From a virus: 64,000 nucleotides of DNA. The notes under the pieces are model-generated. The model was not told where the DNA came from. It did not search any database and saw only the letters and a program-made list of their open reading frames with translations. Of this stretch, positions 1 to 64,000 are shown one piece after another. The stretch covers positions 32,001 through 96,000 of IMG/VR virus record IMGVR_UViG_3300025168_000039; one strand, given 5' to 3'. Position numbers and translations under genes: made by a program. The number at the start of each line of letters is the position of its first letter. Within the stretch, counting starts at the first letter, position 1.

Positions 1-1287
1 GTAGGAGCATTAGGTAAGGCTGTTCTGTTTGGTCAGAACCTTTTCAGTTCTGGTGGTAAATACGTTACAATTTGCGAAGGCGAGTTGGATGCCTTGTCTG
101 CATTTGAAATGCTTGGAAGCAAATGGCCTGTGTTGTCTATCAAGAATGGTGTTCATTCTGCATTCAAAGATTGTAAGGCTAACTTAGAATACCTTTCAAA
201 GTTTGATAATGTAGTCTTGTGTTTTGATGCGGATGACAAGGGAAAGAACGCATCACAACAAGTAGCCACACTGTTCGAGCCAAACACTTGCCGCATTGTT
301 AACATGACTGATGGTAAGGATGCGTCCGAATACCTACAGGGTGGCAAGCGTGAACAGTTTTCCCAAGCATGGTGGAACGCCAAAGTCTACACCCCCGCCG
401 GTATCCTTAATCTGGCTGACATGGGTGATGGCCTGTACGATGAAGGTGAGTACAAGACTTGTCTGTATCCATTCGAGGGTTTGAATGAGAAGCTGTATGG
501 TATTCGTACAGGTGAGCTAGTAACATTCACGGCGGGTACAGGTACTGGTAAGTCCAGTGTCATGCGTGAACTTATGCATCATGTACTGAACAACACAGAA
601 GAAAACATTGGCGTGATATCTTTGGAAGAGAATGTCAGGTCCACCATCTTCCACCTCATGTCAGTCGAGGCGAACGCTAGGCTGTACATTCGAGAGGTGC
701 GTGACCAGTTTAGCATGAGTGACTTACGCACTTGGCAGGACGCAACGGTAGGCACTCGTAGATTCTTTGCCTTCGATCACTTTGGAAGCATGAAGACTGA
801 TGAGATACTATCCCGTGTACGTTACATGGTGAAAGCGTTAGACTGTAAGTGGATATTCTTGGATCACTTATCAATCCTGGTGTCTGGTCTGGAAGGTGAT
901 GATGAACGTAGGAACATTGATAATCTGATGACCAAGCTAAGATCGATTGTCGAGGAGACAAACGTAGCAATGCTTCTTGTCTCCCACCTACGCCGCGCAC
1001 AAGGCGACAACGGCCATGAGAATGGTAGAGAGGTTAGCTTGTCACACCTTAGAGGTAGCCAGAGCATAGCGCAGCTTAGTGATGCAGTGGTGGCTATGGA
1101 GCGTGACCAACAGTCTGATGATCCTAACATAGCCAACACAACAACCATCAGAGTATTGAAGAACAGGTATGCGGGAGATACAGGTGTAGCTTCTCACTTA
1201 TTCTTTAACAAAGATACGGGAAGGTTGACAGAGGTACACAATCTAGGTGATGATCCAGAAGGAGATAGTTCAGATAAAGAACTTTAA
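1..1287 (+). CDS. T7 gp4-like primase-helicase, 5'-truncated (outer phage)
   Basis: Frame is open from base 1; TOPRIM motifs (ICEGELDA, CFDAD), Walker A AGTGTGKS, IFLDHL, LRGSQSIAQLSD, VLKNRY; paralog of 3083-4744. Confidence 0.95.
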   Translation, partial: VGALGKAVLFGQNLFSSGGKYVTICEGELDALSAFEMLGSKWPVLSIKNGVHSAFKDCKANLEYLSKFDNVVLCFDADDKGKNASQQVATLFEPNTCRIVNMTDGKDASEYLQGGKREQFSQAWWNAKVYTPAGILNLADMGDGLYDEGEYKTCLYPFEGLNEKLYGIRTGELVTFTAGTGTGKSSVMRELMHHVLNNTEENIGVISLEENVRSTIFHLMSVEANARLYIREVRDQFSMSDLRTWQDATVGTRRFFAFDHFGSMKTDEILSRVRYMVKALDCKWIFLDHLSILVSGLEGDDERRNIDNLMTKLRSIVEETNVAMLLVSHLRRAQGDNGHENGREVSLSHLRGSQSIAQLSDAVVAMERDQQSDDPNIANTTTIRVLKNRYAGDTGVASHLFFNKDTGRLTEVHNLGDDPEGDSSDKEL

Positions 1288-1305
1288 CTACATGGTGGAG
1301 TGACT

Positions 1306-1356
1306 ATGAAAAAAATAATTCATGTAAACATGCATGTCATTCGTAAAAATAAAAAG
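1306..1356 (+). pseudogene. N-terminal half of a small outer-phage gene split by the insertion (MKKIIHVNMHVIRKNKK)
   Basis: GGAG RBS then ATG at 1306; joins in frame to GERNPTITVKTY... at 56572 when 1357-56571 is removed. Confidence 0.8.
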
Positions 1357-1847
1357 AAAAGAGATGCGAAATGCAGGGAGCATTATTGTGTTTCCTTCTT
1401 TTATGTGGCATCAAATAACTCCAGTTAAGTACGGCGACAGATATTCTATTGTCTGTTGGTACAAAGGACCACAATTTATGTGAGGGATTATGTTACAGTC
1501 ATTAAAAAATATTACTAAGGATATTAAATTAAAAGAAAAAGAGTTAAGTGGACGACCTGTTGGGATATTCTTATCATCAGCAAAGAGTTCGGAGCTATTT
1601 AACGAACTAAATAAAATAGATGAGCGGTTAGAACAGGACTTAATCTATTATAGAAAAACAATTATAGATATATTAGATGATGTTAATTCTATTAAGTTTT
1701 TAAATTTAAATCAGGAACGGTCCTTAAATAAAGTAGCAACACAATTAAATGTTTTGTTTGACGAAATAACTGCATCGCAGGATTCATAAAATGGATGACT
1801 TAGATATTTTAAAAAGAAATGTACTTGAGTTGAATACACAATTATTT
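1357..1847 (+). repeat. Left copy of 491-bp direct repeat
   Basis: Matches 56081-56571 except A1727 vs C56451. Confidence 0.97.
1490..1789 (+). CDS. Hypothetical protein (inside repeat; duplicate at 56214-56513)
   Basis: 99-aa ORF with GAGGG RBS. Confidence 0.7.
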   Translation: MLQSLKNITKDIKLKEKELSGRPVGIFLSSAKSSELFNELNKIDERLEQDLIYYRKTIIDILDDVNSIKFLNLNQERSLNKVATQLNVLFDEITASQDS

Positions 1848-1976
1848 AATGCTAATATTAGAATTAAAGAGTTAGTAGAAGAGAATAATTATTGTAGATT
1901 AAAATTAGAAGTTACAGAAGATAGTTTAGAAAAACTATCACAACAAGCCTTGGGCTACCGACAAAAATTTAAATGA
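1791..1976 (+). CDS. Small coiled-coil hypothetical protein
   Basis: Heptad-like Leu pattern; tightly packed in the operon. Confidence 0.65.
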   Translation: MDDLDILKRNVLELNTQLFNANIRIKELVEENNYCRLKLEVTEDSLEKLSQQALGYRQKFK

Positions 1977-1983
1977 GATAGAC

Positions 1984-2166
1984 ATGTCTAAAAATTTATG
2001 GGAATCAGACTACAAAAATATTTTTAAGAAACTTACAAGAGAGTATCAACGAGAAGGATATTCTTTAAGAGAGGCTAGAAGCTTATCTAAAAGAGAAGCA
2101 GACGAATTGATGGCTGATAGAAAATATTTTGTTGATAACTTATTAGATAATGCAGAGGACCAATGA
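1984..2166 (+). CDS. Hypothetical protein
   Basis: 60-aa ORF overlapping the thyX start (ATGA). Confidence 0.65.
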   Translation: MSKNLWESDYKNIFKKLTREYQREGYSLREARSLSKREADELMADRKYFVDNLLDNAEDQ

Positions 2167-2861
2167 GTGTATCTTTAATATCTTATACAAACCCTGCAAA
2201 ATTAGAATTAAATTCTGAGTATTTACCCGCTCATTTAAATTTTCAAAAACTTATAACATTCTGTGCTAGGGTTTCTAACCCTAACAATCAAGATAACTCT
2301 GAGACTGGTGAAAAATTATTAAGTTATTTAATAAAACATCAACACTGGTCACCGTTTGAGATGGTTAATGTTTGTCTTGAGATAGAGACAACAAGAGATA
2401 TCGCACGACAAATACTACGGCATAGATCTTTTTCTTTTCAAGAGTTTAGTCAAAGATATGCTGATCCCGTAAAAGAATTAAACTTTGTAACAAGAGAAGC
2501 AAGGCTTCAAGACCGTACCAATAGGCAAAACTCTGTTGAGGTAGATGATGACCTGCTTAGAATAGAATGGGAATGGGCGCAGAAAAGAGTTCTCTGGGCT
2601 GTGAAAAAAGAGTATGAATGGGCTATTAAAAAAGGTATAGCCAAAGAACAGGCGAGAGCTATCCTGCCGGAAGGCTTAACGATGTCTCGTATGTATATGA
2701 ATGGAACCTTACGATCATGGATACATTACATTCAACTACGCACAGATAAGGCTACTCAAAAAGAACATAGAGAAATAGCGCTTGAATGTTTACAAAAATT
2801 GAGTATAATATTTCCATTGATTAAAACACTAGGAGATAGAGATGAAGCGAAGAACATATAA
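2163..2861 (+). CDS. thyX: Flavin-dependent thymidylate synthase
   Basis: HWSPFEM and RHRSFSFQEFSQRY ThyX motif, AKEQARAILP. Confidence 0.96.
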   Translation: MSVSLISYTNPAKLELNSEYLPAHLNFQKLITFCARVSNPNNQDNSETGEKLLSYLIKHQHWSPFEMVNVCLEIETTRDIARQILRHRSFSFQEFSQRYADPVKELNFVTREARLQDRTNRQNSVEVDDDLLRIEWEWAQKRVLWAVKKEYEWAIKKGIAKEQARAILPEGLTMSRMYMNGTLRSWIHYIQLRTDKATQKEHREIALECLQKLSIIFPLIKTLGDRDEAKNI

Positions 2862-3000
2862 AATATGTTTTGATGGTAAAAAAACAAACATCTCCTTTGA
2901 AAATAGAAAGGAGGCAGAGGCTTTTATCAACGACAGAAAATCACTTCTTGTTGCTTTAAAGGCTGGGCCTAACAGTTATGCAATTGTAAGTACCAGATAA
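2842..3000 (+). CDS. 52-aa hypothetical protein (not in ORF track)
   Basis: AGGAG RBS; MKRRTYKICFDGKK...VSTR. Confidence 0.55.
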   Translation: MKRRTYKICFDGKKTNISFENRKEAEAFINDRKSLLVALKAGPNSYAIVSTR

Positions 3001-3019
3001 GATTTTAAAATTCCAGAAC

Positions 3020-3069
3020 TAATTAAAAAACCTACAGTAAGTTCTTACGAACTGTAGGTTATTTAATTA
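3020..3069 (+). promoter_or_regulatory. Bulged hairpin element (family copy 1) just upstream of the primase RBS
   Basis: TAATTAAA-A-AACCTACA-[GTAA]-GTTC-TTAC-GAAC-TGTAGGTT-A-TTTAATTA. Confidence 0.8.
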
Positions 3070-3082
3070 TAAGGAGAAATAC

Positions 3083-4744
3083 ATGAAGAAAGATGCTAAG
3101 TTTGTAAAGCATGTTAATTGTGATGAGTGCGGATCGTCAGACGGTAATGCCTTGTATGATGATGGTAGTGCTTTTTGCTTTGTTTGTAAAACATATTCAA
3201 AGGATTCTAGTATGCAAGATCAGGAACAAGTTAAACCCTCTAATACTAACCTTAAAGTTTACTCTAAAAACATGACTGAAGATAAAAACTATCAAGATAT
3301 TCCAGACCGCAAACTCACTGCCGCCACTTGTAAAGCCTACGGCATTTCTGTTGTTAAGGATGAAAGTGGAAATATTATTAAACATGTGTATCCTTATTAT
3401 AATACTGATGGTTCTCATGTAGCCAATAAGTTTCGAGTTGTCGCAAACAAAACCTTTCCTACTGAAGGTAACATCGCTAACGCATCTTTGTTCGGACAGA
3501 AAAACTTTCCTGCTAGAGGTAAATACGTTACGATTACCGAGGGAGAGTTGGACGCTGCATCAACATACCAAATGTTTGGTAGTCAGTGGCCTTGTGTTTC
3601 TGTAAGGTCTTCCACTACAGCGCTATCTGATTGTCAAAAGAATATGGATTATCTTAATTCATTTGATACTGTTGTTTTATGTTTTGATAAAGACAAAGCT
3701 GGAAGGGAGGCAGCGAACAAGGTTGCAGCTTTATTCGAGCCTAATAAATGTAGAATTGTAAAGCTTACAACATTTAAAGATGCTTCAGATTATTTGAAGG
3801 CTGGTTGCCGAGAAGAATTTACTAAAGCTTGGTGGAACGCTGAACCCTACACACCCGCTGGCATTATTAATTTAGGTCAGCTAGGAGACTCTCTCTATGA
3901 AGAAGATTTCTGTGAGAGTGTTGCCTATCCTTGGCCTTCTTTAAATGAAAAGACTTTTGGCTGTAGAACTGGAGAGCTTGTGACCTGGACTTCGGGTTCT
4001 GGTATGGGTAAGAGTTCTGTGTTAAGGGAACTTATGCATTATTTTCTACATCATACTAAAGATAATATAGGTATCCTTGCGCTTGAGGAGAACACTAAGA
4101 AGACGGCCTTCAACTTGATGGCAGTGGAAGCTAACCAAAGATTATATATTAAAGAAATTAGAGATCAATTTACCAGAGAACAGATGACTCGTTGGGAGGA
4201 GAAGACTATTGGGACAGGGAGATTTTTCGCTTTTGACCATTTTGGTTCTATATCTAACGATGAGATACTGTCTAGAATCCGGTATATGGCAAAAGCTTTA
4301 GACTGTAAATGGATATTCTTAGATCACTTGTCTATCCTTGTGTCTGGTCAAGAAGATGGGGATGAGAGGAGAGGTATAGATGTTCTGATGACTAAGCTAA
4401 GAAGCTTGGTTGAGGAGACAGGTATATCTTTAAACCTTGTGTCTCACCTACGTCGAGCAAACTCTTCAAAGTCCCACGAAGAAGGTGGAGAGGTTAGCCT
4501 TGCCCATCTTAGGGGTAGCCATAGCATAGCTCAATTATCAGACATGGTATACGCCTTGGAAAGAAATCAACAAGAGACAGATGAGACTCTTGCTAATACA
4601 ACACTTGTTAGGGTTCTTAAAAATAGATATAGTGGTGAGGTAGGTCCATCAACATATCTTTTCTATGATAAAGAGACAGGACGTTTAACCGAGATATCCA
4701 ATCCATTCGAAGTTAGAGAAGAAGAAGAAGGAGAAGCATTTTGA
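3083..4744 (+). CDS. T7 gp4-like DNA primase-helicase
   Basis: N-terminal Zn ribbon CDECGSSD...CFVC, TEGELDA, Walker A SGSGMGKS, LDHL, LRGS, KNRY. Confidence 0.96.
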   Translation: MKKDAKFVKHVNCDECGSSDGNALYDDGSAFCFVCKTYSKDSSMQDQEQVKPSNTNLKVYSKNMTEDKNYQDIPDRKLTAATCKAYGISVVKDESGNIIKHVYPYYNTDGSHVANKFRVVANKTFPTEGNIANASLFGQKNFPARGKYVTITEGELDAASTYQMFGSQWPCVSVRSSTTALSDCQKNMDYLNSFDTVVLCFDKDKAGREAANKVAALFEPNKCRIVKLTTFKDASDYLKAGCREEFTKAWWNAEPYTPAGIINLGQLGDSLYEEDFCESVAYPWPSLNEKTFGCRTGELVTWTSGSGMGKSSVLRELMHYFLHHTKDNIGILALEENTKKTAFNLMAVEANQRLYIKEIRDQFTREQMTRWEEKTIGTGRFFAFDHFGSISNDEILSRIRYMAKALDCKWIFLDHLSILVSGQEDGDERRGIDVLMTKLRSLVEETGISLNLVSHLRRANSSKSHEEGGEVSLAHLRGSHSIAQLSDMVYALERNQQETDETLANTTLVRVLKNRYSGEVGPSTYLFYDKETGRLTEISNPFEVREEEEGEAF

Positions 4745-5220
4745 CTTATCGAGTAAATAGGATTAGTCCCATAGCCAGTGTCAGAAAAAGGTTTAGTCAA
4801 GATTTATATAATGAAACTAATAATAAAGGTATCAAAAAGGGAGTAGCATATCTAAAGTCAGAAGGTCATAAGATTTTAGATAAGACAGAAACTTATGGGC
4901 CTGATATTGTTAGTGAGAAAGCTGGTAAGCTGTACTATACAGAAGTAGAAACAAAGCTTGTATGGTCTGGAGATTGGCCTGAGTCTTGGGAAGATGTACG
5001 TCTTCCTGAAAGAAAGAAGAGGTTGATTGCATTGGCAAAAAATAATGAGGCATCACTAAGCTTTATTATTTTTAATAAGGAATATAAACAAGCTTGGAAA
5101 ATTTCTTCTGATGTAGTAGACTCTTCTCCTTTAGAGGAGATATCAAACAAGTATGTTAGCAAGGGAGAATACTTCTTTGTCATTCCTTTAAAGAAAGCAA
5201 AGCTTTTAAAAATTAAATAA
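4741..5220 (+). CDS. Putative PD-(D/E)xK nuclease-like protein
   Basis: PD...EVETK arrangement; TTG start overlapping the primase stop. Confidence 0.5.
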   Translation: MTYRVNRISPIASVRKRFSQDLYNETNNKGIKKGVAYLKSEGHKILDKTETYGPDIVSEKAGKLYYTEVETKLVWSGDWPESWEDVRLPERKKRLIALAKNNEASLSFIIFNKEYKQAWKISSDVVDSSPLEEISNKYVSKGEYFFVIPLKKAKLLKIK

Positions 5221-5250
5221 GGATTTCACTTACGGAGGTTAGGTATAGTT

Positions 5251-6912
5251 ATGAGTGTAGTTCTTGACATAGAAACAGATGCTATTGATGCAACAAAAAT
5301 TCATTGTATTGTTGCTTATGATATTGAAAGTAAAAAGCCATATACCTTTGTAGGAGATGAGTGTTACATTAAGTTTCCTAATTTTGCTAAAAGTGTGTCG
5401 CAATTTGTGATGCATAATGGTATATCTTTTGATGCTCCTGTACTTAACAGGCTTACCGGAACTGACATTCAATATGATAGGATCATAGACACAATGATCT
5501 TATCACAACTTTATAATCCAATAATAGATAACGGTCATAGCTTAAAATCTTGGGGCGTTAGATTAGGAATCCATAAAGGTGAGGTTGAAAGCTTCAGTAA
5601 TTTCTCTGAAGATATGCTGGACTATTGTAAACAAGATGTTAATGTAACATACTCTTTATATAAATATTTTAAACAACAACAAAATATATTCTCTGCTAGA
5701 TCAATTCAACTTGAGCATAAGATAAAAAGTATTATTGATGAGCAGGAGCGTAATGGGTTTTATTTAGACTTACAAAAGTCTACTACGTTTGTGTCCTCTG
5801 TTGAAGATAAGATGGACACCATTGAGAATGAATTACAAAATATATTTCCACCCCATGTCATCTCTGGCAGAACACATAAAAGATCAGGCAAACCTCTTGC
5901 TGATATTGTAACTCCATTTAATCCTGCATCTCGAAAGCAAATAGCAGATAGATTACAAGGGCTTGGATGGAAGCCAGAAAAGAAAACAGACAAAGGAAAT
6001 ATAATTGTAGATGAGGCAGTCTTAGAGACAATTGATTTGCCAGAGGCAAAGAAAATATCTGAATACCTTTTGTTAGGTAAGAGATACTCTCAAGTTAAAT
6101 CTTGGATCGAAGCTTCTGATTCTTCAAGTAGAGTTCATGGGAGAGTTCTAACTCTCAGGACTGTTACAGGTAGGATGGCTCACACCTCTCCAAACATGGC
6201 TCAAGTTCCCGCTGTTTATTCTCCTATGGGGAAGGAGTGTCGAGGAATGTGGGGCGTATCTGATCCTGATAATTATTCCCTAATAGGTACAGACGCATCA
6301 GGTCTAGAGCTTAGAGGTCTAGCACATATGATGGATGATCCTATCTTTATTAAAGAAATATTAGAAGGTGATGTACATACAGCCAACCAGAAGATGGCCG
6401 GTCTTGATAATAGAGATCAGGCGAAAACATTTATCTATGCATTAATGTATGGAGCAGGTGCTGCAAAGATTGGTAAAATTGTAGGTGGCACCGCAAGAGA
6501 GGGAGAGGAATTAATATCTAAGTTTATGAAAAATATGCCTAAGTTTTCCTCTCTTAAAAATAATTTAAATCAAACTGTAGAAAAGAATGGAGTCATACCT
6601 GGACTAGATGGTAGAACCCTACAGGTTCGATCTCCTCATGCTGCTTTAAATACTTTAATACAGGGAGCTGGTGCTGTTATATGTAAGCAGTGGCTTGTTC
6701 AGATTAATGAGGCATACAAAAGAAAAGGACTAGATGTAAAACTTGTAGCTAGTATTCACGATGAGTACCAATTTGAGGTACACAATAAAGACTGTGAAGA
6801 GTTCGGTAAGATAACTAAAACTGCAATAAAGGAGGTAGAAGAAATATATTCGTTTAGATGTCCATTAGATTCCGAATATAAAGTTGGAAAAAACTGGGCT
6901 GATACACATTAA
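5251..6912 (+). CDS. polA: T7-like family A DNA polymerase (Tyr762 type)
   Basis: ExoI DIETD, HNGISFD, DASGLELR (motif A), AKTFIYALMYG (motif B), IHDEYQ (motif C). Confidence 0.96.
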   Translation: MSVVLDIETDAIDATKIHCIVAYDIESKKPYTFVGDECYIKFPNFAKSVSQFVMHNGISFDAPVLNRLTGTDIQYDRIIDTMILSQLYNPIIDNGHSLKSWGVRLGIHKGEVESFSNFSEDMLDYCKQDVNVTYSLYKYFKQQQNIFSARSIQLEHKIKSIIDEQERNGFYLDLQKSTTFVSSVEDKMDTIENELQNIFPPHVISGRTHKRSGKPLADIVTPFNPASRKQIADRLQGLGWKPEKKTDKGNIIVDEAVLETIDLPEAKKISEYLLLGKRYSQVKSWIEASDSSSRVHGRVLTLRTVTGRMAHTSPNMAQVPAVYSPMGKECRGMWGVSDPDNYSLIGTDASGLELRGLAHMMDDPIFIKEILEGDVHTANQKMAGLDNRDQAKTFIYALMYGAGAAKIGKIVGGTAREGEELISKFMKNMPKFSSLKNNLNQTVEKNGVIPGLDGRTLQVRSPHAALNTLIQGAGAVICKQWLVQINEAYKRKGLDVKLVASIHDEYQFEVHNKDCEEFGKITKTAIKEVEEIYSFRCPLDSEYKVGKNWADTH

Positions 6913-6916
6913 ATTG

Positions 6917-6945
6917 TTGACACATATTTTTATGTGGAGTAAAGT
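6917..6945 (+). promoter_or_regulatory. Sigma70-like promoter
   Basis: TTGACA-17 bp-TAAAGT. Confidence 0.65.
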
Positions 6946-6978
6946 GTGTAATCTTTTTAACTTAAAGGAGAAAATTCT

Positions 6979-7188
6979 ATGAAGGACTGTCAGAAAAAAA
7001 CCCTAACCGCTTTGAAGAAACGTATGCGAGTAACTCGTAAGACGGCTATTCAACATGGCTGGTGTGAGAACCTGACTGCTACTATCTCTGACCTACGAGA
7101 TCGAGGTCATAACATTGAGACTATCAAAGCTAAAACTGATGATGGCTCTCACTATACCCGCTATCGCCTCCTTCAGGCGGCAGCTTAA
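6979..7188 (+). CDS. Small winged-HTH DNA-binding protein
   Basis: NLTATISDLRDRGHNIET...RYRL pattern; AAGGAG RBS. Confidence 0.7.
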   Translation: MKDCQKKTLTALKKRMRVTRKTAIQHGWCENLTATISDLRDRGHNIETIKAKTDDGSHYTRYRLLQAAA

Positions 7189-7228
7189 ATTAAAATTATA
7201 TTAACGTACATTAAGGAGAAATTAAATT

Positions 7229-7735
7229 ATGGCTACCGAAAAAACAGAAGCACAAAGCGCTGACAATTATATGTATGCAACAGGTGTTGCGTATTGGACT
7301 TCTATTGTCGCACCTAATACTAAGTTCGAAGAAAGTGGTGTGTGGGAATGTACTCTTGCACAACTAGAGGGAGAAGCTAAAGCTATCTTTGAAGAGTCCG
7401 GTCTTGAGATTAAAAATGTCGGAGATGAAAAAGGAGACTTTGTTAAGTTAAAAAGAAAAGTGATGCGTAAGGATGGGGTTCTTAATCAAAGACCTTCAGT
7501 GGTCGATTCTCAAAATTCGCCTATGGATGATACCTACATAGGGAATGGATCACTGGTTACAGTTAAGTTCCGGCCTTATGATTGGGCGTGGGGTAATCGA
7601 AAGGGTCGAGGTGGTGATCTCTGTGCTATCCAAGTAGTTGATTTGGTTGAGTACAAACCACAGATTGATTCTTTTGATACCATTAAAGGAGGTTATGTTG
7701 CACCTGCCTCCGATGATGTACCGTTTCCTGCGTAA
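7229..7735 (+). CDS. ssDNA-binding protein (T7 gp2.5-like)
   Basis: IGNGSLV and IQVVDLVEY motifs, acidic/aromatic C-terminal tail; position in replication block. Confidence 0.85.
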   Translation: MATEKTEAQSADNYMYATGVAYWTSIVAPNTKFEESGVWECTLAQLEGEAKAIFEESGLEIKNVGDEKGDFVKLKRKVMRKDGVLNQRPSVVDSQNSPMDDTYIGNGSLVTVKFRPYDWAWGNRKGRGGDLCAIQVVDLVEYKPQIDSFDTIKGGYVAPASDDVPFPA

Positions 7736-7743
7736 CCAAAAGG

Positions 7744-7781
7744 AGTGGGAGGGGGAGAGTAAAATCTCCTTCTCCCTACTT
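7744..7781 (+). terminator. GC-rich hairpin after SSB (terminator or attenuator)
   Basis: GGGAGGGGGAGA-GTAAAA-TCTCCTTCTCCC followed by a short T run. Confidence 0.5.
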
Positions 7782-7786
7782 TCATT

Positions 7787-8647
7787 ATGAAAAAATTATC
7801 CTCGCTTATTAAAGATATCTATACTGTTTTACAAGATGGAAAAGGTTCACCCCGATCTGATCAAGACCTTCAAGAATTTGCAGAGGAAGCAGGTAAGAAT
7901 ATTGCAGGTCATCTCGTTAATGCAATTAAGGAAGATCGATCTAATCGAAAACCATATCTAAGAATTTCTAATATAGGTAAACCTTTACGACAACTCTGGT
8001 ATGATTTAAAAGACTCACCGAGAGTTGATGAGATGAAACCTCACGATCAAATCAGATTTTTATATGGTCATATTTTAGAAGATATAGTTTTATTTTTATG
8101 CTATGCTTCCGGCCATGAGGTAACTGAACAACAGAAAGAAGTTATTGTTGAGGGTGTTGTAGGACATAAAGATTGTCGTATTGATGGTGTTACCATTGAT
8201 GTAAAGAGTGCGTCACCGTATGGGTTTAAAAAGTTTAAAGAAAAAACTCTATATGATGACGATCCCTTTGGATATATAAGCCAGCTATCTGGTTATCTCA
8301 AAGGAGAGGGAGATACGAATGGTGGATTCCTTGCGATAGACAAATCGTCAGGAGAGTTAGCACTGCTTGAAGTGCATCCAATGGAGTTACATGATGTTAA
8401 AACAAAAATCGAAACTATCAAAAGTTATCTTAAAGAAGATAAGAAGCCTCCTAGATGCTATGATGATGTTCCTTATGGCAAGTCTGGCAATCGTCAGCTT
8501 TGTACCGCTTGCCGCTTTTGCGCTTTTAAATATTCTTGTTGGGAAGATTGTAATGCCGGTGTTGGGATTCGTAAATTTAATTATAATAACGGTATCGCCT
8601 ATCTTACAGAAGTTCAACTTGAGCCGAAAGTCGAGGAGTTGAAATGA
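7787..8647 (+). CDS. PD-(D/E)xK (Cas4/RecB-like) exonuclease
   Basis: GHKD...IDVKSAS, YISQLSGY, C-terminal CxxCxxxxxC. Confidence 0.85.
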   Translation: MKKLSSLIKDIYTVLQDGKGSPRSDQDLQEFAEEAGKNIAGHLVNAIKEDRSNRKPYLRISNIGKPLRQLWYDLKDSPRVDEMKPHDQIRFLYGHILEDIVLFLCYASGHEVTEQQKEVIVEGVVGHKDCRIDGVTIDVKSASPYGFKKFKEKTLYDDDPFGYISQLSGYLKGEGDTNGGFLAIDKSSGELALLEVHPMELHDVKTKIETIKSYLKEDKKPPRCYDDVPYGKSGNRQLCTACRFCAFKYSCWEDCNAGVGIRKFNYNNGIAYLTEVQLEPKVEELK

Positions 8648-8973
8648 AAACCCAAAGCGCTAAAGCTAAAGGAAGACGTTTACAACAATGGGTTAGAGAT
8701 CAGTTAATAAAAGTTTTAGATATATCAGACGAAGATATAGAGAGTAGGAGTATGGGGGCTGGAGGAGAAGATTTGATCATGGCGAAAGCTGCTCGACAGA
8801 AGTTTCCTTACTCTATTGAATGTAAGAATCAAGAAAAACTAAACATATGGAAATCGTATGAACAGTCAGAAGATAACTCTGGTAAGAATGAACCCCTATT
8901 AATTATAAAGAAGAACAATAAAAATCCATTGGCTATAGTAGATGCAAGATATTTTTTTAAATTACACGGATGA
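8644..8973 (+). CDS. Holliday junction resolvase-like nuclease (Hjc-type)
   Basis: SAKAKGRRLQ...GEDL...SIECKNQE. Confidence 0.75.
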   Translation: MKTQSAKAKGRRLQQWVRDQLIKVLDISDEDIESRSMGAGGEDLIMAKAARQKFPYSIECKNQEKLNIWKSYEQSEDNSGKNEPLLIIKKNNKNPLAIVDARYFFKLHG

Positions 8974-9280
8974 AGAGTTCGAGGATATTTTAGATGATCG
9001 GTTAATAGATAAATCTAAAGACCCACACACCGCATTGTTTAATGGTGTGATCGTTCAAGCATTGATAGATGTTTGTAATGATAAATCTTCTAAAGAAAAA
9101 GAGGAGGCCACTGTTTGGTTCTTCTCTTCTGTTGTTTCAGTTATTGATAATTTTGAAACGGTATGTGACCTTGCAAGTGTAAATCCTGTAAGGGTGCGAA
9201 GCTTTGCAATTAGAATTTTAGAGAGTGAAAACAAAAGTAAACTTAGAAAGCACATGAGTTTTCTTTTACATGATAATTAG
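8942..9280 (+). CDS. Conserved hypothetical protein (paralog of 63233-63577)
   Basis: Shared LF..VI.QA..D...WFF...F.TVCD.A.V.P..VRSFA pattern. Confidence 0.75.
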   Translation: MQDIFLNYTDEEFEDILDDRLIDKSKDPHTALFNGVIVQALIDVCNDKSSKEKEEATVWFFSSVVSVIDNFETVCDLASVNPVRVRSFAIRILESENKSKLRKHMSFLLHDN

Positions 9281-9290
9281 GAGGTGCCAA

Positions 9291-9536
9291 ATGAATAAGC
9301 TTCAAGATACGATTGATAAAAGTCTTCAAACTCAAATAGGAGGAGATCACTATAGCCACTGTATGATACAACCGGCAGAGTATATCTCTGCTAATAACCT
9401 TAGTTTTTTTGAAGGAAATATTGTTAAGTATATAACAAGACATAAAAGTAAGGGTCGAGCAGAAGATATTAAAAAGATTATTCAGTATGCTGAAATGATT
9501 TTAGAGTTTGAATATTCCAGAGAGAAAAGGGACTAG
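9291..9536 (+). CDS. DUF3310 / SaV-like protein
   Basis: QIGGDHY...IQP...FFEGNIVKYITR...EDIKK; AGGAGG RBS before ATG 9291. Confidence 0.85.
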   Translation: MNKLQDTIDKSLQTQIGGDHYSHCMIQPAEYISANNLSFFEGNIVKYITRHKSKGRAEDIKKIIQYAEMILEFEYSREKRD

Positions 9537-9537
9537 C

Positions 9538-11238
9538 ATGTTTAAGTCTAATAAAAATCCACAGTTTAGATCAAAGTTTTCTGAAGATATCTTTTACGCA
9601 AAGTACGCACATAAAGATGCAGAGACTATGCATGAGTTAGCAGCTACCCTGGTTGAGGATGTGTGCCAGGATCAGTTGCGTAAGTCAGAGAAGGATGAGT
9701 TGATCAGTCACATCTCGGAGCTTCGGTTTATTCCTGGCGGTAGATATTTATATTACGCTGGTCGCCCGTCTAAGTTTTTTAATAACTGTTATCTTTTAGA
9801 TTGCGAAGAAGATACAAGAGAGGATTGGGCTAACCTATCTTGGAAGGCAGAGTCTTGTCTAATGACAGGCGGTGGTATTGGTGCTGATTATTCTGTGTAT
9901 AGAGCAGAAGGTAAGGAGCTAGGTGGTACTGGAGGCATTGCTAGTGGTCCTCTACCTAAGATGCAGATGATCAATGAGATTGGCCGAAGGGTTATGCAGG
10001 GTGGTAGTCGTCGCTCTGCTATTTATGCCAGTTTGAATTGGAAGCATGAAGATATAGACAAGTTTCTTTTGTCTAAGAACTGGAAAGATATGCCTATCGG
10101 AACTACGGGACAGTCTTTGTTTGATGTAAAACAAGATGACTTTAATTTCCCTGCACCTTTAGACATGACAAATATAAGTGTTAACTATGATACCGAATGG
10201 CTTTTAAACTATTGGAACACAGGGGATGTGGGAGATGTCTTTTTAAATAATGTACGACAAGCACTCTCCACTGCTGAACCTGGATTTAGTTTTAACTTTT
10301 TTGAGAAAGAGAATGAAACTTTACGAAATGCTTGTACAGAAGTTACTGCCAACAATCGTAATGCTTCGGATGGCGGAGATGACTCAGATGTTTGTAATCT
10401 GGGAAGCCTTAACTTTGCTAGGATTGCTGATGTTTCTCAGCTACGAAATGTAGTAGAACTAGCTACTAAGTTTCTTATCTGTGGAACTTTAAGAGCGCAG
10501 CTTCCTTATGATAAAGTTCACAAGACAAGAGAGAAAAATCGTAGGCTTGGACTAGGCTTGATGGGTTTACATGAATGGTTGATTCAGAGAGGTAGTCGAT
10601 ACGAGACAACAGAAGAGATGCATCGTTGGCTCAAGATTTATAAGTCAGAGTCTGATAGAGTTTCAGATTCTTTTGCTGATGAGATAGGAGTATCTCGTCC
10701 CGTAGCTAAACGAGCAGTAGCTCCAACAGGTACTATAGGAATTATTGCTGGAACATCTACAGGAGTAGAGCCTATCTTTGCTGTAGCATATAAGCGACGA
10801 TATCTAAAGAATCGTAGATGGCATTATCAATATGTTATAGATAGTGCGGCACAAGAGATGATCGAATTGTATGGGGCTAACCCAGATGATATTGAGTCAG
10901 CTATAGATTTAGCTACAGATTATGAGCGTAGACTTTCTTTTCAAGCTAACATTCAAGAGTATGTAGATATGTCTATCTCCAGTACAATTAATCTACCAGC
11001 TTGGGGATCAAAAGATAATAATGAAGACCTTGTAGTTCCCTTCGCTAACACTCTTGCAAAATATGCACACCGTCTTAGAGGATTTACCTGCTACCCTGAT
11101 GGTAGTAGAGGAGGACAACCATTAACATGTGTTCCTTATAAAGAAGCGGTAGCTAAATTAGGTGAAGAGTTTGAAGAGAATATTCAAGCGCATGACATTT
11201 GTGAGATTTCTGGAGCGGGAGGTACTTGCGGAGTTTAG
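9538..11238 (+). CDS. nrdJ: Ribonucleotide reductase, probably class II (B12-dependent)
   Basis: FIPGGR, NNCY, NACTE, CNLGSLN, APTGTI, C-terminal Cys pair; no NrdB-like gene nearby. Confidence 0.88.
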   Translation: MFKSNKNPQFRSKFSEDIFYAKYAHKDAETMHELAATLVEDVCQDQLRKSEKDELISHISELRFIPGGRYLYYAGRPSKFFNNCYLLDCEEDTREDWANLSWKAESCLMTGGGIGADYSVYRAEGKELGGTGGIASGPLPKMQMINEIGRRVMQGGSRRSAIYASLNWKHEDIDKFLLSKNWKDMPIGTTGQSLFDVKQDDFNFPAPLDMTNISVNYDTEWLLNYWNTGDVGDVFLNNVRQALSTAEPGFSFNFFEKENETLRNACTEVTANNRNASDGGDDSDVCNLGSLNFARIADVSQLRNVVELATKFLICGTLRAQLPYDKVHKTREKNRRLGLGLMGLHEWLIQRGSRYETTEEMHRWLKIYKSESDRVSDSFADEIGVSRPVAKRAVAPTGTIGIIAGTSTGVEPIFAVAYKRRYLKNRRWHYQYVIDSAAQEMIELYGANPDDIESAIDLATDYERRLSFQANIQEYVDMSISSTINLPAWGSKDNNEDLVVPFANTLAKYAHRLRGFTCYPDGSRGGQPLTCVPYKEAVAKLGEEFEENIQAHDICEISGAGGTCGV

Positions 11239-11249
11239 ATATTATCCTA

Positions 11250-11326
11250 ACTCTCGTAGCTCAACTGGACAGAGCAACAGATTTCTAATCTGTAGGTTGC
11301 AGGTTCGAGTCCTGCCGAGAGTGCCA
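11250..11326 (+). tRNA. tRNA-Arg (anticodon TCT) with encoded CCA
   Basis: Acceptor ACTCTCG/CGAGAGT, anticodon stem ACAGA/TCTGT with loop TTTCTAA, T arm GCAGG-TTCGAGT-CCTGC, 3' GCCA. Confidence 0.95.
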
Positions 11327-11335
11327 GATAAAATC

Positions 11336-11365
11336 TTGACACAAATATAAAAGTGTGAATATAAT
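11336..11365 (+). promoter_or_regulatory. Sigma70 promoter for the glycosylation/terS operon
   Basis: TTGACA-18 bp-TATAAT. Confidence 0.75.
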
Positions 11366-11395
11366 GTATGATATTAAAAGAATGCAGGAGTTATA

Positions 11396-11545
11396 ATGGC
11401 GGCTAGAAAGTCAATTGGACTATCAACAAAGGTAAATACAACCAGACATATGAGAACTTCTATCGGTTCTTCCACTAATTCAAGACCTAAAAATAAAAAT
11501 ACAAAAAGATTACATGGTAAAAAATACAGGGGGCAGGGAATATGA
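11396..11545 (+). CDS. 49-aa basic protein ending KKYRGQG (not in ORF track)
   Basis: AGGAG RBS; MAARKSIGLS...KKYRGQGI; stop overlaps the next ATG. Confidence 0.7.
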   Translation: MAARKSIGLSTKVNTTRHMRTSIGSSTNSRPKNKNTKRLHGKKYRGQGI

Positions 11546-12339
11546 ATGACATTCCAACAGTTTATATTGGCTACGATAAAAAAGAAGATGATGCTTTTCA
11601 AATTTTAAAAGAATCAATTATTGATACCTCTTCCCAACCTGTTAGAGTAGTCCCTTTAGATCAAGAAACATTACGGCGTATTAATTTATATCGTAGATCA
11701 TTTCAAATTCAAAAAACTGATAACGGTTCTGTTAAAATTGATTGGCAAGATAATAAACCTTTTTCAACTGAGTTCTCTTTCACAAGATTTTTAATTCCAT
11801 TTGTTAATAATCTAAAAGGACTTGCTCTTTTTATGGATTCTGATATGATGGTACGGACTGACATAATGGAAGTCTTTAAGTATGCTTCTAGAGAAGACAA
11901 AGCCGTCTGGTGTGTCAAGCATAACTACAATCCATCAGATGATTATAAAATGGATAATCAAGTTCAGACTAGATACAATCGAAAGAATTGGTCTAGCTTT
12001 GTGCTATGGAATTGTGAGCATGAAGCCCACAAAGATTTAACAATTGACGATGTTAATTTAAAGTCAGGTTATTATTTACATAACTTTCAGTGGTTATCGG
12101 ATGATCTAATTGGAGATATCCCTGAAGAATGGAACTGGTTAGATGGTCATTCTCCAGAAGAGATAGAAGCAAAGAACGTACACTTCACTACTGGTGGACC
12201 TTGGTTTCCTAAGTGGAAACCTAAGAGATCAATCGATGCTAAGTATGCATTAGAGTGGACTAACTTTAGAGATTCTCTTTCAATAGAAGAGGTGTTAGGA
12301 AAAACAAAAACAATGAAGTGGAATAAAACTTATGAGTAA
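11542..12339 (+). CDS. GT-A fold glycosyltransferase (GT8-like)
   Basis: VYIGYD, STEFSFTRFL, FMDSDM (DxD), RKNWSS, EWNWL, HFTTGGPW. Confidence 0.85.
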   Translation: MNDIPTVYIGYDKKEDDAFQILKESIIDTSSQPVRVVPLDQETLRRINLYRRSFQIQKTDNGSVKIDWQDNKPFSTEFSFTRFLIPFVNNLKGLALFMDSDMMVRTDIMEVFKYASREDKAVWCVKHNYNPSDDYKMDNQVQTRYNRKNWSSFVLWNCEHEAHKDLTIDDVNLKSGYYLHNFQWLSDDLIGDIPEEWNWLDGHSPEEIEAKNVHFTTGGPWFPKWKPKRSIDAKYALEWTNFRDSLSIEEVLGKTKTMKWNKTYE

Positions 12340-14656
12340 CAAAAATAAAGTGACGGTGGTAACATCCTTTTCGGAGGATGGCTGGGAAACCTATGCCGAG
12401 AGAATGATTAAGTCTGCTGCAAAATATTGGGAACCGTCCATCAAGCTTGTTGCTTACTACCATGACTTTGATATTAATTCTAAAGACATACCAGAGTGTG
12501 ACCATATTGAGTTTAGAAATTTAAATGATCTAGAAGAACTACACCAATTCAGAAATACCTACAAAGATTTTAATGGTACAGGTAAGGATAGTCAGGGTTA
12601 TAACTGGCGTATGGATGGTATTAAGTTTAGTCATAAAGTATTTGCTATTGCTGACTGTGCGTTTAATTTAAAGAGCGATAGTGACGAGGCAGAGGGTGAT
12701 CATGATCCTGGCTGGTTAGTATGGATGGATGCTGATACGGTTACAGAAAAAAATCTATCAAAGAAAGCCCTTCTTAAATCCTTACCAGAGAAAGTTAATC
12801 TAGTACATCTAGGAAGAAAACATTTTACCTATAGTGAAACTTCTTTTATTGGTTTTAATTTAAATAGCGACACAGCTCTAGAATTTATTGGTGACTTTAT
12901 TGGCGCTTATCTAACAGGAGAAGTTTTTAATTATAGAGAATGGCATGACGGGTTTCTGTTTGAACGACTTTTAATTATCTATAAAGCTCATGGCTTAAAG
13001 TTCCATGATTGGACCGGATCAAAAGATATAAAGTCACAAGTAAAAGGTGAACAAGCCTTTGATTTATTTCCTCTTAGTAGTTATGTAAAACATTTTAAAG
13101 GTAGTAGAAAGAAAGCTTCTTCTCAAGGCGTAGCCCCAGATGTTAATGGACCTCAAAGATATGCTAAGTTAATTGAATTAGTAGAGCTTTACCAACCTAG
13201 TACTATTGCTGAAACAGGTACATGGAACGGTGGTCGAGCTATTCAAATGTCAGAGGCTGCATTTAAATCTTCATATGAAGTAACTTATTATGGTTATGAT
13301 CTCTTTGAGGATGCTACCACAGAGATCGATGAGAAAGAACTGAACAGCAAACAACATAATTTTTTCGCTGCAGTAAACGCAAGACTTAAAGAGTATCAAG
13401 AGAACTGTAAAAATGCTGGTCGTAAGTTTAACTTCGAATTGTTTAAGGGAGATACAAAAGATACACTTCAAGAAAAGAAAGTTGACTTTGCTTACATCGA
13501 TGGGGGTCACTCTGAAGAAACTGTAACCCATGATTATGAGATGTTAAAAGAAAGTAAGGTTGTTGTCTTCGATGATTATATTTCCAAAGATGAAAAAGGA
13601 AATGATCCAGGCAAAGAATTTTATGGTGTTAATAAACTGATCGAAAAGATTGATCACCGAAAGAAAGTGTTACCATCTGCTGATAGAATTATCGAAGGAG
13701 GTATCACTCACCTAGCTGTAGTTCTAACGGATGATACCCTTGAAGATATTCCAGAAACTCTTGGCCGATCACCTATTATTGTACAGCCTAGAGATTGTAT
13801 GCCTAAAGAAGACATTCTTAAAAATGTTAAAAAGAATACTTCTGTTATTGATACATGGGTTACAAAAGCAAAGCCTCATTCAGAAGTTGCTATTATTATT
13901 TCTGGTGGAGGCAGCACTGATTGGAAAGAGGTAAAACGTACAATTAGAAAGGTCGGAAAGAAAAGAGCTAAAGTTATTTGTGTTAAGCATTCTTATCCAG
14001 AGTTATTGAAAAATGACATTAAACCTTTTGGATGTGTCATTCTAGACCCTCGTCCAATTACAGGAACAAGTACTCATGGAGTTGTCCGAAAAGATTTGTT
14101 TAAAAAGATTGATGATAGTACTTTATTTATGGCAGCATCTATGACTGATCCTTCTGTTATAGACTTACTGCGAAAGAAAACAAAAAACATTGTAGGGTGG
14201 CATGCATATACCAACGCACTACAAGAAAATATTAAAGATCAAGTTAAGAACGATGCCGTAAAAATTGACGAGAAGTTAGGTATCAAAGAAGGAGCTACGA
14301 TGATTATCGGTGGTACTTGTGCAGCCATGCGATCAATTGGCATCATGCATACTCTAGGCTTTAGAGAGTTCCATCTCTTTGGATATGACTGTTCCTTTCC
14401 TGAACCTTCTAAAAAAGAACAGAAAGAAACAACGGATGAGGGTAAGCCAAAGTATCTAAAGGTAGGTGTAGGGAATGAGAGCTTCTGGACTACCGGAGAA
14501 CTCCTGGCAATGGCACAAGACTGCGAGAAGTTATTCGAGAAGGAAGATGTAAACCTTAGTATAAACTTTCATGGAACTGGTACACTTGTTTCTAAGCTCT
14601 GGGAAATATCTGATACTCATAAGTTACGCACATACAAAGAGGTTCTTTCTTTATAA
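12332..14656 (+). CDS. Three-domain fusion: GT-like + class I SAM methyltransferase + Maf/DUF115-like domain
   Basis: VVTSF...KFSHKV...WMDAD; ETGTWNG...YGYDLF...YIDGGHS...VVFDDY; IISGGGS...GFREFHLFGYDCS. Confidence 0.75.
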   Translation: MSNKNKVTVVTSFSEDGWETYAERMIKSAAKYWEPSIKLVAYYHDFDINSKDIPECDHIEFRNLNDLEELHQFRNTYKDFNGTGKDSQGYNWRMDGIKFSHKVFAIADCAFNLKSDSDEAEGDHDPGWLVWMDADTVTEKNLSKKALLKSLPEKVNLVHLGRKHFTYSETSFIGFNLNSDTALEFIGDFIGAYLTGEVFNYREWHDGFLFERLLIIYKAHGLKFHDWTGSKDIKSQVKGEQAFDLFPLSSYVKHFKGSRKKASSQGVAPDVNGPQRYAKLIELVELYQPSTIAETGTWNGGRAIQMSEAAFKSSYEVTYYGYDLFEDATTEIDEKELNSKQHNFFAAVNARLKEYQENCKNAGRKFNFELFKGDTKDTLQEKKVDFAYIDGGHSEETVTHDYEMLKESKVVVFDDYISKDEKGNDPGKEFYGVNKLIEKIDHRKKVLPSADRIIEGGITHLAVVLTDDTLEDIPETLGRSPIIVQPRDCMPKEDILKNVKKNTSVIDTWVTKAKPHSEVAIIISGGGSTDWKEVKRTIRKVGKKRAKVICVKHSYPELLKNDIKPFGCVILDPRPITGTSTHGVVRKDLFKKIDDSTLFMAASMTDPSVIDLLRKKTKNIVGWHAYTNALQENIKDQVKNDAVKIDEKLGIKEGATMIIGGTCAAMRSIGIMHTLGFREFHLFGYDCSFPEPSKKEQKETTDEGKPKYLKVGVGNESFWTTGELLAMAQDCEKLFEKEDVNLSINFHGTGTLVSKLWEISDTHKLRTYKEVLSL

Positions 14657-15063
14657 TGCTAACAGAAAAGCAAGAGAAGTTTGCACAGTCATATGTACTA
14701 AATAATAATGCTACTGATGCAGCAAAGAGTGCAGGGTATTCTGATAGGTCAGCTTACAATCAAGGCTATCGTTTATTACAAAATGACTTTATCGTAGAAA
14801 GAATAGAAGAGCTATCTAGAGAATTAAAAACTAGTGTGGATGTTGTAGCTGAGATTGAAGATCAATATACCTTTGCTAAAACCAATGGTCATGTGAACAG
14901 CGCCATCAAAGCTCTAGAACTTTTATCTAGAGTCAGAGGTAATAAAGTTGAAGATGGAAAGAATGTTAGTAAAGAAGAGTTGATTACTCTTATTGTTTCA
15001 ACCTTTGAGGTTCTTGGAAAGGAACAAGTAGAAGATATGGTTAAACGCTGTAAATTCGACTAG
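14656..15063 (+). CDS. terS: Terminase small subunit
   Basis: LTEKQEKFAQSY...NATDAAKSAGYS...A...G.RLL N-terminal HTH signature. Confidence 0.85.
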   Translation: MLTEKQEKFAQSYVLNNNATDAAKSAGYSDRSAYNQGYRLLQNDFIVERIEELSRELKTSVDVVAEIEDQYTFAKTNGHVNSAIKALELLSRVRGNKVEDGKNVSKEELITLIVSTFEVLGKEQVEDMVKRCKFD

Positions 15064-15067
15064 CAGT

Positions 15068-15104
15068 AAAAAATAAGCCCCTACGTTGACCATTGAGTAG
15101 GGGT
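15068..15104 (-). terminator. Rho-independent terminator at the end of the late operon
   Basis: GCCCCTAC/GTAGGGGT stem with a T-tract on the - strand, between converging operons. Confidence 0.55.
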
Positions 15105-15198
15105 GAAGACAGTCTCGGCTACCTACCCACCAGGAAGAACCCTAAGTTTACCAGTGATCCTTATACGGTCTTACAGAGCATTTACTAAAAAATAAGAC

Positions 15199-15360
15199 CT
15201 ATCTTCCTCTACGACGGTTGGGACCGTTCCTTTTTTTAGGTTGAGGTTGTTTTCTTACAGGAGGGACCAGTGATTTCTTTAGATGCCATCCAACTGCTAC
15301 ACCTCCAACATAAGATATTGCAATAAGAGTAAGGTATATTACAAATACAGTGACTGTCAT
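15199..15360 (-). CDS. 53-aa membrane protein with basic tail (not in ORF track)
   Basis: MTVTVFVIYLTLIAISYVGGVAVGW... followed by K/R-rich C-terminus. Confidence 0.55.
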   Translation of the reverse strand: MTVTVFVIYLTLIAISYVGGVAVGWHLKKSLVPPVRKQPQPKKRNGPNRRRGR

Positions 15361-15361
15361 T

Positions 15362-15703
15362 CTACTTCTCTACAAAAGGGTGGCGGCCATTATGCATTTT
15401 TTGTAATGCTGTAATTTCAGATTCTGTTTTTTTCAATCTTTCAGAAACAAAACCTCTCCATTTATTTTGCCCCTCTAAATTACTCGGACTTAAAATATTA
15501 GACAAGACTTCTATCTGTTGTTGTAAAACTGCAACAACATTTTTAACACCATCAAACTTTCTGTTTAATTCATCAAAATATTTTCTTTGTTCGTCTTGTC
15601 TTTGTTTTAGAGATGACACTTGATTGCGAACCAATCCCCATGCACCAGCTAATGAAGCTATGACTGCCCCAATCTGGATCGCCATCCTTGCATCTAGTTC
15701 CAT
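15362..15703 (-). CDS. Membrane-anchored coiled-coil protein (possibly lysis-related)
   Basis: N-terminal TM segment and coiled coil; last genes of the late operon. Confidence 0.6.
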   Translation of the reverse strand: MELDARMAIQIGAVIASLAGAWGLVRNQVSSLKQRQDEQRKYFDELNRKFDGVKNVVAVLQQQIEVLSNILSPSNLEGQNKWRGFVSERLKKTESEITALQKMHNGRHPFVEK

Positions 15704-18700
15704 TATTTCTCTACCTCTACCAAAGGCTTCTGAATATATTCTACAAATATATTAGTTAACCCATCTTGTAATTTACTAGATAGTTCAGGGCTAACCTGTC
15801 TATCTTCTAAAGCTTTAAATATACTCATATCCCCAATTAAATTATCAGGCATAAACACACCACTTTCTACACTGCTTGCGACATCTGCAATTAATGGTAA
15901 AATTAATTCGTCGTTAGCAGTATACCAGAACTTATTTGTAGCTGCTTCTAAAACTCCACTTATACCTAATATTTTTGGCTTAGTTAAATCAGCTTCAGAT
16001 TTACCTTTTGGTATTTCATAGTATTCAACATTTTTAAATTCATTAAGTCTCTTTGTAAATTTTTGCATACCTTTATATTTACGGTCTTGTAAATTTTTAT
16101 AGCTTTTTAAAAGCTGGTCTATATCTTCATTAGTTATTTCTCTTCTAGGAAGTTTTCTTACATCAGCTAAAAAATTATCTTTTGTTTTAGCTATAGCTTT
16201 TAATCTACTAGACATGTCATAACCCATAGACTTTTGTACGTCTACGGTTATTGGTCGAATACCTGTCTTAACATAAAATTTTAAATCCGTAGAACTTAAT
16301 GGAAAGCCAGAAGCTCTTTGCCCCTGTCCTTCTCCTAAGAGTTCTTCTGAACTTACAGACTCCGCATATTGTCTAATAGCTTTAATAGTTCCTGGCTCTA
16401 AAAATTTTCCAATCTCCGTTAATGCTGATATAACTTTATCTTTAGTTGTGACACCTACTGCATCATCGTAAATTGGTTTACCTGTTTTCAGATTTGTTCC
16501 GCTTACAACATTAACTAATGCTTCTGTTAAAAACTTAGGAGATAGATATGCACCAGCAAGTCCCTTTGTTGCATTACCTACAGCATCATCTATTTCAGAG
16601 TCAGAAACAAATCCATTCTTCATTAACTTAGCTTGAAGCAAACGAAGAGGTGATTTAAGTACATCAAAAGTATCAGCAGATGTAGAGCCAATATACCTAG
16701 ATGTTATTCTAGGGTCTGCTTGATTGTTATCTTTAACAAATGGTTGAAGCCAAAACTGTTTCGCACCCTTTGTCCAATCTGGAGATACAGCATTTACAAA
16801 CTTTTTATTAGCTTCTGTTATTTGATAAGCATCTTCATTTTGACTAGCAACCATATCCCAACCACCAGCAACAACTCCGGCACCTGCGAATCTTCTTGCC
16901 CCATGTGCAATCAATGCAGGGTTTCCTGTTTTCGTTCCCTCCACTATGTCTTTCACACTAGTCTTTAAAATATTTTTAGTATTTCTTATTACCTCACTGG
17001 GAAACAATACATAGTTACCTATCAAAGGAGTCTTGGCTATTTCTCTAGCTAGTGGAGCAGCATCGCCATATGTAGGCATAGTCTCTCTAACATATCTAGC
17101 AGCTCTTTCATCTAAATCATTATCATATATTTTTTTAGCTGCCTTACGTTTAATACTACGCTCTTTCATAATATTACTTATTGTTGGTCCTTCTTTAAAT
17201 ATCTTTTTTAAAGCTGCTCTTTCACTTTCATAAGCAACTAATTTTAGATAGGCATCAGGTTGACCATACAAAGAACCTAGCTTACTCATTGTTTTTCGAT
17301 AAGCTTTGCTTACTGTGCCAGTGGCATTTTGCATTTGAGAAGCACCAGCCTTTATTAGTTCTCCAGTAACATCTTGCTCAATAACACCAAGCCTTCTTAG
17401 CTTTGCTAATTTTGCAACAGCTACAGGATTTTTTAAAGTAAGCTGATTTCCTAAAGTTCCTATTTCTTTTACTGCTGCTTTATAAGCAATCGGATTTAAG
17501 AAGTGACCATTTGCAATAAGACTTTGAGTGCCACCAATAAGGTTTAGTGCATACGCAGGTAGATCAAGCAAAGTCTCTTTTGCCTGTGCTAGTGATGCAG
17601 CATTAACCCAAATACTTCTAATTCTACCAGAGCTATTAAATAACTCAAGACCTTGATTAATAGCCCTACCCATCTCAGGACTTGTGTAGATATCTTTTAG
17701 TATTTGCCTTGAGTCACCTCCAAATTTTCCAATTGAATCTTTAGCAACTTGCTCTAAACCAAATTCAATATTTGGAGCAGAACCTTTTTGAAAGGTTGTT
17801 TTTACTGATGGTAATATAGGAAAGAAACCTTTTAAATCTACTTCTTTTCCTACATTTTCTCTAGCAAATTTTTCTACATCTTTTAAATATTTTAATTCTG
17901 CTATTAATTTATTCTGTTGAATTAAACTAGTAGCAAGATTTTGTTTACCAGATTTATTTTGACCAAGCAAATCTAATACAGAATCATCTAAGTCTTGTTT
18001 TTTTCTTAAAACTTTTATAGTTGCGGGACGATATCCCTGTTGTGCAGTCCCACTAAATATTTTATCTATCAGAGGTCTATCCTCTTTAGACAATCTATAA
18101 ACCATGTTAGTAATAACACTATCAACATCAGCAGAATCAACTCCCTGCTTTTTTAAATATGATCTTGCGTTCTCTACCTTCGTAAGAAAAACAGGATCAG
18201 GAGATTTATCTAGAAGTGCCTTTTTAATTTCAGCATAATATTTAGGATTATTAGCAGATTGAAAAGTTCTAGATAAGTAGAAACCGTTTCGATCTCTATT
18301 AACTCCAATTTTTGCATTACCTGTTAATCCTAATTGAGTATTAATTAATGTTTCATTACTATTAATTTGTTTTTTAATATTATCTACTTGATCTAATACA
18401 GTATCAGGGATACCCCTTTCGACAAATGATTGTCTATTTTTAGCGCCAGAATTTATATATTCATTTAAAATATCTTCATCAACATCACTATCTTTAATTG
18501 ATCGTTCTAAATCTTTTATCTGTTTTTTAATTTCAATTTCAGAACCAGCCTTTGACCTAGTTCTTTTTCTTGCAGCATCCGCTAAATCTTGCGAAAGATT
18601 AGCATCAGACCGTAATAGTTTTCCTGCAGCGGTATTTATTTTAGCAATCGGATCTTTTAATGGACGAAATAAGTTTCCTGCCCCAGTTTTTAATCTAGCA

Positions 18701-19929
18701 ATATTTTGCGTCGTAAAAAGTTTTTTAGCTCCAACTCCTATTGTTTTAAATGCCGCTGCACCAACAGCAGTGTCTGCTATCGCTCCAAAATATTTAAGAA
18801 GTTCGTCTTTTCTAGTAGTTGAATTTGGATTTACTCTAAACTTTTTAATTTCCTCTACTACAGATTCAGGTAAACTGTCTACCAATCCTAGATCAGCATT
18901 GGTTGCAAAGTCAATAAGTAGCCCTTGTTGTCCTTCGTTAAAATCTGTAATTTGTACAAAGCCTTGAACCACCCCTACGTTTGCACCACTAGCTTTTACT
19001 AATCTTTCTACTCTTTTAGAAAAATCTTTTCCTCTACGCTTTGCTATATAAGCAAGTCCTTTTCTAGCAAGTTTTGCGCCTATGCCAGCTATAGAAGCTA
19101 AAGCTATTAACTCGCTAACCATTTTCTCTTCATCGTTTAAATTAGGTTCTAATATTTCATTAACTTTTGCCACCGCTTTACCAAAAGGAGATTCTTTTAG
19201 TAGTTTAGCTGTTGCTGGATCTGTAATTGTTATTACAGACATTGCTATTTCACCGGGTGTTTTCCCTATTTCCAAAGCTGCTTTGCCGAAAATTCTTGCC
19301 GCTTGTCCTTGTCCATATACATTCATATAAATAGCTAAAAGTTTTCTTTCAGGTATTGTAAGAGATGCTGGGTCTTTCTTAGCTTTGTCCTGTAATTTTT
19401 TTAGTAATTCAGTTCCTGCTTTACCTGCAACCTCAAGTGGTTTATTTTCTGTCTGCTCTGGAGTAGAGACTCCTTCTACTGAACCTTCTCCAGATTTAAT
19501 TGACTCTGAAAATATAATTCCAAATTCATTAGGCGTTTCTACTTCTGAAGAAACTCCAGCACCTTCTATTGGCACAGAGGTAGCCTCAACAGGAGGAGTA
19601 GCCTCAACAGGAGGAGTAGCCTGGACAGGGGGAGCCGTTTCAACAGGAGTAGATATAGATTGATCTACTGCTGAAATAAGTTCTTGAGGAGGAACTTTTA
19701 TAGGATTTGCTTTTATTAAAGGAACTTCAGGTTCTTTTACATCTACAGAAGGAGCTTCAGGTTCTTCTTTAGGTTTAAGCATATTAGAAGGAACTTCTTT
19801 CCATTCCGCTCCGTTATATAAATACACCTGTCCTGTATCAGGATTTACTGCTTTTTCAGTTGGAATGTATTCTTTACCTTCCAACCTATGTCCCTCTCCA
19901 TTATCTGGATTATAGGTTATTTCAGACAT
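15703..19929 (-). CDS. Large internal virion / DNA ejection protein
   Basis: 1408 aa, largely helical, third gene of the ejection-protein cluster; Pro-rich N-terminal repeats. Confidence 0.65.
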   Translation of the reverse strand: MSEITYNPDNGEGHRLEGKEYIPTEKAVNPDTGQVYLYNGAEWKEVPSNMLKPKEEPEAPSVDVKEPEVPLIKANPIKVPPQELISAVDQSISTPVETAPPVQATPPVEATPPVEATSVPIEGAGVSSEVETPNEFGIIFSESIKSGEGSVEGVSTPEQTENKPLEVAGKAGTELLKKLQDKAKKDPASLTIPERKLLAIYMNVYGQGQAARIFGKAALEIGKTPGEIAMSVITITDPATAKLLKESPFGKAVAKVNEILEPNLNDEEKMVSELIALASIAGIGAKLARKGLAYIAKRRGKDFSKRVERLVKASGANVGVVQGFVQITDFNEGQQGLLIDFATNADLGLVDSLPESVVEEIKKFRVNPNSTTRKDELLKYFGAIADTAVGAAAFKTIGVGAKKLFTTQNIARLKTGAGNLFRPLKDPIAKINTAAGKLLRSDANLSQDLADAARKRTRSKAGSEIEIKKQIKDLERSIKDSDVDEDILNEYINSGAKNRQSFVERGIPDTVLDQVDNIKKQINSNETLINTQLGLTGNAKIGVNRDRNGFYLSRTFQSANNPKYYAEIKKALLDKSPDPVFLTKVENARSYLKKQGVDSADVDSVITNMVYRLSKEDRPLIDKIFSGTAQQGYRPATIKVLRKKQDLDDSVLDLLGQNKSGKQNLATSLIQQNKLIAELKYLKDVEKFARENVGKEVDLKGFFPILPSVKTTFQKGSAPNIEFGLEQVAKDSIGKFGGDSRQILKDIYTSPEMGRAINQGLELFNSSGRIRSIWVNAASLAQAKETLLDLPAYALNLIGGTQSLIANGHFLNPIAYKAAVKEIGTLGNQLTLKNPVAVAKLAKLRRLGVIEQDVTGELIKAGASQMQNATGTVSKAYRKTMSKLGSLYGQPDAYLKLVAYESERAALKKIFKEGPTISNIMKERSIKRKAAKKIYDNDLDERAARYVRETMPTYGDAAPLAREIAKTPLIGNYVLFPSEVIRNTKNILKTSVKDIVEGTKTGNPALIAHGARRFAGAGVVAGGWDMVASQNEDAYQITEANKKFVNAVSPDWTKGAKQFWLQPFVKDNNQADPRITSRYIGSTSADTFDVLKSPLRLLQAKLMKNGFVSDSEIDDAVGNATKGLAGAYLSPKFLTEALVNVVSGTNLKTGKPIYDDAVGVTTKDKVISALTEIGKFLEPGTIKAIRQYAESVSSEELLGEGQGQRASGFPLSSTDLKFYVKTGIRPITVDVQKSMGYDMSSRLKAIAKTKDNFLADVRKLPRREITNEDIDQLLKSYKNLQDRKYKGMQKFTKRLNEFKNVEYYEIPKGKSEADLTKPKILGISGVLEAATNKFWYTANDELILPLIADVASSVESGVFMPDNLIGDMSIFKALEDRQVSPELSSKLQDGLTNIFVEYIQKPLVEVEK

Positions 19930-19950
19930 TTAATATTCCTATTTAATAAT

Positions 19951-22299
19951 CTATCGAGTGGAAGTGGGTACTATGTTAGAACCAGTAGGCGGGGTAGGCA
20001 TTAGACTAGGAGGTTTCTCGCCCATTAGCCTTGTATATTCTGCTATTATTTTTTCTTTACTACCTAATAATATAGGATCATTTAATACTTTACCAGCAAA
20101 GATTACCGCAACCGAAGAATCTCTTTTTGCTGCAGCATCACCCATTAAAGCTTGAACAGTTGCAATATTCTGTTCTATAGTTGCTGCGTCTTGTTCGTTG
20201 TCAGTTGCATAAACTTTCAGTTGACCTTTATTGATTCTGGTTCCTATAACCCTTCCCTGATCATTTGCAATAGGCAGCATAAAGGGAAGACCCGAAACCA
20301 TTTTTGGGGCAACCTGTCCAATAACAAACTTTCTTCTGTCCCGTTTACTTTTATTCTTATTATCATGTGCTTTAGCAGCAGCTTTCGCCCCAGCCGTCAA
20401 TCTATCTGCTTGCTGTTCATGTATTTTGAGAGCAACATTAGCAACTCTAGTACTTGCCTCATCCACTGTTTTGGCTAAACGATCTTTATCACCAGTACTA
20501 TCTATCTGTAGATTTAATCCAGCTATCTTACCCTGCCTCACTTGTTTAGCTTGAGCTTCTGTGATATTAGATATTCCGGCTAAGTTAGCTAACTCTTTAT
20601 CTTTAATACCTTGTAAGTTTTTTCTCTTTTCTCTTAATAATTTTCTTTCATCTTTATAACTACCTCGTAAATCACTCAATGCTTTTGAATCTAGAAAGCC
20701 AGATGCTACTGCTTGAAGAGGAGTCTTACCAGCAGGGTCTGCTCCTAGTATACCAAGACCTCCCTTGATAAGAGCAAAGTATTTTTCTCTACTAAGATCG
20801 TCTTTTTCTTTATCATACGCTTCTGTTAGATCAGTTCTTCGTTTACCAAAATCAACATTCTTTAAAGCTTCTAAATAATCTTTACGCTCTTGAGTTTGGG
20901 TTGGTGTTAATAATGGGTTTATCTTACCTCTTATAGCTTCTCTCTGTCTTGCTGATTCTAATCGTCTATCAACCATATCTTTTTGAGTTCTTTGGTATGC
21001 GCTTAAAAAAGATTCTGGGTCTGGACCAACTGGAAGAATTGGTTGCATTGCATAGCCTTTATAAGGGTCTACACTAGGATCACCATAAATAGAAGTCGTT
21101 TGGCGACTACCAGCTATATTTCTAGGATTACCTACATTGCCAGCCTGTGCATATTTACCAATCTTACCACCATTAGCAAGACCAACAAGCCCACCTTCTT
21201 TTTTACTAAAAGCTCCAAAAGCACCAGCCGTACCTAAAGCAGCTAAACCAAGACCTCCTATCTGTTGAAAGGCAGATGGAGTTGCAGTTGTTCCTGTATC
21301 TCTTTTAACTGTACTAGCAGGAATTGGTGCAGAATAACCTCTAATAATAGATTGATAATCTTGAAGAGTTCTTTCAGGAAAAGTTCTTGCAACTTCATAT
21401 TCTTGTTGTGCAATATCCAATGCCTGTTGTCCAACACCTCTTCGTTGAGCGCCGGTAGTTTCAAGTGCTGTTAGTTCTCGCATAGTTTGGCCTGGAACAG
21501 CCGTAGCTAAAGAACCAAACTGTGATCCAGCACTTCTCTCTCTGTTTCTTTGTTGAGCAAGTCTATTCTGTGCATCTTCAAATGCCGCTGCTTGTCCCTT
21601 CGCTTGAATATCTCCCAACCTTTGTTGTAAATTTCTATTTGCTTCAGCCTCTAAAATCCCTTGTCGAGAACCTCCAAATGCTCCAGCGGCAACAGCCTTC
21701 TGTCCTATTCTTTGTCTCTCAACATCACCTGTTCTTTCAAGTTCTCTCTTTTGAATGTCAATTACATTTTGAATATAGGGATTCATAAACTGACCAACAG
21801 ATGCAGCATTAGGTGCTAATGCACTTGAGGCAGTTAAAGCTTCTGCTGTTCTAAAGTAAGGTTGACTTGCTCCTTGTAGATTTTGAACCCCTGCAAATGC
21901 TTGTTCTTGCTCTGGACTAAAGGAAGCAATACGAGGGCCAGCAAAGGGAACATAGCCTTCTTCTTCTCTTCTCTCTGATAGAGCTTTTGATTTTTCTAGA
22001 ATATCCGTAACAAATGGTTTTAATTCATCAGGAATAGTTTCCTTCTGAATAGTACTTTGAGAAGGAGCAGGAGCAGAACCTCCACCTGGACTACCACCCA
22101 TGAACTGAATTAATCCTGTATTTGGATTGATTGTACCAGACCCACCCATGTCTCGAAGAACTTGCATTTCTTCAGTATTGACATGAGCTAGTTCAGTATC
22201 TCCTCCTATACCTTCACCAGAAAGATCAGTATATAAACAATTATATAACTCTATCTTTTCAGTTGTAGATAATTTAGAAACAATATTTTTTACAGACAT
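19951..22299 (-). CDS. Internal virion / DNA pilot (ejection) protein
   Basis: FMNPYIQNV...AGAFGGSRQGI motif; Gln/Ala-rich; N-terminal GDTELAH...INPxTGL module; likely start MSVKN at 22299. Confidence 0.7.
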   Translation of the reverse strand: MSVKNIVSKLSTTEKIELYNCLYTDLSGEGIGGDTELAHVNTEEMQVLRDMGGSGTINPNTGLIQFMGGSPGGGSAPAPSQSTIQKETIPDELKPFVTDILEKSKALSERREEEGYVPFAGPRIASFSPEQEQAFAGVQNLQGASQPYFRTAEALTASSALAPNAASVGQFMNPYIQNVIDIQKRELERTGDVERQRIGQKAVAAGAFGGSRQGILEAEANRNLQQRLGDIQAKGQAAAFEDAQNRLAQQRNRERSAGSQFGSLATAVPGQTMRELTALETTGAQRRGVGQQALDIAQQEYEVARTFPERTLQDYQSIIRGYSAPIPASTVKRDTGTTATPSAFQQIGGLGLAALGTAGAFGAFSKKEGGLVGLANGGKIGKYAQAGNVGNPRNIAGSRQTTSIYGDPSVDPYKGYAMQPILPVGPDPESFLSAYQRTQKDMVDRRLESARQREAIRGKINPLLTPTQTQERKDYLEALKNVDFGKRRTDLTEAYDKEKDDLSREKYFALIKGGLGILGADPAGKTPLQAVASGFLDSKALSDLRGSYKDERKLLREKRKNLQGIKDKELANLAGISNITEAQAKQVRQGKIAGLNLQIDSTGDKDRLAKTVDEASTRVANVALKIHEQQADRLTAGAKAAAKAHDNKNKSKRDRRKFVIGQVAPKMVSGLPFMLPIANDQGRVIGTRINKGQLKVYATDNEQDAATIEQNIATVQALMGDAAAKRDSSVAVIFAGKVLNDPILLGSKEKIIAEYTRLMGEKPPSLMPTPPTGSNIVPTSTR

Positions 22300-22300
22300 T

Positions 22301-22729
22301 CTATAGTTCCCTCGTAATAACTGTTGTATATTTTTTAAAATCATATTTAGGTGTAAACTTTAACCAGCCATCTCTAGCATATCCTTCAAGTCTTTTTACA
22401 CCTTGTTCTCTTGCAAACTTAATAATAGGAGAATCTTCACTCATTCCATAATCAAACCATTTATGAAGTGTGTGAGACTTCGTTCCAATGTAAGGCATTG
22501 CTAAAACTTTATACTGTGGAAAAGTAATAAGTTGTGTTATGCAAATTCCTAAGATACCATCTTCTTCATCTGCACCTACCCAAAGTTGTAAGTAATCACC
22601 TAATAACTCTTTGTAGATATCATTTAAATCTTTTTCCCCTTGAGTTCTTTTTAAAGGTTTTTCTATAAACTCAACAACATGAGGCCATGTTACATCAACA
22701 CAGTTAGGTTCAATTTTTATTAACTTCAA
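22301..22729 (-). CDS. Putative GNAT-like protein next to the ejection genes
   Basis: LQLWV...T...YIG...FAREQGVKRLEGYARDGW pattern; T7 gp13-like position. Confidence 0.55.
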   Translation of the reverse strand: MKLIKIEPNCVDVTWPHVVEFIEKPLKRTQGEKDLNDIYKELLGDYLQLWVGADEEDGILGICITQLITFPQYKVLAMPYIGTKSHTLHKWFDYGMSEDSPIIKFAREQGVKRLEGYARDGWLKFTPKYDFKKYTTVITREL

Positions 22730-22732
22730 TTT

Positions 22733-23419
22733 TTAATCACCGCCTGAGTCGTAATCGTCCTCTGGCTCTATAATTGGCGCTCCGGCTTTTGGCGCTCTAA
22801 TGTCTTCATCACTTTGCACTTCTTCAACTGGCCCTTCTACAAGTGATCCTGGTTGAATAGATCGAGATAAATCTCCAAGAGACTGCCTACTATCCTCTGC
22901 CGCTTTTATATAACTATCTAAATAACCTGAACCACTAGCAGTATTACCTGTATCATATACAATAGGTGTATATGCAGGAGAGAATAAACTATAAATTCCT
23001 CTGTCTGGTAATGTTGTTCTTCCTGATCCTTTACCTCCCGAAGTAGGATTAGTTCCTTGAGGAGGAGAAGCATTTACTGCATCAAAAGGAGAGCGTTCTA
23101 TACTTGTAACAGGAGGTATAGGTAGATTAGGTGGAGTACCAAGAACAATTGATCGACCATCACCAATTGGATCAGAAGGCTGATTAACTGGGGGTTGATC
23201 TCCTACAAAACCTGTTGGAGAAATAGGAATAGATGAAAGTCCACCTCCTGCTGCAGAGGCATTAACCGCATCAAAAGGAGATCGTTGTATACTAGTTACA
23301 GGAACTGGAGATGCAATCGCTGGCTGTACAGTTGGTACACCATTGATAAACTGCTGCGAAGGAGTAGTCTGCCCTGTATCTTGTAAATATTGTTGTTGCT
23401 CACTAGTAAGAACTGCCAT
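22733..23419 (-). CDS. Pro/Ser-rich low-complexity virion protein
   Basis: Internal duplication PVTSI(Q/E)RSPFDAVNAS. Confidence 0.55.
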   Translation of the reverse strand: MAVLTSEQQQYLQDTGQTTPSQQFINGVPTVQPAIASPVPVTSIQRSPFDAVNASAAGGGLSSIPISPTGFVGDQPPVNQPSDPIGDGRSIVLGTPPNLPIPPVTSIERSPFDAVNASPPQGTNPTSGGKGSGRTTLPDRGIYSLFSPAYTPIVYDTGNTASGSGYLDSYIKAAEDSRQSLGDLSRSIQPGSLVEGPVEEVQSDEDIRAPKAGAPIIEPEDDYDSGGD

Positions 23420-23428
23420 AACTTAATC

Positions 23429-25654
23429 CTATGCTAAAAATGATTCTAAGCCCTGTTTAATAGGCTTCTGCTGTTTTTTATTTCCTGTTGCTTTATGTCT
23501 TATGTTTTTAACAAAACCATCTAACTTCTTTGCACCTGAAGTAGAAGACCCACTTCCTATCATAGCAACTGTATCTGCAGGTATAACATATTCATCTGGA
23601 CTTAATAAAGCCATATCAGGATTATCACCTTCTACTTCAAATAAAACTTGATCTGATTGTCCATCTCCAGGTCCAATTACTTTACCTTCGAAGTATTGTC
23701 CAATCCCTCCTCCTTTATTATAAAGTTCGACATCAGGAATCCGATGAAACATATTTAAACTTTCTTCCATTCGTCTTTCTATGTGAGGTACTCCAGGACG
23801 TAAAAAAAGATCTGATATAGCTTTAGCTCTATCTTCTACTGCTCCCATTCCTTTACCTAATAAAATTTTTCTTAGCCTTTGTCTATTTCCTGGACCAGCA
23901 TCATATGGAAGTACTCCTTCTCCTTCAGTACTAGTCATTTGTTCATGGGCATATTCCATTTGATTTTGTTCATTATTTGGTAATTTATTATCTTTTAGAT
24001 ATCTTTTATAATCTTTCTGTCTACCTTGTGTAAATTGAAACAAGCCCAGACCTTGATTTAATCCTTTTTTCTTTCCACTCTCTCTTTGAGTACCTTTAAA
24101 GGTAGGTGCCTCAACTGCTATATTACCCATAATAGCAGCTATGCTTTCACTAGGATACTTTTTTTCTTTATAAAAATCATAAACTACTTTTTGTTTAGGA
24201 GTAAAAGAATTTTTTTTTGAGCCATTGCGGGGAGTACCCCCATTAGCAAGGCCAATAAGACCACCTTTATTAAACCCGAAATCTGCTCCAACATTAAAAC
24301 CATCTCCTCCTTGACCATAAGGTGTAGCGATAGCTCCAGGGTCTTGATTTACCTGTCCTACCATAGCATTTAATGTTGCTCCACCTACTGCATCCGAAAT
24401 AAATTTATCAACTTCCGATGCTGCTTTCTTCTTCTGTAAAATTTCTTCTTCTTTTCTTTTATTTTCTGAATCAACCGTTTCTTCTTCGACAACTGTATCG
24501 GTTTCTTCTACAGCCACTTCACCTCCTTCAGCTAATGTAACTGTATCATCATCAACATATCTAAATGGTGTTAAGCCTTGGCTAATCCCACCTTCTAAAG
24601 CAAGTCTAGTATAATCTTCTTGTGTAAAACCTTCTTGAGTAGGTTCACCACCTTCTAGGCGTAAAGGTCTACGAGTATATGTATCTTCTAATGCAGCTAA
24701 ACCTCCATCTGCATTAGGATCAAATTCTGGAGGAGTCATCACAGCTTCCATCGCACCAAATGCTAGAGGAGTATAGGTTGATGGTCTTTGCAGTAATGCA
24801 CCTGCCATTTGAGTAGTTGTTAGTGGTGCCCCACCCGCTTGTTCTAAAGCTTTTTGAGCAGCCACCGCACCTTTTATGCCAAAGTCTCTAACAAATGTTG
24901 TTGCTGGAATATTTTGACCAGCAGCAAATGGGGCAGCATAGGCGACTCCTGATTGTTTAGCTATTTCTGCAGTAACAGGAACCGTTTGAAATCCTTGTGA
25001 TGCACCTGCCATTTGAGTAGTTGTTAGTGGTGCCTGACCCGCTGCCGGGAAAAAGGATGGTGATACTGGTCCCACAGATACTGGTCCCATGTTTGAAAGA
25101 GCCGTTCCAGCATTTGCTCCTGCAGAAGCAACATTAGTACCAGTTTGAAGTCCTTGTGAAGTTAGTGCCTGATTAGATGCCTGTTGTGCTGCTGCTGTAG
25201 AAGCACCTTCAACGCCAAGTCCTGCTTCTAATGCAGCCGAACTTGGACCCATCATACCTGTCATAACACCAGCGGTAGCACCAGATATTAAACCACCTAC
25301 AAGAGCATCAGTTGGTGATTGACCTGCCGCAAGTCCACCAGCAAATGAACCAACACCAGCACCAACACCAGCACCGGCAGCAGCACCAAAAGCACTACCT
25401 CCAAATGCTGTACCAAGACCCGGACCAAGCAATACAGTACCAGCAATCGCACCTACGGCTGGTAACAATGATCTAAAATTAAAAGCTTCTGGTAATCCCG
25501 TTTCTGGATTTACAGTTAGTTGGCCCATACTAGATAGACCAGCTAATTCATCTGGGCGCACATGCAACAGTTCTGTATCACCATACCGTCCTTGCGCAGC
25601 CATTAGCCCTGCTATGCCACTATACGGAGCCTCTTGATTCCTCATCGCTACCAT
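23429..25654 (-). CDS. Internal virion protein with a tail-lysozyme-like muralytic domain
   Basis: IAAIMGNIAVE...GLGLFQFT.GR motif; Gly/Ala hydrophobic stretch; C-terminal GPGDGQSD...LSPDEYVIPAD. Confidence 0.7.
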   Translation of the reverse strand: MVAMRNQEAPYSGIAGLMAAQGRYGDTELLHVRPDELAGLSSMGQLTVNPETGLPEAFNFRSLLPAVGAIAGTVLLGPGLGTAFGGSAFGAAAGAGVGAGVGSFAGGLAAGQSPTDALVGGLISGATAGVMTGMMGPSSAALEAGLGVEGASTAAAQQASNQALTSQGLQTGTNVASAGANAGTALSNMGPVSVGPVSPSFFPAAGQAPLTTTQMAGASQGFQTVPVTAEIAKQSGVAYAAPFAAGQNIPATTFVRDFGIKGAVAAQKALEQAGGAPLTTTQMAGALLQRPSTYTPLAFGAMEAVMTPPEFDPNADGGLAALEDTYTRRPLRLEGGEPTQEGFTQEDYTRLALEGGISQGLTPFRYVDDDTVTLAEGGEVAVEETDTVVEEETVDSENKRKEEEILQKKKAASEVDKFISDAVGGATLNAMVGQVNQDPGAIATPYGQGGDGFNVGADFGFNKGGLIGLANGGTPRNGSKKNSFTPKQKVVYDFYKEKKYPSESIAAIMGNIAVEAPTFKGTQRESGKKKGLNQGLGLFQFTQGRQKDYKRYLKDNKLPNNEQNQMEYAHEQMTSTEGEGVLPYDAGPGNRQRLRKILLGKGMGAVEDRAKAISDLFLRPGVPHIERRMEESLNMFHRIPDVELYNKGGGIGQYFEGKVIGPGDGQSDQVLFEVEGDNPDMALLSPDEYVIPADTVAMIGSGSSTSGAKKLDGFVKNIRHKATGNKKQQKPIKQGLESFLA

Positions 25655-25681
25655 TTATAATTCTCCAAGTTAGATTTGTAT

Positions 25682-25710
25682 ATTATACAATAAAAATAAG
25701 TTCAGTGCAA
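25682..25710 (-). promoter_or_regulatory. Sigma70-like promoter
   Basis: Minus strand TTGCAC-17 bp-TATAAT. Confidence 0.65.
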
Positions 25711-25712
25711 AA

Positions 25713-25988
25713 TTAATTAAAGTTTACCCAACCAGTACCGCCTACATATCCTTTAAACTTTCCAGTACTTGCGGAATATGCTACATCTCCACTTGCTGGT
25801 CTTCCTATTTCATTTACACTAACAACAGAATAAATTTTAGTTGATGGTGAAGATTCAATCTCTATATCTCTACTCTCTAATAAAAACTTTATCTCTGATG
25901 CCCATGAATTAATATCATTATATAGTTGACGTAATTCGTCATTTGTAATATTATAATTAACAGAGAAGTTAGGATAAGAAAAAGACAT
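25713..25988 (-). CDS. Small virion protein
   Basis: GDVAYSASTGKFKGY.G.GW tail-type motif. Confidence 0.6.
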   Translation of the reverse strand: MSFSYPNFSVNYNITNDELRQLYNDINSWASEIKFLLESRDIEIESSPSTKIYSVVSVNEIGRPASGDVAYSASTGKFKGYVGGTGWVNFN

Positions 25989-27874
25989 TACCTTTTACCT
26001 GCTGGTTGAATAGCTACTCGAACACTACCCCATTTCCAAGATGTATTTAAATCAGATGTTGATACTCTAAAATTAGCCTGTCTTCCTCTTGCTCTCATGT
26101 CAATTTTTTGTGTAGCATCTGTTATATCAAAGGGACCAATCTCTTTTGTAGTTCCTGCAGGATAATCTTTTATATTAATTGAAAATTTAATTGTACCCGT
26201 ATTAATATCATAATCAGGAATAATCTTATCAATAAACATAATATCATCACCATCACCTATATCGATATCAGCACTCTCAATAAATGATGTTAGTGGTTGA
26301 TTGTTACCAGAGAATACAGAAGTTGGTTCATTATACCAAATAAACTGTGGGTTAGTTGCTGAAACATTTCCAGTTACTGCTCCTGTAGCAATAGTGTTAA
26401 GAAATACTGAGTCATCAATAAAAGTTGTATAGAAGTTAGAACCATAGACCCAAGTATTTTCCATGTAGTTATATATTACATAACTATCTGGTTCATTAGA
26501 CCCAGACTTTGGATATAACCAAATGATCTCATGGAACTCTGAATTAAGACCAGCAAACACTTTAGATTTTTGAGTCATATTAAAATCGTCATATAGATAT
26601 CTACGAATAGTACAATCTAATTTTTTAACTGAACCATCGAACATAAAGAAGTCTGTGTCACCCATCCAATATGTTCTACCCCCTACATCAATAGCTGCAT
26701 GTGATCCTATCAAGCCACAGTTTGTACCGACTTGAGACATTCTAAATATAAAGGGAGGACCAACAAATTGCAGAGTATAAAGAGCATTATCTGTATAAAC
26801 TAGAATTGCATTACGTCCTCGTACACCACCAACAATTCTAGTACCATCAATAAGTTGAAGCTCACCTGATGTAGATGATACTGAAGGAATCCAGTTAGCA
26901 TAATCTTCTTGATCTGACCATCTTACAAGAAGAGGATTAAAGACTGATGTTGCAAACTCTTCTGTTCCAAGAGCAATCACATGACGATCATTAGGAGATA
27001 TAACAATACTATTAATTTTTGATGGTGCAGTACCCACAACAGAAGACCTAACCGGCGCTAAACTTGCATTAGCGTCCCAATGAATTAAGTTTCCTCCTTG
27101 TCTAGCAGCAAGTAAATCTTCACCAAAGTTATCTAAAGACCACTGTGTTCCTAAGAAAATAATGTTAGAAGATTCTGCTGGTTGATTCCAAGCTCTTTCT
27201 CCTGTCGCTGAAACACCCGCATTATATATACCTGCACCATATCCCAATCCTTGAATTGGATTTGATTGACCTGTAGCTAAAAGAAAGAAAGCAATACCTG
27301 AACCCTGATTTGATTCTGTACTAGCGGCTACACTAGTTACACTAATAAAAAAGTTATTTACTCCTTGAACACTTACTACTTCAAATGTAGGTCCACCAAA
27401 TGAAGATACAGAAAAATCTAGTCCGTTTGTGGTAAAACCGTTAATAGAAGTATTAGAAAACTCAACGTAATCTCCGACGTTTCTTCCATTATTATTAGAA
27501 CTAACCTCAATTAAAGGAGAGCCAGCAGCCGTATCAAAACTCCCTGCACTCCCTAAGTTACCAATACTAACTGTACTAACTACTGGTGTTATATCATAAG
27601 GATAATCATTATAAACAACATATAATTTACTTTCAGTACCATAACCTAAAAGTTTTTCTGTATTATTATTTGTCCAGGCAAGTAAATCTCTAGCAGTTCC
27701 GGTAAAAGAAGTATCAATAAATTTTTGATATCCTCTTAAATTTTCAGGCTTACCTTCTCGAAAGCGTACTCGATCTCCATCAAACCATTTACCTTCCTCA
27801 GAATACTGAGTAGACTCACGGTGAAATCCCGGCTTTAAATTTAATTTTTGTAATTTAGAAAGAGTAGAGGCCAT
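25988..27874 (-). CDS. Tail nozzle / DNA stabilisation protein (P22 gp10 / T7 gp12-like)
   Basis: W.DGDRVRFR.G.P, WSLDNFGEDL, LVRWSDQED, R.RGRQ motifs; beta-rich. Confidence 0.75.
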   Translation of the reverse strand: MASTLSKLQKLNLKPGFHRESTQYSEEGKWFDGDRVRFREGKPENLRGYQKFIDTSFTGTARDLLAWTNNNTEKLLGYGTESKLYVVYNDYPYDITPVVSTVSIGNLGSAGSFDTAAGSPLIEVSSNNNGRNVGDYVEFSNTSINGFTTNGLDFSVSSFGGPTFEVVSVQGVNNFFISVTSVAASTESNQGSGIAFFLLATGQSNPIQGLGYGAGIYNAGVSATGERAWNQPAESSNIIFLGTQWSLDNFGEDLLAARQGGNLIHWDANASLAPVRSSVVGTAPSKINSIVISPNDRHVIALGTEEFATSVFNPLLVRWSDQEDYANWIPSVSSTSGELQLIDGTRIVGGVRGRNAILVYTDNALYTLQFVGPPFIFRMSQVGTNCGLIGSHAAIDVGGRTYWMGDTDFFMFDGSVKKLDCTIRRYLYDDFNMTQKSKVFAGLNSEFHEIIWLYPKSGSNEPDSYVIYNYMENTWVYGSNFYTTFIDDSVFLNTIATGAVTGNVSATNPQFIWYNEPTSVFSGNNQPLTSFIESADIDIGDGDDIMFIDKIIPDYDINTGTIKFSINIKDYPAGTTKEIGPFDITDATQKIDMRARGRQANFRVSTSDLNTSWKWGSVRVAIQPAGKR

Positions 27875-27880
27875 ATGCTT

Positions 27881-28855
27881 TTATCCAAATGAAGAAACTA
27901 AAATCATATCAATAGCACTAACGCCTCGTACATTGTATACCAACATATCAACAGCACTAGCTACTGTAGACAATACAGGAACTTCTGCATCAGGGAAATT
28001 ATAACTATTCCCATAAGACAATGTTCTTGATCCAGTACCGTCTTGAAAAACATAAATAAATCCACTTTGTCCTGGCTGGGCATTAGCACCATTTCCAAGT
28101 GTTCTATTACCTGCTAAAGAAACAAAGAATGTTGTTGCTGTAGATAAGTCTAAAGCAATTGAAGCAGCATCTGTAAGTGTAACCGGAGGTATAACTAGCT
28201 GACCACTAAAAGTTGCTGTAGAAACAAACGTAGCAGGACCATTAACGCAGACATCTGCAGTAAATAATGCACTAGATACTTGCATTGAATTAGCAGCTAT
28301 TGAAGTTACAAATATATTTGTTGCTGAAACACTTGTTGCAAAACCAACAGCAGATGCAAAGGCAACTGCCTTATTAAAAGTATTTGCTTCAGTAAAAGTA
28401 TTTGCTACAGAGAGTTTTGCAAAACCTGTAGTTGTATCTGCAGTTAAATAATCTAAACCAAAAACAGATACAGTATCACATAAGAACATCTTTCTACTAC
28501 CAGCAGCAACAGTACTGCCTGTACCCGCTGCTGTTTTTAATGTAATAGCTGCAGAATTTTGTCTGGTTGTTTTATCATTAATAACATAACTCTTTGACTT
28601 TTGTGGAACAAGAACATTTAGACTAGCAGAGACTGTTCCTGAAAGTTCAAGAAAAGGACTGCGAGATTGATCTGTTGTTCCGTCATTAGCTGTTAGAGTT
28701 ACATCTGCACTAGATACAACAACTGTCGTATAAGCAGCAATAGCTTCGTCTACTAGATCAATAACATTTTGATTTAAAACTGTACCCCAGCTATTAGGAT
28801 TTTCTCCATCTCCCTGCTTCTCTAGTCTAATCCTAGTTGTGTAACTACTTACCAT
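27881..28855 (-). CDS. Tail fibre / tail-associated protein
   Basis: GEN..SWG...N.N N-terminus; QDGTGSRTLSY C-terminal fibre motif. Confidence 0.7.
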   Translation of the reverse strand: MVSSYTTRIRLEKQGDGENPNSWGTVLNQNVIDLVDEAIAAYTTVVVSSADVTLTANDGTTDQSRSPFLELSGTVSASLNVLVPQKSKSYVINDKTTRQNSAAITLKTAAGTGSTVAAGSRKMFLCDTVSVFGLDYLTADTTTGFAKLSVANTFTEANTFNKAVAFASAVGFATSVSATNIFVTSIAANSMQVSSALFTADVCVNGPATFVSTATFSGQLVIPPVTLTDAASIALDLSTATTFFVSLAGNRTLGNGANAQPGQSGFIYVFQDGTGSRTLSYGNSYNFPDAEVPVLSTVASAVDMLVYNVRGVSAIDMILVSSFG

Positions 28856-28857
28856 TC

Positions 28858-29196
28858 TTATATTCCTTTTTCATTCTCTAAAACTATTGTGTAAACTTCT
28901 ATACCTCCAAGAAGTAAAACCTTTCTAAGACTAAAAAGTCTTCCTTGTGTGTCTACAAAATTATTATACATTGTATTTGTTATTCCTGGAATAGGTTCTT
29001 CGTTAAATACACACTCACCTTCTATAAGATATTTTCTAAGAACATAGTGATAATCTTCTTCTGATACTGTTTGTGATTCTGCTATTGATACAATAGCTTC
29101 TTCAGAACGACAAAAATTCCAAATTAAAACATCATGATGTGCATTAGCAACAGAAGTTGTTAAGAATACCATTAAAAAAATTATATATTTTATCAT
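28858..29196 (-). CDS. Hypothetical exported protein
   Basis: Signal-peptide-like MIKYIIFLMVFLTTSVANA. Confidence 0.55.
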   Translation of the reverse strand: MIKYIIFLMVFLTTSVANAHHDVLIWNFCRSEEAIVSIAESQTVSEEDYHYVLRKYLIEGECVFNEEPIPGITNTMYNNFVDTQGRLFSLRKVLLLGGIEVYTIVLENEKGI

Positions 29197-29212
29197 TGTA
29201 ATCAGCTTTATA

Positions 29213-30919
29213 TTAGTTAATAAACTTTTGTAAAGAATCTCCATATTTATCTTTAAGTAGACTAGTATTAGTAGAAGTATCTCCTGCGTAAATAATATTA
29301 TTTTTATTATCTATTCCTAAAGAATGACCCCATCTAACTTTTAATGAACCAATTTTTAGTTTATTGTCTCTATAATCTTCATCAGATGTATAATCATATA
29401 TATAATCTTTTGCCGTAAACTTATAGCTTTTCAATGTATCTTTAAGTTTTTTATCAGGATTCATTACAGACCACTTTTGAAAATTATCTGTTCTAAAGAA
29501 ATGACGAACATTATTAATATTATTACTATTTTTAACCATAGCTAATGAACGATAAGATACTTCTTCCCATTTTAAATTAAAATTCCACCACCAAAATAAA
29601 TCTTTAATAGACGATATTGTATATGGACATTTAGAATTAAACAATTTGATATCCTCAATATCATTAGGATATTTATTTTTAATAAACTCATCTACTGTCA
29701 TTTTTAATATTTCAGGATGAGATATAAATCCTGATGATCCAAAAAGTTGATCACCACATTCTCCTGTAATTGTTAAACCTTTATTTAAATTATCCGCAAT
29801 ATGTCTTATAACTGGAGAATAAAAAGGTTTATCCATATAATATTTATTAGCATCTCTCTCTGTCATTAAGACTTCTTCTGTTTGAATTTTATCTTTAATA
29901 TAATTATTCCAAAATAAAGGATACTCTTCAATAGAATTTAAAGTATAGATAATTTTTAATTTATCATGCCAATCAGAAGGTTTACTTTTTAGTAAACTTA
30001 CCAGAGCTACTGTACTATCTATTCCTCCGCTCCAATATACTTTTAATTCTTTATCTTCATTCCAAAGCTCTACACCTTTTTCATCTGCTACTTCTGCAAA
30101 GGATTTTGTAAATCCTGTTGCATCAGGTATAGGACTTGCTTCTAATTTTAAGTTACTTGTTAAAGTATTTGTTCTATCATTTGGAGTCCAAAGACAATGA
30201 ATAGCTTCTCCGATTAAATCTAGTGTTGTTTTTTTATATTCTCCTGATCCAACTCTTAAAAAATCTGGACGAGCAATAATAAGTTTATCACCTAATATAT
30301 CTGTTGACTTATCTACTGAAGATGTATTTTCAAAATTAAATATACTTGTAAATTTATCTAAAACTTTAATGCTACAATCAATATCTAAATAATTAAACAC
30401 ATTTCTAATTTGTCCTACACCTACGGCAGTATGTAAAAGAACTGAACATTCTACACATTCCTCTTCAGGCACAGGATTAATAAATATATCTTGATCATTC
30501 AATATGTCTACACAAGTTTGCGGGTCAGAAGCATTTAAAATTTCTTGTCTTTTAGTTTTATATAATTCTTCAACAAATAATCTAGATGCATTTTTTTTAA
30601 ACTGATCTAATGCATCAGTAGCTTTATCTTCTACTGTATCTCCTAAAATAGTAGTCGCTTGATCTTTAGTTATTTCTGATCGAAGAAACTGTTCAACTTG
30701 TGTCATGCTCTTAGGCTCTGGAAAATACCAATTTATATTTCTTACATATTGATCATCAAATCTTTCTAACACAACTTTTTTAACAGTCGCTAAATCTTTC
30801 CACTGCTCTTCAAAAGCTGTCTTAGCTTCATTAAGAACCATAACTTTTAAACCAATATCAGAAGGTGACTTGTCACTTCCTGGTAAAGGATTGTCCCTTT
30901 TTTTTAATACTAGACTCAT
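29213..30919 (-). CDS. Asparagine-synthetase-like ATP pyrophosphatase (no glutaminase domain) with an unknown N-terminal domain
   Basis: PP-loop VYWSGGIDST and ITGECGDQLFGS. Confidence 0.75.
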   Translation of the reverse strand: MSLVLKKRDNPLPGSDKSPSDIGLKVMVLNEAKTAFEEQWKDLATVKKVVLERFDDQYVRNINWYFPEPKSMTQVEQFLRSEITKDQATTILGDTVEDKATDALDQFKKNASRLFVEELYKTKRQEILNASDPQTCVDILNDQDIFINPVPEEECVECSVLLHTAVGVGQIRNVFNYLDIDCSIKVLDKFTSIFNFENTSSVDKSTDILGDKLIIARPDFLRVGSGEYKKTTLDLIGEAIHCLWTPNDRTNTLTSNLKLEASPIPDATGFTKSFAEVADEKGVELWNEDKELKVYWSGGIDSTVALVSLLKSKPSDWHDKLKIIYTLNSIEEYPLFWNNYIKDKIQTEEVLMTERDANKYYMDKPFYSPVIRHIADNLNKGLTITGECGDQLFGSSGFISHPEILKMTVDEFIKNKYPNDIEDIKLFNSKCPYTISSIKDLFWWWNFNLKWEEVSYRSLAMVKNSNNINNVRHFFRTDNFQKWSVMNPDKKLKDTLKSYKFTAKDYIYDYTSDEDYRDNKLKIGSLKVRWGHSLGIDNKNNIIYAGDTSTNTSLLKDKYGDSLQKFIN

Positions 30920-31045
30920 TTTGTAAAACTTTCTTCCAGTTGATGAAGTTGAACTATTACTCTAACCTGTTCTGTAGAATATGCAAAACAACCATAAAAG
31001 GCAAAACACAAACCTAAAACTTTAAACGTATTTATTATATATTTT

Positions 31046-31630
31046 TTATACTGCATGAGTTCCTAACATCATAGGATGGTTAAACTCGTCATTAGTACTA
31101 GACCATATATGCATTGGAACAACAATTAAATCTTGGTTATCTGTTTCAAAGTGATGTGGCTCCATAGCATCTAAGATTAAAGTTTTTCCTTCAATTAATT
31201 TATGTTTCTCTGTATTAGAACCTACACCTGAAACTGCTGTACCGCTTCCTGATAAAACATATACCACTCTATCTGTCGAATGAATATGATGTTTTTGTTC
31301 TGAACATCCGGCGGGTATCTTTAATAGTTGCATACAAGGATCACCAGATCGAATTGGAGGTAAAATATTGTTAGTGCTGCATCCATTAATATATGGTAGA
31401 TAAGTGTTTAAATTAATTTCAGCAGTTCTGTTTGGTGGTATATACCCGTATATAGTAATAATAACTCTACCAAAACATACGCCCCAATTTTTGACTGATA
31501 CACTTTCTTTATTTATAATCCATGCTGAACTATTTTTAGGTATTTTATATTCGTTTCCTGAAGTATCTACTTCGTAGTAGTATAAACTATTTTGTTTTGG
31601 AATGTAACTACGATTATTTAAAAATAACAT
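31046..31630 (-). CDS. Cupin-domain protein
   Basis: HHIHSTDRVVYVLSGSG and G..L.L....PHHFET metal-binding motifs. Confidence 0.8.
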   Translation of the reverse strand: MLFLNNRSYIPKQNSLYYYEVDTSGNEYKIPKNSSAWIINKESVSVKNWGVCFGRVIITIYGYIPPNRTAEINLNTYLPYINGCSTNNILPPIRSGDPCMQLLKIPAGCSEQKHHIHSTDRVVYVLSGSGTAVSGVGSNTEKHKLIEGKTLILDAMEPHHFETDNQDLIVVPMHIWSSTNDEFNHPMMLGTHAV

Positions 31631-32386
31631 CTATGATGTAGCTCCAAAAACATTTCCACTATTTGTTACATTTACTGTTGCACCTGAATTTAATCTAACT
31701 GCTTTTCCTGCTGCTCCTCCTGATCCACCTGAGCCAGCGACTCTACAGTTTGCATTTCCACCAGGACCACTACCACCAGCGCCGCCATTACCTACATTAC
31801 CCCAAGTTCCCCCAGTTCCTCCTGTTGAGGCTCCACCTGAAGAACCACTAGTTGCACTATTTGTGGGAGGATCATTAATACTTGCACCAGCACCTCCATT
31901 ACCTCCTGTTAAATTAGTGCAATCACTACAACTCTGCGCTTCAGAATCATAGGTAGTACAACTACGGTAGCCACCACCACCACCGCCGCCTCCACCACCG
32001 CCAGCAATGTTTGCACCAGAATTATTTCTAACACTTGCTGAAATATTTTCTAAGCTAATTGCATCTCCACCGTCTCCAGCAGCACCGCCATTACTACCAC
32101 TACCACCACCACCACCTGCACTACCTCCTCTACCAATAATATTACCATTATTAATTAAAGTAAAATTACTACCGGCAACAAGATGAGCAGTTAAAGCTGG
32201 TACATTACTAAGCTGACTAAAAACATTTACACCACTATTAACAATAACTGTTGCATCAATAGGGTCTATACCGTTCCAATCGTAACTACCTTGCAACACA
32301 TTAGACAGATTATAATTTTCTGTATCTGAAGATATAATTAATGATTGACCTGTAGGTCTTCTGTTTGCAAAAAATAAAAATGGCAT
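31631..32386 (-). CDS. Polyglycine adhesin, T-even gp38-like
   Basis: LINNGNIIGRGG...GGDAI...NN.GANIAGGGGGGGGGG...GAAGKAV...N.GNVFG. Confidence 0.72.
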   Translation of the reverse strand: MPFLFFANRRPTGQSLIISSDTENYNLSNVLQGSYDWNGIDPIDATVIVNSGVNVFSQLSNVPALTAHLVAGSNFTLINNGNIIGRGGSAGGGGGSGSNGGAAGDGGDAISLENISASVRNNSGANIAGGGGGGGGGGGYRSCTTYDSEAQSCSDCTNLTGGNGGAGASINDPPTNSATSGSSGGASTGGTGGTWGNVGNGGAGGSGPGGNANCRVAGSGGSGGAAGKAVRLNSGATVNVTNSGNVFGATS

Positions 32387-32400
32387 TAATTAATTCCTAT

Positions 32401-33183
32401 TTAACTTGTAGCCCCGAAAACATTTCCAGAATTATTAAAAGTATTAGTCGCACCTGAGCCAACATTAATCGCTTTACCCGCTGCTCCTCCAGCACCACCT
32501 GCCTGATTTGTTTTACAGGATGCTGGGTTCGATGCAGAACCTGCTGCACCTGCTGATCCTGTAGCCCCCCAACCGCCACCAGCACCGCCCGTACCGCCTG
32601 TACCGCCTCCTGAACCACCTGAAGAACCATTTGTCGGTGTATTGGTAGCAGGAGTATCAGAACTTGCTCCTATCCCACCGTTACCACCAGTAAAACTTGA
32701 TTGACCACTACATGCGCCAGTTTCTTCATTGTGACTTCCTGCGCCTCGACCACCGCCGCCTCCTCCGCCGCCACCGCCTCCTCCAGCAATATTAGCTCCT
32801 GAAGCATTATTAATTATTCCAGTTAGATTACTCAATTCTATAGCGTTACCACCAGCCGCACCTGCGGCACCAGCCGCATTAGCACCACCACCAGTACCTT
32901 GTACTCCACCATGAGCAGCTATAGTTCCTGAGTTATTTATAGTTAGATTACTACCGGATACTAATATGGCTGCAATAGCAGGTGTAGAGGCTACAGATGC
33001 TCTAATGTTTACACCTGAATTAATATTGAGTATAACATCAATAGCAGTAGACCCATCCCAACTATAATTATTTGTAAGGTCATTAGCTAAATTATAATTA
33101 GTTGCATTAGAAGAAAGTGTAATAACAGTTCCGCTAGAAAATACTGTAGTACCACCTTGAACTATAGGTAGTGGAAAAGTCAT
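32401..33183 (-). CDS. Polyglycine adhesin, gp38-like (paralog)
   Basis: Same architecture and identical C-terminus NSGNVFGATS. Confidence 0.72.
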   Translation of the reverse strand: MTFPLPIVQGGTTVFSSGTVITLSSNATNYNLANDLTNNYSWDGSTAIDVILNINSGVNIRASVASTPAIAAILVSGSNLTINNSGTIAAHGGVQGTGGGANAAGAAGAAGGNAIELSNLTGIINNASGANIAGGGGGGGGGGGGRGAGSHNEETGACSGQSSFTGGNGGIGASSDTPATNTPTNGSSGGSGGGTGGTGGAGGGWGATGSAGAAGSASNPASCKTNQAGGAGGAAGKAINVGSGATNTFNNSGNVFGATS

Positions 33184-33184
33184 G

Positions 33185-35059
33185 TTACTGTAATGCCTTT
33201 ACGGTTAGCATTGAAAATGTAGTTGAACCATCATTTATTCTTGTAATATAGAAAAAGAACTCATGTCCATTTGTAGTTGTTAAACTATCTCCATCTGTAA
33301 CAGTATAACCAGAAGTAGTTATAGTTCCTGCACTTCCATTATTTTTATATAAAATTATCATTGTACAGTTTTTAGCAGGAACAGCTAATGTATGTGCGCC
33401 ACCATTAATTGCATGTTGGAAGTTTCCGTCGTCAACATCAGGTGTATAAGTGCCGCTAGACTTTGTACCTGCACTATGAGCAGCAGCACTAAAGCCAGCG
33501 GTTAATTCATCCGCCTCATCTGCTTTTAAAATATCAGCATTAAAAGCTTCAACATTACTTCCAATTGCTACTCCAAGATTTGTTCTAGCCGTACTAGCAT
33601 TATTTAAATCTGAAAGGTTACTAGCAATAACTAATCTAGTTCCAATACTTGTTGCTAGTGTTGCAGATAAGGCTACCGCAAAGTTACTAACAGAAGTTAT
33701 ACGAGTATTAGCTGTTCCAATGCTGGTTGCAAGGGTGGCAGAAAGATTTGTAATAACTGTATTGACAGATGTTATAGCTCCTGTTCTATTATTAATACTT
33801 GTAGCCAGAGTTGCAGACAGTGCAACTGCATAATCACTAACAGAAGTTATACGAGTGTTTGCAGTTCCAATGCTTGTAGCAAGAGCAGCAGATACAGTAG
33901 CTAATTGTGAAGGTGTTACAAAACCTGAACCATTTCCAACAACACCATTAATAGAAGTAATAGCAGCAGTTCTATTTCCAATACTGGTAGCCATTGTAGC
34001 TGAAAGAGCTACTGCATAATCACTAACAGAAGTTATACGAGTGTTTGCAGTTCCTATACTAGTAGCCATTGTAGCTGAAAGAGCTACTGCATAATCACTT
34101 ACAGATGTTATGCGAGTATTAGCTGTTCCTATACTAGTAGCCATTGTAGCTGAGAGAGCAACTGCAAAGTCACTAACAGATGTTATTCTTGTATTAGCTG
34201 TAGCAATACTAGTGGCTAAAGCAGCAGATACGGTTGCTAGTTCTGCACTGGTAGCATAATTTCCACCATCACCTATAATAGAATTAATACTTGTGATAGC
34301 ATTAAGATTAGTTTTTGTAAGAGCAGATACAGCAGCAACTTCTGTTACATTTGCGGCTGATACTCCTGCCATTAATAGTTCGTCAGAATCAATATTAGTA
34401 GCACTTAAAATTCCAAAGACTGCGGAGCCTGTTGCTACAAAAGCAGTACTAACAGAAACTGTACCAAAGTTTTGATTGGCAGAGACAGCCACAACACCAC
34501 TAACAGGAATAGAACTAGATACAGCACCACCTACAGTCATTTTAATACCTGTACCAGCGTCTACTCGTTTCATAGTACCACCTTCTGCTGATGGAACATT
34601 TATTAGATTACGTCCATCTCCTACAAAAAATGCAGCAGAAACAATTCCTGTAATCGTTGCTGCAGATGCAGAAACTTTAGCAACATGAATTGTAGTACCA
34701 GATAGGCTAACAGCAAAAGTTGGATTACCTTCTGTACCATTTGCATTTGTAATTGCAATACCTGCTCCGGCAGTTAGTGTTCTACCTAAAGCATTACCGC
34801 CACTAACTGCAACAATACCTGTTATACCTGTAAGATCAGTAATAGCATTAATAGCTGATGCATTAGCTGTAATCGCTTGACCATTAAGTTTAAATGTTCC
34901 ATTAACATCTACAGCACTCTTACTTAACTTTAAAGCTGAGTTTTCTCCTGATCCATCTTGAACATATTGTTCTGTCGAGGTTAAACCATCATTACCTGAT
35001 CCAACTTGCAGGAGTTGTTTATATGTGTTTGCAATTAAATTTCCAGTAAGTGTACTCAT
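33185..35059 (-). CDS. Tail fibre with ~22-aa coiled-coil repeats
   Basis: Repeats TSIGTANTRITSVSD(Y/F)AVALSAT; NLSDLNNASTARTNLG. Confidence 0.8.
   Translation of the reverse strand: MSTLTGNLIANTYKQLLQVGSGNDGLTSTEQYVQDGSGENSALKLSKSAVDVNGTFKLNGQAITANASAINAITDLTGITGIVAVSGGNALGRTLTAGAGIAITNANGTEGNPTFAVSLSGTTIHVAKVSASAATITGIVSAAFFVGDGRNLINVPSAEGGTMKRVDAGTGIKMTVGGAVSSSIPVSGVVAVSANQNFGTVSVSTAFVATGSAVFGILSATNIDSDELLMAGVSAANVTEVAAVSALTKTNLNAITSINSIIGDGGNYATSAELATVSAALATSIATANTRITSVSDFAVALSATMATSIGTANTRITSVSDYAVALSATMATSIGTANTRITSVSDYAVALSATMATSIGNRTAAITSINGVVGNGSGFVTPSQLATVSAALATSIGTANTRITSVSDYAVALSATLATSINNRTGAITSVNTVITNLSATLATSIGTANTRITSVSNFAVALSATLATSIGTRLVIASNLSDLNNASTARTNLGVAIGSNVEAFNADILKADEADELTAGFSAAAHSAGTKSSGTYTPDVDDGNFQHAINGGAHTLAVPAKNCTMIILYKNNGSAGTITTSGYTVTDGDSLTTTNGHEFFFYITRINDGSTTFSMLTVKALQ
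33646..34215 (-). repeat. ~66-bp degenerate tandem repeats in the tail fibre
   Basis: Recurrent ACTAACAGAAGTTATACGAGT... units encoding the 22-aa repeat. Confidence 0.8.
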
Positions 35060-35337
35060 TAAACCTGATTCCATTCAGTTGTTTCATTTTCCCATTCAGT
35101 ACCCGCTGCTTGCCAAGCAATATTTCTATCATTATTAGATGGGGGTCTGGGATTACGAAGTGTTTCGTCATCTCTTACATTAGGTGTTTTATTTTGTGGA
35201 TGGTTTTTTAAATCATACTGACCTTCCCAATCAGTTGGACAAACCATCATTCCATAACTATTCTTTTTTAATACTCTAAGAGGATATTGAAATCCACAAG
35301 TATCGCAAATTGCTTTAGCATTTTTATTTGTTGCCAT
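35059..35337 (-). CDS. Conserved small virion-associated protein with CxxC
   Basis: AICDTCGF...VCP...HPQN..P. Confidence 0.7.
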   Translation of the reverse strand: MATNKNAKAICDTCGFQYPLRVLKKNSYGMMVCPTDWEGQYDLKNHPQNKTPNVRDDETLRNPRPPSNNDRNIAWQAAGTEWENETTEWNQV

Positions 35338-35351
35338 ATTAAAGACTCGCT

Positions 35352-36026
35352 CTAAATATAACCAAGTCTAGGTCTAATATACATACTAGCTCTTTCTCTA
35401 TCTTCAACATTTGCTCGTTCAAGAAGTTCCTCATAGTTTTGTTTTAGCATAGTTATTCTACCTGGATCAATCTTTGGTCTTTTCATTGACATATAATATG
35501 CAAGACCCGCTGTTAAACAAGGAAGAAATCTTTTAGAGATATCAGCATTCTGTCCTGCAGATTTATTAATATCTTGAAACTCGCTAATCTTTTCTACTTT
35601 TAAAGTATCTGTTGAATTTTCAGGAATAGGCCAAAGAAATATAGTTGGGTTATCTCTGTTTCTCTTTACAGTAAACTGTGTTGGTCTACCTGTCTGTCCC
35701 TTTCTTGGAACTTGTAAATATTCTTCAAAAGAAATACGAGTTAAAGGAAGATCAGTATTATCTCTATTTAATATAACTTGAAGAGTATCAATAGTTGAAT
35801 CACTAAGAGGATATGCGGTGGTGCTAGTTGTAAGGGAAATAACAGATGTCTCTGTTGTCCATAAAAGAATTTCTCTATTCTGCCAATCTTTTAACATTAG
35901 ATTTAAAGAGCGACGAGCAGAAGCTGGTTCATGGCCTAGCGTTTGCTCTCCACCAATCATCTCTATTGCTTCTTGAATAACGTCATCAATATCTAAATTG
36001 AACGTAAATGTTTCACTAGTCGCCAT
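35352..36026 (-). CDS. Head-tail adaptor / tail tubular A-like protein
   Basis: ARRSLNLM...W.NR, K.QTGRPTQF, LWP.P, RFLPCL.AGLAYY. Confidence 0.7.
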   Translation of the reverse strand: MATSETFTFNLDIDDVIQEAIEMIGGEQTLGHEPASARRSLNLMLKDWQNREILLWTTETSVISLTTSTTAYPLSDSTIDTLQVILNRDNTDLPLTRISFEEYLQVPRKGQTGRPTQFTVKRNRDNPTIFLWPIPENSTDTLKVEKISEFQDINKSAGQNADISKRFLPCLTAGLAYYMSMKRPKIDPGRITMLKQNYEELLERANVEDRERASMYIRPRLGYI

Positions 36027-36031
36027 TTAAC

Positions 36032-36244
36032 TTATCCCTTTTTACTTTTAACTTTATACATAGCTTTTGCCATTTTGCCACCTGCTTTGTTTTTAGCAGC
36101 ATTAGACAAGTCCTTAAAGTGCATCACCTTCTTTGATGCTTTAGTATGTGTTTTGCCACTATGGATTGATTGGTCCGGCATCTTATGAACTTCACCATAG
36201 TAGGGTGTACCATCTTTAATAAAATGTGTCTTGCCTTTAGCCAT
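36032..36244 (-). CDS. Small basic His-rich protein
   Basis: HF.KDG..Y.G..HKM...HSGKTH. Confidence 0.65.
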   Translation of the reverse strand: MAKGKTHFIKDGTPYYGEVHKMPDQSIHSGKTHTKASKKVMHFKDLSNAAKNKAGGKMAKAMYKVKSKKG

Positions 36245-36556
36245 CTAACACTTCCATCTTTTTCTAGCTTGCCTAAGTCTTGAGTTAGGATTCTTAGCTG
36301 CTTTGGGAAATTTTTTCATTTGTCCTGCTGATCTAGCACAGTAACTTTTACGTCTTGTTGCTCTCTTACCAGTAGGTTTAGATTCAGTAACGGCTGTTTT
36401 AAGTTTACTACCAGGATTTTGTCTACGATACTTAGCTACTCCTTTAGCCGTTAGACCAGCACCAGACTTAGTAGGACGTTTATGACCACCACCGATAGTC
36501 ATCCCTTTCATGCCTGTGCCTTTCCGTACACTTTTCTTTTTTGTTCTTATTGCCAT
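36245..36556 (-). CDS. Highly basic conserved phage protein
   Basis: GLTAKGVAKYR...RRKSYCARS...PNSRLRQARKRWKC. Confidence 0.7.
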   Translation of the reverse strand: MAIRTKKKSVRKGTGMKGMTIGGGHKRPTKSGAGLTAKGVAKYRRQNPGSKLKTAVTESKPTGKRATRRKSYCARSAGQMKKFPKAAKNPNSRLRQARKRWKC

Positions 36557-36563
36557 TCTGTAC

Positions 36564-37031
36564 CTATTTATCTTTCATAGCTTTACCAAAACCTTTTTTA
36601 GCTACTCCACATCCTCTAGGTTTAATTGAACCACCTTTAGATTTAAAAGTTTTAACCATCGTAGGTTTACCTCCTACACCTTGAGGTTTACTTCTTTTTC
36701 TTTTAACAGCAGATTTTTTTTCTGAAGCCGTCATGTTTTTTGCTTTAGCAAGTGGTACACACTTAGGATATTTTCTTTTACTTTCTTTAGTAGACTTTCT
36801 ACCACAAGGTTGATACTTACCATTCTTTTTAGGAGCGCCTATGTCTACCCACTTCTCGCCTACCCATTCTCTAAGACCGCCTCCTTTTTTCTTCTTAACA
36901 ACCTTTTTCTTTCCACCAGGAGTTACTTTGCCACTACAAACTGCAGACGCATACATATTAGCATAAGCTGATGGGTAAACATCAAACTTTCTTTTTGCTG
37001 CTGCTTTTCCTTTTGGACAAAGTTTAGCCAT
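36564..37031 (-). CDS. Highly basic conserved phage protein
   Basis: KFDVYPSAYAN...GLREW..EKWVD...YPKCVP. Confidence 0.7.
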   Translation of the reverse strand: MAKLCPKGKAAAKRKFDVYPSAYANMYASAVCSGKVTPGGKKKVVKKKKGGGLREWVGEKWVDIGAPKKNGKYQPCGRKSTKESKRKYPKCVPLAKAKNMTASEKKSAVKRKRSKPQGVGGKPTMVKTFKSKGGSIKPRGCGVAKKGFGKAMKDK

Positions 37032-37041
37032 TTTACATTCC

Positions 37042-37758
37042 TTACTTCTTATATGGTCCTTTACCAAAACCTCTTTGTGCTTTTCCACAGCCTACTGGTT
37101 TTAATGTTTTTCCTACTCTACCTCCTTTATTATAATCAGCTACAGGAACTCTAGGAGACTTTTTACTTTTACCAGATGATGATCTCTGTTTATCTTGAGC
37201 TTGTTGTAACAAATCTTTTTGAACATCTATTTCTCTTTTTATCTTTTGAGCATTCCCTATTCTTCTGCCGGGACTAACATTTTTATCAGCAGTAGAATCT
37301 TTTAATTTAACTTTTAGTTCATCTAATCTTTTATTAATTCTTTCTTGTGCTTTTATAGCTTGTCGTGTAGCTTTTTCATTTATAAGTCTACGTTGTCTAG
37401 TAGCTTGCATAACAGAAGTGCCACCACCTTGAGTAACTCTTTCCCCTTGTGTTCCTACTTCATTCATCTTAGAATAGTTAGGTTCAGAAACTATGGATCG
37501 TTTTTCAAGTTTTTCTGCTCTTCTTCTAGTTGGACTATCTGCTGCAAGCACATCAGAGTCTTCGCCTTTTCTAGACTTACCCTTTTTAGAAACACCTTGT
37601 TGATTAAACAAAGCTCCTCCAGTGATTCCCTTTTTACCATTACCGGGAGGTCTTTTTCCACCTGCTGCTGCTGGTCTAGGCTTACTCTTCTTACCAACTC
37701 CTTTTCGGGGTTTCATAGTTTTTGATTTTATTGCAGCCCTTATTAAACTTTTAACCAT
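37042..37758 (-). CDS. Basic, disordered putative internal protein
   Basis: K/R-rich; ends YNKGGRV...GCGKAQRGFGK. Confidence 0.65.
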   Translation of the reverse strand: MVKSLIRAAIKSKTMKPRKGVGKKSKPRPAAAGGKRPPGNGKKGITGGALFNQQGVSKKGKSRKGEDSDVLAADSPTRRRAEKLEKRSIVSEPNYSKMNEVGTQGERVTQGGGTSVMQATRQRRLINEKATRQAIKAQERINKRLDELKVKLKDSTADKNVSPGRRIGNAQKIKREIDVQKDLLQQAQDKQRSSSGKSKKSPRVPVADYNKGGRVGKTLKPVGCGKAQRGFGKGPYKK

Positions 37759-37770
37759 CTTATATCTCCC

Positions 37771-38442
37771 TTAATCTTTTCTAACAGCACCGGCACCTCG
37801 CATGGCTTTGCCACACCCTTTGCCAATACCCTTACCTTTACCCTTACCAACTTTTCCACCTTTGAAAAGTCCTTCAAAGCCACCTAATTCTCGTAACTCA
37901 TCTTCTAAAGCTTTAGTATTAACATTACCATCACCGCCTCGCATCATTCTTTGACCTACATCTGCACCAGATGAGTAGGTTCCTTTATTAGTAACTTGAC
38001 CTTTATTTCCAATACCTGCTAAACCAGACGTTACCATACGTCTAAGTTGTGCAGAAGACATATCTTCTCTTACTGGAGGAAGTTCTTTTGATCTTGCGGG
38101 AGCATTAATTGAAAGTCTTTCTTCAGAGGTTGAACCTGCTCTAGGCGTTTCGATTCCACTGCTTTCAGACATGTCTCGTTTCTGCTGTTTAACCAAACGA
38201 TTCAACTCGCCTTGTTCAGACTTGCTTCTTTTTGGTTCATCTTTCTTCTTAGCTGTTTTCTTCTTAGCTGTTTTTTTCTTAACAGATTTCTTTTTAGAAG
38301 AAGATTCTTTCTTTACAAGCTTCTCAGCTTCTGCACGGGAGATGTCTTTTGATTCCATTAACTCTTTAACTTTATTAGAAGGACGACCTTTTTTACTCTT
38401 TCGACCTCTTTTTAACACTGCGGCTACTATACTTTTTACCAT
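37771..38442 (-). CDS. Basic, disordered putative internal protein
   Basis: KKKTA repeats; ends FKGGKV...GCGKAMRG. Confidence 0.65.
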   Translation of the reverse strand: MVKSIVAAVLKRGRKSKKGRPSNKVKELMESKDISRAEAEKLVKKESSSKKKSVKKKTAKKKTAKKKDEPKRSKSEQGELNRLVKQQKRDMSESSGIETPRAGSTSEERLSINAPARSKELPPVREDMSSAQLRRMVTSGLAGIGNKGQVTNKGTYSSGADVGQRMMRGGDGNVNTKALEDELRELGGFEGLFKGGKVGKGKGKGIGKGCGKAMRGAGAVRKD

Positions 38443-38451
38443 CAATACCTC

Positions 38452-39573
38452 CTATTGATAAAATATTTCTTTAATTGAATTATAGTTATCTAAAAAAGTT
38501 TCTTTAGATAAAACTTTACCATTATTTAATCTAATCACTCCTCGACTTTGACCTTTATGAACTTCGCCTTTTTGATGAGGTAGTTGATTAGAGTAGTCAA
38601 TAAGAGATTGATCTTTATAAAAAGATAACATATACTTAATCATTTCTGTATTACGACCATGTTCTGGCTTAATATATTTTCCCTGTTCTAAACAAGTATG
38701 CATCATGTATTTTTGAAACTGATCACTATGGTAAAAAGAAAAAACATTATCTGCTCTATCAACTGAAATTTCGTTCATTAAATACCAAGGTCCGATAACT
38801 CTGTCTGTATATGCAAAATTAAATTTAATCCACCATAAAGTTTTTAACGGATCATTCTTAATACTTATTGGTGCTGCTTCAATAAAATTATTTAATTCCT
38901 CAACAACTGTTTCACTATGACACTCTGATATTTCGTCTGCAATATCTTTTATTAATTCTTGCCAAGACTTATTCTTATATACGTCATTTAAAATATCAGG
39001 CCATTTATCTGTTATTAAACCATGATAATAACTATCATTATGAACTGTACCGTTTGATAATGTATTACCAGGATGACCTATAATTGATACAGAATCTTCT
39101 GGATGAAGCTCAGTGTTATTAAGCAATCTATAATTATGATTATTATCAACTATAAATTTATACAAAGCAGGATTGAATTGATTTAAAGCCTTTCTATTTT
39201 TTGTATCCTTATCAAAAGTAAATACCGCTCTAATTTTATTTTTATTACAATTCTGTAAAAATCCTGCGTACATTACTGCAGAATCAAAACCACCTGAAAG
39301 AAAAACATCAATATATTTATTATTAGATAAAGAATTAATTATGTTAATTTTATCTTCAATACAGTTAATTAAGCTTACTTCTTCTATTTCTGTTGGTATC
39401 TGAAGTTTATATTTAGGATCAACCTTATATAAGTTCTTTAAAGTTCCTGTTCTATCAAGAGGCTCAGATGGTGATCTACCTAATAAATATATTAAAAATT
39501 TATACCATTCTGGTGTTTTAAAATAATGATATAAAGCTTTAGAGTGTAGCTTAATAACTGCTAGTTCAGACAT
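38452..39573 (-). CDS. Second asparagine-synthetase-like ATP pyrophosphatase
   Basis: VFLSGGFDS PP-loop; shares DRT, WWxxFN and F...D.FQK motifs with 29213-30919. Confidence 0.7.
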   Translation of the reverse strand: MSELAVIKLHSKALYHYFKTPEWYKFLIYLLGRSPSEPLDRTGTLKNLYKVDPKYKLQIPTEIEEVSLINCIEDKINIINSLSNNKYIDVFLSGGFDSAVMYAGFLQNCNKNKIRAVFTFDKDTKNRKALNQFNPALYKFIVDNNHNYRLLNNTELHPEDSVSIIGHPGNTLSNGTVHNDSYYHGLITDKWPDILNDVYKNKSWQELIKDIADEISECHSETVVEELNNFIEAAPISIKNDPLKTLWWIKFNFAYTDRVIGPWYLMNEISVDRADNVFSFYHSDQFQKYMMHTCLEQGKYIKPEHGRNTEMIKYMLSFYKDQSLIDYSNQLPHQKGEVHKGQSRGVIRLNNGKVLSKETFLDNYNSIKEIFYQ

Positions 39574-39575
39574 AG

Positions 39576-39773
39576 CTAAACAGAATAATCATATTCCTTA
39601 TCGTCAATAACAACTGGACTTGTCGTAACAGCAGTCTTATTAGCAGCCGGTCCCTTTCTAGCCGCACCATAACCTTGCCCAGTAGGTCTACCTGTACATT
39701 CTATCTTCTCTTCTTTATAACGCTTAAAACCTTTTGCGTCATAAGAATAAATTTTATTATTAATAAGTGGCAT
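39576..39773 (-). CDS. Small protein with GxGAARKG motif
   Basis: 65-aa ORF in the operon. Confidence 0.6.
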   Translation of the reverse strand: MPLINNKIYSYDAKGFKRYKEEKIECTGRPTGQGYGAARKGPAANKTAVTTSPVVIDDKEYDYSV

Positions 39774-39784
39774 AAGTATTCTCC

Positions 39785-40444
39785 TTAGTTAGACCCTTGG
39801 ACTAAAGTATTAGCTGATCCATCAGGGTTCGCATTGTTCTCCATATTATCTTGACGATTTCTTCTAGCTTGATTGCGTAGTCCTTCTATAGCGCCTCTGT
39901 ACTCATTTGTAAAAATAGCACTGAAGTTTGAATCTTTCATAAATAAACATGCTTCAATCATAGAAGCATAAAATAAAGCATCATAGCAGAAGTCTGTAAA
40001 ATAATTTGTGGGGGCTGCAGAAGTAAGTGTGGTTGGTCTTGCTACATAGAGAACTTCACCCTGATAAGCCGAAGTCGGTGTAGGAGCCACATGTATAACT
40101 GAGTTATTACGAATTGAATAGTACTTTGGAACTCCTGTTGATGTATTAGCATAAGGCCAAAAATCATTTAAAAATTCTTCAGTCCGTTGAAGTAAATTAA
40201 TTTTACTTCCACTTGCTCTTAGATTAACATGCCTAATAATTCTTGTATCGTCTGAAACAGAAACAACTTGACTACTCACAGCACAAGCAATAGAAACAGA
40301 TGTATTCAAACCAATATCATCTAATTCTTTTATTAATCTGTTCTCTGCCTTGTTTACAAATCTTGGAATCTGGTCAACAAAATCTGTGCCTGTATTTTCA
40401 GACGTATTAATAATATCATTTACAAGATAGGTATAATCAACCAT
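39785..40444 (-). CDS. Head-tail connector / adaptor protein
   Basis: AENRL, G.PKYY, APTP, DALFYA...EA..FMK; downstream of the capsid gene. Confidence 0.7.
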   Translation of the reverse strand: MVDYTYLVNDIINTSENTGTDFVDQIPRFVNKAENRLIKELDDIGLNTSVSIACAVSSQVVSVSDDTRIIRHVNLRASGSKINLLQRTEEFLNDFWPYANTSTGVPKYYSIRNNSVIHVAPTPTSAYQGEVLYVARPTTLTSAAPTNYFTDFCYDALFYASMIEACLFMKDSNFSAIFTNEYRGAIEGLRNQARRNRQDNMENNANPDGSANTLVQGSN

Positions 40445-40449
40445 AAGCT

Positions 40450-40746
40450 TTATCCATAGTAAATATAAAATTTGCCACCAGCACTAGATCCAGCCAATGA
40501 CACTTTACCACTACACTTAACACCCACTTCATTTAGATATACATTATCCATTACGTTAGTACCTAGTGCAGCATGTTTTATTTTAGGTCCGTTTTGATCA
40601 CCTACAATTATTTCAGATGCTGTTGATACAGCCAAGGAATAAACCTGTATTCTAGTATCAGCAATCGTAACACTTGATATAGTATCTACAAAAATACCAT
40701 TTCCTCCGGCACCCCCTGTAACTTGAGCTAATCGAATATTTGACAT
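40450..40746 (-). CDS. Small virion protein
   Basis: Beta-rich ORF after MCP, GGAG RBS. Confidence 0.6.
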   Translation of the reverse strand: MSNIRLAQVTGGAGGNGIFVDTISSVTIADTRIQVYSLAVSTASEIIVGDQNGPKIKHAALGTNVMDNVYLNEVGVKCSGKVSLAGSSAGGKFYIYYG

Positions 40747-40759
40747 ATTTATCTCCAAT

Positions 40760-40791
40760 CAGAATAAGAGGAGAGATTTCTCCCTCCTCTC
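40760..40791 (-). terminator. Hairpin terminator after the major capsid gene
   Basis: Minus strand GAGAGGAG...CTCCTCTT-ATTCT. Confidence 0.5.
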
Positions 40792-40800
40792 ACCCTAGTT

Positions 40801-41751
40801 TTAGTTACCTTGATTACCAAAGAAACCTCTCCAATCGGACCAACCAAAACTATAACGCTCTCTAGCTTTAAAGCGAAGGTTGCCGGTATCGAAGTCAGGC
40901 TCCATCTTAGTTTGCAACGGTGAACGAACAAACATCTTAGTACCGTTTGGAACATTCGTCTTAATGAACCAAGCGTCTGCATCAGTGAATCGACGGTTAA
41001 TAAACACACCCTTCGGAAGCATAGACATGCTTTGAATGGAGTTCACATCATTCCACCCTGCTGGGTTGGTAGCAGCTTGTGATCCGCCAAGAGCGGAAAC
41101 CGTACCAGAAGCAGGAATAAGAGTGGAGTTCAATAACGAGTTCGACGTTGCCCAGTTATCAGGAGCAACATGAAGTGATTCTGCACTTCCACCTGTCAAA
41201 ATGCCCCGATCATCCTTAATCTTTTGGATAGTCGTAAGCGCCGCTTCAAGAGAAGCGAAAGACAAATCAGCCGCAGAAAGTACGTTAGTTTGTGTACCGT
41301 CTACAGTTGGATGGGACGCACTAAAAAGTGGTTGTCCGTCACCTCCTGCATAAGAGGTGTTAAAGCCTTGGTTGAAAACATCCGCACCTTTTACTTGCTT
41401 AGTATTACCCATTGCTCTCGCAAGAGACTTAGAGCGCAACTTTGCAAACGTATCATACAGATTGTCTTCCATAGCTTCTTCCGTAACGGCAAAAGCAAGC
41501 GAAATCGTTTCGTTAGTATAACGAGCAACATAGCTTTCACTAGCCTCGTCATATGTAACAGCAGCGCCTTCCGCTTTTACTGGAGCATTACCGAAGCCCG
41601 TAAACAAGACTTCTTCTTCAAATGCACGATCTGAATTTTCAATTTCAAACAAAGGTGCATGTTCATTTTCTACTTCGCCATATTCTAAACCAAAAATAGC
41701 ATTTAGACCAGGAAGTAGTTCTTTAGAAATACTAGCTCTATTAATAGCCAT
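40801..41751 (-). CDS. Major capsid protein
   Basis: KELLPGLNAIFGLEY...SDRAFEEEV...TEEAMEDNLY...DFDTGNLRFKARERYSFGWSDWRG. Confidence 0.9.
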   Translation of the reverse strand: MAINRASISKELLPGLNAIFGLEYGEVENEHAPLFEIENSDRAFEEEVLFTGFGNAPVKAEGAAVTYDEASESYVARYTNETISLAFAVTEEAMEDNLYDTFAKLRSKSLARAMGNTKQVKGADVFNQGFNTSYAGGDGQPLFSASHPTVDGTQTNVLSAADLSFASLEAALTTIQKIKDDRGILTGGSAESLHVAPDNWATSNSLLNSTLIPASGTVSALGGSQAATNPAGWNDVNSIQSMSMLPKGVFINRRFTDADAWFIKTNVPNGTKMFVRSPLQTKMEPDFDTGNLRFKARERYSFGWSDWRGFFGNQGN

Positions 41752-41766
41752 GATTAAACCTCCTTA

Positions 41767-42348
41767 CTAGATGCCAGCCGGTGCGGAAAGCATCGCATCG
41801 ACATGTTTAACAATACGAACTTCAACAACCGGAAATGCTCTTTCAGTAGCAATATCGATATCATTCCCTGGAACATCCTCAACACCAATAGCTCTTACTG
41901 GAAGAATGGCGTCGTTACGAGTTGCAGCCTTAATACCAAAGCCTGACTGACCTGTAAAGGTACTGCCAGCGCCAAGAGTTAGACCGAAGTTTAGAGTATT
42001 GATATCGCCTGAACTAATTGTAGCATCCGCTTGGATGAAATACGTTGTGGCGGGGTTAGTGTTTACCACTGCTTTAATATTAGAAGCACTGGTATTCGCT
42101 GGCCAATATTGTGAGAAATTAGGCTCACCATTGGCTTCGTAGTAGACTCCCTGAAAGACACCAACTGCAAAGTCAGCATCTGCCGAAACGGGTTCAATAT
42201 TACCAAGAGAGGTTTTTACCAAGTCACCCGTGAAGATTGATCTAGCATCGCCGGAAGCAATGGGAAGTTCGTCAACACCAGTGGAGTTAGTACCTGAACC
42301 ACGTTTACGAGCGGGAAGGAAACCACGAAGATTTTTTGTAGTTGACAT
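41767..42348 (-). CDS. Capsid decoration / minor capsid protein
   Basis: IFTGDLV...VGVFQG; directly upstream of MCP. Confidence 0.65.
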   Translation of the reverse strand: MSTTKNLRGFLPARKRGSGTNSTGVDELPIASGDARSIFTGDLVKTSLGNIEPVSADADFAVGVFQGVYYEANGEPNFSQYWPANTSASNIKAVVNTNPATTYFIQADATISSGDINTLNFGLTLGAGSTFTGQSGFGIKAATRNDAILPVRAIGVEDVPGNDIDIATERAFPVVEVRIVKHVDAMLSAPAGI

Positions 42349-42385
42349 ATTGTCTATCCTTTCCTAAGTTATACCGTTCTCTGTT

Positions 42386-42886
42386 TTAGTCTTGAAAGCT
42401 TGGTCGCCTTCCTCTAGTAACAGATGAACGATTGTTGTTTGTAATGGGCATACGGGAATCAGAAGCGCCTTCTAGTTGCGAATTAACCGCATCTATAAGT
42501 TCTTTACTCTTCGTCTCATAATACCGTTTACGAGCAGCAAGCTTGCCAAGGGGCATTTTAGCCAAAGCTAAGTCTCCACGACAGACTGTACCAGCATACC
42601 GCCCACCCTCTTGAACGATAGAGGACATGGATAGTTCAGGAACTTCTTCAGGGTCTACAAAAGTCCAACCTTCTGACTGTTTCTTACCAACATTTTGATA
42701 ATCGTCTTGGTTGCGTAATGTAATGCGAATCCATCGTAGACCCATTCCTTCATTTTCAAAGCGTCTATATACGCTATCAGGAATCTCTAGAGCATTTGGC
42801 TCTTCATAAGTCCACTCTGTTTCTTCTCTTGAATTTTGTTCTCTCGTATCAATGCTACGTTCTTTAGTTTCTTTCCGTGTATTCAT
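42386..42886 (-). CDS. Conserved head-module protein
   Basis: RWIR...D..NV......GW.FV..EE...GDL.LAKMP. Confidence 0.65.
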   Translation of the reverse strand: MNTRKETKERSIDTREQNSREETEWTYEEPNALEIPDSVYRRFENEGMGLRWIRITLRNQDDYQNVGKKQSEGWTFVDPEEVPELSMSSIVQEGGRYAGTVCRGDLALAKMPLGKLAARKRYYETKSKELIDAVNSQLEGASDSRMPITNNNRSSVTRGRRPSFQD

Positions 42887-42890
42887 TTTA

Positions 42891-43883
42891 CTATACTCCA
42901 CGCTTAAATGTTATATCTGTATATTCACCATCTGATTTATCAACTTTTAGTTTTTCAGCGGCATATACCTCAAGTGGTATGTTCCATTTCTGTGCAAGCC
43001 TTACGTCTTCTTTAGACAACTTTACTTTCTTATTAGAACTGGAGGGACTGCGTGATGTTCCAGCCACCACCTGAGAGGGTTGTTGAATTGTTCCGGTATC
43101 AACACTCCCGTTATTTTCTTCTTGACTAAACTTCTGAGGAAATTCAGTTCTCAATCGTCGGTCAATCTCATTATAAAAATCCTGTTCGTGAGGATCATAA
43201 CCTATTTGTTTTAATTCTGCATCAATTGTATAAGCTGCTGCCGTCATAATAGAATCTTTTCCAAACCATTCATTCTCTTCCGCCCAATCTACAGCCATTG
43301 CATCTGGCTTTTGAGGAGCTTGAGCAGCTTGTGGTTGCGCAGCACCAGCTTCTTGTTTCTTCTCATAATCTTCTAAAGCATACTGATGTCGTTTAATATC
43401 ATCAATATTAGTAGATGCTCTTTGAAGAACATCTAAAGCTGCTAGAGTTCTTTCAGGATCACCTGAATTATAAGCTTCAACGTAATCATTTTTAGCTAAT
43501 GATATCTGTTCTTCTAATTGTTTTTGTGAAACAGAGCTATTAACTTTTTGTGTATCAACGTAGGTTCTTTCCATGCTCTTTAGATTTGTTTCTAAATTTT
43601 CTTTTTCTTGTAGAAGAGCTTGGATACGTTCATCTCTCTCTTTTCTTTGTCGAACAAGATTTCTTATTCTTTTCTGTGCACCTGATGTTTGTATTCCATC
43701 AAGTTCTTGAATAGATTCTTTCTTCGTTTCTTCTAATTCTTGTTTAGGTTTTTCGATCTCCTCTGCTGTTTTAATTTCAGTAGATGTCTCGATCACCTCC
43801 TTTTCTTTAGAATCATTCTCAACTTCAAAATCAACCTGATCTGGGACAGTAACGTCTCCCCATTCCGTTTCGTCTTTACTCAT
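42891..43883 (-). CDS. Scaffolding protein
   Basis: Acidic coiled coil, WAEENEWFG, C-terminal VKLS.E....A.K....LE.YA. Confidence 0.75.
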   Translation of the reverse strand: MSKDETEWGDVTVPDQVDFEVENDSKEKEVIETSTEIKTAEEIEKPKQELEETKKESIQELDGIQTSGAQKRIRNLVRQRKERDERIQALLQEKENLETNLKSMERTYVDTQKVNSSVSQKQLEEQISLAKNDYVEAYNSGDPERTLAALDVLQRASTNIDDIKRHQYALEDYEKKQEAGAAQPQAAQAPQKPDAMAVDWAEENEWFGKDSIMTAAAYTIDAELKQIGYDPHEQDFYNEIDRRLRTEFPQKFSQEENNGSVDTGTIQQPSQVVAGTSRSPSSSNKKVKLSKEDVRLAQKWNIPLEVYAAEKLKVDKSDGEYTDITFKRGV

Positions 43884-43932
43884 TAAATTTTCCTTTATAC
43901 GCTGCTTCGACACAGGCGGTTACGAATAACTA

Positions 43933-43961
43933 ATTATACAATATAATTGTAATTGGTGCAA
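43933..43961 (-). promoter_or_regulatory. Sigma70-like promoter for scaffold/capsid genes
   Basis: Minus strand TTGCAC-17 bp-TATAAT. Confidence 0.65.
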
Positions 43962-43966
43962 CTATT

Positions 43967-44389
43967 CTAGCAAGATAAATTAAAAGTAGGGTCTAAATCT
44001 TTTGGATTTTCAACTCGCATAATAATTTGATCATCATACAAAAGAAGTAATTTAATTCCTTTGTAATGAAGTTTAATACCTGCATTTTTTCCGTAGCATA
44101 CATATTCATCTTCTTTACACCACGGTGGTCCGGTAAACTTACTAACATCTTTATATGCTTGCTCACCGACTTTTAAAACCTTTCCAACAGTTGTTAGATA
44201 GGCAATATCATCTCTTGTAGAGTCTGGTAAATAGATACCCCCTTTAGTTACTGGCTTAACTGAGATAGGTCTAATTAAAACATGGAAACCAGGAATATCT
44301 GGTAGTACTTTAGGATCAGGAATTTCTTCTTCAAATCCTGTAATCCATTGATCATTCTGAATAGCTTTATTTAAAGCTTGAACTTGCAT
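43967..44389 (-). CDS. groES: GroES-like co-chaperonin
   Basis: VLIRP...TKGGIYLP...GKVLKVG...YGKNAG...LLLLYDDQI. Confidence 0.85.
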   Translation of the reverse strand: MQVQALNKAIQNDQWITGFEEEIPDPKVLPDIPGFHVLIRPISVKPVTKGGIYLPDSTRDDIAYLTTVGKVLKVGEQAYKDVSKFTGPPWCKEDEYVCYGKNAGIKLHYKGIKLLLLYDDQIIMRVENPKDLDPTFNLSC

Positions 44390-44391
44390 GG

Positions 44392-44586
44392 TTAACTCTC
44401 CTCATTATCATAGTATCGTTTTTTTACAATTGAAAGAATATTACTTTTTGCCCATGAAATTCCAGAATGGAACCCTACTAATTCTTTATATGTTGCGTAA
44501 TCGGAAGCTGATCCCTCCGATAAATTACTTCTCACTGATTCTAATTCTTTGTCATATGAATCAACAATCTCATCCCATAAATTCAT
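44392..44586 (-). CDS. Small head-module protein
   Basis: G.A.DY..YK.LVG motif between portal and GroES. Confidence 0.65.
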   Translation of the reverse strand: MNLWDEIVDSYDKELESVRSNLSEGSASDYATYKELVGFHSGISWAKSNILSIVKKRYYDNEES

Positions 44587-44769
44587 TTATACAACTATAG
44601 CTCCAGTAATGAATGATGCTGCACCTACAATTAAAACTTTTTTCCATATACCACAAGGAGCTTGATGTCCTATAGGTAGGCAGTTACAGGAACCGCATCC
44701 CACAACATTTTTAAATTTATTACAATACTTATTAATTTTATTTTTAATTTTTCTAATTTGTTTTTCCAT
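44587..44769 (-). CDS. Small Cys-rich membrane-anchored protein
   Basis: CGSCNC...C plus a C-terminal TM segment. Confidence 0.5.
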   Translation of the reverse strand: MEKQIRKIKNKINKYCNKFKNVVGCGSCNCLPIGHQAPCGIWKKVLIVGAASFITGAIVV

Positions 44770-47317
44770 TACTTAAGTCCTTTATAAGATTTGTAACAGT
44801 TTTCATGCTTTCCGATTCTATTTTTGTATCAGATGACATTTTATTTCCAGCTAATCTTGTAAGAAGTTCTGCAGCTTTATACGCATTATTATCGTCTAGC
44901 TTCTGTTCCTCTAAGGCTCCCTTCAATAAAGTCTCAATAGCTTTAATAGCATGGTCAGATTGATTCATCTCCATATCGGCTGCAAGTTTCTGTTGCTCCT
45001 TAGTGCCTTCTCCAATATACTTAATAACAATTTCATTCTCGTCAATATCTAATTCTCTATTTTTCAATGCAGCACTAGCAGCATCTTTAGCCATCTGTGC
45101 TTGTAGCTTATCTCGTTCAACTTCAAGCTTCATAGTTTCAATTTGAACAAGCTGTTGTTCTGGTGTTGGTTGCATCATCTGTGGATTATTAGCTTGAAGA
45201 ACTTGTTGTGCAGCTTGAGCCATAGCAAACTCAATCATATCTGATGTAATAGGCTGACCTTCTGGTACTTGATCTTTCATAGTTAGAGCAACACCTTCAA
45301 CCTGTTCCTTATACTTCATAACAGTATGTTCTTGAATATTAGCTTGTAGTACAGGAATAACTGATGCCATTAAAGGCTGACCACCACCCATAGGGTCTTG
45401 CATGAAAGACATCTTAACTTGAATATGTGCATCATGATTTTGGCCTGGAAAAGCTCCAATAGGTTTACCTTTAATTGCAACTTGAATATCTGATAAAGGA
45501 TCAAGAGGTTTAGGTTTTGTTTCAGGTGGAAGTATTAGATCAAGATTAGGCATGTTAGCTGCTTGGAGAATTGTTCTATTCAACTCTTCCATATTAAACA
45601 TACCAGGAGGAGCTTGTTGGGCTAACTGTAAAGCTAGCTGAGACAACATCATCCGATGAGCATTAGAAGGAATATTTGGGTCACTTACTGGGACAATATC
45701 TACTCTTCCATCAAAATCTCTTTTTAGAACTTGTCGTGATACTCCCGGAACCTCAAATGGATATTCATTAGGCAGATAGTCATAATTAATCTGCGCTAAT
45801 ATTTTTAATTCTTCTCGTTGTGCGTTGTGAAGCCTTTTATGAATAGCTGAGAAAAATTTACTACTGGCTTCCAGCAGCGCCATCGTAGTACCTACGGGAC
45901 CATAAGAGGCGGCATCAGATACTACCTGTTCTGTTGAGTCAGCAAACTTCTGTCCAGCACCAATAACAAAATTGAGCATAGAAAGAAGAGTATTGGACGG
46001 CTCTTTATAAGGCAGCGGAACAATAGACTTAGATAAGTCCATTCCCGTTGCCTCAACTTCTTTAAACTCACCAGGAGATATCGGATCATTATCACCAACA
46101 ATTCTAACTCCTTTGGCTTTAAACCCTCCTGGCAGATTAGCAAATTGACCCGCATCCACTAACGCTCTCATAGCTGCCGTAGCAGTCATCGTTAGATTAC
46201 CAAGGAAATGGATCAAGCCTAACCCATAGAAACCAAAGCCCGGAACATATTTGTAATGAACAAAGTGCATTACTTTTTGTCTTGTTTTATCGTCAGGTCT
46301 ATAGTTTCTACGAATACTTAGAATTTGTTTTGATTGTTCTTCTAGTGTCACAATATAAGGAAGGGACACACCCTCTTCATGTTCAGAGTCTTCTGATAAT
46401 TCAAGATAACAGTGCTGCTCTAGAAGAACATACTGATAATCAGAATCGGTTGTTTGAGCAAGACCTAAGACTGTATCTAACTTAGTTGCCATGGATGATT
46501 GTTCAGGAACATAAGCTTCTGGTAAATCAATATCCCGATACATACCCACATCAATTTCCTTGATGAGGTCAGTTGGACTTCTATAAATTACATGAGTATA
46601 TCTATCTGCTTTCCTTAGATTACTTGCATAGTATGATACATAGAATTGATCAATAGGAACAAACTCAGATACAGGACGCTCTAATGCAGCATCATAATAT
46701 GTTTTCTTAAAAGCGGAACCGATAATAGGTAGATGAAACAATAGCCGTTCTGATTCGTCAAAGTATTCCGGCATCTGTTCAGTTAGCTGATAGTTCATAA
46801 ATTCTTGTACACGATTAGCCTGTTCCATCTTATCAGGAGTCTCGATACCTATTACTTGCGACTTAACTGGACCGGCTGCTGGAAATAATTCAAGCGAAGC
46901 CTTTGCCTGAAACTTAACGGCTGATTCAATAAGGAGAGGATGGACAGCGGTACAGGCTCCCTCAAAAGGTTCTGACGCATCTTGAAGCTTTAATCCTAAA
47001 AGATCAAAGCCCCGTTCAAACATACTCTCCCATTCACTTCTAGAATCTCTATCAGATTCAAAGTTATCAAAAACTTTATTAGCTATTTCTTCTAGACCGT
47101 TATCGTCAACCTTATCTGCTAGGTCTTCAAACCATTCTTTAATATCTGGTTTAGCTTCTACCTCTATACCTTCTTCAAAATTTACAACTACCCCACCGTC
47201 AGAATCAAGATCAAAACTTACATTATTTTCTATATCAATAGATGCACCATTACTTGTATCAAGCTCAATAATTTCTGCATCACCTTTTTGATCGAAGGGG
47301 TTTCGTTCAATCGCCAT
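44753..47317 (-). CDS. Portal protein
   Basis: EPFEGAC..HPLL.E..V.FQA, MNYQLTE.MPEY, GFYGLGLIH, LPYKEPS, VSDPN; located after TerL. Confidence 0.88.
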   Translation of the reverse strand: MAIERNPFDQKGDAEIIELDTSNGASIDIENNVSFDLDSDGGVVVNFEEGIEVEAKPDIKEWFEDLADKVDDNGLEEIANKVFDNFESDRDSRSEWESMFERGFDLLGLKLQDASEPFEGACTAVHPLLIESAVKFQAKASLELFPAAGPVKSQVIGIETPDKMEQANRVQEFMNYQLTEQMPEYFDESERLLFHLPIIGSAFKKTYYDAALERPVSEFVPIDQFYVSYYASNLRKADRYTHVIYRSPTDLIKEIDVGMYRDIDLPEAYVPEQSSMATKLDTVLGLAQTTDSDYQYVLLEQHCYLELSEDSEHEEGVSLPYIVTLEEQSKQILSIRRNYRPDDKTRQKVMHFVHYKYVPGFGFYGLGLIHFLGNLTMTATAAMRALVDAGQFANLPGGFKAKGVRIVGDNDPISPGEFKEVEATGMDLSKSIVPLPYKEPSNTLLSMLNFVIGAGQKFADSTEQVVSDAASYGPVGTTMALLEASSKFFSAIHKRLHNAQREELKILAQINYDYLPNEYPFEVPGVSRQVLKRDFDGRVDIVPVSDPNIPSNAHRMMLSQLALQLAQQAPPGMFNMEELNRTILQAANMPNLDLILPPETKPKPLDPLSDIQVAIKGKPIGAFPGQNHDAHIQVKMSFMQDPMGGGQPLMASVIPVLQANIQEHTVMKYKEQVEGVALTMKDQVPEGQPITSDMIEFAMAQAAQQVLQANNPQMMQPTPEQQLVQIETMKLEVERDKLQAQMAKDAASAALKNRELDIDENEIVIKYIGEGTKEQQKLAADMEMNQSDHAIKAIETLLKGALEEQKLDDNNAYKAAELLTRLAGNKMSSDTKIESESMKTVTNLIKDLSNGKTN

Positions 47318-47465
47318 TTTTTCTTGTATCCTTATACTTCAAGTAAAGATAGTTACTTAATTCTTTCCAGTATGATTCAAAAGATTTAAAATCTTTCTGA
47401 TTTGGTCTGATCAGATTATGATCTATTCCTTTTTCAAAATCCCACACAACAAGTCCTAACATCAT
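47307..47465 (-). CDS. 52-aa hypothetical protein (not in ORF track)
   Basis: Fills the gap between the holin-like gene and the portal. Confidence 0.45.
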   Translation of the reverse strand: MMLGLVVWDFEKGIDHNLIRPNQKDFKSFESYWKELSNYLYLKYKDTRKNGD

Positions 47466-47906
47466 TTATCTTGAGTTTTTAACAATAGATGCACCAAAGT
47501 AGAGTCCTACAATAGCAGATACTAGATGAGTGTCAAGAGGTGTTAGAACTAAACCTCGTAAAGCTTGCCATTTTATTATTTCTTTTCCTTCAGTCACAAA
47601 GAAAAAGCCAGGATTAAATTCTGTATAACCTACTGTTACCAAAATATCAGGCCAGAATACTGCTACAACTTTAGGCCAAACAATAATGGCTAACACAGCA
47701 GAGATTGCAATAGCTCTTCTTGTAATCTGAAATCCGGTATTCTCGTAACGTCGAGCAAGGTCTGTTGCTTTTGATTGTTCTTGTAATCCTTCTATAGCCC
47801 TGTTGAAAACTTCTTGTTTTGCTTTCATACTTTGTGACCAAATAGCCATAACTCCAGATAATAATCCAGAGCCAAGCATTGTTACAAGTTCTAATGGAAA
47901 GCCCAT
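47466..47906 (-). CDS. Holin-like membrane protein
   Basis: Three hydrophobic segments; C-terminal AIVGLYFG. Confidence 0.55.
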   Translation of the reverse strand: MGFPLELVTMLGSGLLSGVMAIWSQSMKAKQEVFNRAIEGLQEQSKATDLARRYENTGFQITRRAIAISAVLAIIVWPKVVAVFWPDILVTVGYTEFNPGFFFVTEGKEIIKWQALRGLVLTPLDTHLVSAIVGLYFGASIVKNSR

Positions 47907-47935
47907 TCGGTTACACCTCTTGCTGTTAGAAAATA

Positions 47936-47964
47936 ATTATACCACTAAACTCTCCAGTATGCAA
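47936..47964 (-). promoter_or_regulatory. Sigma70-like promoter
   Basis: Minus strand TTGCAT-17 bp-TATAAT. Confidence 0.55.
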
Positions 47965-49510
47965 CTTTCTTTTGTCTACGGGGATTTACATCATCTTCCC
48001 AGCTAGGATCATCTGGATGAGTTAGATGCCATGACTCTTTCATGTAATGCACAGCCATAGCTAAAGCATCTACCTGATCATCATGTCTACCGTTAGGAAA
48101 ACTTAGTAGTTCTTCAATCAGATCATCTGCCCATTTTTTATTCTTCGGTATCCACAAGCGTCCCGCTTCTAACACCGGAGTTGCTGCGTATACTCTAGCT
48201 ACCTTGTCTCTATCTGGTGTGTACTCTAGAATAGGCAAACCACCTCGTCGTAAATCTTGTATCAGTGATTGACCACTAGCTTTCTTTTCCACAATACAAA
48301 TATCAGGTCTATACTCTTCATGTAGATTTTGAGCTATCTTTCGGAGATCAGGATATTCAAATCTTCCTCTGGTATTTCCTAGTAGAATAAGATTACTAGC
48401 AATATACTCTTCTCCTTCGTAGCTTTCTTCGGGCATCTGAAAGATACCCCATGTTTGAATAACGGAGAAGTCAGCACTACTCTTTGTCGAGAAGGCTGTA
48501 TCTAATGTTTGAATAACAAAGTCACAGGTGGGAGGATCATCATATTCCCATCTTTGTATCCATCTCTTTTTTATTATTCCACCTTCTTCTGGTGTAGGAT
48601 TCTGCATATACAATGAATCCCAGTACCTTGACCCATTACTTGCAATGATCTCTTCTTCATCAACTCGTAATACTTCATCAGGTTTCCACTCAGGAAAGTA
48701 AGAACTTCCTACAGGTAAGTCCAGAAGCTTTGATGCTTCTTCATCTATCCATGCAGGAATACGAACTACCTCCCATTTATGAGTGGCTTCCATATCCATT
48801 ACTTCTTGTTGTTTTAATAACCAACCACAAAGATCATCATGGTGGTATCGGGTATTCACAATTACAATAGACCCGTTAGGCATGATACGAGTACGCAAAC
48901 CTGCAGGATACCATTCCTTAATATACCGCCTACCCGCTTCAGAGAAACTATCTTCCTCTGACATAGCATCATCTAGTATTGCTATATGTGCTCCTCGTCC
49001 CGCAATCTGTGATCTAACACCAGCAGCATAGTAGGTTCCATTAAGATTTGTTTTCCATTTACCTGCCGCCCGTACATCCTGCCGTATTTGAACATTAGGA
49101 AATATATTTTGAAACTGATCAGTGTTTACTACATCTCGAACTGATCTACCAAAGTCACTAGCTAACTGATCACTATGAGATATAGACATAATCTCATGTG
49201 TAGGATTATTACCTATATACCATGCTGGGAATATCTTGGAGCATATGACAGACTTGGAAGAGCGAGGAGGAAGAAAGATCATAAGTCTTTTAATCTCTCC
49301 GTCCTTTACTCTCTGAAGTTTATCAGAAAGTAGCTTTATGTGTCTACCCATCTTCCAATCAGACACAAGAGTAGGAGCAACCATACGGACAAAGGACAAA
49401 AAGCTATCCTGTGATTCCTTTAAAACAAGATCATCCATTAATGTACTTAATGTCATCAATGTATTTACAGGATTTTCTTGATCCTTTATGTATTCTTCAT
49501 TAATCTCCAT
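47945..49510 (-). CDS. terL: Terminase large subunit
   Basis: PPRSSKS Walker A, GRGAHIAILDD, YMQNP, DTAFS, VEKKASG, FPNGRHDDQVDA nuclease motif. Confidence 0.95.
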   Translation of the reverse strand: MEINEEYIKDQENPVNTLMTLSTLMDDLVLKESQDSFLSFVRMVAPTLVSDWKMGRHIKLLSDKLQRVKDGEIKRLMIFLPPRSSKSVICSKIFPAWYIGNNPTHEIMSISHSDQLASDFGRSVRDVVNTDQFQNIFPNVQIRQDVRAAGKWKTNLNGTYYAAGVRSQIAGRGAHIAILDDAMSEEDSFSEAGRRYIKEWYPAGLRTRIMPNGSIVIVNTRYHHDDLCGWLLKQQEVMDMEATHKWEVVRIPAWIDEEASKLLDLPVGSSYFPEWKPDEVLRVDEEEIIASNGSRYWDSLYMQNPTPEEGGIIKKRWIQRWEYDDPPTCDFVIQTLDTAFSTKSSADFSVIQTWGIFQMPEESYEGEEYIASNLILLGNTRGRFEYPDLRKIAQNLHEEYRPDICIVEKKASGQSLIQDLRRGGLPILEYTPDRDKVARVYAATPVLEAGRLWIPKNKKWADDLIEELLSFPNGRHDDQVDALAMAVHYMKESWHLTHPDDPSWEDDVNPRRQKKVAYWRV

Positions 49511-49655
49511 AGATACTCTTTAGTATCTCTATAGAGTCTCTATAGAGATAACATAAAACCTTTTAAAAATTATTATTAATAATAAACATTATAACAATTA
49601 TTAATAATAAACGATAATAATAACTAATAACTGTTTGTTCGAATCTCTAGAGATT

Positions 49656-49684
49656 ATTATACAGGAGTATATAGATTCTGTCAA
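49656..49684 (-). promoter_or_regulatory. Consensus sigma70 promoter driving the late operon
   Basis: Minus strand TTGACA-17 bp-TATAAT. Confidence 0.85.
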
Positions 49685-49910
49685 GGCTCCCGCCTAAAAT
49701 AATTAGGTTTAAATCATCATAATTTTATATAGATGAAATGACCCTCTTATTTTTGGTAAGTATATGGGGGGAGGGGTATATATATTATATAGCTGAGTCA
49801 ATTTTTTTGGTGGGGGGTCGTATATTAAATAATCTCTATAGATTATTTAAAGACATGTGACATATCTGCAACACCCCCATGCGAATATGTGACATATACA
49901 TCACATCCAG

Positions 49911-49950
49911 GAAGATTCTTACAGAATCTATGAAGATTCTTACAGAATCT
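49911..49950. repeat. Tandem 21-bp repeat, each unit palindromic
   Basis: GAAGATTCTTACAGAATCT twice. Confidence 0.85.
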
Positions 49951-50143
49951 TTGGAGATAAAAAGAAATATCACCTTGCAAGGTTTTATTTTTTATATTTA
50001 GAGAGATCAAAGTGATCTCTAAAGATAAAAAATAATATTAGATATCAACCGACTAACTACCAAACCCTGACTGTTGCAGTAATGCAACAACTGATGAGAT
50101 TCGAATAAACTTTGATGAAGTTCTTGACAGTCTATGATGAAAC

Positions 50144-50195
50144 TAATTAATAATCTATCTAGTGAGTTCTTACGAACTAGCTAGATGATTAATTA
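50144..50195 (+). promoter_or_regulatory. Bulged hairpin element copy 2
   Basis: TAATTAAT-A-ATCTA-T-CTA-[GTGA]-GTTC-TTAC-GAAC-TAG-C-TAGAT-G-ATTAATTA. Confidence 0.85.
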
Positions 50196-50216
50196 AAACT
50201 TAATTGGAGCAACCTG

Positions 50217-50384
50217 ATGACCAATATTCAATCCCTCAATTTCTATTTCTCCGAGCTAGACATGGAAGTATCTTCCTTCAATGGAGGTTATGACCTCCAC
50301 AATACAATTACCGGAGACCACATCACAACTTGTGATGATCTATGTGAAGCTGAGTATTTTCTATCTGCCATCCGTCAAAACTAA
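50217..50384 (+). CDS. 55-aa early protein (not in ORF track)
   Basis: GGAG RBS; MTNIQSLNFY...; stop TAA is the first triplet of the next hairpin. Confidence 0.6.
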   Translation: MTNIQSLNFYFSELDMEVSSFNGGYDLHNTITGDHITTCDDLCEAEYFLSAIRQN

Positions 50385-50433
50385 TTAATAATCTACTACT
50401 TAGCTTTCTTTGAAAGCAGTAGATGATTAATTA
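50382..50433 (+). promoter_or_regulatory. Bulged hairpin element copy 3
   Basis: TAATTAAT-A-ATCTACT-[ACTTA]-GCTTTC-TTT-GAAAGC-AGTAGAT-G-ATTAATTA. Confidence 0.85.
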
Positions 50434-50445
50434 AATAACTGGAAA

Positions 50446-50625
50446 ATGATTATGAAAATCCAAATGAATATGCGTTCTGACTATGGTCAGTACCGTTACT
50501 ATCCAGCTTGTGACAAATCAAAGCTCTTAACAGAGCTTACAAATCAAAAGACGTTAACACCTGCCAATATGAGAACTATACAGAAACTCGGCATCGAAGT
50601 TGAAATGCTAAGTCACAAACTGTAA
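50446..50625 (+). CDS. 59-aa early protein (not in ORF track)
   Basis: YG...YYP.C..SK.L......KTLT......IQKLG. Confidence 0.65.
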   Translation: MIMKIQMNMRSDYGQYRYYPACDKSKLLTELTNQKTLTPANMRTIQKLGIEVEMLSHKL

Positions 50626-50626
50626 G

Positions 50627-50683
50627 GGTAATTAAATATATTCTGGTAGACTATCTTAGGATACCAGAATATTATTAATTATC
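50627..50683 (+). promoter_or_regulatory. Bulged hairpin element copy 4
   Basis: GGTAATTAA-AT-ATATTCTGG-[TAGAC]-TATC-TTAG-GATA-CCAGAATAT-TA-TTAATTATC. Confidence 0.85.
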
Positions 50684-50716
50684 TTTTAACCAACCGCCAA
50701 CCGATAGGAGATTATC

Positions 50717-50935
50717 ATGGCAAAACGTACCGAGAAGATTACCCAAGCTTTCCGCAAAACCCGTTGGGTTAAGTTGAAAGAAGGCTATGAAGTTTATAAA
50801 CAAGCCGTCGAAGACGGCCTACCAATCCGAGTAGTTCACCCTTCCGGTTCTTTTAAAGTTATAAAGAACACCGAGAACCTTCCGAAGGAAGAAGGTCTTA
50901 GATTTAAAGCTGGGGAAGTCGAGGCGGTAGCCTAA
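50717..50935 (+). CDS. Early hypothetical protein
   Basis: AGGAG RBS; 72 aa. Confidence 0.7.
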   Translation: MAKRTEKITQAFRKTRWVKLKEGYEVYKQAVEDGLPIRVVHPSGSFKVIKNTENLPKEEGLRFKAGEVEAVA

Positions 50936-50940
50936 CCTCG

Positions 50941-50995
50941 GGTAATTAATAATCCCCTAGTAGACTATAAGGATACTAGGGGATGATTAATTATC
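50941..50995 (+). promoter_or_regulatory. Bulged hairpin element copy 5
   Basis: GGTAATTAAT-A-ATCCCCTAG-[TAGAC]-TAT-AAGG-ATA-CTAGGGGAT-G-ATTAATTATC. Confidence 0.85.
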
Positions 50996-51029
50996 TGAGA
51001 CATTAATAACTTGATTAATGGAGATTATT

Positions 51030-51185
51030 ATGACTATTCCAGATGATATGAACGTACCCTTAAATCGTAGAGATTTAAGTAAACCGGAGAATATTCGTTG
51101 GCTAGTTCGTAATCTAGCAGTCAAAAACAGGGAACATCCTAGCTTTAATAAAATAATCAAAGAGTTAATAAATAGGAGTAAATAA
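51030..51185 (+). CDS. 51-aa early protein (not in ORF track)
   Basis: GGAG RBS; MTIPDDMNVP.NRRD....NIRWL.RNL. Confidence 0.6.
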   Translation: MTIPDDMNVPLNRRDLSKPENIRWLVRNLAVKNREHPSFNKIIKELINRSK

Positions 51186-51503
51186 TATTATGACTTTCCC
51201 AATTGTGGTATCGACAATACTATTTATTGTATTCGTGGGAATAGCATATATACTATACAAAGATATTAAAAAACTTTAGGGTTACGCTAGGCATACACTC
51301 AATATCTGAATACTTTTTAAATGGAGTTTAAAAATGAGTTTAGAGAAAGATGCGGAAAAATATGTGAAGGCTTTAAATAGTCCCGCAAATGGTTGGGGAC
51401 AGTACATCATTAATGGTGAGCAGAGCCATGTATTCTTAGGTAAAATGTTTGAACAATATGGACAAGATGAAGTTAATAACTTTCTAGATAAGGATAATTA
51501 AGC

Positions 51504-52205
51504 ATGTCCACACTATCCCCAGACCATAATGCTATTGTTAATAGCACTACTTTGTACCAGAAAAATATACATGAAGTTGATAGTTATCCACATAAAGTTA
51601 TTAAAGCAAGCACCAATAAGAAGCTTGGCCGAAAAGTATTACGAGGTAAACTAAACGGCTATCCAATGTATACATTGACTTTAGTGGAAAGAGAGACTTG
51701 CACTAATGCTTGTGAGCATTGGGCTGATTGCTATGGGAACAATATGCCATTCGGTCATAGATTTAAAACTAAAGGACTAATGCCAAGGCTCAAGTTAGAG
51801 CTTGATGCTTTAGATAAAAAGCATCCCAATGGATACCTTGTTAGGCTGCACATTCTAGGGGACTTTTACAGTGTTCTATATGTAAAGTTTTGGGAAACCC
51901 AGCTACATAATAGACCGGCTTTAAATATCTATGGATATTCCCGTCATCACTATGGCTCTACTAATACCAGCAAACCATCAAGAAATATTGGACAAGCTTT
52001 GCTTGATCTGAGGGATAACATAGGCTTTGAAAGATTTGCTGTACGATTTAGCTCTCTGCCTTCCGATACCTTATCGGCCAATACAGAACACAACTCGACA
52101 GCTAATGCTATTACTTGTCTAGTACAAGTAGATAAGAGTGATAGTTGTGGTGACTGTACACTGTGCTGGACTACTAAAAAACCTATTACTTTTCTTGATC
52201 ACTAA
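51504..52205 (+). CDS. Gp88-like Cys-rich (radical-SAM-related) protein
   Basis: CxxxCxxxxxCY, RLHILGDFYS, C-terminal CGDCTLCW. Confidence 0.7.
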   Translation: MSTLSPDHNAIVNSTTLYQKNIHEVDSYPHKVIKASTNKKLGRKVLRGKLNGYPMYTLTLVERETCTNACEHWADCYGNNMPFGHRFKTKGLMPRLKLELDALDKKHPNGYLVRLHILGDFYSVLYVKFWETQLHNRPALNIYGYSRHHYGSTNTSKPSRNIGQALLDLRDNIGFERFAVRFSSLPSDTLSANTEHNSTANAITCLVQVDKSDSCGDCTLCWTTKKPITFLDH

Positions 52206-52564
52206 TGCTTTAATAAGGAAAAATTATGGTTAAATTAAATCCTGCTTATATTATTACTGTTGTTTCTTGTTAGGAATATAAAACTATGACAAAATATACC
52301 GAATTAGAACTGAGAGAAGTCATGTTCTACATGGATTTTAAAACAGTTTTAGAGGCTAGGGAATATATGGAAAACAATGACGCTGAATTATCCATTCAAA
52401 ACGAAACGGAATTTCGCCCCGGTAACATGTAACCACATACTTTTAAAGGGAATATAAAACTATGATAAATGTAATTATAAAAGCTACACTTTTAACTTTT
52501 CTTTTAGGAGCAGGTATATTATATTTCGATATGATCTTTAGCACTTCGAATACCCTGTTAACCA

Positions 52565-52616
52565 ATATTAATTATTCTAAGTAGAGTTATCTTACGATAC
52601 TTAGAATGATTAATAT
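52565..52616 (+). promoter_or_regulatory. Bulged hairpin element copy 6
   Basis: ATATTAAT-T-ATTCTAAG-[TAGAGT]-TATC-TTAC-GATA-CTTAGAAT-G-ATTAATAT. Confidence 0.8.
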
Positions 52617-52647
52617 AAAGTATCTCAACCACATTGGAGTGAATACA

Positions 52648-52845
52648 ATGTCTTTAACTACCATAATGCAACATGATGTTAAGTCTATTAATACAACGCA
52701 AAGAAATCATCAGGATTTTACAACAGTCTCTGTCCGTTTTGTAACGGAGGAAGGTGACGGCGGAGAAATTACTTTCTTTATAGATAATAAAGAAAATTTA
52801 GATAATATAGACCTAGCTCCTTCCGAGATTATAGTAGTAGACTAA
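52648..52845 (+). CDS. Early hypothetical protein
   Basis: GGAG RBS before ATG 52648. Confidence 0.6.
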   Translation: MSLTTIMQHDVKSINTTQRNHQDFTTVSVRFVTEEGDGGEITFFIDNKENLDNIDLAPSEIIVVD

Positions 52846-53027
52846 TGTCTATTTCAGTCTACGACTTTGTATTAATTAGAAAAGATGTCAGACAAAAACA
52901 AGGTCGCTGGACTATGGAAGATGACATCCGAATGGATATGCTAGAAGCTGGCTACAATCCGGCCAGCCGTCTAGACATAGAAGAATACTGGAAAGAAATA
53001 TTTGGAGAAGATGAAAATGAAATATAA
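52845..53027 (+). CDS. Hypothetical protein
   Basis: Translationally coupled 60-aa ORF. Confidence 0.6.
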   Translation: MSISVYDFVLIRKDVRQKQGRWTMEDDIRMDMLEAGYNPASRLDIEEYWKEIFGEDENEI

Positions 53028-53265
53028 AATATTAATTATACTATGCGCTGCTTTTCTTGGAGGATGTGCCGCTCCGCCTATAGTTCTATTATCGGCTGGT
53101 GCTACCGCTGGAGTAAAAGGGGTGGTAGACGATATCGAACAAGATGTTAAAATTAAAAAGTTACAAAACAGAGCAGAACACCTTGAGAAAGCTATGAAAT
53201 TTTACTTAACTACAATGGCATCAGAAAGAGATGAAAACCTATGTTATCTCTTAGATGCAGAATAA
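53017..53265 (+). CDS. Putative lipoprotein
   Basis: Signal peptide with lipobox LGGC. Confidence 0.6.
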   Translation: MKYKILIILCAAFLGGCAAPPIVLLSAGATAGVKGVVDDIEQDVKIKKLQNRAEHLEKAMKFYLTTMASERDENLCYLLDAE

Positions 53266-53288
53266 ATAACTTAAACTAGGAGACTAAA

Positions 53289-54251
53289 ATGTTTGATACC
53301 AATAGATTTTCTACATCATCTTTCGCCGCTTCACTTGCTCAAAAAGGGTATAATATGTTAGATCACCTCACCACCACTAATAATCGATCTATCTTTTTTA
53401 AAGTAAATGAGCAACAAGTTTCTGGACATTCTACAGGAACTGTAGCAGAGAAGTACAAGATGCTTTCCCGTGGCACCCCACCCTTGCAACCAGAAGAATG
53501 TTTATCGATAGTTAACAAAAACTATCGTGTGGTAGAAAATGAAGAGATTATTATGCCAATGCAAGAGCAGATGGTTAATCACTTTGATCCCTCTGTTTTA
53601 GCAGACATTCAAATAAAAGATCACATTGCTAAAAATGGTTCTGTATGCTTTGCGGAATACATTTTACCTAAAATGAAAGGTACTGTTGAAACAAAAACAG
53701 GACATAAAACAGAGGTTGGACTTAGATTTATTCTAAAAAATACCTTTGATGGATCGTCAAGTGTTGTGTTCTATGGTGGTGTTATTGACTTCTTCTGCAC
53801 CAATGGTATGATCAGTGGTGAATATGATGTAACAAAGAAACGTCATACTAAAAACTTTAGTGTCGATGGCTTCCTTAGTGCATTTGATAGTGCTATTGCC
53901 CGTCATGGTTGGATGGTTGATAAGTATCAGAAGTGGGCTGACCAAGGGATAAATAATACTATGAAAGTCCAAGAGTTATTTCGTACTCTAACGAGTGGTA
54001 GTACCGACGAACCTAAAAAGAAAAATACTTTATCTGATAGATTGTTTGCTCAATATATAGATGAGACACATGAACGAGGCAGCAATGTATTCTCTTTAGT
54101 ATCTGCTATGACCCACTATGGTAGTCATGGGGATGGTAGGTTTAACTTGCGTAAAAACTCTGGACCTGATACACTGTTTAAGCGTCAACAAAGTGTCAGT
54201 AAATGGATAAACTCTGAGGCTTTTGAAAACTTTCTTGAGGTAGCTGCATGA
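53289..54251 (+). CDS. DUF932-family protein
   Basis: Y.VVEN.E, LKNTFDGSSS, FCTNGMI, RHT motifs. Confidence 0.8.
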   Translation: MFDTNRFSTSSFAASLAQKGYNMLDHLTTTNNRSIFFKVNEQQVSGHSTGTVAEKYKMLSRGTPPLQPEECLSIVNKNYRVVENEEIIMPMQEQMVNHFDPSVLADIQIKDHIAKNGSVCFAEYILPKMKGTVETKTGHKTEVGLRFILKNTFDGSSSVVFYGGVIDFFCTNGMISGEYDVTKKRHTKNFSVDGFLSAFDSAIARHGWMVDKYQKWADQGINNTMKVQELFRTLTSGSTDEPKKKNTLSDRLFAQYIDETHERGSNVFSLVSAMTHYGSHGDGRFNLRKNSGPDTLFKRQQSVSKWINSEAFENFLEVAA

Positions 54252-54466
54252 AAAGAAAAACTAAAACGATTTTTCAATTAACATTTATAACTGTTGCTAT
54301 AATTTTAGCTGCAGTTGCATGTGGTAAAGAGGAGAGTGGGGTTATCCCACCTCCTTTACCTCCCTCTTTCTATAATAAACCTGATAAGGTTGTACCACCT
54401 GTACCACCTGTACCACCTGTAGTACCTGTAGAACGTACTGTATTTTGTTGTCAAATGGGTTTATGA
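54248..54466 (+). CDS. Putative Pro-rich lipoprotein
   Basis: VACG lipobox-like site; VPP repeats. Confidence 0.5.
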   Translation: MKRKTKTIFQLTFITVAIILAAVACGKEESGVIPPPLPPSFYNKPDKVVPPVPPVPPVVPVERTVFCCQMGL

Positions 54467-54720
54467 TTATGGATAAAGTAACTCCAACCCACACTAAAGA
54501 TTGGTATATCAAATGGTTAGCTAGTATTATACTGATCTTTGGTATGATTCTTAGTAGTAACAATATATATCCTGAGAATATTATTGCTCAAGCAACAGGA
54601 GCATTCGGCTGGCTAGTTGTCGGCCTACTATGGCACGATAGAGCAATAATAATTATTAATGCAATAGCATTTGCCATACTGTTTAGTGGTATAGTACAGT
54701 ATTACATGAGGAGTGGGTAA
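54463..54720 (+). CDS. Small 3-TM membrane protein
   Basis: WYIKWLAS...YP.NI...GW..VG..W.DRA. Confidence 0.65.
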   Translation: MIMDKVTPTHTKDWYIKWLASIILIFGMILSSNNIYPENIIAQATGAFGWLVVGLLWHDRAIIIINAIAFAILFSGIVQYYMRSG

Positions 54721-54939
54721 ATGGACGTTATAACACACACCCTACTAGCTGTTATGGCTATGGGAGCATGCTATTGGTGGGGGCGATACCTTTCCAAGAA
54801 TGAAATTTTTGAGGGCGTAGTTGGAACCATGTTGGATCGACTCGAAAAAGATGGGTTTATTCGCACTGCAGAGGGTGAAGACGGTGATATGGAACTGGTT
54901 CCTATCTCTGAAATAATTAAAGACGGTGACTCGGTTTAA
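54721..54939 (+). CDS. Hypothetical membrane-anchored protein
   Basis: N-terminal TM segment. Confidence 0.6.
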   Translation: MDVITHTLLAVMAMGACYWWGRYLSKNEIFEGVVGTMLDRLEKDGFIRTAEGEDGDMELVPISEIIKDGDSV

Positions 54940-55185
54940 ATGGCTCAATTTAAGGCGGTTTTGGTCGAATGGGTTGATATTGTGACTCGCTCGGCAGCAT
55001 GGGAAAGTCCTGCAAACTGCAAGACGGCGGCGATTACGTCTATTGGCTGGCTATGCTTCGAAAGCAAAACTCACATTGTCATAAGTCAAGGCTACGAGGC
55101 ATCAGACCCTGATGGGGATGTACTATCGCCAGTATCGATCCCAAGGGGCTGCATAACATCCATTAAGACATTAAAAATTAAATAG
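54940..55185 (+). CDS. Conserved phage hypothetical protein
   Basis: VEW.D...SIGWL...IPRGCI. Confidence 0.65.
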   Translation: MAQFKAVLVEWVDIVTRSAAWESPANCKTAAITSIGWLCFESKTHIVISQGYEASDPDGDVLSPVSIPRGCITSIKTLKIK

Positions 55186-55226
55186 CTTTATTGTATCCCT
55201 TGATAACAAATGAGAGGAAATGTAAA

Positions 55227-55418
55227 ATGACAATAAACAAATATAGTTTTACAAATCATTCAGAAATACCAGGACATATACAAATCTATCTTCTGGATGT
55301 TGCAAATGCGGTGAGTATTGAGGAACTTGTAATAGATGATATTAATGATTTTATGAATGGTCTAGATACTTGGGAAACAGAACAAATTTTTCAAGAAAGT
55401 TCAAAGCATATTCATTAG
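55227..55418 (+). CDS. Hypothetical protein
   Basis: GAGG RBS; likely start MTINK. Confidence 0.5.
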   Translation: MTINKYSFTNHSEIPGHIQIYLLDVANAVSIEELVIDDINDFMNGLDTWETEQIFQESSKHIH

Positions 55419-55441
55419 TTGTTATGAAAGAGAATTGTTAG

Positions 55442-55618
55442 ATGAGTAAGATAAAAAATTATATGATGGATATTCAAGAGTTCTGTGATGGATACTACTA
55501 TGATGGTATGAATGATTTTCCCATTGATGAGGTAGTTGAAGATGCTGGTATATATTTTAAGAGCAACGAAGCAAAAAAGTATGCCCGACAATATTTAACA
55601 ACACAGTTAGGAAAGTAA
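55442..55618 (+). CDS. 58-aa hypothetical protein (not in ORF track)
   Basis: MSKIKNYMMDIQEF... Confidence 0.55.
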   Translation: MSKIKNYMMDIQEFCDGYYYDGMNDFPIDEVVEDAGIYFKSNEAKKYARQYLTTQLGK

Positions 55619-55646
55619 ACCTTCTAGTGTATGGAATGAAAGTTAA

Positions 55647-56207
55647 ATGAAAACATACAAAGTCTATGATAGTGCTATAGAAAAAGAACATTGTAATAAT
55701 ATAATTAAGTTTATAAAAGATTTAGATTTAAATAACTCAAAAATAAACGAGGGTGAGGGTGATGTTGTTAACGAAGAAAAGCGGCAATCCCAAACTGCTT
55801 TTTTAAATTCAAAAGAATTTGTAGATATTTTTAGTTTGTATACTGGCTTTGCTAAAGAAGAATGTATGTGGAATTATAATATAACTAATTATGATACACC
55901 TCAAGTAAGTATATATTCTAAGAATGATAAGTACACTTGGCACCATGACATGCTTCCTGATAGTGATGGACTTGTACGCAAGTTGAGTGTATGTATAACC
56001 TTAAATGATAATTTTAAGGGAGGAGACTTTCAGATACAGAAATTTGTTTCTCCAGTTGAGAAGAAAAGATTTACTACAGTAAAAGAGATGCGAAATGCAG
56101 GGAGCATTATTGTGTTTCCTTCTTTTATGTGGCATCAAATAACTCCAGTTAAGTACGGCGACAGATATTCTATTGTCTGTTGGTACAAAGGACCACAATT
56201 TATGTGA
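55647..56207 (+). CDS. 2OG-Fe(II) oxygenase (prolyl-4-hydroxylase-like)
   Basis: Y.WHHD, RKLS, F.GGDF, VFPSF..H..TPV..G.RYSIV.W. Confidence 0.9.
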   Translation: MKTYKVYDSAIEKEHCNNIIKFIKDLDLNNSKINEGEGDVVNEEKRQSQTAFLNSKEFVDIFSLYTGFAKEECMWNYNITNYDTPQVSIYSKNDKYTWHHDMLPDSDGLVRKLSVCITLNDNFKGGDFQIQKFVSPVEKKRFTTVKEMRNAGSIIVFPSFMWHQITPVKYGDRYSIVCWYKGPQFM

Positions 56208-56571
56208 GGGATTATGTTACAGTCATTAAAAAATATTACTAAGGATATTAAATTAAAAGAAAAAGAGTTAAGTGGACGACCTGTTGGGATATTCTTATCA
56301 TCAGCAAAGAGTTCGGAGCTATTTAACGAACTAAATAAAATAGATGAGCGGTTAGAACAGGACTTAATCTATTATAGAAAAACAATTATAGATATATTAG
56401 ATGATGTTAATTCTATTAAGTTTTTAAATTTAAATCAGGAACGGTCCTTACATAAAGTAGCAACACAATTAAATGTTTTGTTTGACGAAATAACTGCATC
56501 GCAGGATTCATAAAATGGATGACTTAGATATTTTAAAAAGAAATGTACTTGAGTTGAATACACAATTATTT
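56081..56571 (+). repeat. Right copy of 491-bp direct repeat
   Basis: Matches 1357-1847 with one mismatch. Confidence 0.97.
56214..56513 (+). CDS. Duplicate of 1490-1789 (N>H change)
   Basis: Lies within the repeat. Confidence 0.7.
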   Translation: MLQSLKNITKDIKLKEKELSGRPVGIFLSSAKSSELFNELNKIDERLEQDLIYYRKTIIDILDDVNSIKFLNLNQERSLHKVATQLNVLFDEITASQDS

Positions 56572-56748
56572 GGTGAACGTAACCCAACGATTACAGTCAA
56601 GACATACAAGACTAACACCTACGCCCATGAAGTTGAGATACTCGGACCAAGCAAAGTTATTTACTCGCCAGATAAACCATTATCGTGTGGTGCTAGGTTG
56701 TGGATTGAAACACATAGCGAGGTTGTGGCTGACGGACAGTCAGTTTAA
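56572..56748 (+). pseudogene. C-terminal half of the split outer-phage gene (in-frame chimera with the inner ORF starting at 56515)
   Basis: GERNPTITVKTYKTNTYAHEVEILGPSKVIYSPDKPLSCGARLWIET. Confidence 0.8.
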
Positions 56749-56888
56749 TTGTTGTGTGAGATAAAAATGTATGAATTAAAAGTAAAAACCGGAACATATA
56801 GATCAGATACTTTATTTTCATTAATGTGGGTTGTATTTTATCATAGGCTACATCATTGGAAAAAGGGTGAGGGGTTTGTAGATTAGAA

Positions 56889-58613
56889 ATGGAAGTTGTC
56901 TTAGACATTGAGACTGATGGCTTAGATGCAACAGAAATATTCTGTATCGTAGCCAAGGAACGTGAGTCAGGTAAGATACATGTCTGGAAAGAGCAACAAT
57001 GTTATGAAACATTTCCTTTGTTCGCAAAGCGTGTGTCTAAATTCATCATGCACAACGGCATATCTTTTGACGCCTATGTTCTTAACAACCTTACTTCAGT
57101 TGATATTGATATAGATCGTATTGAGGATACTCTAATCTTATCCCAGCTTACATCTCCTGTAAGAGATGGCGGTCATTCCCTGGAATCTTGGGGGCAAAGG
57201 TTAGGCTTCGATAAGATAGACTTCCATGACTTCTCTTGTCTCACTCAAGAGATGGTGGACTATTGTATTCGAGATGTAGAACTTACCGAGAGAGTTTACA
57301 TTGCGCTTCAGACAGACGTGAAGTCTATTCGGAGACAGTGTATAGATTTAGAATACGAAGTTAGGAAGTTAGTTTCTCAACAAGAGAGGAACGGCTTCAC
57401 CTTGGATATGCAAAAGGCTACTTGTCTTGTTGCTAAATTAAAAGATCAATCAGATCAAATTGAAAAAGATGTTACAGATATGTTCCCGCCTATACCTGTA
57501 CTTGTCAGGGAAGTCATACCTAAAATTAAAAAAGATGGTAGCTTATCTACGGTTGGGCTAAGACACATAGAAGATATATCTACTGTGGGTGGTGTTCACT
57601 CTGCTATCGACTATCAAGAATTTAACCTGTCTTCCAGGCAACAGATAGTTAAAAGACTTTTATCTAAAGGTTGGAAGCCTAAGAAGTTTACAGAGAAAGG
57701 TCATCCGATTGTTGATGAGGGTGTGCTGAAGGATGTAGATTTACCTGAAGCAAAAAAGATAGCAGAGTTTCTCATGCTTCGTAAAAGGATAGCACAGATA
57801 CAATCGTGGATAGATGCTGTTAAAGATGATGGAAAGGTACATGGACAAGTTCTTACGCTACGTGCAATCTCTGGAAGAATGGCGCATCATTCTCCGAATA
57901 TGGCGCAGGTTCCAGCTAGTTACTCACCGTATGGTAAGGAATGCAGAGAATGCTGGACTGCTGGGGATTCACCTAGTCTTGTACTTGTTGGCTGTGATGC
58001 TTCTTCTTTGGAACTACGTGCGCTGGCACATTATTTAAACGATAGTAAGTTCACCAGTGATGTTGTTGATGGTGACATACACACCGCCAACCAACATGCG
58101 GCAGGGTTAGAGACACGCGATCAAGCTAAGACATTTATCTATGCGTTTATCTATGGTGCAGGGGCAGCTAAAATCGGCTCTGTGGTAGGCGGTACAGCAC
58201 AAGATGGTCAGAGACTAATAGATACCTTCTTGTCTAACGTGCCAGCCTTGGCAACGCTTAGAGCGAAAGTAGATGCTGCCTCTAACAGAGGATATCTTAT
58301 CGGTTTGGATGGTAGGAAACTCATGGTGAGGAACAAACACTCGGCAGTAAATCTTTTAGTACAAGGTGCGGGTGCAGTAATATGTAAGCAATGGTTAGTT
58401 GACATACATGATTCACTCTCCTACACTGAAATGAAGGCGCGTCTTGTTGCGTCAATACATGATGAATACCAACATGAAATTAATAAAGATCAGGCTGAAG
58501 AATTTGGAGAGCTAACCAAATTGGCTATGAGAAAAACTCAAGAAAGGTTAGGTATCAAATGCCCACTGGACAGCGAATACAAAGTCGGCCACAACTGGTC
58601 ACTGACGCATTAA
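56889..58613 (+). CDS. polA: T7-like family A DNA polymerase (outer phage)
   Basis: DIETDG, DASSLELR, AKTFIYAFIYG, IHDEYQ. Confidence 0.96.
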   Translation: MEVVLDIETDGLDATEIFCIVAKERESGKIHVWKEQQCYETFPLFAKRVSKFIMHNGISFDAYVLNNLTSVDIDIDRIEDTLILSQLTSPVRDGGHSLESWGQRLGFDKIDFHDFSCLTQEMVDYCIRDVELTERVYIALQTDVKSIRRQCIDLEYEVRKLVSQQERNGFTLDMQKATCLVAKLKDQSDQIEKDVTDMFPPIPVLVREVIPKIKKDGSLSTVGLRHIEDISTVGGVHSAIDYQEFNLSSRQQIVKRLLSKGWKPKKFTEKGHPIVDEGVLKDVDLPEAKKIAEFLMLRKRIAQIQSWIDAVKDDGKVHGQVLTLRAISGRMAHHSPNMAQVPASYSPYGKECRECWTAGDSPSLVLVGCDASSLELRALAHYLNDSKFTSDVVDGDIHTANQHAAGLETRDQAKTFIYAFIYGAGAAKIGSVVGGTAQDGQRLIDTFLSNVPALATLRAKVDAASNRGYLIGLDGRKLMVRNKHSAVNLLVQGAGAVICKQWLVDIHDSLSYTEMKARLVASIHDEYQHEINKDQAEEFGELTKLAMRKTQERLGIKCPLDSEYKVGHNWSLTH

Positions 58614-59125
58614 TAACTTTAACAACTGCAGAGTTAAGGACCAGTGCGTTCATTGGTAAGTCGCGTAATAAAAAGAGTAGAGGTGCTGGGGTATTTGATA
58701 GCTCTGTTGCAGATACTAACATGATAGATATCATAGGCGCAGAGGCTGAGTTAGCTTTTGCAAAACTATGCAACTTATATCCGACAGACTTTATGATACT
58801 CGGCCCGCATTCAAAAGCTAAAGGGACTGATGATGGTGATCTAAATATAGATGGTGTTTGTGTTGATGTTAAAACCACAACCCATGAGAATGGGATGTTG
58901 CTCTGCACTTCAAAACACCTTTCTGGTATAGATTTATTTGCTTTAATAATAAAGAAAGGAGAAGACACGTTTCAATTAAAAGGCTTCATGCTTGCGACTG
59001 AACTTATAGCTGAAGATAGGTTTGGTAGAGCGGAAGGTAAACTTAAAAGACCTGCATATGTGGCTAAACAAGATGAACTATATTGTTATAAAACTGCTAT
59101 GCAAAAGTTAAAAAAAATATCTTGA
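58559..59125 (+). CDS. Putative PD-(D/E)xK nuclease-like protein (start uncertain)
   Basis: GAEAELAF...D.D......VDVKTT. Confidence 0.55.
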   Translation: MPTGQRIQSRPQLVTDALITLTTAELRTSAFIGKSRNKKSRGAGVFDSSVADTNMIDIIGAEAELAFAKLCNLYPTDFMILGPHSKAKGTDDGDLNIDGVCVDVKTTTHENGMLLCTSKHLSGIDLFALIIKKGEDTFQLKGFMLATELIAEDRFGRAEGKLKRPAYVAKQDELYCYKTAMQKLKKIS

Positions 59126-59150
59126 CACTATAAAATTATACCTGTATTTT
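59122..59150 (+). promoter_or_regulatory. Sigma70-like promoter upstream of the outer SSB
   Basis: TTGACA-17 bp-TATTTT; equivalent position to 6917. Confidence 0.55.
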
Positions 59151-59209
59151 ATAAACTCAACTATCAAACTAAGTAGTTAGACTTAGTAAATTGTAAAGGA
59201 GAATGTACT

Positions 59210-59677
59210 ATGGATGCTCATATTATTTCTGGTAAAGCTTACTGGGCAAGCGTTGTTAAACCAAACACAACTTACGAAGGTGCATGGCAAGTTGATGTTT
59301 GCCTTGATGAGGACAATAAAAGTATGGTCGAAAGTCTTGGTCTTACTGTTCAGAACAAAGGCGATGAGAAAGGTGACTTTGTAAAAATTAAGCGTAAGGT
59401 AAACAAGCTTGATGGTTCACAACGCACTGCTCCTATTGTTAAAGATTCTAATAATAACGATTGGGATGATAGGCTTATCGGAAATGGTAGTCTGGTCAAT
59501 GTTAAATTTTCTACTTATGATTGGAACTACAACAATAAAAAAGGTAAAGCCTCTTTTCTTCTTGCTGTTCAGGTAGTTGACTTAGTTCCCTACGGTGGCG
59601 GTGGTTCAGAATTTGAACCTGTTAAAGATGGCTTCGTAGTTGGTGGTGGTGAGGCTGTTCAAGAAGCTCCTTTCTAG
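59210..59677 (+). CDS. ssDNA-binding protein (outer phage)
   Basis: Paralog of 7229-7735 (GDEKGDFVK.KRKV, IGNGSLV, QVVDLV). Confidence 0.85.
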   Translation: MDAHIISGKAYWASVVKPNTTYEGAWQVDVCLDEDNKSMVESLGLTVQNKGDEKGDFVKIKRKVNKLDGSQRTAPIVKDSNNNDWDDRLIGNGSLVNVKFSTYDWNYNNKKGKASFLLAVQVVDLVPYGGGGSEFEPVKDGFVVGGGEAVQEAPF

Positions 59678-59770
59678 AACAGATCACAATAAGGGGTTGC
59701 CTCTCTGGGTAAAATGCGGCAACTAAGTTAGTAGTGCGGGAGGGAGACTAACACTTTTAAGGAAATAACT

Positions 59771-60850
59771 ATGTCAAAACATGCTTTGATTACAGGACTT
59801 ACTGGACAAGATGGCTCTTATCTAGCTGAATTACTCCTATCAAAAAACTATCATGTTCATGGTTTGGTCAGGCGTAGCTCAACACCTAACACAAAAAATA
59901 TAGAACATATTCTAGACAACGCCAACATCTCCATACATGTAGGAGACATGACTGATAGCGCTGGTTTAACCAAGATAGTAAACAACATCAAACCTGTTGA
60001 AGTCTATAACCTAGCTGCACAAAGCCATGTAAAAATATCTTTCGATACTCCTGTATGTACGGGAGACATAAACGCTCTTGGTTCAATGCGTTTGCTTGAG
60101 GCATGTAGGAATATAAAAGATTGTCCTCAACCAAAGTTTTATCAAGCTTCATCTAGCGAGTTGTTTGGAAAGATACAGGAGCCAATTCAAAATGAAACAA
60201 CTCCAATGTATCCTCGCTCACCATATGGCGTAGCAAAACACTATGCTTACTGGGCAGTAAAAAATTATCGAGAAGCCTACAACATGTTTGCTTGTAACGG
60301 CATCCTGTTCAACCATGAAAGTCCTAGACGGGGAGAAGAGTTTGTCACTAGAAAAGTAACTAAGTATGTGGCTAACTGGCATCCAAATTCTAAACCACTT
60401 GAGTTAGGAAACCTTTCTAGTCTGCGAGATTGGGGACATGCTAAAGATTATGTTAAGGGCATGTGGCTTATGCTACAAGCGCCAGAGGCTGACGACTATG
60501 TGTTAGCTACAGGTAAGAAGAACAGTGTTCGCGAACTGGTAGAAAGTTGTTTCTTGATAGCTTGTAATAGGACTGTTGTCTGGGAAGGAGAAGGGGTTGA
60601 TGAGAAGGGGTATGTTTTTTTCACTGATGTATACAACAAACCTCAAAAACATTTAGTGGTTGTAGTTAATCCTGATTTTTATAGGCCGTCTGAAGTAGAT
60701 GTTCTATGTGGAGATTCCACCAAGGCTAAGACAAAATTAAAATGGACTTGTGATTATACTTTTATATCTCTAATAAAAGAGATGTTACTAGCAGATAAAC
60801 CAGAAAAAGATTGGTTTACAAACGGAGGTGAATTACCTAATGGTTACTGA
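59771..60850 (+). CDS. gmd: GDP-mannose 4,6-dehydratase
   Basis: ALITGLTGQDGSYLAE, YNLAAQSHV, FYQASSSE, YPRSPYGVAK, LFNHESPRRG. Confidence 0.95.
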   Translation: MSKHALITGLTGQDGSYLAELLLSKNYHVHGLVRRSSTPNTKNIEHILDNANISIHVGDMTDSAGLTKIVNNIKPVEVYNLAAQSHVKISFDTPVCTGDINALGSMRLLEACRNIKDCPQPKFYQASSSELFGKIQEPIQNETTPMYPRSPYGVAKHYAYWAVKNYREAYNMFACNGILFNHESPRRGEEFVTRKVTKYVANWHPNSKPLELGNLSSLRDWGHAKDYVKGMWLMLQAPEADDYVLATGKKNSVRELVESCFLIACNRTVVWEGEGVDEKGYVFFTDVYNKPQKHLVVVVNPDFYRPSEVDVLCGDSTKAKTKLKWTCDYTFISLIKEMLLADKPEKDWFTNGGELPNGY

Positions 60851-62021
60851 AATTAACTGGCCTTTAGCCCATGACACTTGGGACAATAAAGAACGAGATG
60901 CAATGCATGAAGTTATTGCTTCTGGTAGATTTACTTTCGGAGAAAAAGTAAAAAAGTTTGAGGATGAATTTTGTGAGTACTTTGGATTTCCTTACGCTGT
61001 TCAAGTTAACAGTGGTGGCAGCGCTAACCTTTTAATGGTGGCTGCTGCTGTTGAAAGAGGATGGATATCCAAGGGAGATAAAGTTATTGTACCTGCCGTT
61101 GGTTGGAGTACATCTTACTTCCCGTTTATTCAGTACGGCATTGACTTAATTTTTGTAGATGTTGATAAAGATACTTGGAACATTAATGTAGATCAAATTG
61201 AGGACAACATAGAGGACGATGTAAAGGGTATCCTTGCTATCAATATTTTAGGTAATCCTTGTGACTTTAAAACACTCAACTCTCTGTGTAATAAATATGA
61301 TTTAATATTGTTTGAAGACAACTGCGAGTCTATGGGTGCAAAGCAAGGAGACGCTTACTGTGGTGGGTTTGGTGATATAGGTACGTTCAGTACATTCTTC
61401 AGTCACCACATACAAACTATGGAAGGCGGTATGGTTGTCTGTAATGATCCTGAGACATATAACAAGCTGTTAAGTCTTAGGTCACATGGATGGACAAGAG
61501 GTACAAAGTACTACACAAACAATCCTTTTGAGTTTGTTACGCTAGGATATAATGTACGGCCAGGAGAATTGAACGGTGCTTTAGGTTCTGTCCAGCTAAA
61601 TAAATTAGATGACATGAACAACCAAAGAATTAAAAACGCAGATACATTTATAAAATATTTTGATAACAAAGACTACTGTAGGATTCAAAAGGTGGAGGAT
61701 AATAGTCTTTCCTCATGGTTTGGTTTTGGTCTTGTCTTTGATCGTAACTCGTTCAGGCAAAGAACAAAACAAATACTCGAAGAGTATTCTATTGATAACA
61801 GACCTATATGTACTGGTAATTTTTTCAATCAGCCTGTATGTAAAAAGTATTATAAGAACATTGAGAGAGGAGCAGTACTGGTCGAAGCGCGTAAACTTGA
61901 TGACAATGGTTTGTTCTTAGGAAACAACCCTATGGATTTAGAGCCAGCTATAAAAAGCCTTAGTAAAATTTTAGACCACGAGTTTGGTGAGAAAAGTATT
62001 TCAAATTCAGGATCATTATAA
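60840..62021 (+). CDS. colD: PLP-dependent ColD-like GDP-4-keto-6-deoxymannose 3-dehydratase (DegT family)
   Basis: VNSGGSANL, EDNCES, FSTFFSHHIQTMEGG with His at the usual Schiff-base Lys position. Confidence 0.75.
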   Translation: MVTEINWPLAHDTWDNKERDAMHEVIASGRFTFGEKVKKFEDEFCEYFGFPYAVQVNSGGSANLLMVAAAVERGWISKGDKVIVPAVGWSTSYFPFIQYGIDLIFVDVDKDTWNINVDQIEDNIEDDVKGILAINILGNPCDFKTLNSLCNKYDLILFEDNCESMGAKQGDAYCGGFGDIGTFSTFFSHHIQTMEGGMVVCNDPETYNKLLSLRSHGWTRGTKYYTNNPFEFVTLGYNVRPGELNGALGSVQLNKLDDMNNQRIKNADTFIKYFDNKDYCRIQKVEDNSLSSWFGFGLVFDRNSFRQRTKQILEEYSIDNRPICTGNFFNQPVCKKYYKNIERGAVLVEARKLDDNGLFLGNNPMDLEPAIKSLSKILDHEFGEKSISNSGSL

Positions 62022-62885
62022 ATGACAAAAACTATAGATACTATTGTTGAAGATATCTACAACATTTTTGAATGTGCTGAAGAGGTTAAGGTAAAGAAAG
62101 AAGACTTAGATGAATTAGCAAAAGGTATAGTAGATGCTGTTACTGGCTCCATTAAAGAGAGAGAAAGATCAAGAGGTAATTTAAGGTTGTCTCTTATTGG
62201 TCACCCTGACAGAAAGATTTGGTACACTGTTAGAGATGGAGACAAGATTGGTAAGGAAAAGTTAAAGGGACAAGACAAAATAAAGTTCTTGTATGGCCAT
62301 ATCCTAGAGTGTCTTCTTGTCTTTCTCTCTCGTACTGCCGGTCATACAGTTACTGATGAACAGAAAACTGTTACTGTTAATGGGGTGGTCGGTCATCAAG
62401 ATGCCATAGTTGATGATGTTCTTGTTGACTTCAAGAGTGCATCAAGTTATGGGTTTAAGAAATTTAAAGAAAATAAAATTCATTCAGATGATCCGTTTGG
62501 TTACATAGCACAAATATCTGCTTATGCTAAAGCAAATAACTTAGATAAGGCTGGTTTCGTAGTAATAGATAAATCATCAGGTGAACTTTGTTACTGTCCT
62601 GTTCATTCTATGGAGATGATAAATGCAGAAGAAAGGATTGAGTCTCTTAAACAGATTGTTAAATCTGATATTGCTCCCTCTCGCTGTTATAGCGATATTC
62701 CTGATGGTAAGTCTGGGAACCATAAGCTTCATATTGGTTGCGTCTATTGTTCTTTTAAGCATGTTTGTTGGTCTGATGCTAACGGGGGTGCGGGTCTTAA
62801 AAAATTCAATTACTCTACTGGTCCGAGGTACTTAACCAGGATAGGCCGCACGCCTGATGTAGAGGAAATACATGAAGAGATTTAG
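62022..62885 (+). CDS. PD-(D/E)xK exonuclease (outer phage)
   Basis: Paralog of 7787-8647. Confidence 0.85.
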   Translation: MTKTIDTIVEDIYNIFECAEEVKVKKEDLDELAKGIVDAVTGSIKERERSRGNLRLSLIGHPDRKIWYTVRDGDKIGKEKLKGQDKIKFLYGHILECLLVFLSRTAGHTVTDEQKTVTVNGVVGHQDAIVDDVLVDFKSASSYGFKKFKENKIHSDDPFGYIAQISAYAKANNLDKAGFVVIDKSSGELCYCPVHSMEMINAEERIESLKQIVKSDIAPSRCYSDIPDGKSGNHKLHIGCVYCSFKHVCWSDANGGAGLKKFNYSTGPRYLTRIGRTPDVEEIHEEI

Positions 62886-63297
62886 ATCCAAGTCTGAAAA
62901 GAAAGCAAATGATTTTTTAAAGGACAAAAAGGTTTCGTTTAAATTTGAACCTTATTATGTTAAATATATGTGGATTGAAAATAAAAAGTATCTGCCTGAT
63001 TTTGTTTTAGACAATGAAATTATTTTAGAAGTTAAAGGTAGGTTTACTTTAGATGACAGAAAGAAACATCTCTTTCTTAGAGAGAGTAATCCAGATTTGG
63101 ACGTTAGATTTGTATTCGACAACCCTAATACTAGGCTTTATAAAGGGGCTAAATCAACCTATGCTAACTGGTGTAACAAGCAGGGGTTTTTATTTTGTAA
63201 ACTATCTGATGGCATTCCTGAAGGGTGGATAAGTGGAAAAAAAAGAAACAAAAATTCTTCTGGAAATAGAAGAGATAATAAAAAAAAGAAAGGCTGA
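62872..63297 (+). CDS. T7 endonuclease I-like resolvase
   Basis: FRSKSE...YLPDF...ILEVKGRF...DRKKHL...P.LDVRFVF. Confidence 0.88.
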   Translation: MKRFRSKSEKKANDFLKDKKVSFKFEPYYVKYMWIENKKYLPDFVLDNEIILEVKGRFTLDDRKKHLFLRESNPDLDVRFVFDNPNTRLYKGAKSTYANWCNKQGFLFCKLSDGIPEGWISGKKRNKNSSGNRRDNKKKKG

Positions 63298-63577
63298 TCC
63301 AGAACAGCTTCTGTTTATGAGTGTTATATTGCAAGCCATGCTTGACGCTACTAAACCGATAACGCCAAAGGAATCAGACGAAGCTATAGCAGCAAGGGAG
63401 ACATCTATGTCTTGGTTCTTCTGCTCTGCGGGAGTGACTGCAGATGACTTTACGACTGTCTGTGACATAGCGGATGTTGATCCTGATTATGTACGATCAT
63501 TCGCTCATAAAGTTATACGGTCAAAAGAGATTGACTTTGTGAGAAAAAGAATAAACACTGTCTTAACTTTTAATTAG
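63233..63577 (+). CDS. Conserved hypothetical protein (paralog of 8942-9280)
   Basis: Shared motifs and same gene order. Confidence 0.75.
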   Translation: MEKKETKILLEIEEIIKKRKADPEQLLFMSVILQAMLDATKPITPKESDEAIAARETSMSWFFCSAGVTADDFTTVCDIADVDPDYVRSFAHKVIRSKEIDFVRKRINTVLTFN

Positions 63578-63587
63578 GAAAAGACCC

Positions 63588-63857
63588 ATGTACCAGTTTG
63601 ACGAAGAACATTATTTAGAAGAGATACACCACTACGTTGATGAGACTTACAGCCAACACTATGCCCAAGGTAAATATCAAGCGACAGATGTAATTTTAGA
63701 CGCAGGATATGGAGAAGGTTTCTGCATAGGTAACATACTGAAATACTGTAAGAGGTATGGGAAAAAAGCAGGTAGGAATAGAAAAGATTTGTTAAAGGTA
63801 ATTCACTATGCAATAATTATGCTCCACATCCATGACCAAAAAGAGGAAGGAAGCTAA
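63588..63857 (+). CDS. DUF3310-like protein
   Basis: TY.QHY...GFCIGNILKY..RYGKK...DLLK..HY. Confidence 0.8.
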   Translation: MYQFDEEHYLEEIHHYVDETYSQHYAQGKYQATDVILDAGYGEGFCIGNILKYCKRYGKKAGRNRKDLLKVIHYAIIMLHIHDQKEEGS

Positions 63858-63860
63858 TAT

Positions 63861-64000
63861 ATGTCACAGTTTCGCTCAAATGAAAATCCTATGTTCCGCT
63901 CTAAGTTTAGTGAAGATATCTTTAAACACAAATACGCACATACTGGATGCGAAACGTGGTCAAGTTTAGCCAGCGTTCTAGTGGAAGATGTTTGCCAAGA
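63861..64000 (+). CDS. nrdJ: Ribonucleotide reductase N-terminus, 3'-truncated (outer phage)
   Basis: NPMFRSKFSEDIF..KYAH...LVEDVCQ matches the start of 9538-11238. Confidence 0.88.
   Translation, partial: MSQFRSNENPMFRSKFSEDIFKHKYAHTGCETWSSLASVLVEDVCQ

What the first reader, a model, noticed from the sequence alone, without database searches (positions are those of the whole stretch)
1306..56748. A whole 55-kb phage genome inserted inside a small gene of a related phage
Seen: 1357-56571 is bounded by a 491-bp direct repeat and holds a full gene set. Deleting it fuses MKKIIHVNMHVIRKNKK (1306-1356) in frame to GERNPTITVKTY... (56572-56748). The junction has a few bases of ambiguity, for example AAG-AAT-GGT would give KKNGERNP. 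Deletion also restores the outer gene order primase-helicase > small genes > polA. There is no target-site duplication, att core or recognisable integrase/transposase. Inference: Campbell-type integration through the repeat does not fit, because excising one 54,724-bp unit would still leave the outer gene broken by 491 bp. The insert therefore behaves as a linear, terminally redundant molecule joined by its ends. It is either a rare illegitimate recombinant between co-infecting relatives or, quite plausibly, an assembly or in-silico splice.
Basis: partly seen in the sequence, partly recalled or inferred. Interest (0 to 1): 0.8.

Follow-up and report, generated by a model that had tools for sequence, protein, structure and literature searches.

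The report
Two phage genomes mis-joined through shared repeat
The apparent 55-kb phage inside a gene of a related phage is most likely an assembly artefact: two separate marine phage genomes share a 491-bp segment and were threaded into one contig, and the real insertion in the small gene is only about 490 bp.

Summary
The repeat 1357-1847 = 56081-56571 is 491 bp with one mismatch. It brackets a complete phage gene set (Y) that is collinear with the outer phage (X). Removing the insert restores a small X gene.

The restored gene exists in public data as KNKKK|GERNP. The true boundary is therefore 1359/1360, with a 3-nt AAA overlap.

The record is a 106,894-bp IMG/VR contig, so it is not an in-silico splice. 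The interrupted state of the gene recurs independently:
- Two IMG/VR contigs from other metagenomes carry the exact left junction, at 99.65% and 99.83% identity.
- Both junction ORFs occur in JGI, ENA and Logan assemblies.
- A variant of the right-junction ORF lies on a 53,276-bp contig.

Logan contigs are non-branching k=31 paths. A complete left-junction ORF there requires X-plus-repeat without Y.

Every k-mer of the record up to 371 nt is explained by two genomes: X' (A+R+C, about 52-53 kb) and circular Y (54,724 bp).

Best reading (about 0.8): a repeat-mediated chimeric contig, A-R-B-R-C. The biology underneath is ordinary mosaicism. A roughly 488-bp Y-derived cassette carrying one 99-aa gene sits in an optional small gene of X.

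Another first-stage reader had already noted the chimeric ORF (e1-6000560).

The parts
1..1287 (+). 3' part of the primase-helicase gene of outer phage X (segment A)
   Evidence: phrog_239 E 2e-149. 57% aa identical to the inner copy.
1306..1359 (+). First 18 codons of the small X gene (phrog_8676 family), cut off by the repeat
   Evidence: Identical to residues 1-18 of the intact 76-aa P0002. Empty-site alleles in L007, L008, L009 and L015. phrog_8676 E 1.3e-26.
1306..1428 (+). Left-junction ORF (40 aa, P0121): small-gene start read out of frame into the repeat
   Evidence: The exact protein is in JGI/IMG, Logan and ENA on contigs other than this record, the longest 8,386 bp. The junction DNA is exact in L002 and L004.
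1357..1847 (+). Repeat R, copy 1 (allele A at offset 370). It continues into Y-specific sequence
1490..1789 (+). 99-aa gene wholly inside R (copy 1, Asn80 allele); no known family
1791..1976 (+). Intact 61-aa gene of Y spanning the R-end/B-start boundary
   Evidence: Exact protein P0126 on 6 contigs. Continuous in the Y-like contigs L001 and L003.
1848..56080 (.). Unique part (B) of inner phage Y: ThyX, primase-helicase, PolA, RNR, structural genes on the minus strand, portal, terminase, early genes
55647..56207 (+). 2OG-Fe(II) oxygenase gene of Y spanning the B-end/R-start boundary
   Evidence: PF13640 E 4e-14 and phrog_61. Exact protein on 7 contigs.
56081..56571 (+). Repeat R, copy 2 (allele C at offset 370). 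It continues into X
   Evidence: The same C allele sits next to segment A in L002.
56515..56748 (+). Right-junction chimeric ORF (77 aa, P0003): first 19 codons of the Y 61-aa gene fused in frame to the last 58 codons of the X small gene
   Evidence: Exact protein on 9 contigs in JGI/IMG, Logan and ENA. Variant P0005 on a 53,276-bp ENA contig.
56572..56748 (+). Last 58 codons plus stop of the small X gene (start of segment C)
   Evidence: 100% identical to P0002 residues 19-76.
56889..58613 (+). PolA of outer phage X
   Evidence: phrog_17 E 3e-135. 80 IMG/VR relatives.

Best explanation
The 106.9-kb record is a chimeric contig, made by walking twice through a 491-bp segment (R) that two distinct, co-occurring phage genomes share.

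The two genomes are:
- Y, a 54,724-bp circle or concatemer unit (R+B).
- X', about 52-53 kb (A+R+C). This is phage X with a roughly 488-bp Y-derived cassette inserted in its small phrog_8676 gene between primase-helicase and polA.

The assembler entered R from A, left it into B, went once around Y, re-entered R and left into C. That is the path A-R-B-R-C, a loop or figure-eight traversal, or an overlap merge of contigs ending in R.

The real biological event is inferred to be small. Illegitimate recombination or template switching between co-infecting relatives, with a 3-nt AAA overlap at one junction, moved three things into X: the 3' end of the Y oxygenase gene, one complete 99-aa gene, and the first 19 codons of the next gene. 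This split the small gene and created an in-frame fusion (P0003).

Shown: the repeat, the junctions, their recurrence elsewhere, and the k-mer equivalence. Inferred: A-R-C contiguity and the assembler's path.
For: 1. The left junction is exact in two IMG/VR contigs from other metagenomes. L002 is 5,492 bp at 99.65% identity. L004 is 8,050 bp at 99.83% identity. They differ from this record by 17 and 14 mismatches, so they are independent. L002 stops at the last base of R, as expected at a graph branch.

2. Both junction ORFs are exact in the JGI/IMG, Logan and ENA collections. P0003 is on 9 contigs. P0121 is on contigs up to 8,386 bp. A variant of the right-junction ORF, P0005, has 2 aa changes in the X part and lies on a 53,276-bp contig. 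The junction-bearing genome therefore propagates and diverges, which a 107-kb molecule could hardly do in a capsid built for about 53 kb.

3. Logan contigs are non-branching k=31 paths in which every 31-mer is distinct (PMC12424806). A complete P0121 needs 72 nt of R. It can only be assembled where A->R has no competing B->R edge, that is, X' without Y. By contrast, the two Y genes that span R's boundaries (P0126, P0127) are absent from Logan, although Y's PolA and primase are present.

4. Every k-mer of the record up to k=371 is contained in X' (52,170 bp as assembled) plus circular Y. Only spans longer than 371 nt can tell the two layouts apart.

5. X and Y are only about 45-70% aa identical overall, yet R is 99.8% identical. 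R is native to Y, because the Y-like contigs L001 and L003 carry it in the same context.

6. By comparison with G002, a full X' would be about 53.0 kb, close to the 53,276-bp contig.

7. [quoted passage not shown]

8. The insertion site is naturally polymorphic among 95-98% identical relatives: no small gene, intact small gene, or small gene plus R.
Against: No retrievable contig shows A-R-C in one piece.

No reads or coverage are available. The assembler and read type of the record are unknown; a long-read assembly would make a 491-bp repeat error less likely.

The two R copies differ at one base, which a simple collapsed-repeat walk would not produce. It is explained only if k exceeded about 121, so that the SNP was phased with the flank.

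The 99-aa allele found in Logan is the Asn form, not the His form that this model assigns to X'. The SNP may therefore be polymorphic rather than diagnostic.
Confidence: 0.8

Rival explanations
1. A real cointegrate or mixed concatemer. X' and Y both exist as separate phages. In co-infected cells they recombine homologously within the shared 491-bp R, giving physical A-R-B-R-C molecules that were sequenced.
For: 491 bp of 99.8% identity is ample for phage recombination. The layout is exactly that of a single crossover within R. All four R boundaries are parental.
Against: Such molecules would be transient replication intermediates, too long to package. They would be a minority beside the parental forms. 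A contig cannot be evidence for them, because it holds no k-mer of 371 nt or less that the parents lack.
Confidence: 0.08
2. A mature linear Y genome with 491-bp direct terminal repeats was joined by its ends into a double-strand break in the small gene of X. The 107-kb composite is the real molecule.
For: The insert is exactly one unit plus one repeat. X loses and gains nothing. The overlap is 3 nt at one junction and none at the other. One Tara gene record of a Y relative places primase-helicase at 1729-3390, against 1727-3388 from the start of R here. That contig therefore begins within about 2 nt of R's start.
Against: The junctions recur in other metagenomes with sequence divergence, yet a 107-kb genome could not be propagated by a phage of about 53 kb. 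A complete left-junction ORF in Logan is incompatible with a molecule that always also carries B->R. Both R boundaries lie inside coding sequence, and Y-like contigs read straight through them. The Tara coincidence is equally expected from a graph branch at R.
Confidence: 0.05
3. An in-silico splice or database concatenation of two records.
For: The insertion is clean to the base.
Against: The same junctions occur in other IMG/VR contigs and in ENA and Logan assemblies.
Confidence: 0.01

Closest known systems
[quoted passage not shown] 2017, PMC5610896, and works cited there)
   Same: Two related genomes from one community are joined at a shared near-identical segment. The contig is longer than any genome of the group. 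No junction sequence is absent from the parents.
   Different: Here the join is a full loop through one genome, so a complete genome appears inserted in a gene of the other. That mimics an integration event with terminal repeats.
Phage mosaicism by illegitimate recombination / moron-type gene gain (Hendrix model; from general knowledge)
   Same: A short foreign cassette with one complete gene is inserted at a non-homologous site. Boundaries fall inside genes and the microhomology is minimal (3 nt). An empty-site allele still circulates.
   Different: The cassette splits a small gene and makes an in-frame fusion. No function is known for either gene.
Campbell-type cointegrate or prophage flanked by direct repeats
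   Same: One unit is flanked by direct repeats. Excision through the repeat leaves one copy behind.
   Different: There is no integrase, resolvase or DDE transposase in the record. The 'att' would be 491 bp of coding sequence. The 'host' is another lytic-type phage genome.
T7-like linear genomes with short direct terminal repeats
   Same: Both phages have a T7-like replication module (primase-helicase, PolA). The repeat length is in the range of known short DTRs (general knowledge).
   Different: Both repeat boundaries are inside genes. Physical ends were not and cannot be determined here. Relatives' contigs cross the region without a break.
Cultured pelagiphages HTVC115P/103P/104P and HTVC023P/027P
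   Same: These are the best cultured matches. Primase-helicase is 46-48% aa identical to HTVC115P/103P/104P. Large terminase is about 39% identical to HTVC023P/027P. Genome size is similar at 54-61 kb, and the environment is marine.
   Different: Identity is low. There is no nucleotide-level match in GenBank phages. The host is unknown.

Membership tests
Repeat-mediated chimeric assembly of two genomes | The extra unit is bounded on both sides by the same sequence, which both genomes share | tested here: met
   491-bp repeat with 1 mismatch at both junctions.
Repeat-mediated chimeric assembly of two genomes | The contig holds no sequence word absent from the two separate genomes | tested here: met
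   All k-mers up to k=371 are found in A+R+C plus circular R+B.
Repeat-mediated chimeric assembly of two genomes | Each parental genome exists on its own, with X' showing A-R-C in one piece | tested here: inconclusive
   A-R is seen in L002 and L004. R-C is seen as ORFs P0003 and P0005 on 9+1 contigs. A complete P0121 in Logan implies X' without Y. No single A-R-C contig could be fetched. Y's own context is seen in L001 and L003.
Repeat-mediated chimeric assembly of two genomes | Unequal coverage of the two parts, and read pairs or long reads supporting A-R-C and B-R-B | not testable with these tools
   No reads or coverage are available.
Integrated prophage (site-specific recombination) | Integrase or recombinase gene | tested here: not met
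   PF00589, PF00239 and PF00665 have no match in the whole record, while the controls were positive.
Transposable (Mu-like) phage insertion | Short target-site duplication and a DDE transposase | tested here: not met
   No duplication of X sequence at the junctions. No rve match.
Linear genome with direct terminal repeats (R as the physical ends of Y) | The repeat coincides with the physical termini of virion DNA | not testable with these tools
   This needs read-start mapping. Indirectly against it: the boundaries are inside genes, and Y-like contigs L001, L003 and L094-L096 run through them.
HTVC103P-type pelagiphage group | Close relatedness of both the replication and the structural/packaging modules to HTVC103P/104P/115P | tested here: not met
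   Primase-helicase is 46-48% identical. The best terminase match is HTVC023P at 39%. The relationship is distant only.

The most novel reading that the evidence does not exclude
R is the genuine terminal repeat and packaging region of Y. A whole linear Y genome was once end-joined into X, and recombination between the two terminal repeats then removed Y. This left a 'solo terminal repeat' scar in X', analogous to a solo LTR. X' may even now use R as its own genome ends. The record would then capture, or mimic, the intermediate state.
Probability: 0.05. Interest if true: 0.6.

Novelty: not a real feature. Interest (0 to 1): 0.15.

Why it matters
The main value is as a caution. The IMG/VR record is rated 100% complete and 'linear', but it most likely holds two genomes. 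Its apparent phage-in-phage integration with terminal repeats is what a loop traversal through a shared segment looks like. Records like this inflate genome-size estimates and can seed false claims of novel integration mechanisms.

The real biology underneath is a recent roughly 490-bp gene-cassette exchange between two abundant, only distantly related marine podovirus-like phages, at a naturally polymorphic site between primase-helicase and polA. It is a clean but ordinary example of mosaicism, with the empty-site allele still circulating.

Tried and rejected
The 53,276-bp, 22,136-bp and 8,386-bp contigs that would settle A-R-C could not be read.
- Right-junction DNA patterns, exact and codon-degenerate, gave 0 hits in viral contigs, metagenome contigs and genome contigs.
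- A guessed exact intact-site pattern gave 0 hits in viral contigs. The intact site was later found through polA-anchored loci.
- A pattern over the R SNP found only L002. A left-junction pattern found only L002 and L004.
- A homology search with the 40-aa left-junction ORF returned only itself. Whether the 53,276-bp contig holds both junctions could therefore not be tested.
- SNP phasing argument: L002 links segment A with the C allele, and the record links the C allele with segment C. I kept this only as weak support, because the 99-aa allele present in Logan is the other one.
- GenBank phages hold no nucleotide relatives.
- A 100,092-bp IMG/VR contig with an X-like polA (L060/G001) was checked as a possible second 'double genome'. 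It has only one terminase match.
- The record's own ends were tested for circular closure. They are not seamless. Compared with G002, about 0.9 kb of a large minus-strand gene is missing.
- Earlier scan notes by place and by sequence gave no relative windows of use.
Full report
**What is in the sequence**

The window is bases 32001-96000 of a single-contig virus record of 106,894 bp. IMG/VR classes the record as linear, and CheckV rates it 100% complete.

The stretches 1357-1847 and 56081-56571 are identical over 491 nt except for one base: offset 370, position 1727 A against 56451 C. Similarity ends abruptly on both sides.

I label the pieces as follows:
- A is the record up to window 1356.
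- R is the repeat.
- B is 1848-56080.
- C is 56572 onward.

R+B is 54,724 bp and carries a full phage gene set: ThyX, primase-helicase, PolA, RNR, portal, large terminase and a long minus-strand structural block. A+C is 51,679 bp. It is collinear with R+B gene for gene, but only about 25-75% identical in protein and 65-72% in most alignable DNA. These are two distinct, fairly distant relatives. I call the outer one X and the inner one Y.

**The interrupted gene**

The first 17 codons at 1306-1356 and the 58 codons at 56572-56745 are the two halves of a small protein of family phrog_8676. It has more than 2,400 relatives in marine data.

The intact form with identical halves exists in public collections. 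P0002 is 76 aa and reads ...RKNKKKGERNP. IMG/VR relatives at 95-97% nucleotide identity read ...AAG AAA GGT GAA... across the site (L007, L008, L009, L015).

The outer sequence therefore runs to 1359. The AAA at 1357-1359 is a 3-nt overlap with the first bases of R, and the foreign DNA is 1360-56571. There is no overlap at the right junction and no duplication of X sequence. The record has no tyrosine or serine recombinase and no rve-type transposase.

**The junctions are not unique to this record**

This is the turning point.
- The ORF across the right junction (56515-56748, 77 aa, P0003) is on 9 contigs from JGI/IMG, Logan and ENA.
- The ORF across the left junction (1306-1428, 40 aa, P0121) is also in JGI/IMG, Logan and ENA. 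Its contigs are other than this record, the longest being 8,386 bp.
- Two IMG/VR contigs from other metagenomes carry the exact left junction. L002 (3300001589, 5,492 bp) is 99.65% identical to the record. L004 (3300001718, 8,050 bp) is 99.83% identical. With 17 and 14 mismatches, they are independent assemblies of slightly different populations.
- A variant of the right-junction ORF, P0005, has two substitutions in the X-derived part. It lies on a 53,276-bp ENA contig.

An in-silico splice is therefore excluded. Whatever carries these junctions is a lineage that propagates and diverges.

**What carries them**

A 107-kb molecule cannot be the propagating form of a phage whose relatives are 52-57 kb (contig lengths). 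The simple alternative is X' = A-R-C: phage X with only about 488 bp of Y-type sequence in its small gene.

In that case the record contains nothing that X' and Y do not contain separately. I checked this directly. Every k-mer of the record up to k=371 is present in A+R+C (52,170 bp) or in circular R+B. Only words longer than 371 nt, reaching from a junction to the single SNP, are specific to the composite.

An assembler meets A->R->C with a cycle R->B->R attached. It can produce A-R-B-R-C by traversing the loop once, or by overlap-merging contigs that end in R. How assemblers behave here is my own general knowledge. [quoted passage not shown] L002 ends at exactly the last base of R, which is what a branch at that point gives.

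**An argument from Logan**

Logan contigs are non-branching paths of a k=31 de Bruijn graph, and every 31-mer occurs only once per accession (PMC12424806). In any sample holding the composite, or holding X' and Y together, R has two entries and two exits, and contigs must break within 30 nt of its boundaries.

The complete P0121 ORF needs 72 nt of R. Its presence in Logan means there is a run in which A->R has no competing B->R edge, that is, X' without Y. Conversely, the two Y genes that span R's boundaries are not in Logan as exact proteins, although Y's PolA and primase-helicase are. These two genes are the oxygenase P0127 and the 61-aa P0126. This pattern fits two separate genomes and does not fit a molecule that always carries all four boundaries.

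The argument rests on the source labels returned by the look-up and on the published description of Logan.

**Origin of R**

R is native to Y. The Y-like contigs L001 and L003, and the more distant L094-L096, carry oxygenase, the 99-aa gene, the 61-aa gene, ThyX and primase in the same order. They read straight through both R boundaries.

X has no counterpart of the 99-aa or 61-aa genes in its early region, and its oxygenase-like sequence lies elsewhere. R holds the last 127 nt of the oxygenase gene, the whole 99-aa gene with its ribosome-binding site, and the first 57 nt of the 61-aa gene. In X' that last piece provides the start codon for an in-frame fusion to the last 58 residues of the small protein.

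I infer a single illegitimate recombination or template switch between co-infecting phages. This is the ordinary way phage mosaics arise, and it is inference, not shown.

The site itself is plastic. Among relatives 97-98% identical in the flanks, many have no small gene at all between primase-helicase and polA (L005, L006, L010-L012, L070, L071, L073). Others have it intact.

**What is not shown**

I could not fetch any contig with A, R and C in one piece.
- The right junction is absent from the three scannable collections.
- A search with the left-junction ORF found no variants.

The predicted length of a full X' is about 53.0 kb: 51,679 + 491, plus about 0.9 kb that the record lacks in a large minus-strand gene compared with the 54,081-bp relative G002. 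This is close to the 53,276-bp contig. However, a composite broken at its repeats would give a similar piece, so the length is only consistent, not decisive.

The single mismatch between the R copies needs the assembler to have phased it with the right flank, 120 nt away. L002 links segment A with the same C allele that the record links with C. The only 99-aa allele seen in Logan is the other one, so I give this little weight. The read type of the record is unknown.

**Rivals**

- A real cointegrate made by homologous recombination in R between X' and Y is possible inside co-infected cells. It would be a transient, unpackageable minority, and a contig cannot show it (about 0.08).
One coincidence also fits it: a Tara gene record of a Y relative starts its primase-helicase at 1729, against 1727 counted from R's start here. 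But a graph branch at R explains that equally. The Logan evidence, the recurrence with divergence, and the coding position of both R boundaries speak against it (about 0.05).

**Identity of the phages**

GenBank phages hold no nucleotide relatives. The best cultured matches are:
- Pelagibacter phages HTVC115P/103P/104P for primase-helicase, at 46-48% identity.
- HTVC023P/027P for the large terminase, at about 39% identity.

The HTVC103P-type group is described as combining a T7-like replication module with HMO-2011-like structural genes, and as very abundant in ocean viromes (bioRxiv 10.1101/2019.12.14.876532). X and Y are uncultured marine relatives at a distance, and the host is unknown. High abundance and strain diversity are the conditions in which such assembly errors arise.

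**Verdict**

The 55-kb insertion is most likely not a real feature but a repeat-mediated chimeric contig (confidence about 0.8). The real feature is a roughly 490-bp cassette exchange, which is ordinary. Another first-stage note (e1-6000560) had already flagged the chimeric ORF at 56515; I confirm that ORF and explain it. Interest is low.

Noticed in passing
window 1288-1356 + 56572-56888; loci L005, L006, L010-L012, L070, L071, L073 versus L007-L009, L015: The small phrog_8676 gene between primase-helicase and polA is itself optional. Relatives 97-98% identical in the flanks lack it entirely, while others 95-97% identical have it intact.
   Followed up: partly
window 36245-37088 (minus strand) versus G000 11947-12740: This is a second patch of unusually high X-Y similarity: 89% nt over 793 bp. 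The 103-aa protein is 98% identical and the neighbouring one 88%, against a background of 45-70%. It is probably another recent exchange between the two lineages.
   Followed up: no
G000 ends (record bases 1 and 106894; outside the window): The record's ends cut a large minus-strand gene and do not join seamlessly. The 54,081-bp relative G002 bridges them with about 4.46 kb, where the record has about 3.6 kb. Roughly 0.9 kb of X is therefore missing, despite the '100% complete' rating.
   Followed up: partly
L002:5220-5250: The IMG/VR contig L002 has N characters and small indels inside R, just where the Y-like contigs L001 and L003 have a 21-nt deletion. This looks like a consensus over more than one R variant in that sample.
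   Followed up: no
L001:2084-2550, L003:761-1227: Between Y and its close relatives, R (mainly the 99-aa gene) is only 84-85% identical, while the flanks are 91-97% identical. The 99-aa gene evolves fast or is itself exchanged.
   Followed up: no
It may be a different kind of chimera or a larger relative.
   Followed up: partly
G000 98011-98121 (outside the window): There is a weak third match to the first 111 nt of R (68% identity). It is X's own oxygenase-like sequence, downstream of polA. This shows that the oxygenase sits at different places in X and Y.
   Followed up: no

Follow-up and report, generated by a model that had tools for sequence, protein, structure and literature searches.

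The stretch of DNA analysed here (the window; 64,000 nt) comes from an uncultured marine phage and lies inside the 107-kb record IMGVR_UViG_3300025168_000039. Four genes directly downstream of a putative tail fibre gene, coding for two Gly-rich proteins (GlyA and GlyB), a cupin and a PP-loop enzyme, had been proposed to form a system that tailors the phage adhesin. All four ORFs were found on the minus strand (Table 1), and their tight packing, the paralogy of GlyA and GlyB, and the enzyme motifs SGGIDS and GECGDQLF were confirmed. The intergenic gaps are 1 nt (fibre-GlyA), 14 nt (GlyA-GlyB), 0 nt (GlyB-cupin) and 126 nt (cupin-ligase). Neither terminator-like sites nor an excess of promoters was found between 28.7 and 35.5 kb, and from its sequence the block from fibre to ligase looks like one late transcription unit. 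The small protein next to the ligase (family v8, present in 14 loci) is a neighbour outside the cassette; it is kept in a sister genome which has neither ligase nor cupin.

Table 1. Genes and domains of the putative adhesin cassette and its neighbour (window coordinates)
Feature	Position	Strand	Basis
Putative tail fibre, 629 aa	33185..35074	-	ORF, 25-aa tandem repeats, C-terminal homology
GlyA, gp38-family Gly-rich adhesin (putative), 260 aa	32401..33183	-	ORF, phrog_10745, phrog_11439
GlyB, paralogous gp38-family adhesin (putative), 251 aa, four Cys	31631..32386	-	ORF, paralogy to GlyA, phrog_2056
Predicted bicupin, 194 aa	31046..31630	-	Pfam Cupin_2, alignment, AF2 model
PP-loop ligase (predicted), 568 aa, whole gene	29213..30919	-	ORF, motifs, model
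Ligase N-terminal domain, residues 1-214	30278..30919	-	Model secondary structure, alignment, HMM
Ligase catalytic core, residues 215-568	29213..30277	-	Motifs, AsnB-type synthetase fold
Small protein, signal-peptide-like N-terminus, two conserved Cys	28858..29244	-	ORF

The product of the 629-codon gene is rich in Ala, Ser and Thr, and Pfam and PHROG searches with it returned zero matches. Its position, the 25-aa repeats (a 75-nt unit present 3.2 times at 33949-34213) and its C-terminal homology to related cassettes indicate that it is fibre-like. The C-terminus is 93% identical in two loci on a different backbone (L001/L002) and 44-64% identical in distant cassettes and in the sister genome; it is these C-terminal ~125-260 residues that travel together with the adhesin cassette.

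GlyA and GlyB each contain 25% Gly, with longest Gly runs of 12 and 11 residues, respectively, and at 46% identity (E = 8e-24) they are paralogues. GlyA carries a docking-type motif (MTFPLPIVQGG) at its N-terminus and loop cysteines at positions 158 and 223. GlyB matches phrog_2056, annotated as 'tail fiber; host specificity'. Both window proteins are sub-threshold against Pfam GP38 (PF05268), GlyB at E = 0.098 and GlyA unmatched, and the same model is matched by 14 of 19 aligned family members (best E = 1.8e-9). Judging by these profile matches, the predicted label 'gp38-like' is valid at the family level. In the alignment Gly-rich motifs alternate with variable loops, and the genes sit directly 3' of a fibre gene. 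The gp38-like gene is hypervariable in populations, 13 contigs breaking at it; GlyB is missing from three loci (L007/L008/L018), and in L001/L002 a divergent paralogue of the ligase takes its place. Viral sequences were scanned with N-terminal segments of the Gly-rich alignment, as low-complexity patterns drowned the scan with its full length. No gp38 structure was found when PDB sequences were searched with the gp38 profile, and tblastn found no relative among cultured phages.

The cupin assignment also holds. The protein scores 28.2 bits with Pfam Cupin_2, above the threshold of 27.2 bits, and its AF2 model (pLDDT 90.5) predicts a bicupin with a degenerate N-terminal barrel and a metal-binding C-terminal barrel. 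Residues Y80, C84, Q112, H115, H117, R121, H159, H174 and H185 are invariant in the cupin family, and H115, H117 and H159 make up the HxH...H metal motif. VIA comparison gave Z scores of 14.6-12 to many cupins.

Residues 215-525 of the ligase model (pLDDT 93.2) are predicted to adopt the asparagine-synthetase-B synthetase fold. The best VIA Z scores are to human ASNS (15.0; 217 aa, rmsd 3.8), beta-LS (13.8), TsnB9 (13.5), AsnB (11.4) and CarA (11.3), against at most 9.1 for the other PP-loop enzymes LarE, GMPS, NADS and TilS; Foldseek also puts these AsnB-type families first, weakly (E about 1e-2). The PP-loop SGGIDS (residues 297-302) is invariant across 74 family sequences. The sequence TGECGDQLFGS (residues 384-395, with GECGDQLF at 386), in which E387, D390, Q391, F393 and G394 vary little or not at all, fits the second AsnB-type signature, (S/T)GEG-D-E/Q-x-FGG around the catalytic Glu. 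With Pfam Asn_synthase (PF00733) the ligase scores 13.7 bits, below the cut-off of 21, and ten short-form homologues are likewise below threshold. In the model the first ~214 residues form helices, which leaves the enzyme without an Ntn glutaminase domain; no Pfam GATase domain was found in the protein. The description of the enzyme as a glutaminase-less ligase of Asn-synthetase fold is thus correct. PDB sequence searches with the ligase, GlyA and the cupin, an NCBIfam search, and tblastn and megablast searches of cultured phages with the locus, the ligase and GlyA yielded nothing useful. With a short-form query the one match among cultured phages was an 'MnmA' of a Pseudomonas phage at 24% identity, and a protein atlas search gave only viral 'hypothetical' clusters.

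The N-terminal domain of the ligase, in which C155-x-x-C158 and C182 are conserved, occurs in no clade but the adhesin-linked one, its HMM matching the 33 long-form loci only. The domain might have arisen by fusion of the bacterial partner protein c2 or c3 to the ligase; hmmsearch and hhalign revealed no kinship to the bacterial partner proteins, and this idea was rejected. Nor are c2, c3 and the phage small ORF related to one another. In the ligase core 45 positions are conserved and identical between long and short forms and none is conserved but different, which is easier to reconcile with a single shared substrate than with a protein peculiar to phages.

Comparison across genomes revealed that the fibre tip, the gp38-like adhesin(s), the ligase and, optionally, the cupin behave like one mobile cassette, passed on and exchanged as a whole, and that in this phage lineage the ligase is lost along with the gp38-type adhesin. 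A gp38-like gene lies 0-2 genes upstream in every long-form locus with upstream sequence and, reciprocally, of the 23 gp38-subfamily loci that extend 3 kb or more downstream, 22 have the ligase. The cassette of L001/L002 is 93-98% identical and the flanking genes 36-47%; loci L005/L012 show the opposite pattern, similar flanks and a divergent cassette. The cassette remains intact, in different phage backbones, down to 36-42% ligase identity, and at 40% the fibre tip, the gp38-like gene and the ligase alone are shared with the window, the downstream genes being different. The sister genome (same record) keeps the fibre and the structural genes and carries another class of adhesin, and both enzymes are absent. 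A gp38-like neighbour is also seen on two further deep branches of the ligase tree, where the phage backbones are unrelated (L064 and L079; L037). Much of this synteny is phylogenetically non-independent, and the co-inheritance of ligase and adhesin could be hitch-hiking. Among 39 more distant gp38-like loci no ligase was found within 6 kb. Many adhesin-linked cassettes can dispense with the cupin.

Beyond these phages, the ligase-cupin family falls into about 1,670 clusters when grouped at 50% identity and is without a Pfam model. In 44-46 of 80 bacterial loci the cupin gene neighbours the ligase gene in the same orientation, and in at least 44 of the 80 the two form a small operon with variable flanks. 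No Gly-rich neighbour was found in these 80 loci, and no glycan genes were seen in the bacterial cassettes. In protist proteins ligase and cupin are fused in one polypeptide, together with methyltransferases, and the bicupin part belongs to the same cupin family with an end-to-end match. The bacterial operons and the protist fusions show that ligase and bicupin are a functional pair. In T4-like phages ligase homologues lie between the genes for the small and large terminase subunits, and elsewhere ligase paralogues form tandem arrays of five (L071) or three (L048, L050 and L063). PADLOC gave zero matches for eight proteins (ligase, cupin and bacterial partner proteins), and membership of an anti-phage defence system was rejected for this reason.

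This survey divides the original prediction. That the two enzymes belong with the adhesins gains real support from exchange of the cassette as a unit and from the gp38 adjacency on two further deep branches; it fails for most homologues, which are adhesin-free, as linkage is absent from the 80 bacterial loci, the T4-like phages and the protist fusions. The catalytic core is the same in adhesin-linked and other ligases. The chemistry proposed for the loop residues would be isopeptide cyclisation, amidation, hydroxylation or epimerisation. The Cys-containing, acidic adhesin loops proposed as its targets do occur in the translations as quoted; they are lineage-specific, however, and since they are missing from the ligase-linked gp38-likes of L064 and L079 they were rejected as a universal target. 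An invariant adhesin lysine, K237 ('AAGKAI'), was considered promising because the ligase-less L198 has Tyr at that position, but Lys also occurs in several gp38-likes with no ligase nearby and this site was likewise rejected. The C-terminal tail G-x-[IVT]-[ST] is conserved family-wide, also in gp38-likes without ligase. No adhesin feature compared across the gp38-likes tracks with ligase presence. Overall, the adhesin-tailoring interpretation is partly supported.

The closest known enzymes are human ASNS, E. coli AsnB, beta-lactam synthetase, carbapenam synthetase and TsnB9, which share with the window ligase the SGGxDS PP-loop, the GE-G-D-x-F-G motif and, by analogy, a chemistry of carboxylate adenylation followed by amide formation. 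Identity is only 10-14%. Unlike full AsnB, which has an Ntn glutaminase with an N-terminal Cys, the window ligase has its helical, lineage-specific N-terminus in that place, and it differs from these relatives in a distinct Trp/Lys-rich C-terminal subdomain and, in much of its family, an obligate association with the bicupin. A precedent for an AsnB-fold enzyme acting on a polypeptide is given by lasso-peptide cyclases (McjC-type AsnB homologues), which make an isopeptide bond after adenylating the side chain of an Asp or Glu residue. The candidate substrate in the window differs in being a 250-aa folded structural protein, and among the ligase neighbours (Pfam, PHROG and ORF inspection) a leader protease, an RRE protein and a short precursor peptide are all absent. 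T-even gp38 (PF05268; S16/T2-type tip adhesins) resembles GlyA and GlyB in its Gly-rich motifs, variable loops and gene position directly after the fibre, whereas the window presents a podovirus-type marine phage context, two tandem paralogues and a conserved inter-loop Cys pair; literature searches found no enzyme partner for classical gp38. Bicupins of the DUF861/YlbA/(S)-ureidoglycine aminohydrolase type share the two barrels and the C-terminal HxH...H site (Z 14.6-13.5), but equal scores (Z 12-14) are reached by many cupins of unrelated function, and the window bicupin differs in the extra invariant Cys84, His174 and His185 and in its specific ligase linkage.

Our leading reading, held tentatively and at less than even confidence, is a mobile receptor-binding cassette with a dedicated amide ligase that tailors the adhesin. 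The cassette would comprise the fibre's distal end, one or two gp38-type adhesins, an ATP-dependent amide ligase and an optional metal-dependent bicupin. The ligase would adenylate a carboxylate and couple an amine of non-glutamine origin; its invariant core pocket would take a small substrate common to the entire family, and, as assembly nears its end, the lineage-specific N-terminal domain would steer the reaction to the adhesin or to the tip of the fibre. The cupin may perform an accessory step on the same substrate, and the adhesin would leave the cell bearing an amide-linked modification or cross-link. The wider claim, that several phage lineages mature their adhesins enzymatically, a recruited AsnB-fold ligase adding an amide-linked group or cross-link to a gp38-type tip, is conceivable but on balance unlikely.

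A doubtful but serious competitor is that the ligase-bicupin pair makes or alters something that has no connection with the adhesin, for instance a small metabolite or a component of the host envelope, and that bacteria, protists and phages share this substrate, the pair being a passenger in a late-expressed recombination hot spot. The self-contained bacterial pair with its variable flanks and lack of a Gly-rich neighbour, the methyltransferase fusions of protists, the ligase between terminase genes, the identical core pocket in all contexts, tandem arrays resembling a biosynthetic set, and the failure of any adhesin residue to track ligase presence all point this way. Left unexplained are the lineage-specific N-terminal domain, the complete two-way co-occurrence of ligase and gp38-type adhesins over 36-98% identity, the loss of both enzymes on the adhesin-class swap in the sister genome, and the repeated gp38 adjacency on other ligase branches.

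Three other functions appear improbable to different degrees. Some pathways for O-antigens and nonulosonic acids use AsnB-like amidotransferases on sugar acids, and the window encodes a 774-aa protein with methyltransferase and MptE/Maf-like parts, which is also found in one relative (the related contigs are fragments). The ligase might then amidate a carboxylate of a glycan placed on the Ser/Thr-rich fibre or adhesin by phage glycosyltransferase and Maf-like enzymes. The glycosylation genes, however, lie 15 kb off on the opposite strand, NCBIfam sugar-amidotransferase models are unmatched and the bacterial cassettes are without glycan genes; we regard a glycan substrate as improbable. Still less probable is that the long-form protein is mainly a fibre/adhesin assembly chaperone with a retained enzyme fold and no need of catalysis. 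The slot after the adhesin genes is the usual place of tail-fibre assembly proteins, but every catalytic-core residue is invariant in the long-form clade, which argues for selection on enzymatic activity. A role in DNA hypermodification was suggested by CmoY of Synechococcus phage S-B43, a glutaminase-less AsnB-like amide ligase which joins glycine to 5-carboxymethylcytosine in DNA, its partners being the Cx-SAM synthase CmoA and the C5-cytosine carboxymethyltransferase CmoX (PMC12783734). Both ligases are phage-encoded and ATP-dependent and use an amine other than ammonia (probably so for the window enzyme), but CmoY belongs to a DNA-modification cluster, whereas the window gene lies in a fibre module away from the replication genes. 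The hhalign match between the family and CmoY covers only 21 residues, at the PP-loop, at a probability of 17%, and the 107-kb record contains neither a C5-cytosine methyltransferase (PF00145) nor a CmoA homologue. With similarity confined to the PP-loop and CmoA and CmoX absent, a CmoY-type activity is unsupported, and we consider it extremely improbable.

Receptor-binding proteins are assumed to need no change after translation, and both the prediction of host range and the design of phages rest on their sequence alone. If the adhesin cannot do without the ligase that accompanies it, some of the recognition surface would be made by an enzyme and could not be read from the adhesin gene; tailoring of the adhesin, if true, would add a post-translational layer of host-recognition chemistry which moves with the adhesin gene on cassette exchange. 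The ligase-bicupin family is sizeable, with members in bacteria, in marine protists and in many uncultured phages, and the window locus, with a candidate protein substrate adjoining, is among the more tractable sites at which to learn what this family does.

The 64,000-nt window belongs to an uncultured marine phage genome with a GC content of about 36%. Among cultured phages, DSL-LC04 and the HTVC023P/HTVC027P-type pelagiphages are closest to it, at approximately 32–34% identity in one virion structural protein. The cassette genes lie within the late structural block, with spacers of 1, 14, 0 and 126 nt separating fibre, GlyA, GlyB, cupin and ligase; neither terminator-like sites nor an excess of promoters were found across the block. 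The fibre contains 25-residue tandem repeats. The small protein downstream of the ligase possesses a signal-peptide-like N-terminus and two conserved Cys residues; its ORF either shares 32 nt with the end of the ligase gene or begins at an internal Met17, and the protein is conserved in relatives and in a ligase-less sister genome.

Genes of the adhesin cassette and its downstream neighbours, in order along the minus strand
Feature	Window position	Strand
Fibre, 629 aa	33185–35074	-
GlyA, Gly-rich adhesin	32401–33183	-
GlyB, Gly-rich adhesin	31631–32386	-
Cupin	31046–31630	-
PP-loop protein (ligase), 568 aa	29213–30919	-
Small signal-peptide protein	28858–29244	-
Second fibre-like protein		-
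Virion structural protein (phrog_3287)		-
Lysozyme-domain internal protein		-

Elsewhere in the window, a 491-bp direct repeat (1357–1847 and 56081–56571; 99.8% identical) bounds a unit of approximately 54.7 kb. Together with two DNA polymerase A genes (5251–6912 and 56889–58613; 51% identical) and two primase-helicases, this indicates that the 107-kb record consists of a pair of related phage genomes that are either joined or nested. At 11542–14656, a 265 amino acid protein is followed by one of 774 residues with SAM-methyltransferase and MptE-like (Maf/DUF115-type) domains, the latter 77% identical in one related contig; the pair is possibly a protein-glycosylation set, in a phage with a Ser/Thr-rich fibre.

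GlyA and GlyB, with 46% identity (E-value=8e-24), are paralogues. Taken singly, both are missed by Pfam GP38; they match PHROG tail-fibre/host-specificity families, and of the 19 family members aligned, 14 match GP38 (best E-value=1.8e-9), so that, judged by profile matches, the term gp38-like stands at the family level. Thirteen metagenomic contigs (L165, L168–L170, L173, L176, L177, L179, L183, L186, L188, L191 and L193) stop inside the gp38-like gene or at most 200 nt past it, and these assembly breaks suggest that the adhesin is hypervariable at the population level.

The PP-loop protein has no above-threshold match in the Pfam, PHROG or NCBIfam libraries. In its predicted model (pLDDT 93), residues 215–525 match AsnB-type synthetase domains, with structural Z-scores of 15.0 for human ASNS, 13.8 for beta-lactam synthetase, 13.5 for TsnB9, 11.4 for AsnB and 11.3 for CarA, whereas other PP-loop enzymes reach 9.1 or less; Foldseek ranked the same families at the top. 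SGGIDS is invariant, and TGECGDQLFGS invariant or nearly so. The first 214 residues are modelled as helical, with a conserved CxxC...C, and therefore do not form a glutaminase domain. We infer that the enzyme activates a carboxylate by adenylation and couples it through an amide bond to an amine of non-glutamine origin. The cupin, which exceeds the Pfam Cupin_2 threshold, is modelled as a bicupin (pLDDT 90.5) that many functionally diverse cupins match about equally (Z 12–14.6); Y80, C84, Q112, H115, H117, R121, H159, H174 and H185 are invariant in its family. All loop and catalytic motifs cited in the original prediction were present in the window translations, and its identification of gp38-type adhesins, a cupin and a glutaminase-less Asn-synthetase-fold ligase proved right on profile matches, predicted models and motifs.

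The long form of the ligase, defined by its N-terminal domain, occurred in 33 loci and nowhere else among those searched. Wherever upstream sequence is available for such a locus, a gp38-like gene is found 0–2 genes upstream, down to 36–42% ligase identity. Of the 23 loci from this gp38 subfamily whose downstream sequence reaches 3 kb or more, 22 carry the ligase. ORFs in the fetched loci were called by a simple longest-ORF rule, miscalled Gly-rich genes being corrected by tblastn. In the related loci L001 and L002, identity to the window is 93–98% for fibre C-terminus, GlyA, cupin and ligase and 36–47% for the flanking genes, while in L005 and L012 it is 96–98% for the backbone and 83–94% for the cassette. 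At 40% ligase identity nothing is shared with the window beyond the fibre tip, gp38-like gene and ligase, except for one distant DUF932 gene 5–6 kb away in two of three contigs; the downstream genes differ. On sequence comparison, cassette and backbone are shown to have separate histories, and the enzymes to belong to the gp38-type adhesin cassette in this lineage.

In L001 (6185–7315), and likewise in L002, a very divergent second ligase paralogue of 376 amino acids takes the place of GlyB; it keeps SGGFDS, lacks the GE-G-DQ-F motif and groups with an extra ligase-like gene of loci L028 and L029 (L029:6637–7902). The sister genome in the same record, related to the window phage (structural protein 62% identical), serves as a natural control. 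Its layout is the same, and it retains both the small secreted protein and the fibre, the latter with a C-terminus 64% identical. Its adhesin slot holds a different Gly-rich protein (L239:7421–8293) which has only an N-terminal docking-type motif in common with GlyA, and cupin and ligase are both absent. This motif, M-[ST]-[LF]-x-P-I-V-Q-G-G (window 33154–33183), is common to two unrelated Gly-rich adhesin classes and probably docks onto the conserved fibre tip.

In a tree of 151 ligase cores, built with FastTree only, the long forms group as a single clade with support 100; bacteria (98), protist fusions (99) and a T4-context group (98) form separate clades. On two other deep viral branches, L064+L079 and L037, a gp38-like gene likewise lies 1–3 genes upstream, in backbones that have nothing else in common with the window. 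As the tree is a polytomy with long branches in its viral part, a single ancient origin of the gp38-ligase linkage is possible.

Homology searches located full-length ligases (approximately 560–630 residues) in marine viral contigs only, and hundreds of relatives of about 350 residues matching only the C-terminal core. An exhaustive profile search gave 1,674 family clusters at 50% identity (E-value up to 1e-10), and a genome scan 169 bacterial relatives; the best 80 of these and the best 80 of more than 554 viral matches were examined. The 80 bacterial loci come from Bacteroidota, Acidobacteriota, Chloroflexota, Planctomycetota, Verrucomicrobiota, Alphaproteobacteria and CPR. In 44–46 of them, a same-strand gene homologous to the phage cupin lies next to the ligase or overlaps it; none of the 80 has a Gly-rich neighbour, and the remaining flanks are unconserved. 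Two operon layouts include a third small protein without a Pfam family, either c3 (L081–L100; 127 residues, soluble, overlapping the ligase start) or c2 (L104–L138; 164 residues, anchored by an N-terminal membrane helix); each of these lineage-specific proteins might serve as partner or substrate. Tenacibaculum and Aquimarina are among the carriers of a short form accompanied by cupin and c3. In five Hyphomicrobiaceae-like loci (L118, L128, L141, L152 and L153) a longer ligase of 415–476 residues, without cupin, adjoins a GidA/TrmFO-like flavoenzyme, which may reflect lineage synteny or hint at an RNA-related role.

Protist proteins (P0122–P0141) of 1,100–1,800 residues fuse an unknown N-terminus, the ligase core, one or two SAM methyltransferases and a bicupin that matches the phage/bacterial cupin profile over its whole length (E-value=1e-39 to 1e-62). 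Such Rosetta stone fusions are strong evidence that ligase and cupin share one pathway, in organisms without phage adhesins, and the methyltransferase domains hint at a methylation step. Uncultured T4-like contigs carry a short ligase, often with a cupin, among neck, sheath-stabiliser, small and large terminase and sheath genes; some (L071, L048, L050, L063, L061/L062 and L053) have tandem arrays of two to five diverged paralogues, in places with one cupin, which resemble a multi-enzyme set. Cultured phages essentially lack the family, and no PADLOC defence model was matched. Ligase and bicupin are shown to be a general, functionally paired set of enzymes. Literature searches returned no account of this pairing in phages, nor of enzymatic maturation of gp38-type adhesins.

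The original proposal that the enzymes may modify the adhesin loops is supported in part, as to linkage, in the long-form lineage (33 loci); no such linkage was seen in the bacterial loci, T4-like contigs or protist proteins examined. The Cys/acidic loops named as the target are missing from the ligase-linked adhesins of L064 and L079; they are conserved within the podophage gp38 subfamily only, a pattern which fits a structural Cys pair. An invariant adhesin Lys seemed a candidate site because the ligase-less locus L198 has Tyr there; it was rejected, being present also in gp38-like proteins with no ligase nearby. CmoY of phage S-B43, a glutaminase-less AsnB-like enzyme, ligates glycine to 5-carboxymethylcytosine in DNA (PMC12783734). 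Our family aligns with CmoY at the PP-loop only (probability 17%), and both a C5-cytosine methyltransferase and a CmoA homologue are missing from the 107-kb record; a DNA-modification role is not supported.

The main rival, that the two enzymes work on some substrate other than the adhesin and are passengers in the cassette, is a serious if somewhat doubtful possibility. Also weighing against an adhesin substrate, 45 core positions are conserved and identical when 19 long forms are compared with 55 short ones, with no conserved position that differs, so that the pocket ligand should be the same in phages, bacteria and protists; no ligase or cupin lies within 6 kb in 39 more distant gp38-like loci, and the cupin is missing from many adhesin-linked cassettes. 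We tentatively prefer a reconciliation of the two sets of observations, to which we lean without giving it even chances: the invariant core would bind a common small co-substrate, and the lineage-specific N-terminal domain would direct catalysis to the adhesin or to the tip of the fibre.

Follow-up and report, generated by a model that had tools for sequence, protein, structure and literature searches.

Two-turn intercistronic hairpins in the early genes of an uncultured phage as candidate RNase III substrates and cassette-exchange junctions

The 64,000-nt stretch of phage DNA analysed here (the window) carries six hairpins of a family that pattern scans and covariance models traced to more than 100 copies across some 50 IMG/VR contigs, invariably in the orientation of the genes. 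With our confidence evenly divided between acceptance and doubt, we favour the explanation that they are two-turn intercistronic RNA hairpins, probably serving as substrates of host RNase III or as 3' caps as in T7, and that they additionally act as junctions for the exchange of promoterless cassettes, as do the promoter-early stem-loops (PeSLs) of T4-like phages. The sequence-only reading had listed five hairpins in an array and a sixth at 3020, and all of them are present. The hairpins and the features around them are:

3020..3069, + strand: hairpin 6, immediately upstream of the primase/helicase gene (3083-4744)
49913..49950, + strand: two mini-palindromes AGATTCTTACAGAATCT, 21 bp apart, with the TCTTAC(A)GA core common to hairpin apices
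50124..50154, + strand: promoter-like TTGACA-19-AATAAT, conserved in relatives as TTGACA-18-AATAAT
50144..50195, + strand: hairpin 1, opening the array upstream of the 55-aa ORF F1
50217..50384, + strand: F1, early ORF of 55 aa, found in those Q-type arrays whose loci extend over this position
50382..50433, + strand: hairpin 2, of the bulge type (ACUUA bulge and GCUUUC/GAAAGC apex)
50446..50625, + strand: F12, 59-aa ORF, a variable cassette that is missing or replaced in relatives L004, L006, L011 and L007
50626..50684, + strand: hairpin 3, base extended by GGG/UCU, starting one base past the stop of the 59-aa ORF
50717..50935, + strand: F2, conserved small protein of 72 aa
50938..50998, + strand: hairpin 4, with a UCGGG/UCUGA extension, after the F2 gene; most stable of the copies (-33.6 kcal/mol)
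52565..52616, + strand: hairpin 5, followed downstream by GGAG and then ATG at 52648

The six hairpins are 50-61 nt long, lie on the sense strand and are each placed after a stop codon and ahead of the ribosome-binding site that follows it. Across the full 107-kb contig, two covariance models found no copies beyond these six, all on the + strand. The place of hairpin 6, before the primase/helicase gene, is occupied by a hairpin in complete relatives too. Fold energies of the six copies range from -17 to -34 kcal/mol (z -5.5 to -8.0), with none of 200 shuffles folding equally well, and each stem stacks about 22-25 pairs, equivalent to two helical turns. The basal stem TAATTAAT/ATTAATTA, the A.G mismatch and the variable but paired middle stem were found as had been proposed, the mismatch occurring in three of the six window copies and in 22 of 46 family copies. 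For the upper part, the proposed 4-5-nt 5' bulge with C-UUAC-G holds as one register, but a second one exists, the minimum-free-energy form, in which an 11-bp stem is followed by a 2x2 GA/GA internal loop, then by 2-3 bp and finally by a loop of 3-4 nt. Each of the two registers is backed by covariation, in different copies. The claim that copies 3-5 begin at or just after a stop codon has to be amended, because copy 2 also lies on a stop, its first TAA (50382-50384) being the stop codon of F1, and the 40-aa ORF upstream of hairpin 5 ends within the 5' arm (TAG 52582-52584). As stated in the sequence-only reading, every copy is followed by a Shine-Dalgarno (SD)-like motif, weak for copy 2, and by an ATG within 14-38 nt, and the U-tract of a terminator is absent from all copies.

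The 5' arm of hairpin 1 contains the AATAAT (-10-like) element of the promoter-like site, and this TTGACA site is found upstream of only one hairpin per array. Elsewhere the phage has promoters that match the consensus perfectly, as well as a GC-rich terminator. A sigma-70 promoter inside or after each hairpin was rejected, as a promoter scan revealed no excess of promoters and none attached to the hairpins. Since the phage has no RNA polymerase of its own, promoters of the N4 hairpin type or the T7 type were rejected, and a CRISPR-like or guide-RNA array was ruled out because conserved ORFs that code for proteins and have ribosome-binding sites fill the intervals. The genome lacks genes for an integrase, RNase III, a T7-type RNA polymerase and a Y1 transposase. 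Its source is best explained as an uncultured marine podophage of about 54 kb that uses the host RNA polymerase. The 107-kb contig probably consists of two genomes of about 52 and 54 kb, from two phages, joined at a 491-bp repeat, and this probable chimera status is relevant to all users of that record.

Selection on structure, which had been postulated from the window copies, was borne out in the wider family: both sides change in 22 of 26 pairs, and the covariation score reaches 0.41, compared with 0.13 after shuffling and no more than 0.10 when the partners are slid, although the copies are paralogues and counts over them are not independent. At the orthologous site upstream of F2, six different stems were found and every one of them is still paired. 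The main helix is 93.5% Watson-Crick. Rfam yielded only a tRNA at the gathering threshold, so that the hairpins match no family, and at E values up to 1 just two chance matches to miRNA precursors appeared, far under their cut-offs. The region was searched at the nucleotide level against 50,697 phage records without a match, and no copies were detected when 185,579 bacterial and archaeal genomes were scanned for the pattern, which thus gave no clue to a host or prophage. If our reading is right, the hairpins constitute an uncatalogued structured RNA family.

The placement of the copies points to the RNA level. In every locus all copies share the orientation of the genes, and in two near-complete relatives hairpins occur only in the + strand early/middle block (16.9-25.1 kb in G002, 18.8-32.3 kb in G001); the 35-kb late block has no copy. 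In 37 of 51 contexts an open frame ends between -15 and +25 nt from the start of the stem, in 15 exactly on the first TAA. The sense RNA fold is more stable than the antisense fold in 41 of 46 copies, by a mean of 3.7 kcal/mol, and stop codons in all three frames are present in 32 of the 39 stems when the sense strand is read, as opposed to 19 for the antisense strand and 18.7 +/- 3.0 for shuffled sequences. These two sense-strand asymmetries favour a role in mRNA and disfavour the symmetric DNA cruciform that had been suggested as an alternative.

According to the favoured explanation, the hairpins would punctuate a long early/middle message, each beginning on or just after the upstream stop codon and ending 14-47 nt ahead of the following start codon. 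Either the double-strand-specific RNase III of the host would cut the stem, or the stem would stop 3' exonucleases; we infer both this cleavage and transcription through the hairpins. Thereby, the message might be split into units with separate stability and separate translation, comparable to the early RNase III sites of T7, while the three-frame stops in the stem would terminate translation of any upstream sequence. E. coli RNase III takes about two turns of double-stranded RNA, and T7 early mRNA was reportedly found by Dunn and Studier in 1983 to be cut at intergenic hairpins. By position and size, the analogy to the T7 sites drawn by the sequence-only reading appears to be the best fit. 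Several observations speak against RNase III. RNase III does not require a conserved apex, and yet the apex is the part of the hairpins best preserved between clades with differing base stems. The stems are much more perfect than the T7 sites, a sister phage (P), in which no equivalent hairpin family was found, manages without such hairpins, and the wobble pairs of the main helix (13 G.U versus 9 A.C) have no strand bias.

The conserved apex, GUUCUUACGAAC, is suggestive of a dedicated binding factor. It is possible, though we consider it improbable, that the hairpins are sites for a trans-acting protein, either of the phage, for example F2, or of the host, that reads the apex (tandem G.A and GUUC-UUAC-GAAC) and controls translation, antitermination or decay of each cistron. 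The apex GUUCU(U)ACGAAC is preserved across clades whose base stems differ (TAATTAAT, CTAATTAA, CTAAATAATAA, TTAAAAAACC and CCATATAG), and its 3' GA is invariant in all 46 copies. The TCTTAC(A)GA core recurs in the two mini-palindromes of the control region, where nine sites were counted against 3.2 expected. When F2 was scanned for independently of the hairpins, it turned up alongside them in 28 of 28 loci and was absent from the hairpin-less phage P, but this co-occurrence is confounded by common descent. The AlphaFold model of F2 (pLDDT 72) has a beta-beta-alpha-beta-beta order, and F2 was rejected as a known RNA-binding fold, with no PDB match at E <= 0.001 and no match in Pfam or the Atlas. 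Furthermore, the apex differs in several copies, among them the bulge type and copies in L048 and L055, and a small loop could be presented without a 25-bp stem.

The second part of the favoured explanation, exchange of cassettes at the hairpins, is shown by comparisons between relatives. In line with one of the alternatives raised by the sequence-only reading, early genes are gained, lost and replaced in hairpin-bounded units: array maps and blastn break points show that gene content differs by whole ORFs with boundaries at hairpins. The same hairpin core recurs in different gene contexts and tracks neither neighbouring ORF consistently, and in loci such as L012 and L009 one ORF is flanked by identical hairpins. 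Alignment ends fall at hairpin edges in 90 of 235 cases versus 40.7 expected, a clustering that is confounded because the hairpins themselves are the best-conserved stretch. As the hairpins have neither a promoter nor a terminator tail, the cassettes are promoterless, and since each of the small promoterless genes is flanked by copies of one element, recombination among these copies adds, removes and swaps single-gene cassettes.

The same indels and replacements, the ORF between identical hairpins and the single core in differing contexts would also be expected from DNA-level signals, in which hairpins of single-stranded DNA or cruciforms are read by a recombination or replication protein for active, attC-like or PeSL-like cassette exchange. 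The high proportion of Watson-Crick pairs without wobble bias fits such signals as well. We nevertheless judge them unlikely, since both strand asymmetries are specific to the sense strand, the late block is devoid of copies, and ordinary homologous recombination between 50-nt repeats can explain the shuffling. Moreover, tyrosine recombinase (PF00589) is missing from the 107-kb record, whereas all control genomes were positive, and the Y1 (RAYT) transposase (PF01797) is absent from the genome. Of the earlier suggestion of attC-like shuffling, the variation in hairpin-bounded ORF units is supported, and the attC mechanism, with its tyrosine recombinase and R/L core boxes, is not. An integrase-free, integron-like cassette junction, in which the hairpin would be an orientation-specific linker that provides a three-frame stop and insulates cistrons and whose apex may be bound by F2 or another small phage protein, seems to us equally doubtful. 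If it were true, phages would acquire and express promoterless single-gene cassettes without an integrase.

Slightly less credible still are weak attenuators or factor-dependent terminators that would create a declining gradient of expression down the early operon. Stable hairpins do lie at the ends of genes, and the stem-loops of T4-like PeSLs do terminate transcription (PMC2839356). However, instead of a U-tract the 3' flanks of the hairpins are A-rich (AAAAC) or UCUGA, five to nine serial copies without a promoter between them precede essential genes (primase, polymerase), and the canonical terminator is used elsewhere in the phage. Selfish miniature palindromes (MITE- or REP-like), spreading through the operon without any function for the phage, would account for multiple copies, terminal inverted repeats and one core in several contexts, but are very improbable given the missing transposase, the strict stop-to-SD placement in uniform orientation, the compensatory changes at orthologous sites and the zero copies in the scanned bacterial and archaeal genomes.

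If correct, the favoured explanation adds a new structured RNA family, one fit for inclusion in Rfam, from a widespread group of uncultured marine podophages. The family would offer a clean test case for how phages insulate and shuffle small accessory genes, and the hairpin could possibly be used as a compact intercistronic insulator in engineered operons.

Among known systems, integron attC sites are likewise imperfect hairpins in which the base is conserved, the middle is variable but covaries and some bases are unpaired, and like the present hairpins they separate promoterless, co-oriented single-gene cassettes. They differ in that the phage has no integrase, no attI and no RYYYAAC/GTTRRRY cores; in place of the R''/R' core, its hairpins have the base described above or another AT-only variant. 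The REP/BIME elements of enterobacteria are also short intergenic palindromes in operons and are able to stabilise upstream mRNA, but REPs reside on chromosomes, are found in either orientation and are associated with RAYT transposases, which the phage lacks.

The RNase III sites of T7 (R0.3, R0.5, R1, R1.1, R1.3, R3.8, R4.7 and others) likewise form a paralogous intergenic family of about two turns in a polycistronic message, and the present hairpins, in what would be a polycistronic phage mRNA, are of the same intergenic two-turn kind. Both have a conserved and a covarying part, both sit after a stop codon and before the ribosome-binding site that comes next, and both include one copy near a primase gene. 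Sequence or structure homology is lacking: covariance model R2 gave no match in T7 at E values up to 10, and the T7 sites (AAGGUC...GGCCUUUAUGAUU with an internal loop) fold differently, with a weak lower stem separated by a large internal loop from an upper stem of 9-12 bp, in contrast to the near-perfect stacks, AU-only conserved base and conserved apex found here. A PeSL combines a strong sigma-70 promoter with a GGGG...CCCC terminator hairpin, so that each PeSL cassette has its own transcription (PMC2839356, PMC4122927). The present hairpins carry no sigma-70-like early promoter in each element, and their stems are AU-rich rather than poly-G/poly-C terminator stems and are not followed by a U-tract. 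Nevertheless, PeSLs are likewise repeated, intergenic and flanking small ORFan genes in a plastic early region (PMC2839356, PMC4122927), and motif-bounded insertions, deletions and replacements between close relatives are found here as well. T7-style message punctuation and PeSL-style modular exchange, which are usually treated apart, are apparently combined here in one element that serves promoterless cassettes.

The hairpins are best accounted for as intercistronic RNA punctuation. All six elements named in the sequence-only reading are present (hairpins 1-6, window 50144-50195, 50382-50433, 50626-50684, 50938-50998, 52565-52616 and 3020-3069, all on the + strand), with fold energies of -17.1 to -33.6 kcal/mol and z-scores of -5.5 to -8.0; in 200 shuffles no fold was as good. 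Their near-perfect stack of 22-25 pairs consists of a common basal stem, TAATTAAT/ATTAATTA, often followed directly by an A.G mismatch, a middle stem of 10-11 bp that varies in sequence from copy to copy while its pairing is kept, and an apex that usually reads GA-GU(A)-UCU(U)-(U)AC-GA. In the 3' arm UGAUUAAUUAA (window 50188-50200 and equivalents), each of the three frames has a stop codon within 11 nt (TGA, TAA and TAA), the TGA being formed by the G that is conserved in the A.G mismatch. Two covariance models, one from the six copies and one from 46 unique relatives, each detected only these six copies, all on the + strand, in the whole 106,894-bp record, and the Rfam comparison that had been proposed earlier returned no matching family.

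The earlier claim of selection on structure is upheld by the alignment of the 46 unique sequences, in which 82.5% of the cells are paired, 22 of 26 pairs vary on both sides and the covariation score is 0.413. Shuffles scored 0.132 ± 0.010 and slid partners no more than 0.096. As the copies are paralogous, the cells do not count as independent events. At the orthologous site directly upstream of the early ORF F2, six different middle stems occur, all paired save for one mismatch. Asymmetries in fold stability and in stop codons point to the sense strand: the sense RNA folds more stably than the antisense in 41 of 46 copies (mean difference 3.7 kcal/mol), and three-frame stop codons are found in 32 of 39 stems in the sense direction versus 19 in antisense and 18.7 ± 3.0 in composition-matched shuffles. 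Wobble pairs in the main helix, 13 G.U versus 9 A.C, show no strand bias. In 37 of 51 distinct contexts, the stop of an open frame of 30 codons or more falls between -15 and +25 nt from the stem start, in 15 of these exactly at the first TAA of the stem, and the Shine-Dalgarno sequence and start codon of the next gene follow 3' of the hairpin, usually within 14-47 nt. Given what is established for E. coli RNase III, an mRNA helix of 22-25 nearly perfectly stacked pairs is an expected substrate. Transcription would run through the hairpins, which may be cut in the message, with possible effects on mRNA stability or translation. We found no RNase III gene in the phage, so any cutting would fall to a host enzyme.

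The window covers bases 32001-96000 of an IMG/VR record, which contains two syntenic phage gene sets with 27-75% protein identity (89-99% for a few genes). In a self-comparison, homologous DNA was 64-89% identical, bar one segment:

Window 1357-1847 and 56081-56571: 491-bp repeat, 99.8% identity

Two adjacent primase/helicase genes lie in one half of the record and none in the other. Of the complete relatives, one, with terminal repeats, measures 56,002 bp and another 59,958 bp; in their gene order the array comes first and, further on, a 228-aa gene, a 55-aa gene, a hairpin and the primase. The record is most simply read as two phages, P (~52 kb) and Q (~54 kb, window 1847 to 56081), assembled into a figure-8 at the 491-bp repeat. 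All six hairpins are assigned to Q. There, hairpins 5 and 6 share one + strand early/middle transcription block, with hairpin 6 ~5 kb further downstream. P has no family of this type, and its early genes (L002:4100-12700, genome 23,100-31,700) are not separated by any other hairpin family; a single isolated 15-bp hairpin lies at L002:10575-10610. Q is only distantly related to known phages: Pelagibacter phage HTVC023P has a large terminase with 39% identity to the one in Q, and the primases of Q and HTVC115P share 48%. A paper that deals with HTVC023P and its group makes no mention of hairpins of this kind. Other genes noted in the window are:

Window 51504-52205: GP88-family protein (PF17338, E 1e-5), early region
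Window 53289-54251: DUF932 protein (E 9e-10), early region
Window 55647-56207: 2OG-Fe(II) oxygenase gene

This is a genuine element, so far uncatalogued, that occurs fairly widely among uncultured marine podophages. The exact conserved-arm pattern matched 15 IMG/VR contigs, compared with 0.08 expected by chance by our own estimate, and a total of 35 DNA stretches was reached once a conserved-apex pattern was added; the pattern scan of 185,579 bacterial and archaeal genomes gave no copy. In the first 16 loci the models recovered 73 copies, 47 of them unique, and the remaining loci yielded more. Orientation is uniform within any one locus and matches the flanking ORFs, and in two near-complete relatives every copy sits in the + strand early/middle block and the late genes have none.

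A serious rival is that a dedicated factor binds the conserved apex, since to our knowledge RNase III does not require one. The apex GU(G/A)AGUUCU(U)ACGAAC is kept in clades with differing base stems (TAATTAAT, CTAATTAA, CTAAATAATAA, TTAAAAAACC and CCATATAG), and two mini-palindromes of the control region, 21 bp apart, repeat its core TCTTAC(A)GA:

Window 49913-49929 and 49934-49950: palindrome AGATTCTTACAGAATCT, two copies, upstream of an early promoter-like site

Relatives have AAATCTTACAGATTT at the equivalent place, in either orientation. F2 (window 50717-50935), a small conserved protein with invariant residues within PIRVxHPSGSFKV, would fit such a factor in that it is absent from P and accompanies hairpins in 28 of 28 loci of an F2-based scan (in 26 the hairpins were detected by the family model R2, L065 keeps the apex but has another base, and L064 has a hairpin family of its own); however, shared descent confounds this co-occurrence, and no known family or recognisable fold matches F2. 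The more distant contig L064 bears unrelated long hairpins near F2 (L064:3481-4606), two of which have CCTACTACTC...GAGAGTAGT arms in common while the third is unrelated; this suggests that hairpin punctuation as a habit outlives any single sequence family.

Clustering of the ORFs that lie between hairpins gave families, with a backbone F1 ... F2 common to every array whose locus extends to both genes. Between the two lies F12 in this phage, L009 and L012, nothing in L004, F17 in L011, F17 and F44 in L007 and other singletons in L013; F3 and F9 precede F1 in only some relatives. Homology to L006 (90% identical) breaks off where hairpin 2 has its 3' foot (50435) and restarts at 50613, 16 nt before hairpin 3, a different 74-aa ORF filling the gap. 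One hairpin core precedes different genes with differing outer flanks, and in L012 and L009 a single ORF is flanked by identical hairpins. The comparison of early-gene content suggested earlier bears out exchange by ORF units at hairpins, but the attC-like mechanism proposed for it is not supported, as tyrosine recombinase and core boxes are both absent.

As promoters the hairpins are rejected: they have no sigma-70-type site attached, and the phage encodes no RNA polymerase. A structural exception is a conserved TTGACA-18/19-AATAAT that lies upstream of one hairpin per array (here window 50124-50154), its -10-like hexamer within the hairpin 5' arm. Canonical terminators are likewise rejected: the hairpins have no U-tract, as had been noted earlier, while the phage has perfect consensus promoters and a GC-rich terminator elsewhere. 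REP/RAYT elements were also rejected, the Y1 transposase (PF01797) being absent.

Window 7747-7776: GC-rich terminator
Window 49684-49656, - strand: perfect sigma-70 consensus promoter TTGACA-17-TATAAT, facing the terminase and late block
Window 11250-11326: tRNA-Arg(TCT) gene
Window 11336-11365, + strand: perfect sigma-70 consensus promoter TTGACA-18-TATAAT, 3' of the tRNA gene

Intercistronic punctuation is the preferred account, and the kind of element to which the hairpins belong is already familiar. There is a modest chance that they serve as purpose-built junctions for cassettes and have a dedicated binding protein. Phage T7 reportedly uses intergenic hairpins in the same positions (Dunn and Studier 1983), and the earlier T7 analogy fits best in position and size. 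The T7 intercistronic regions, when folded here, also formed a paralogous family (AAGGUC...GGCCUUUAUGAUU), but its architecture differs and the models show no similarity to the present family. The promoter-early stem-loops of T4-like phages (PMC2839356, PMC4122927) resemble the hairpins in motif-mediated gene shuffling, but the cassettes here are without their own promoter.
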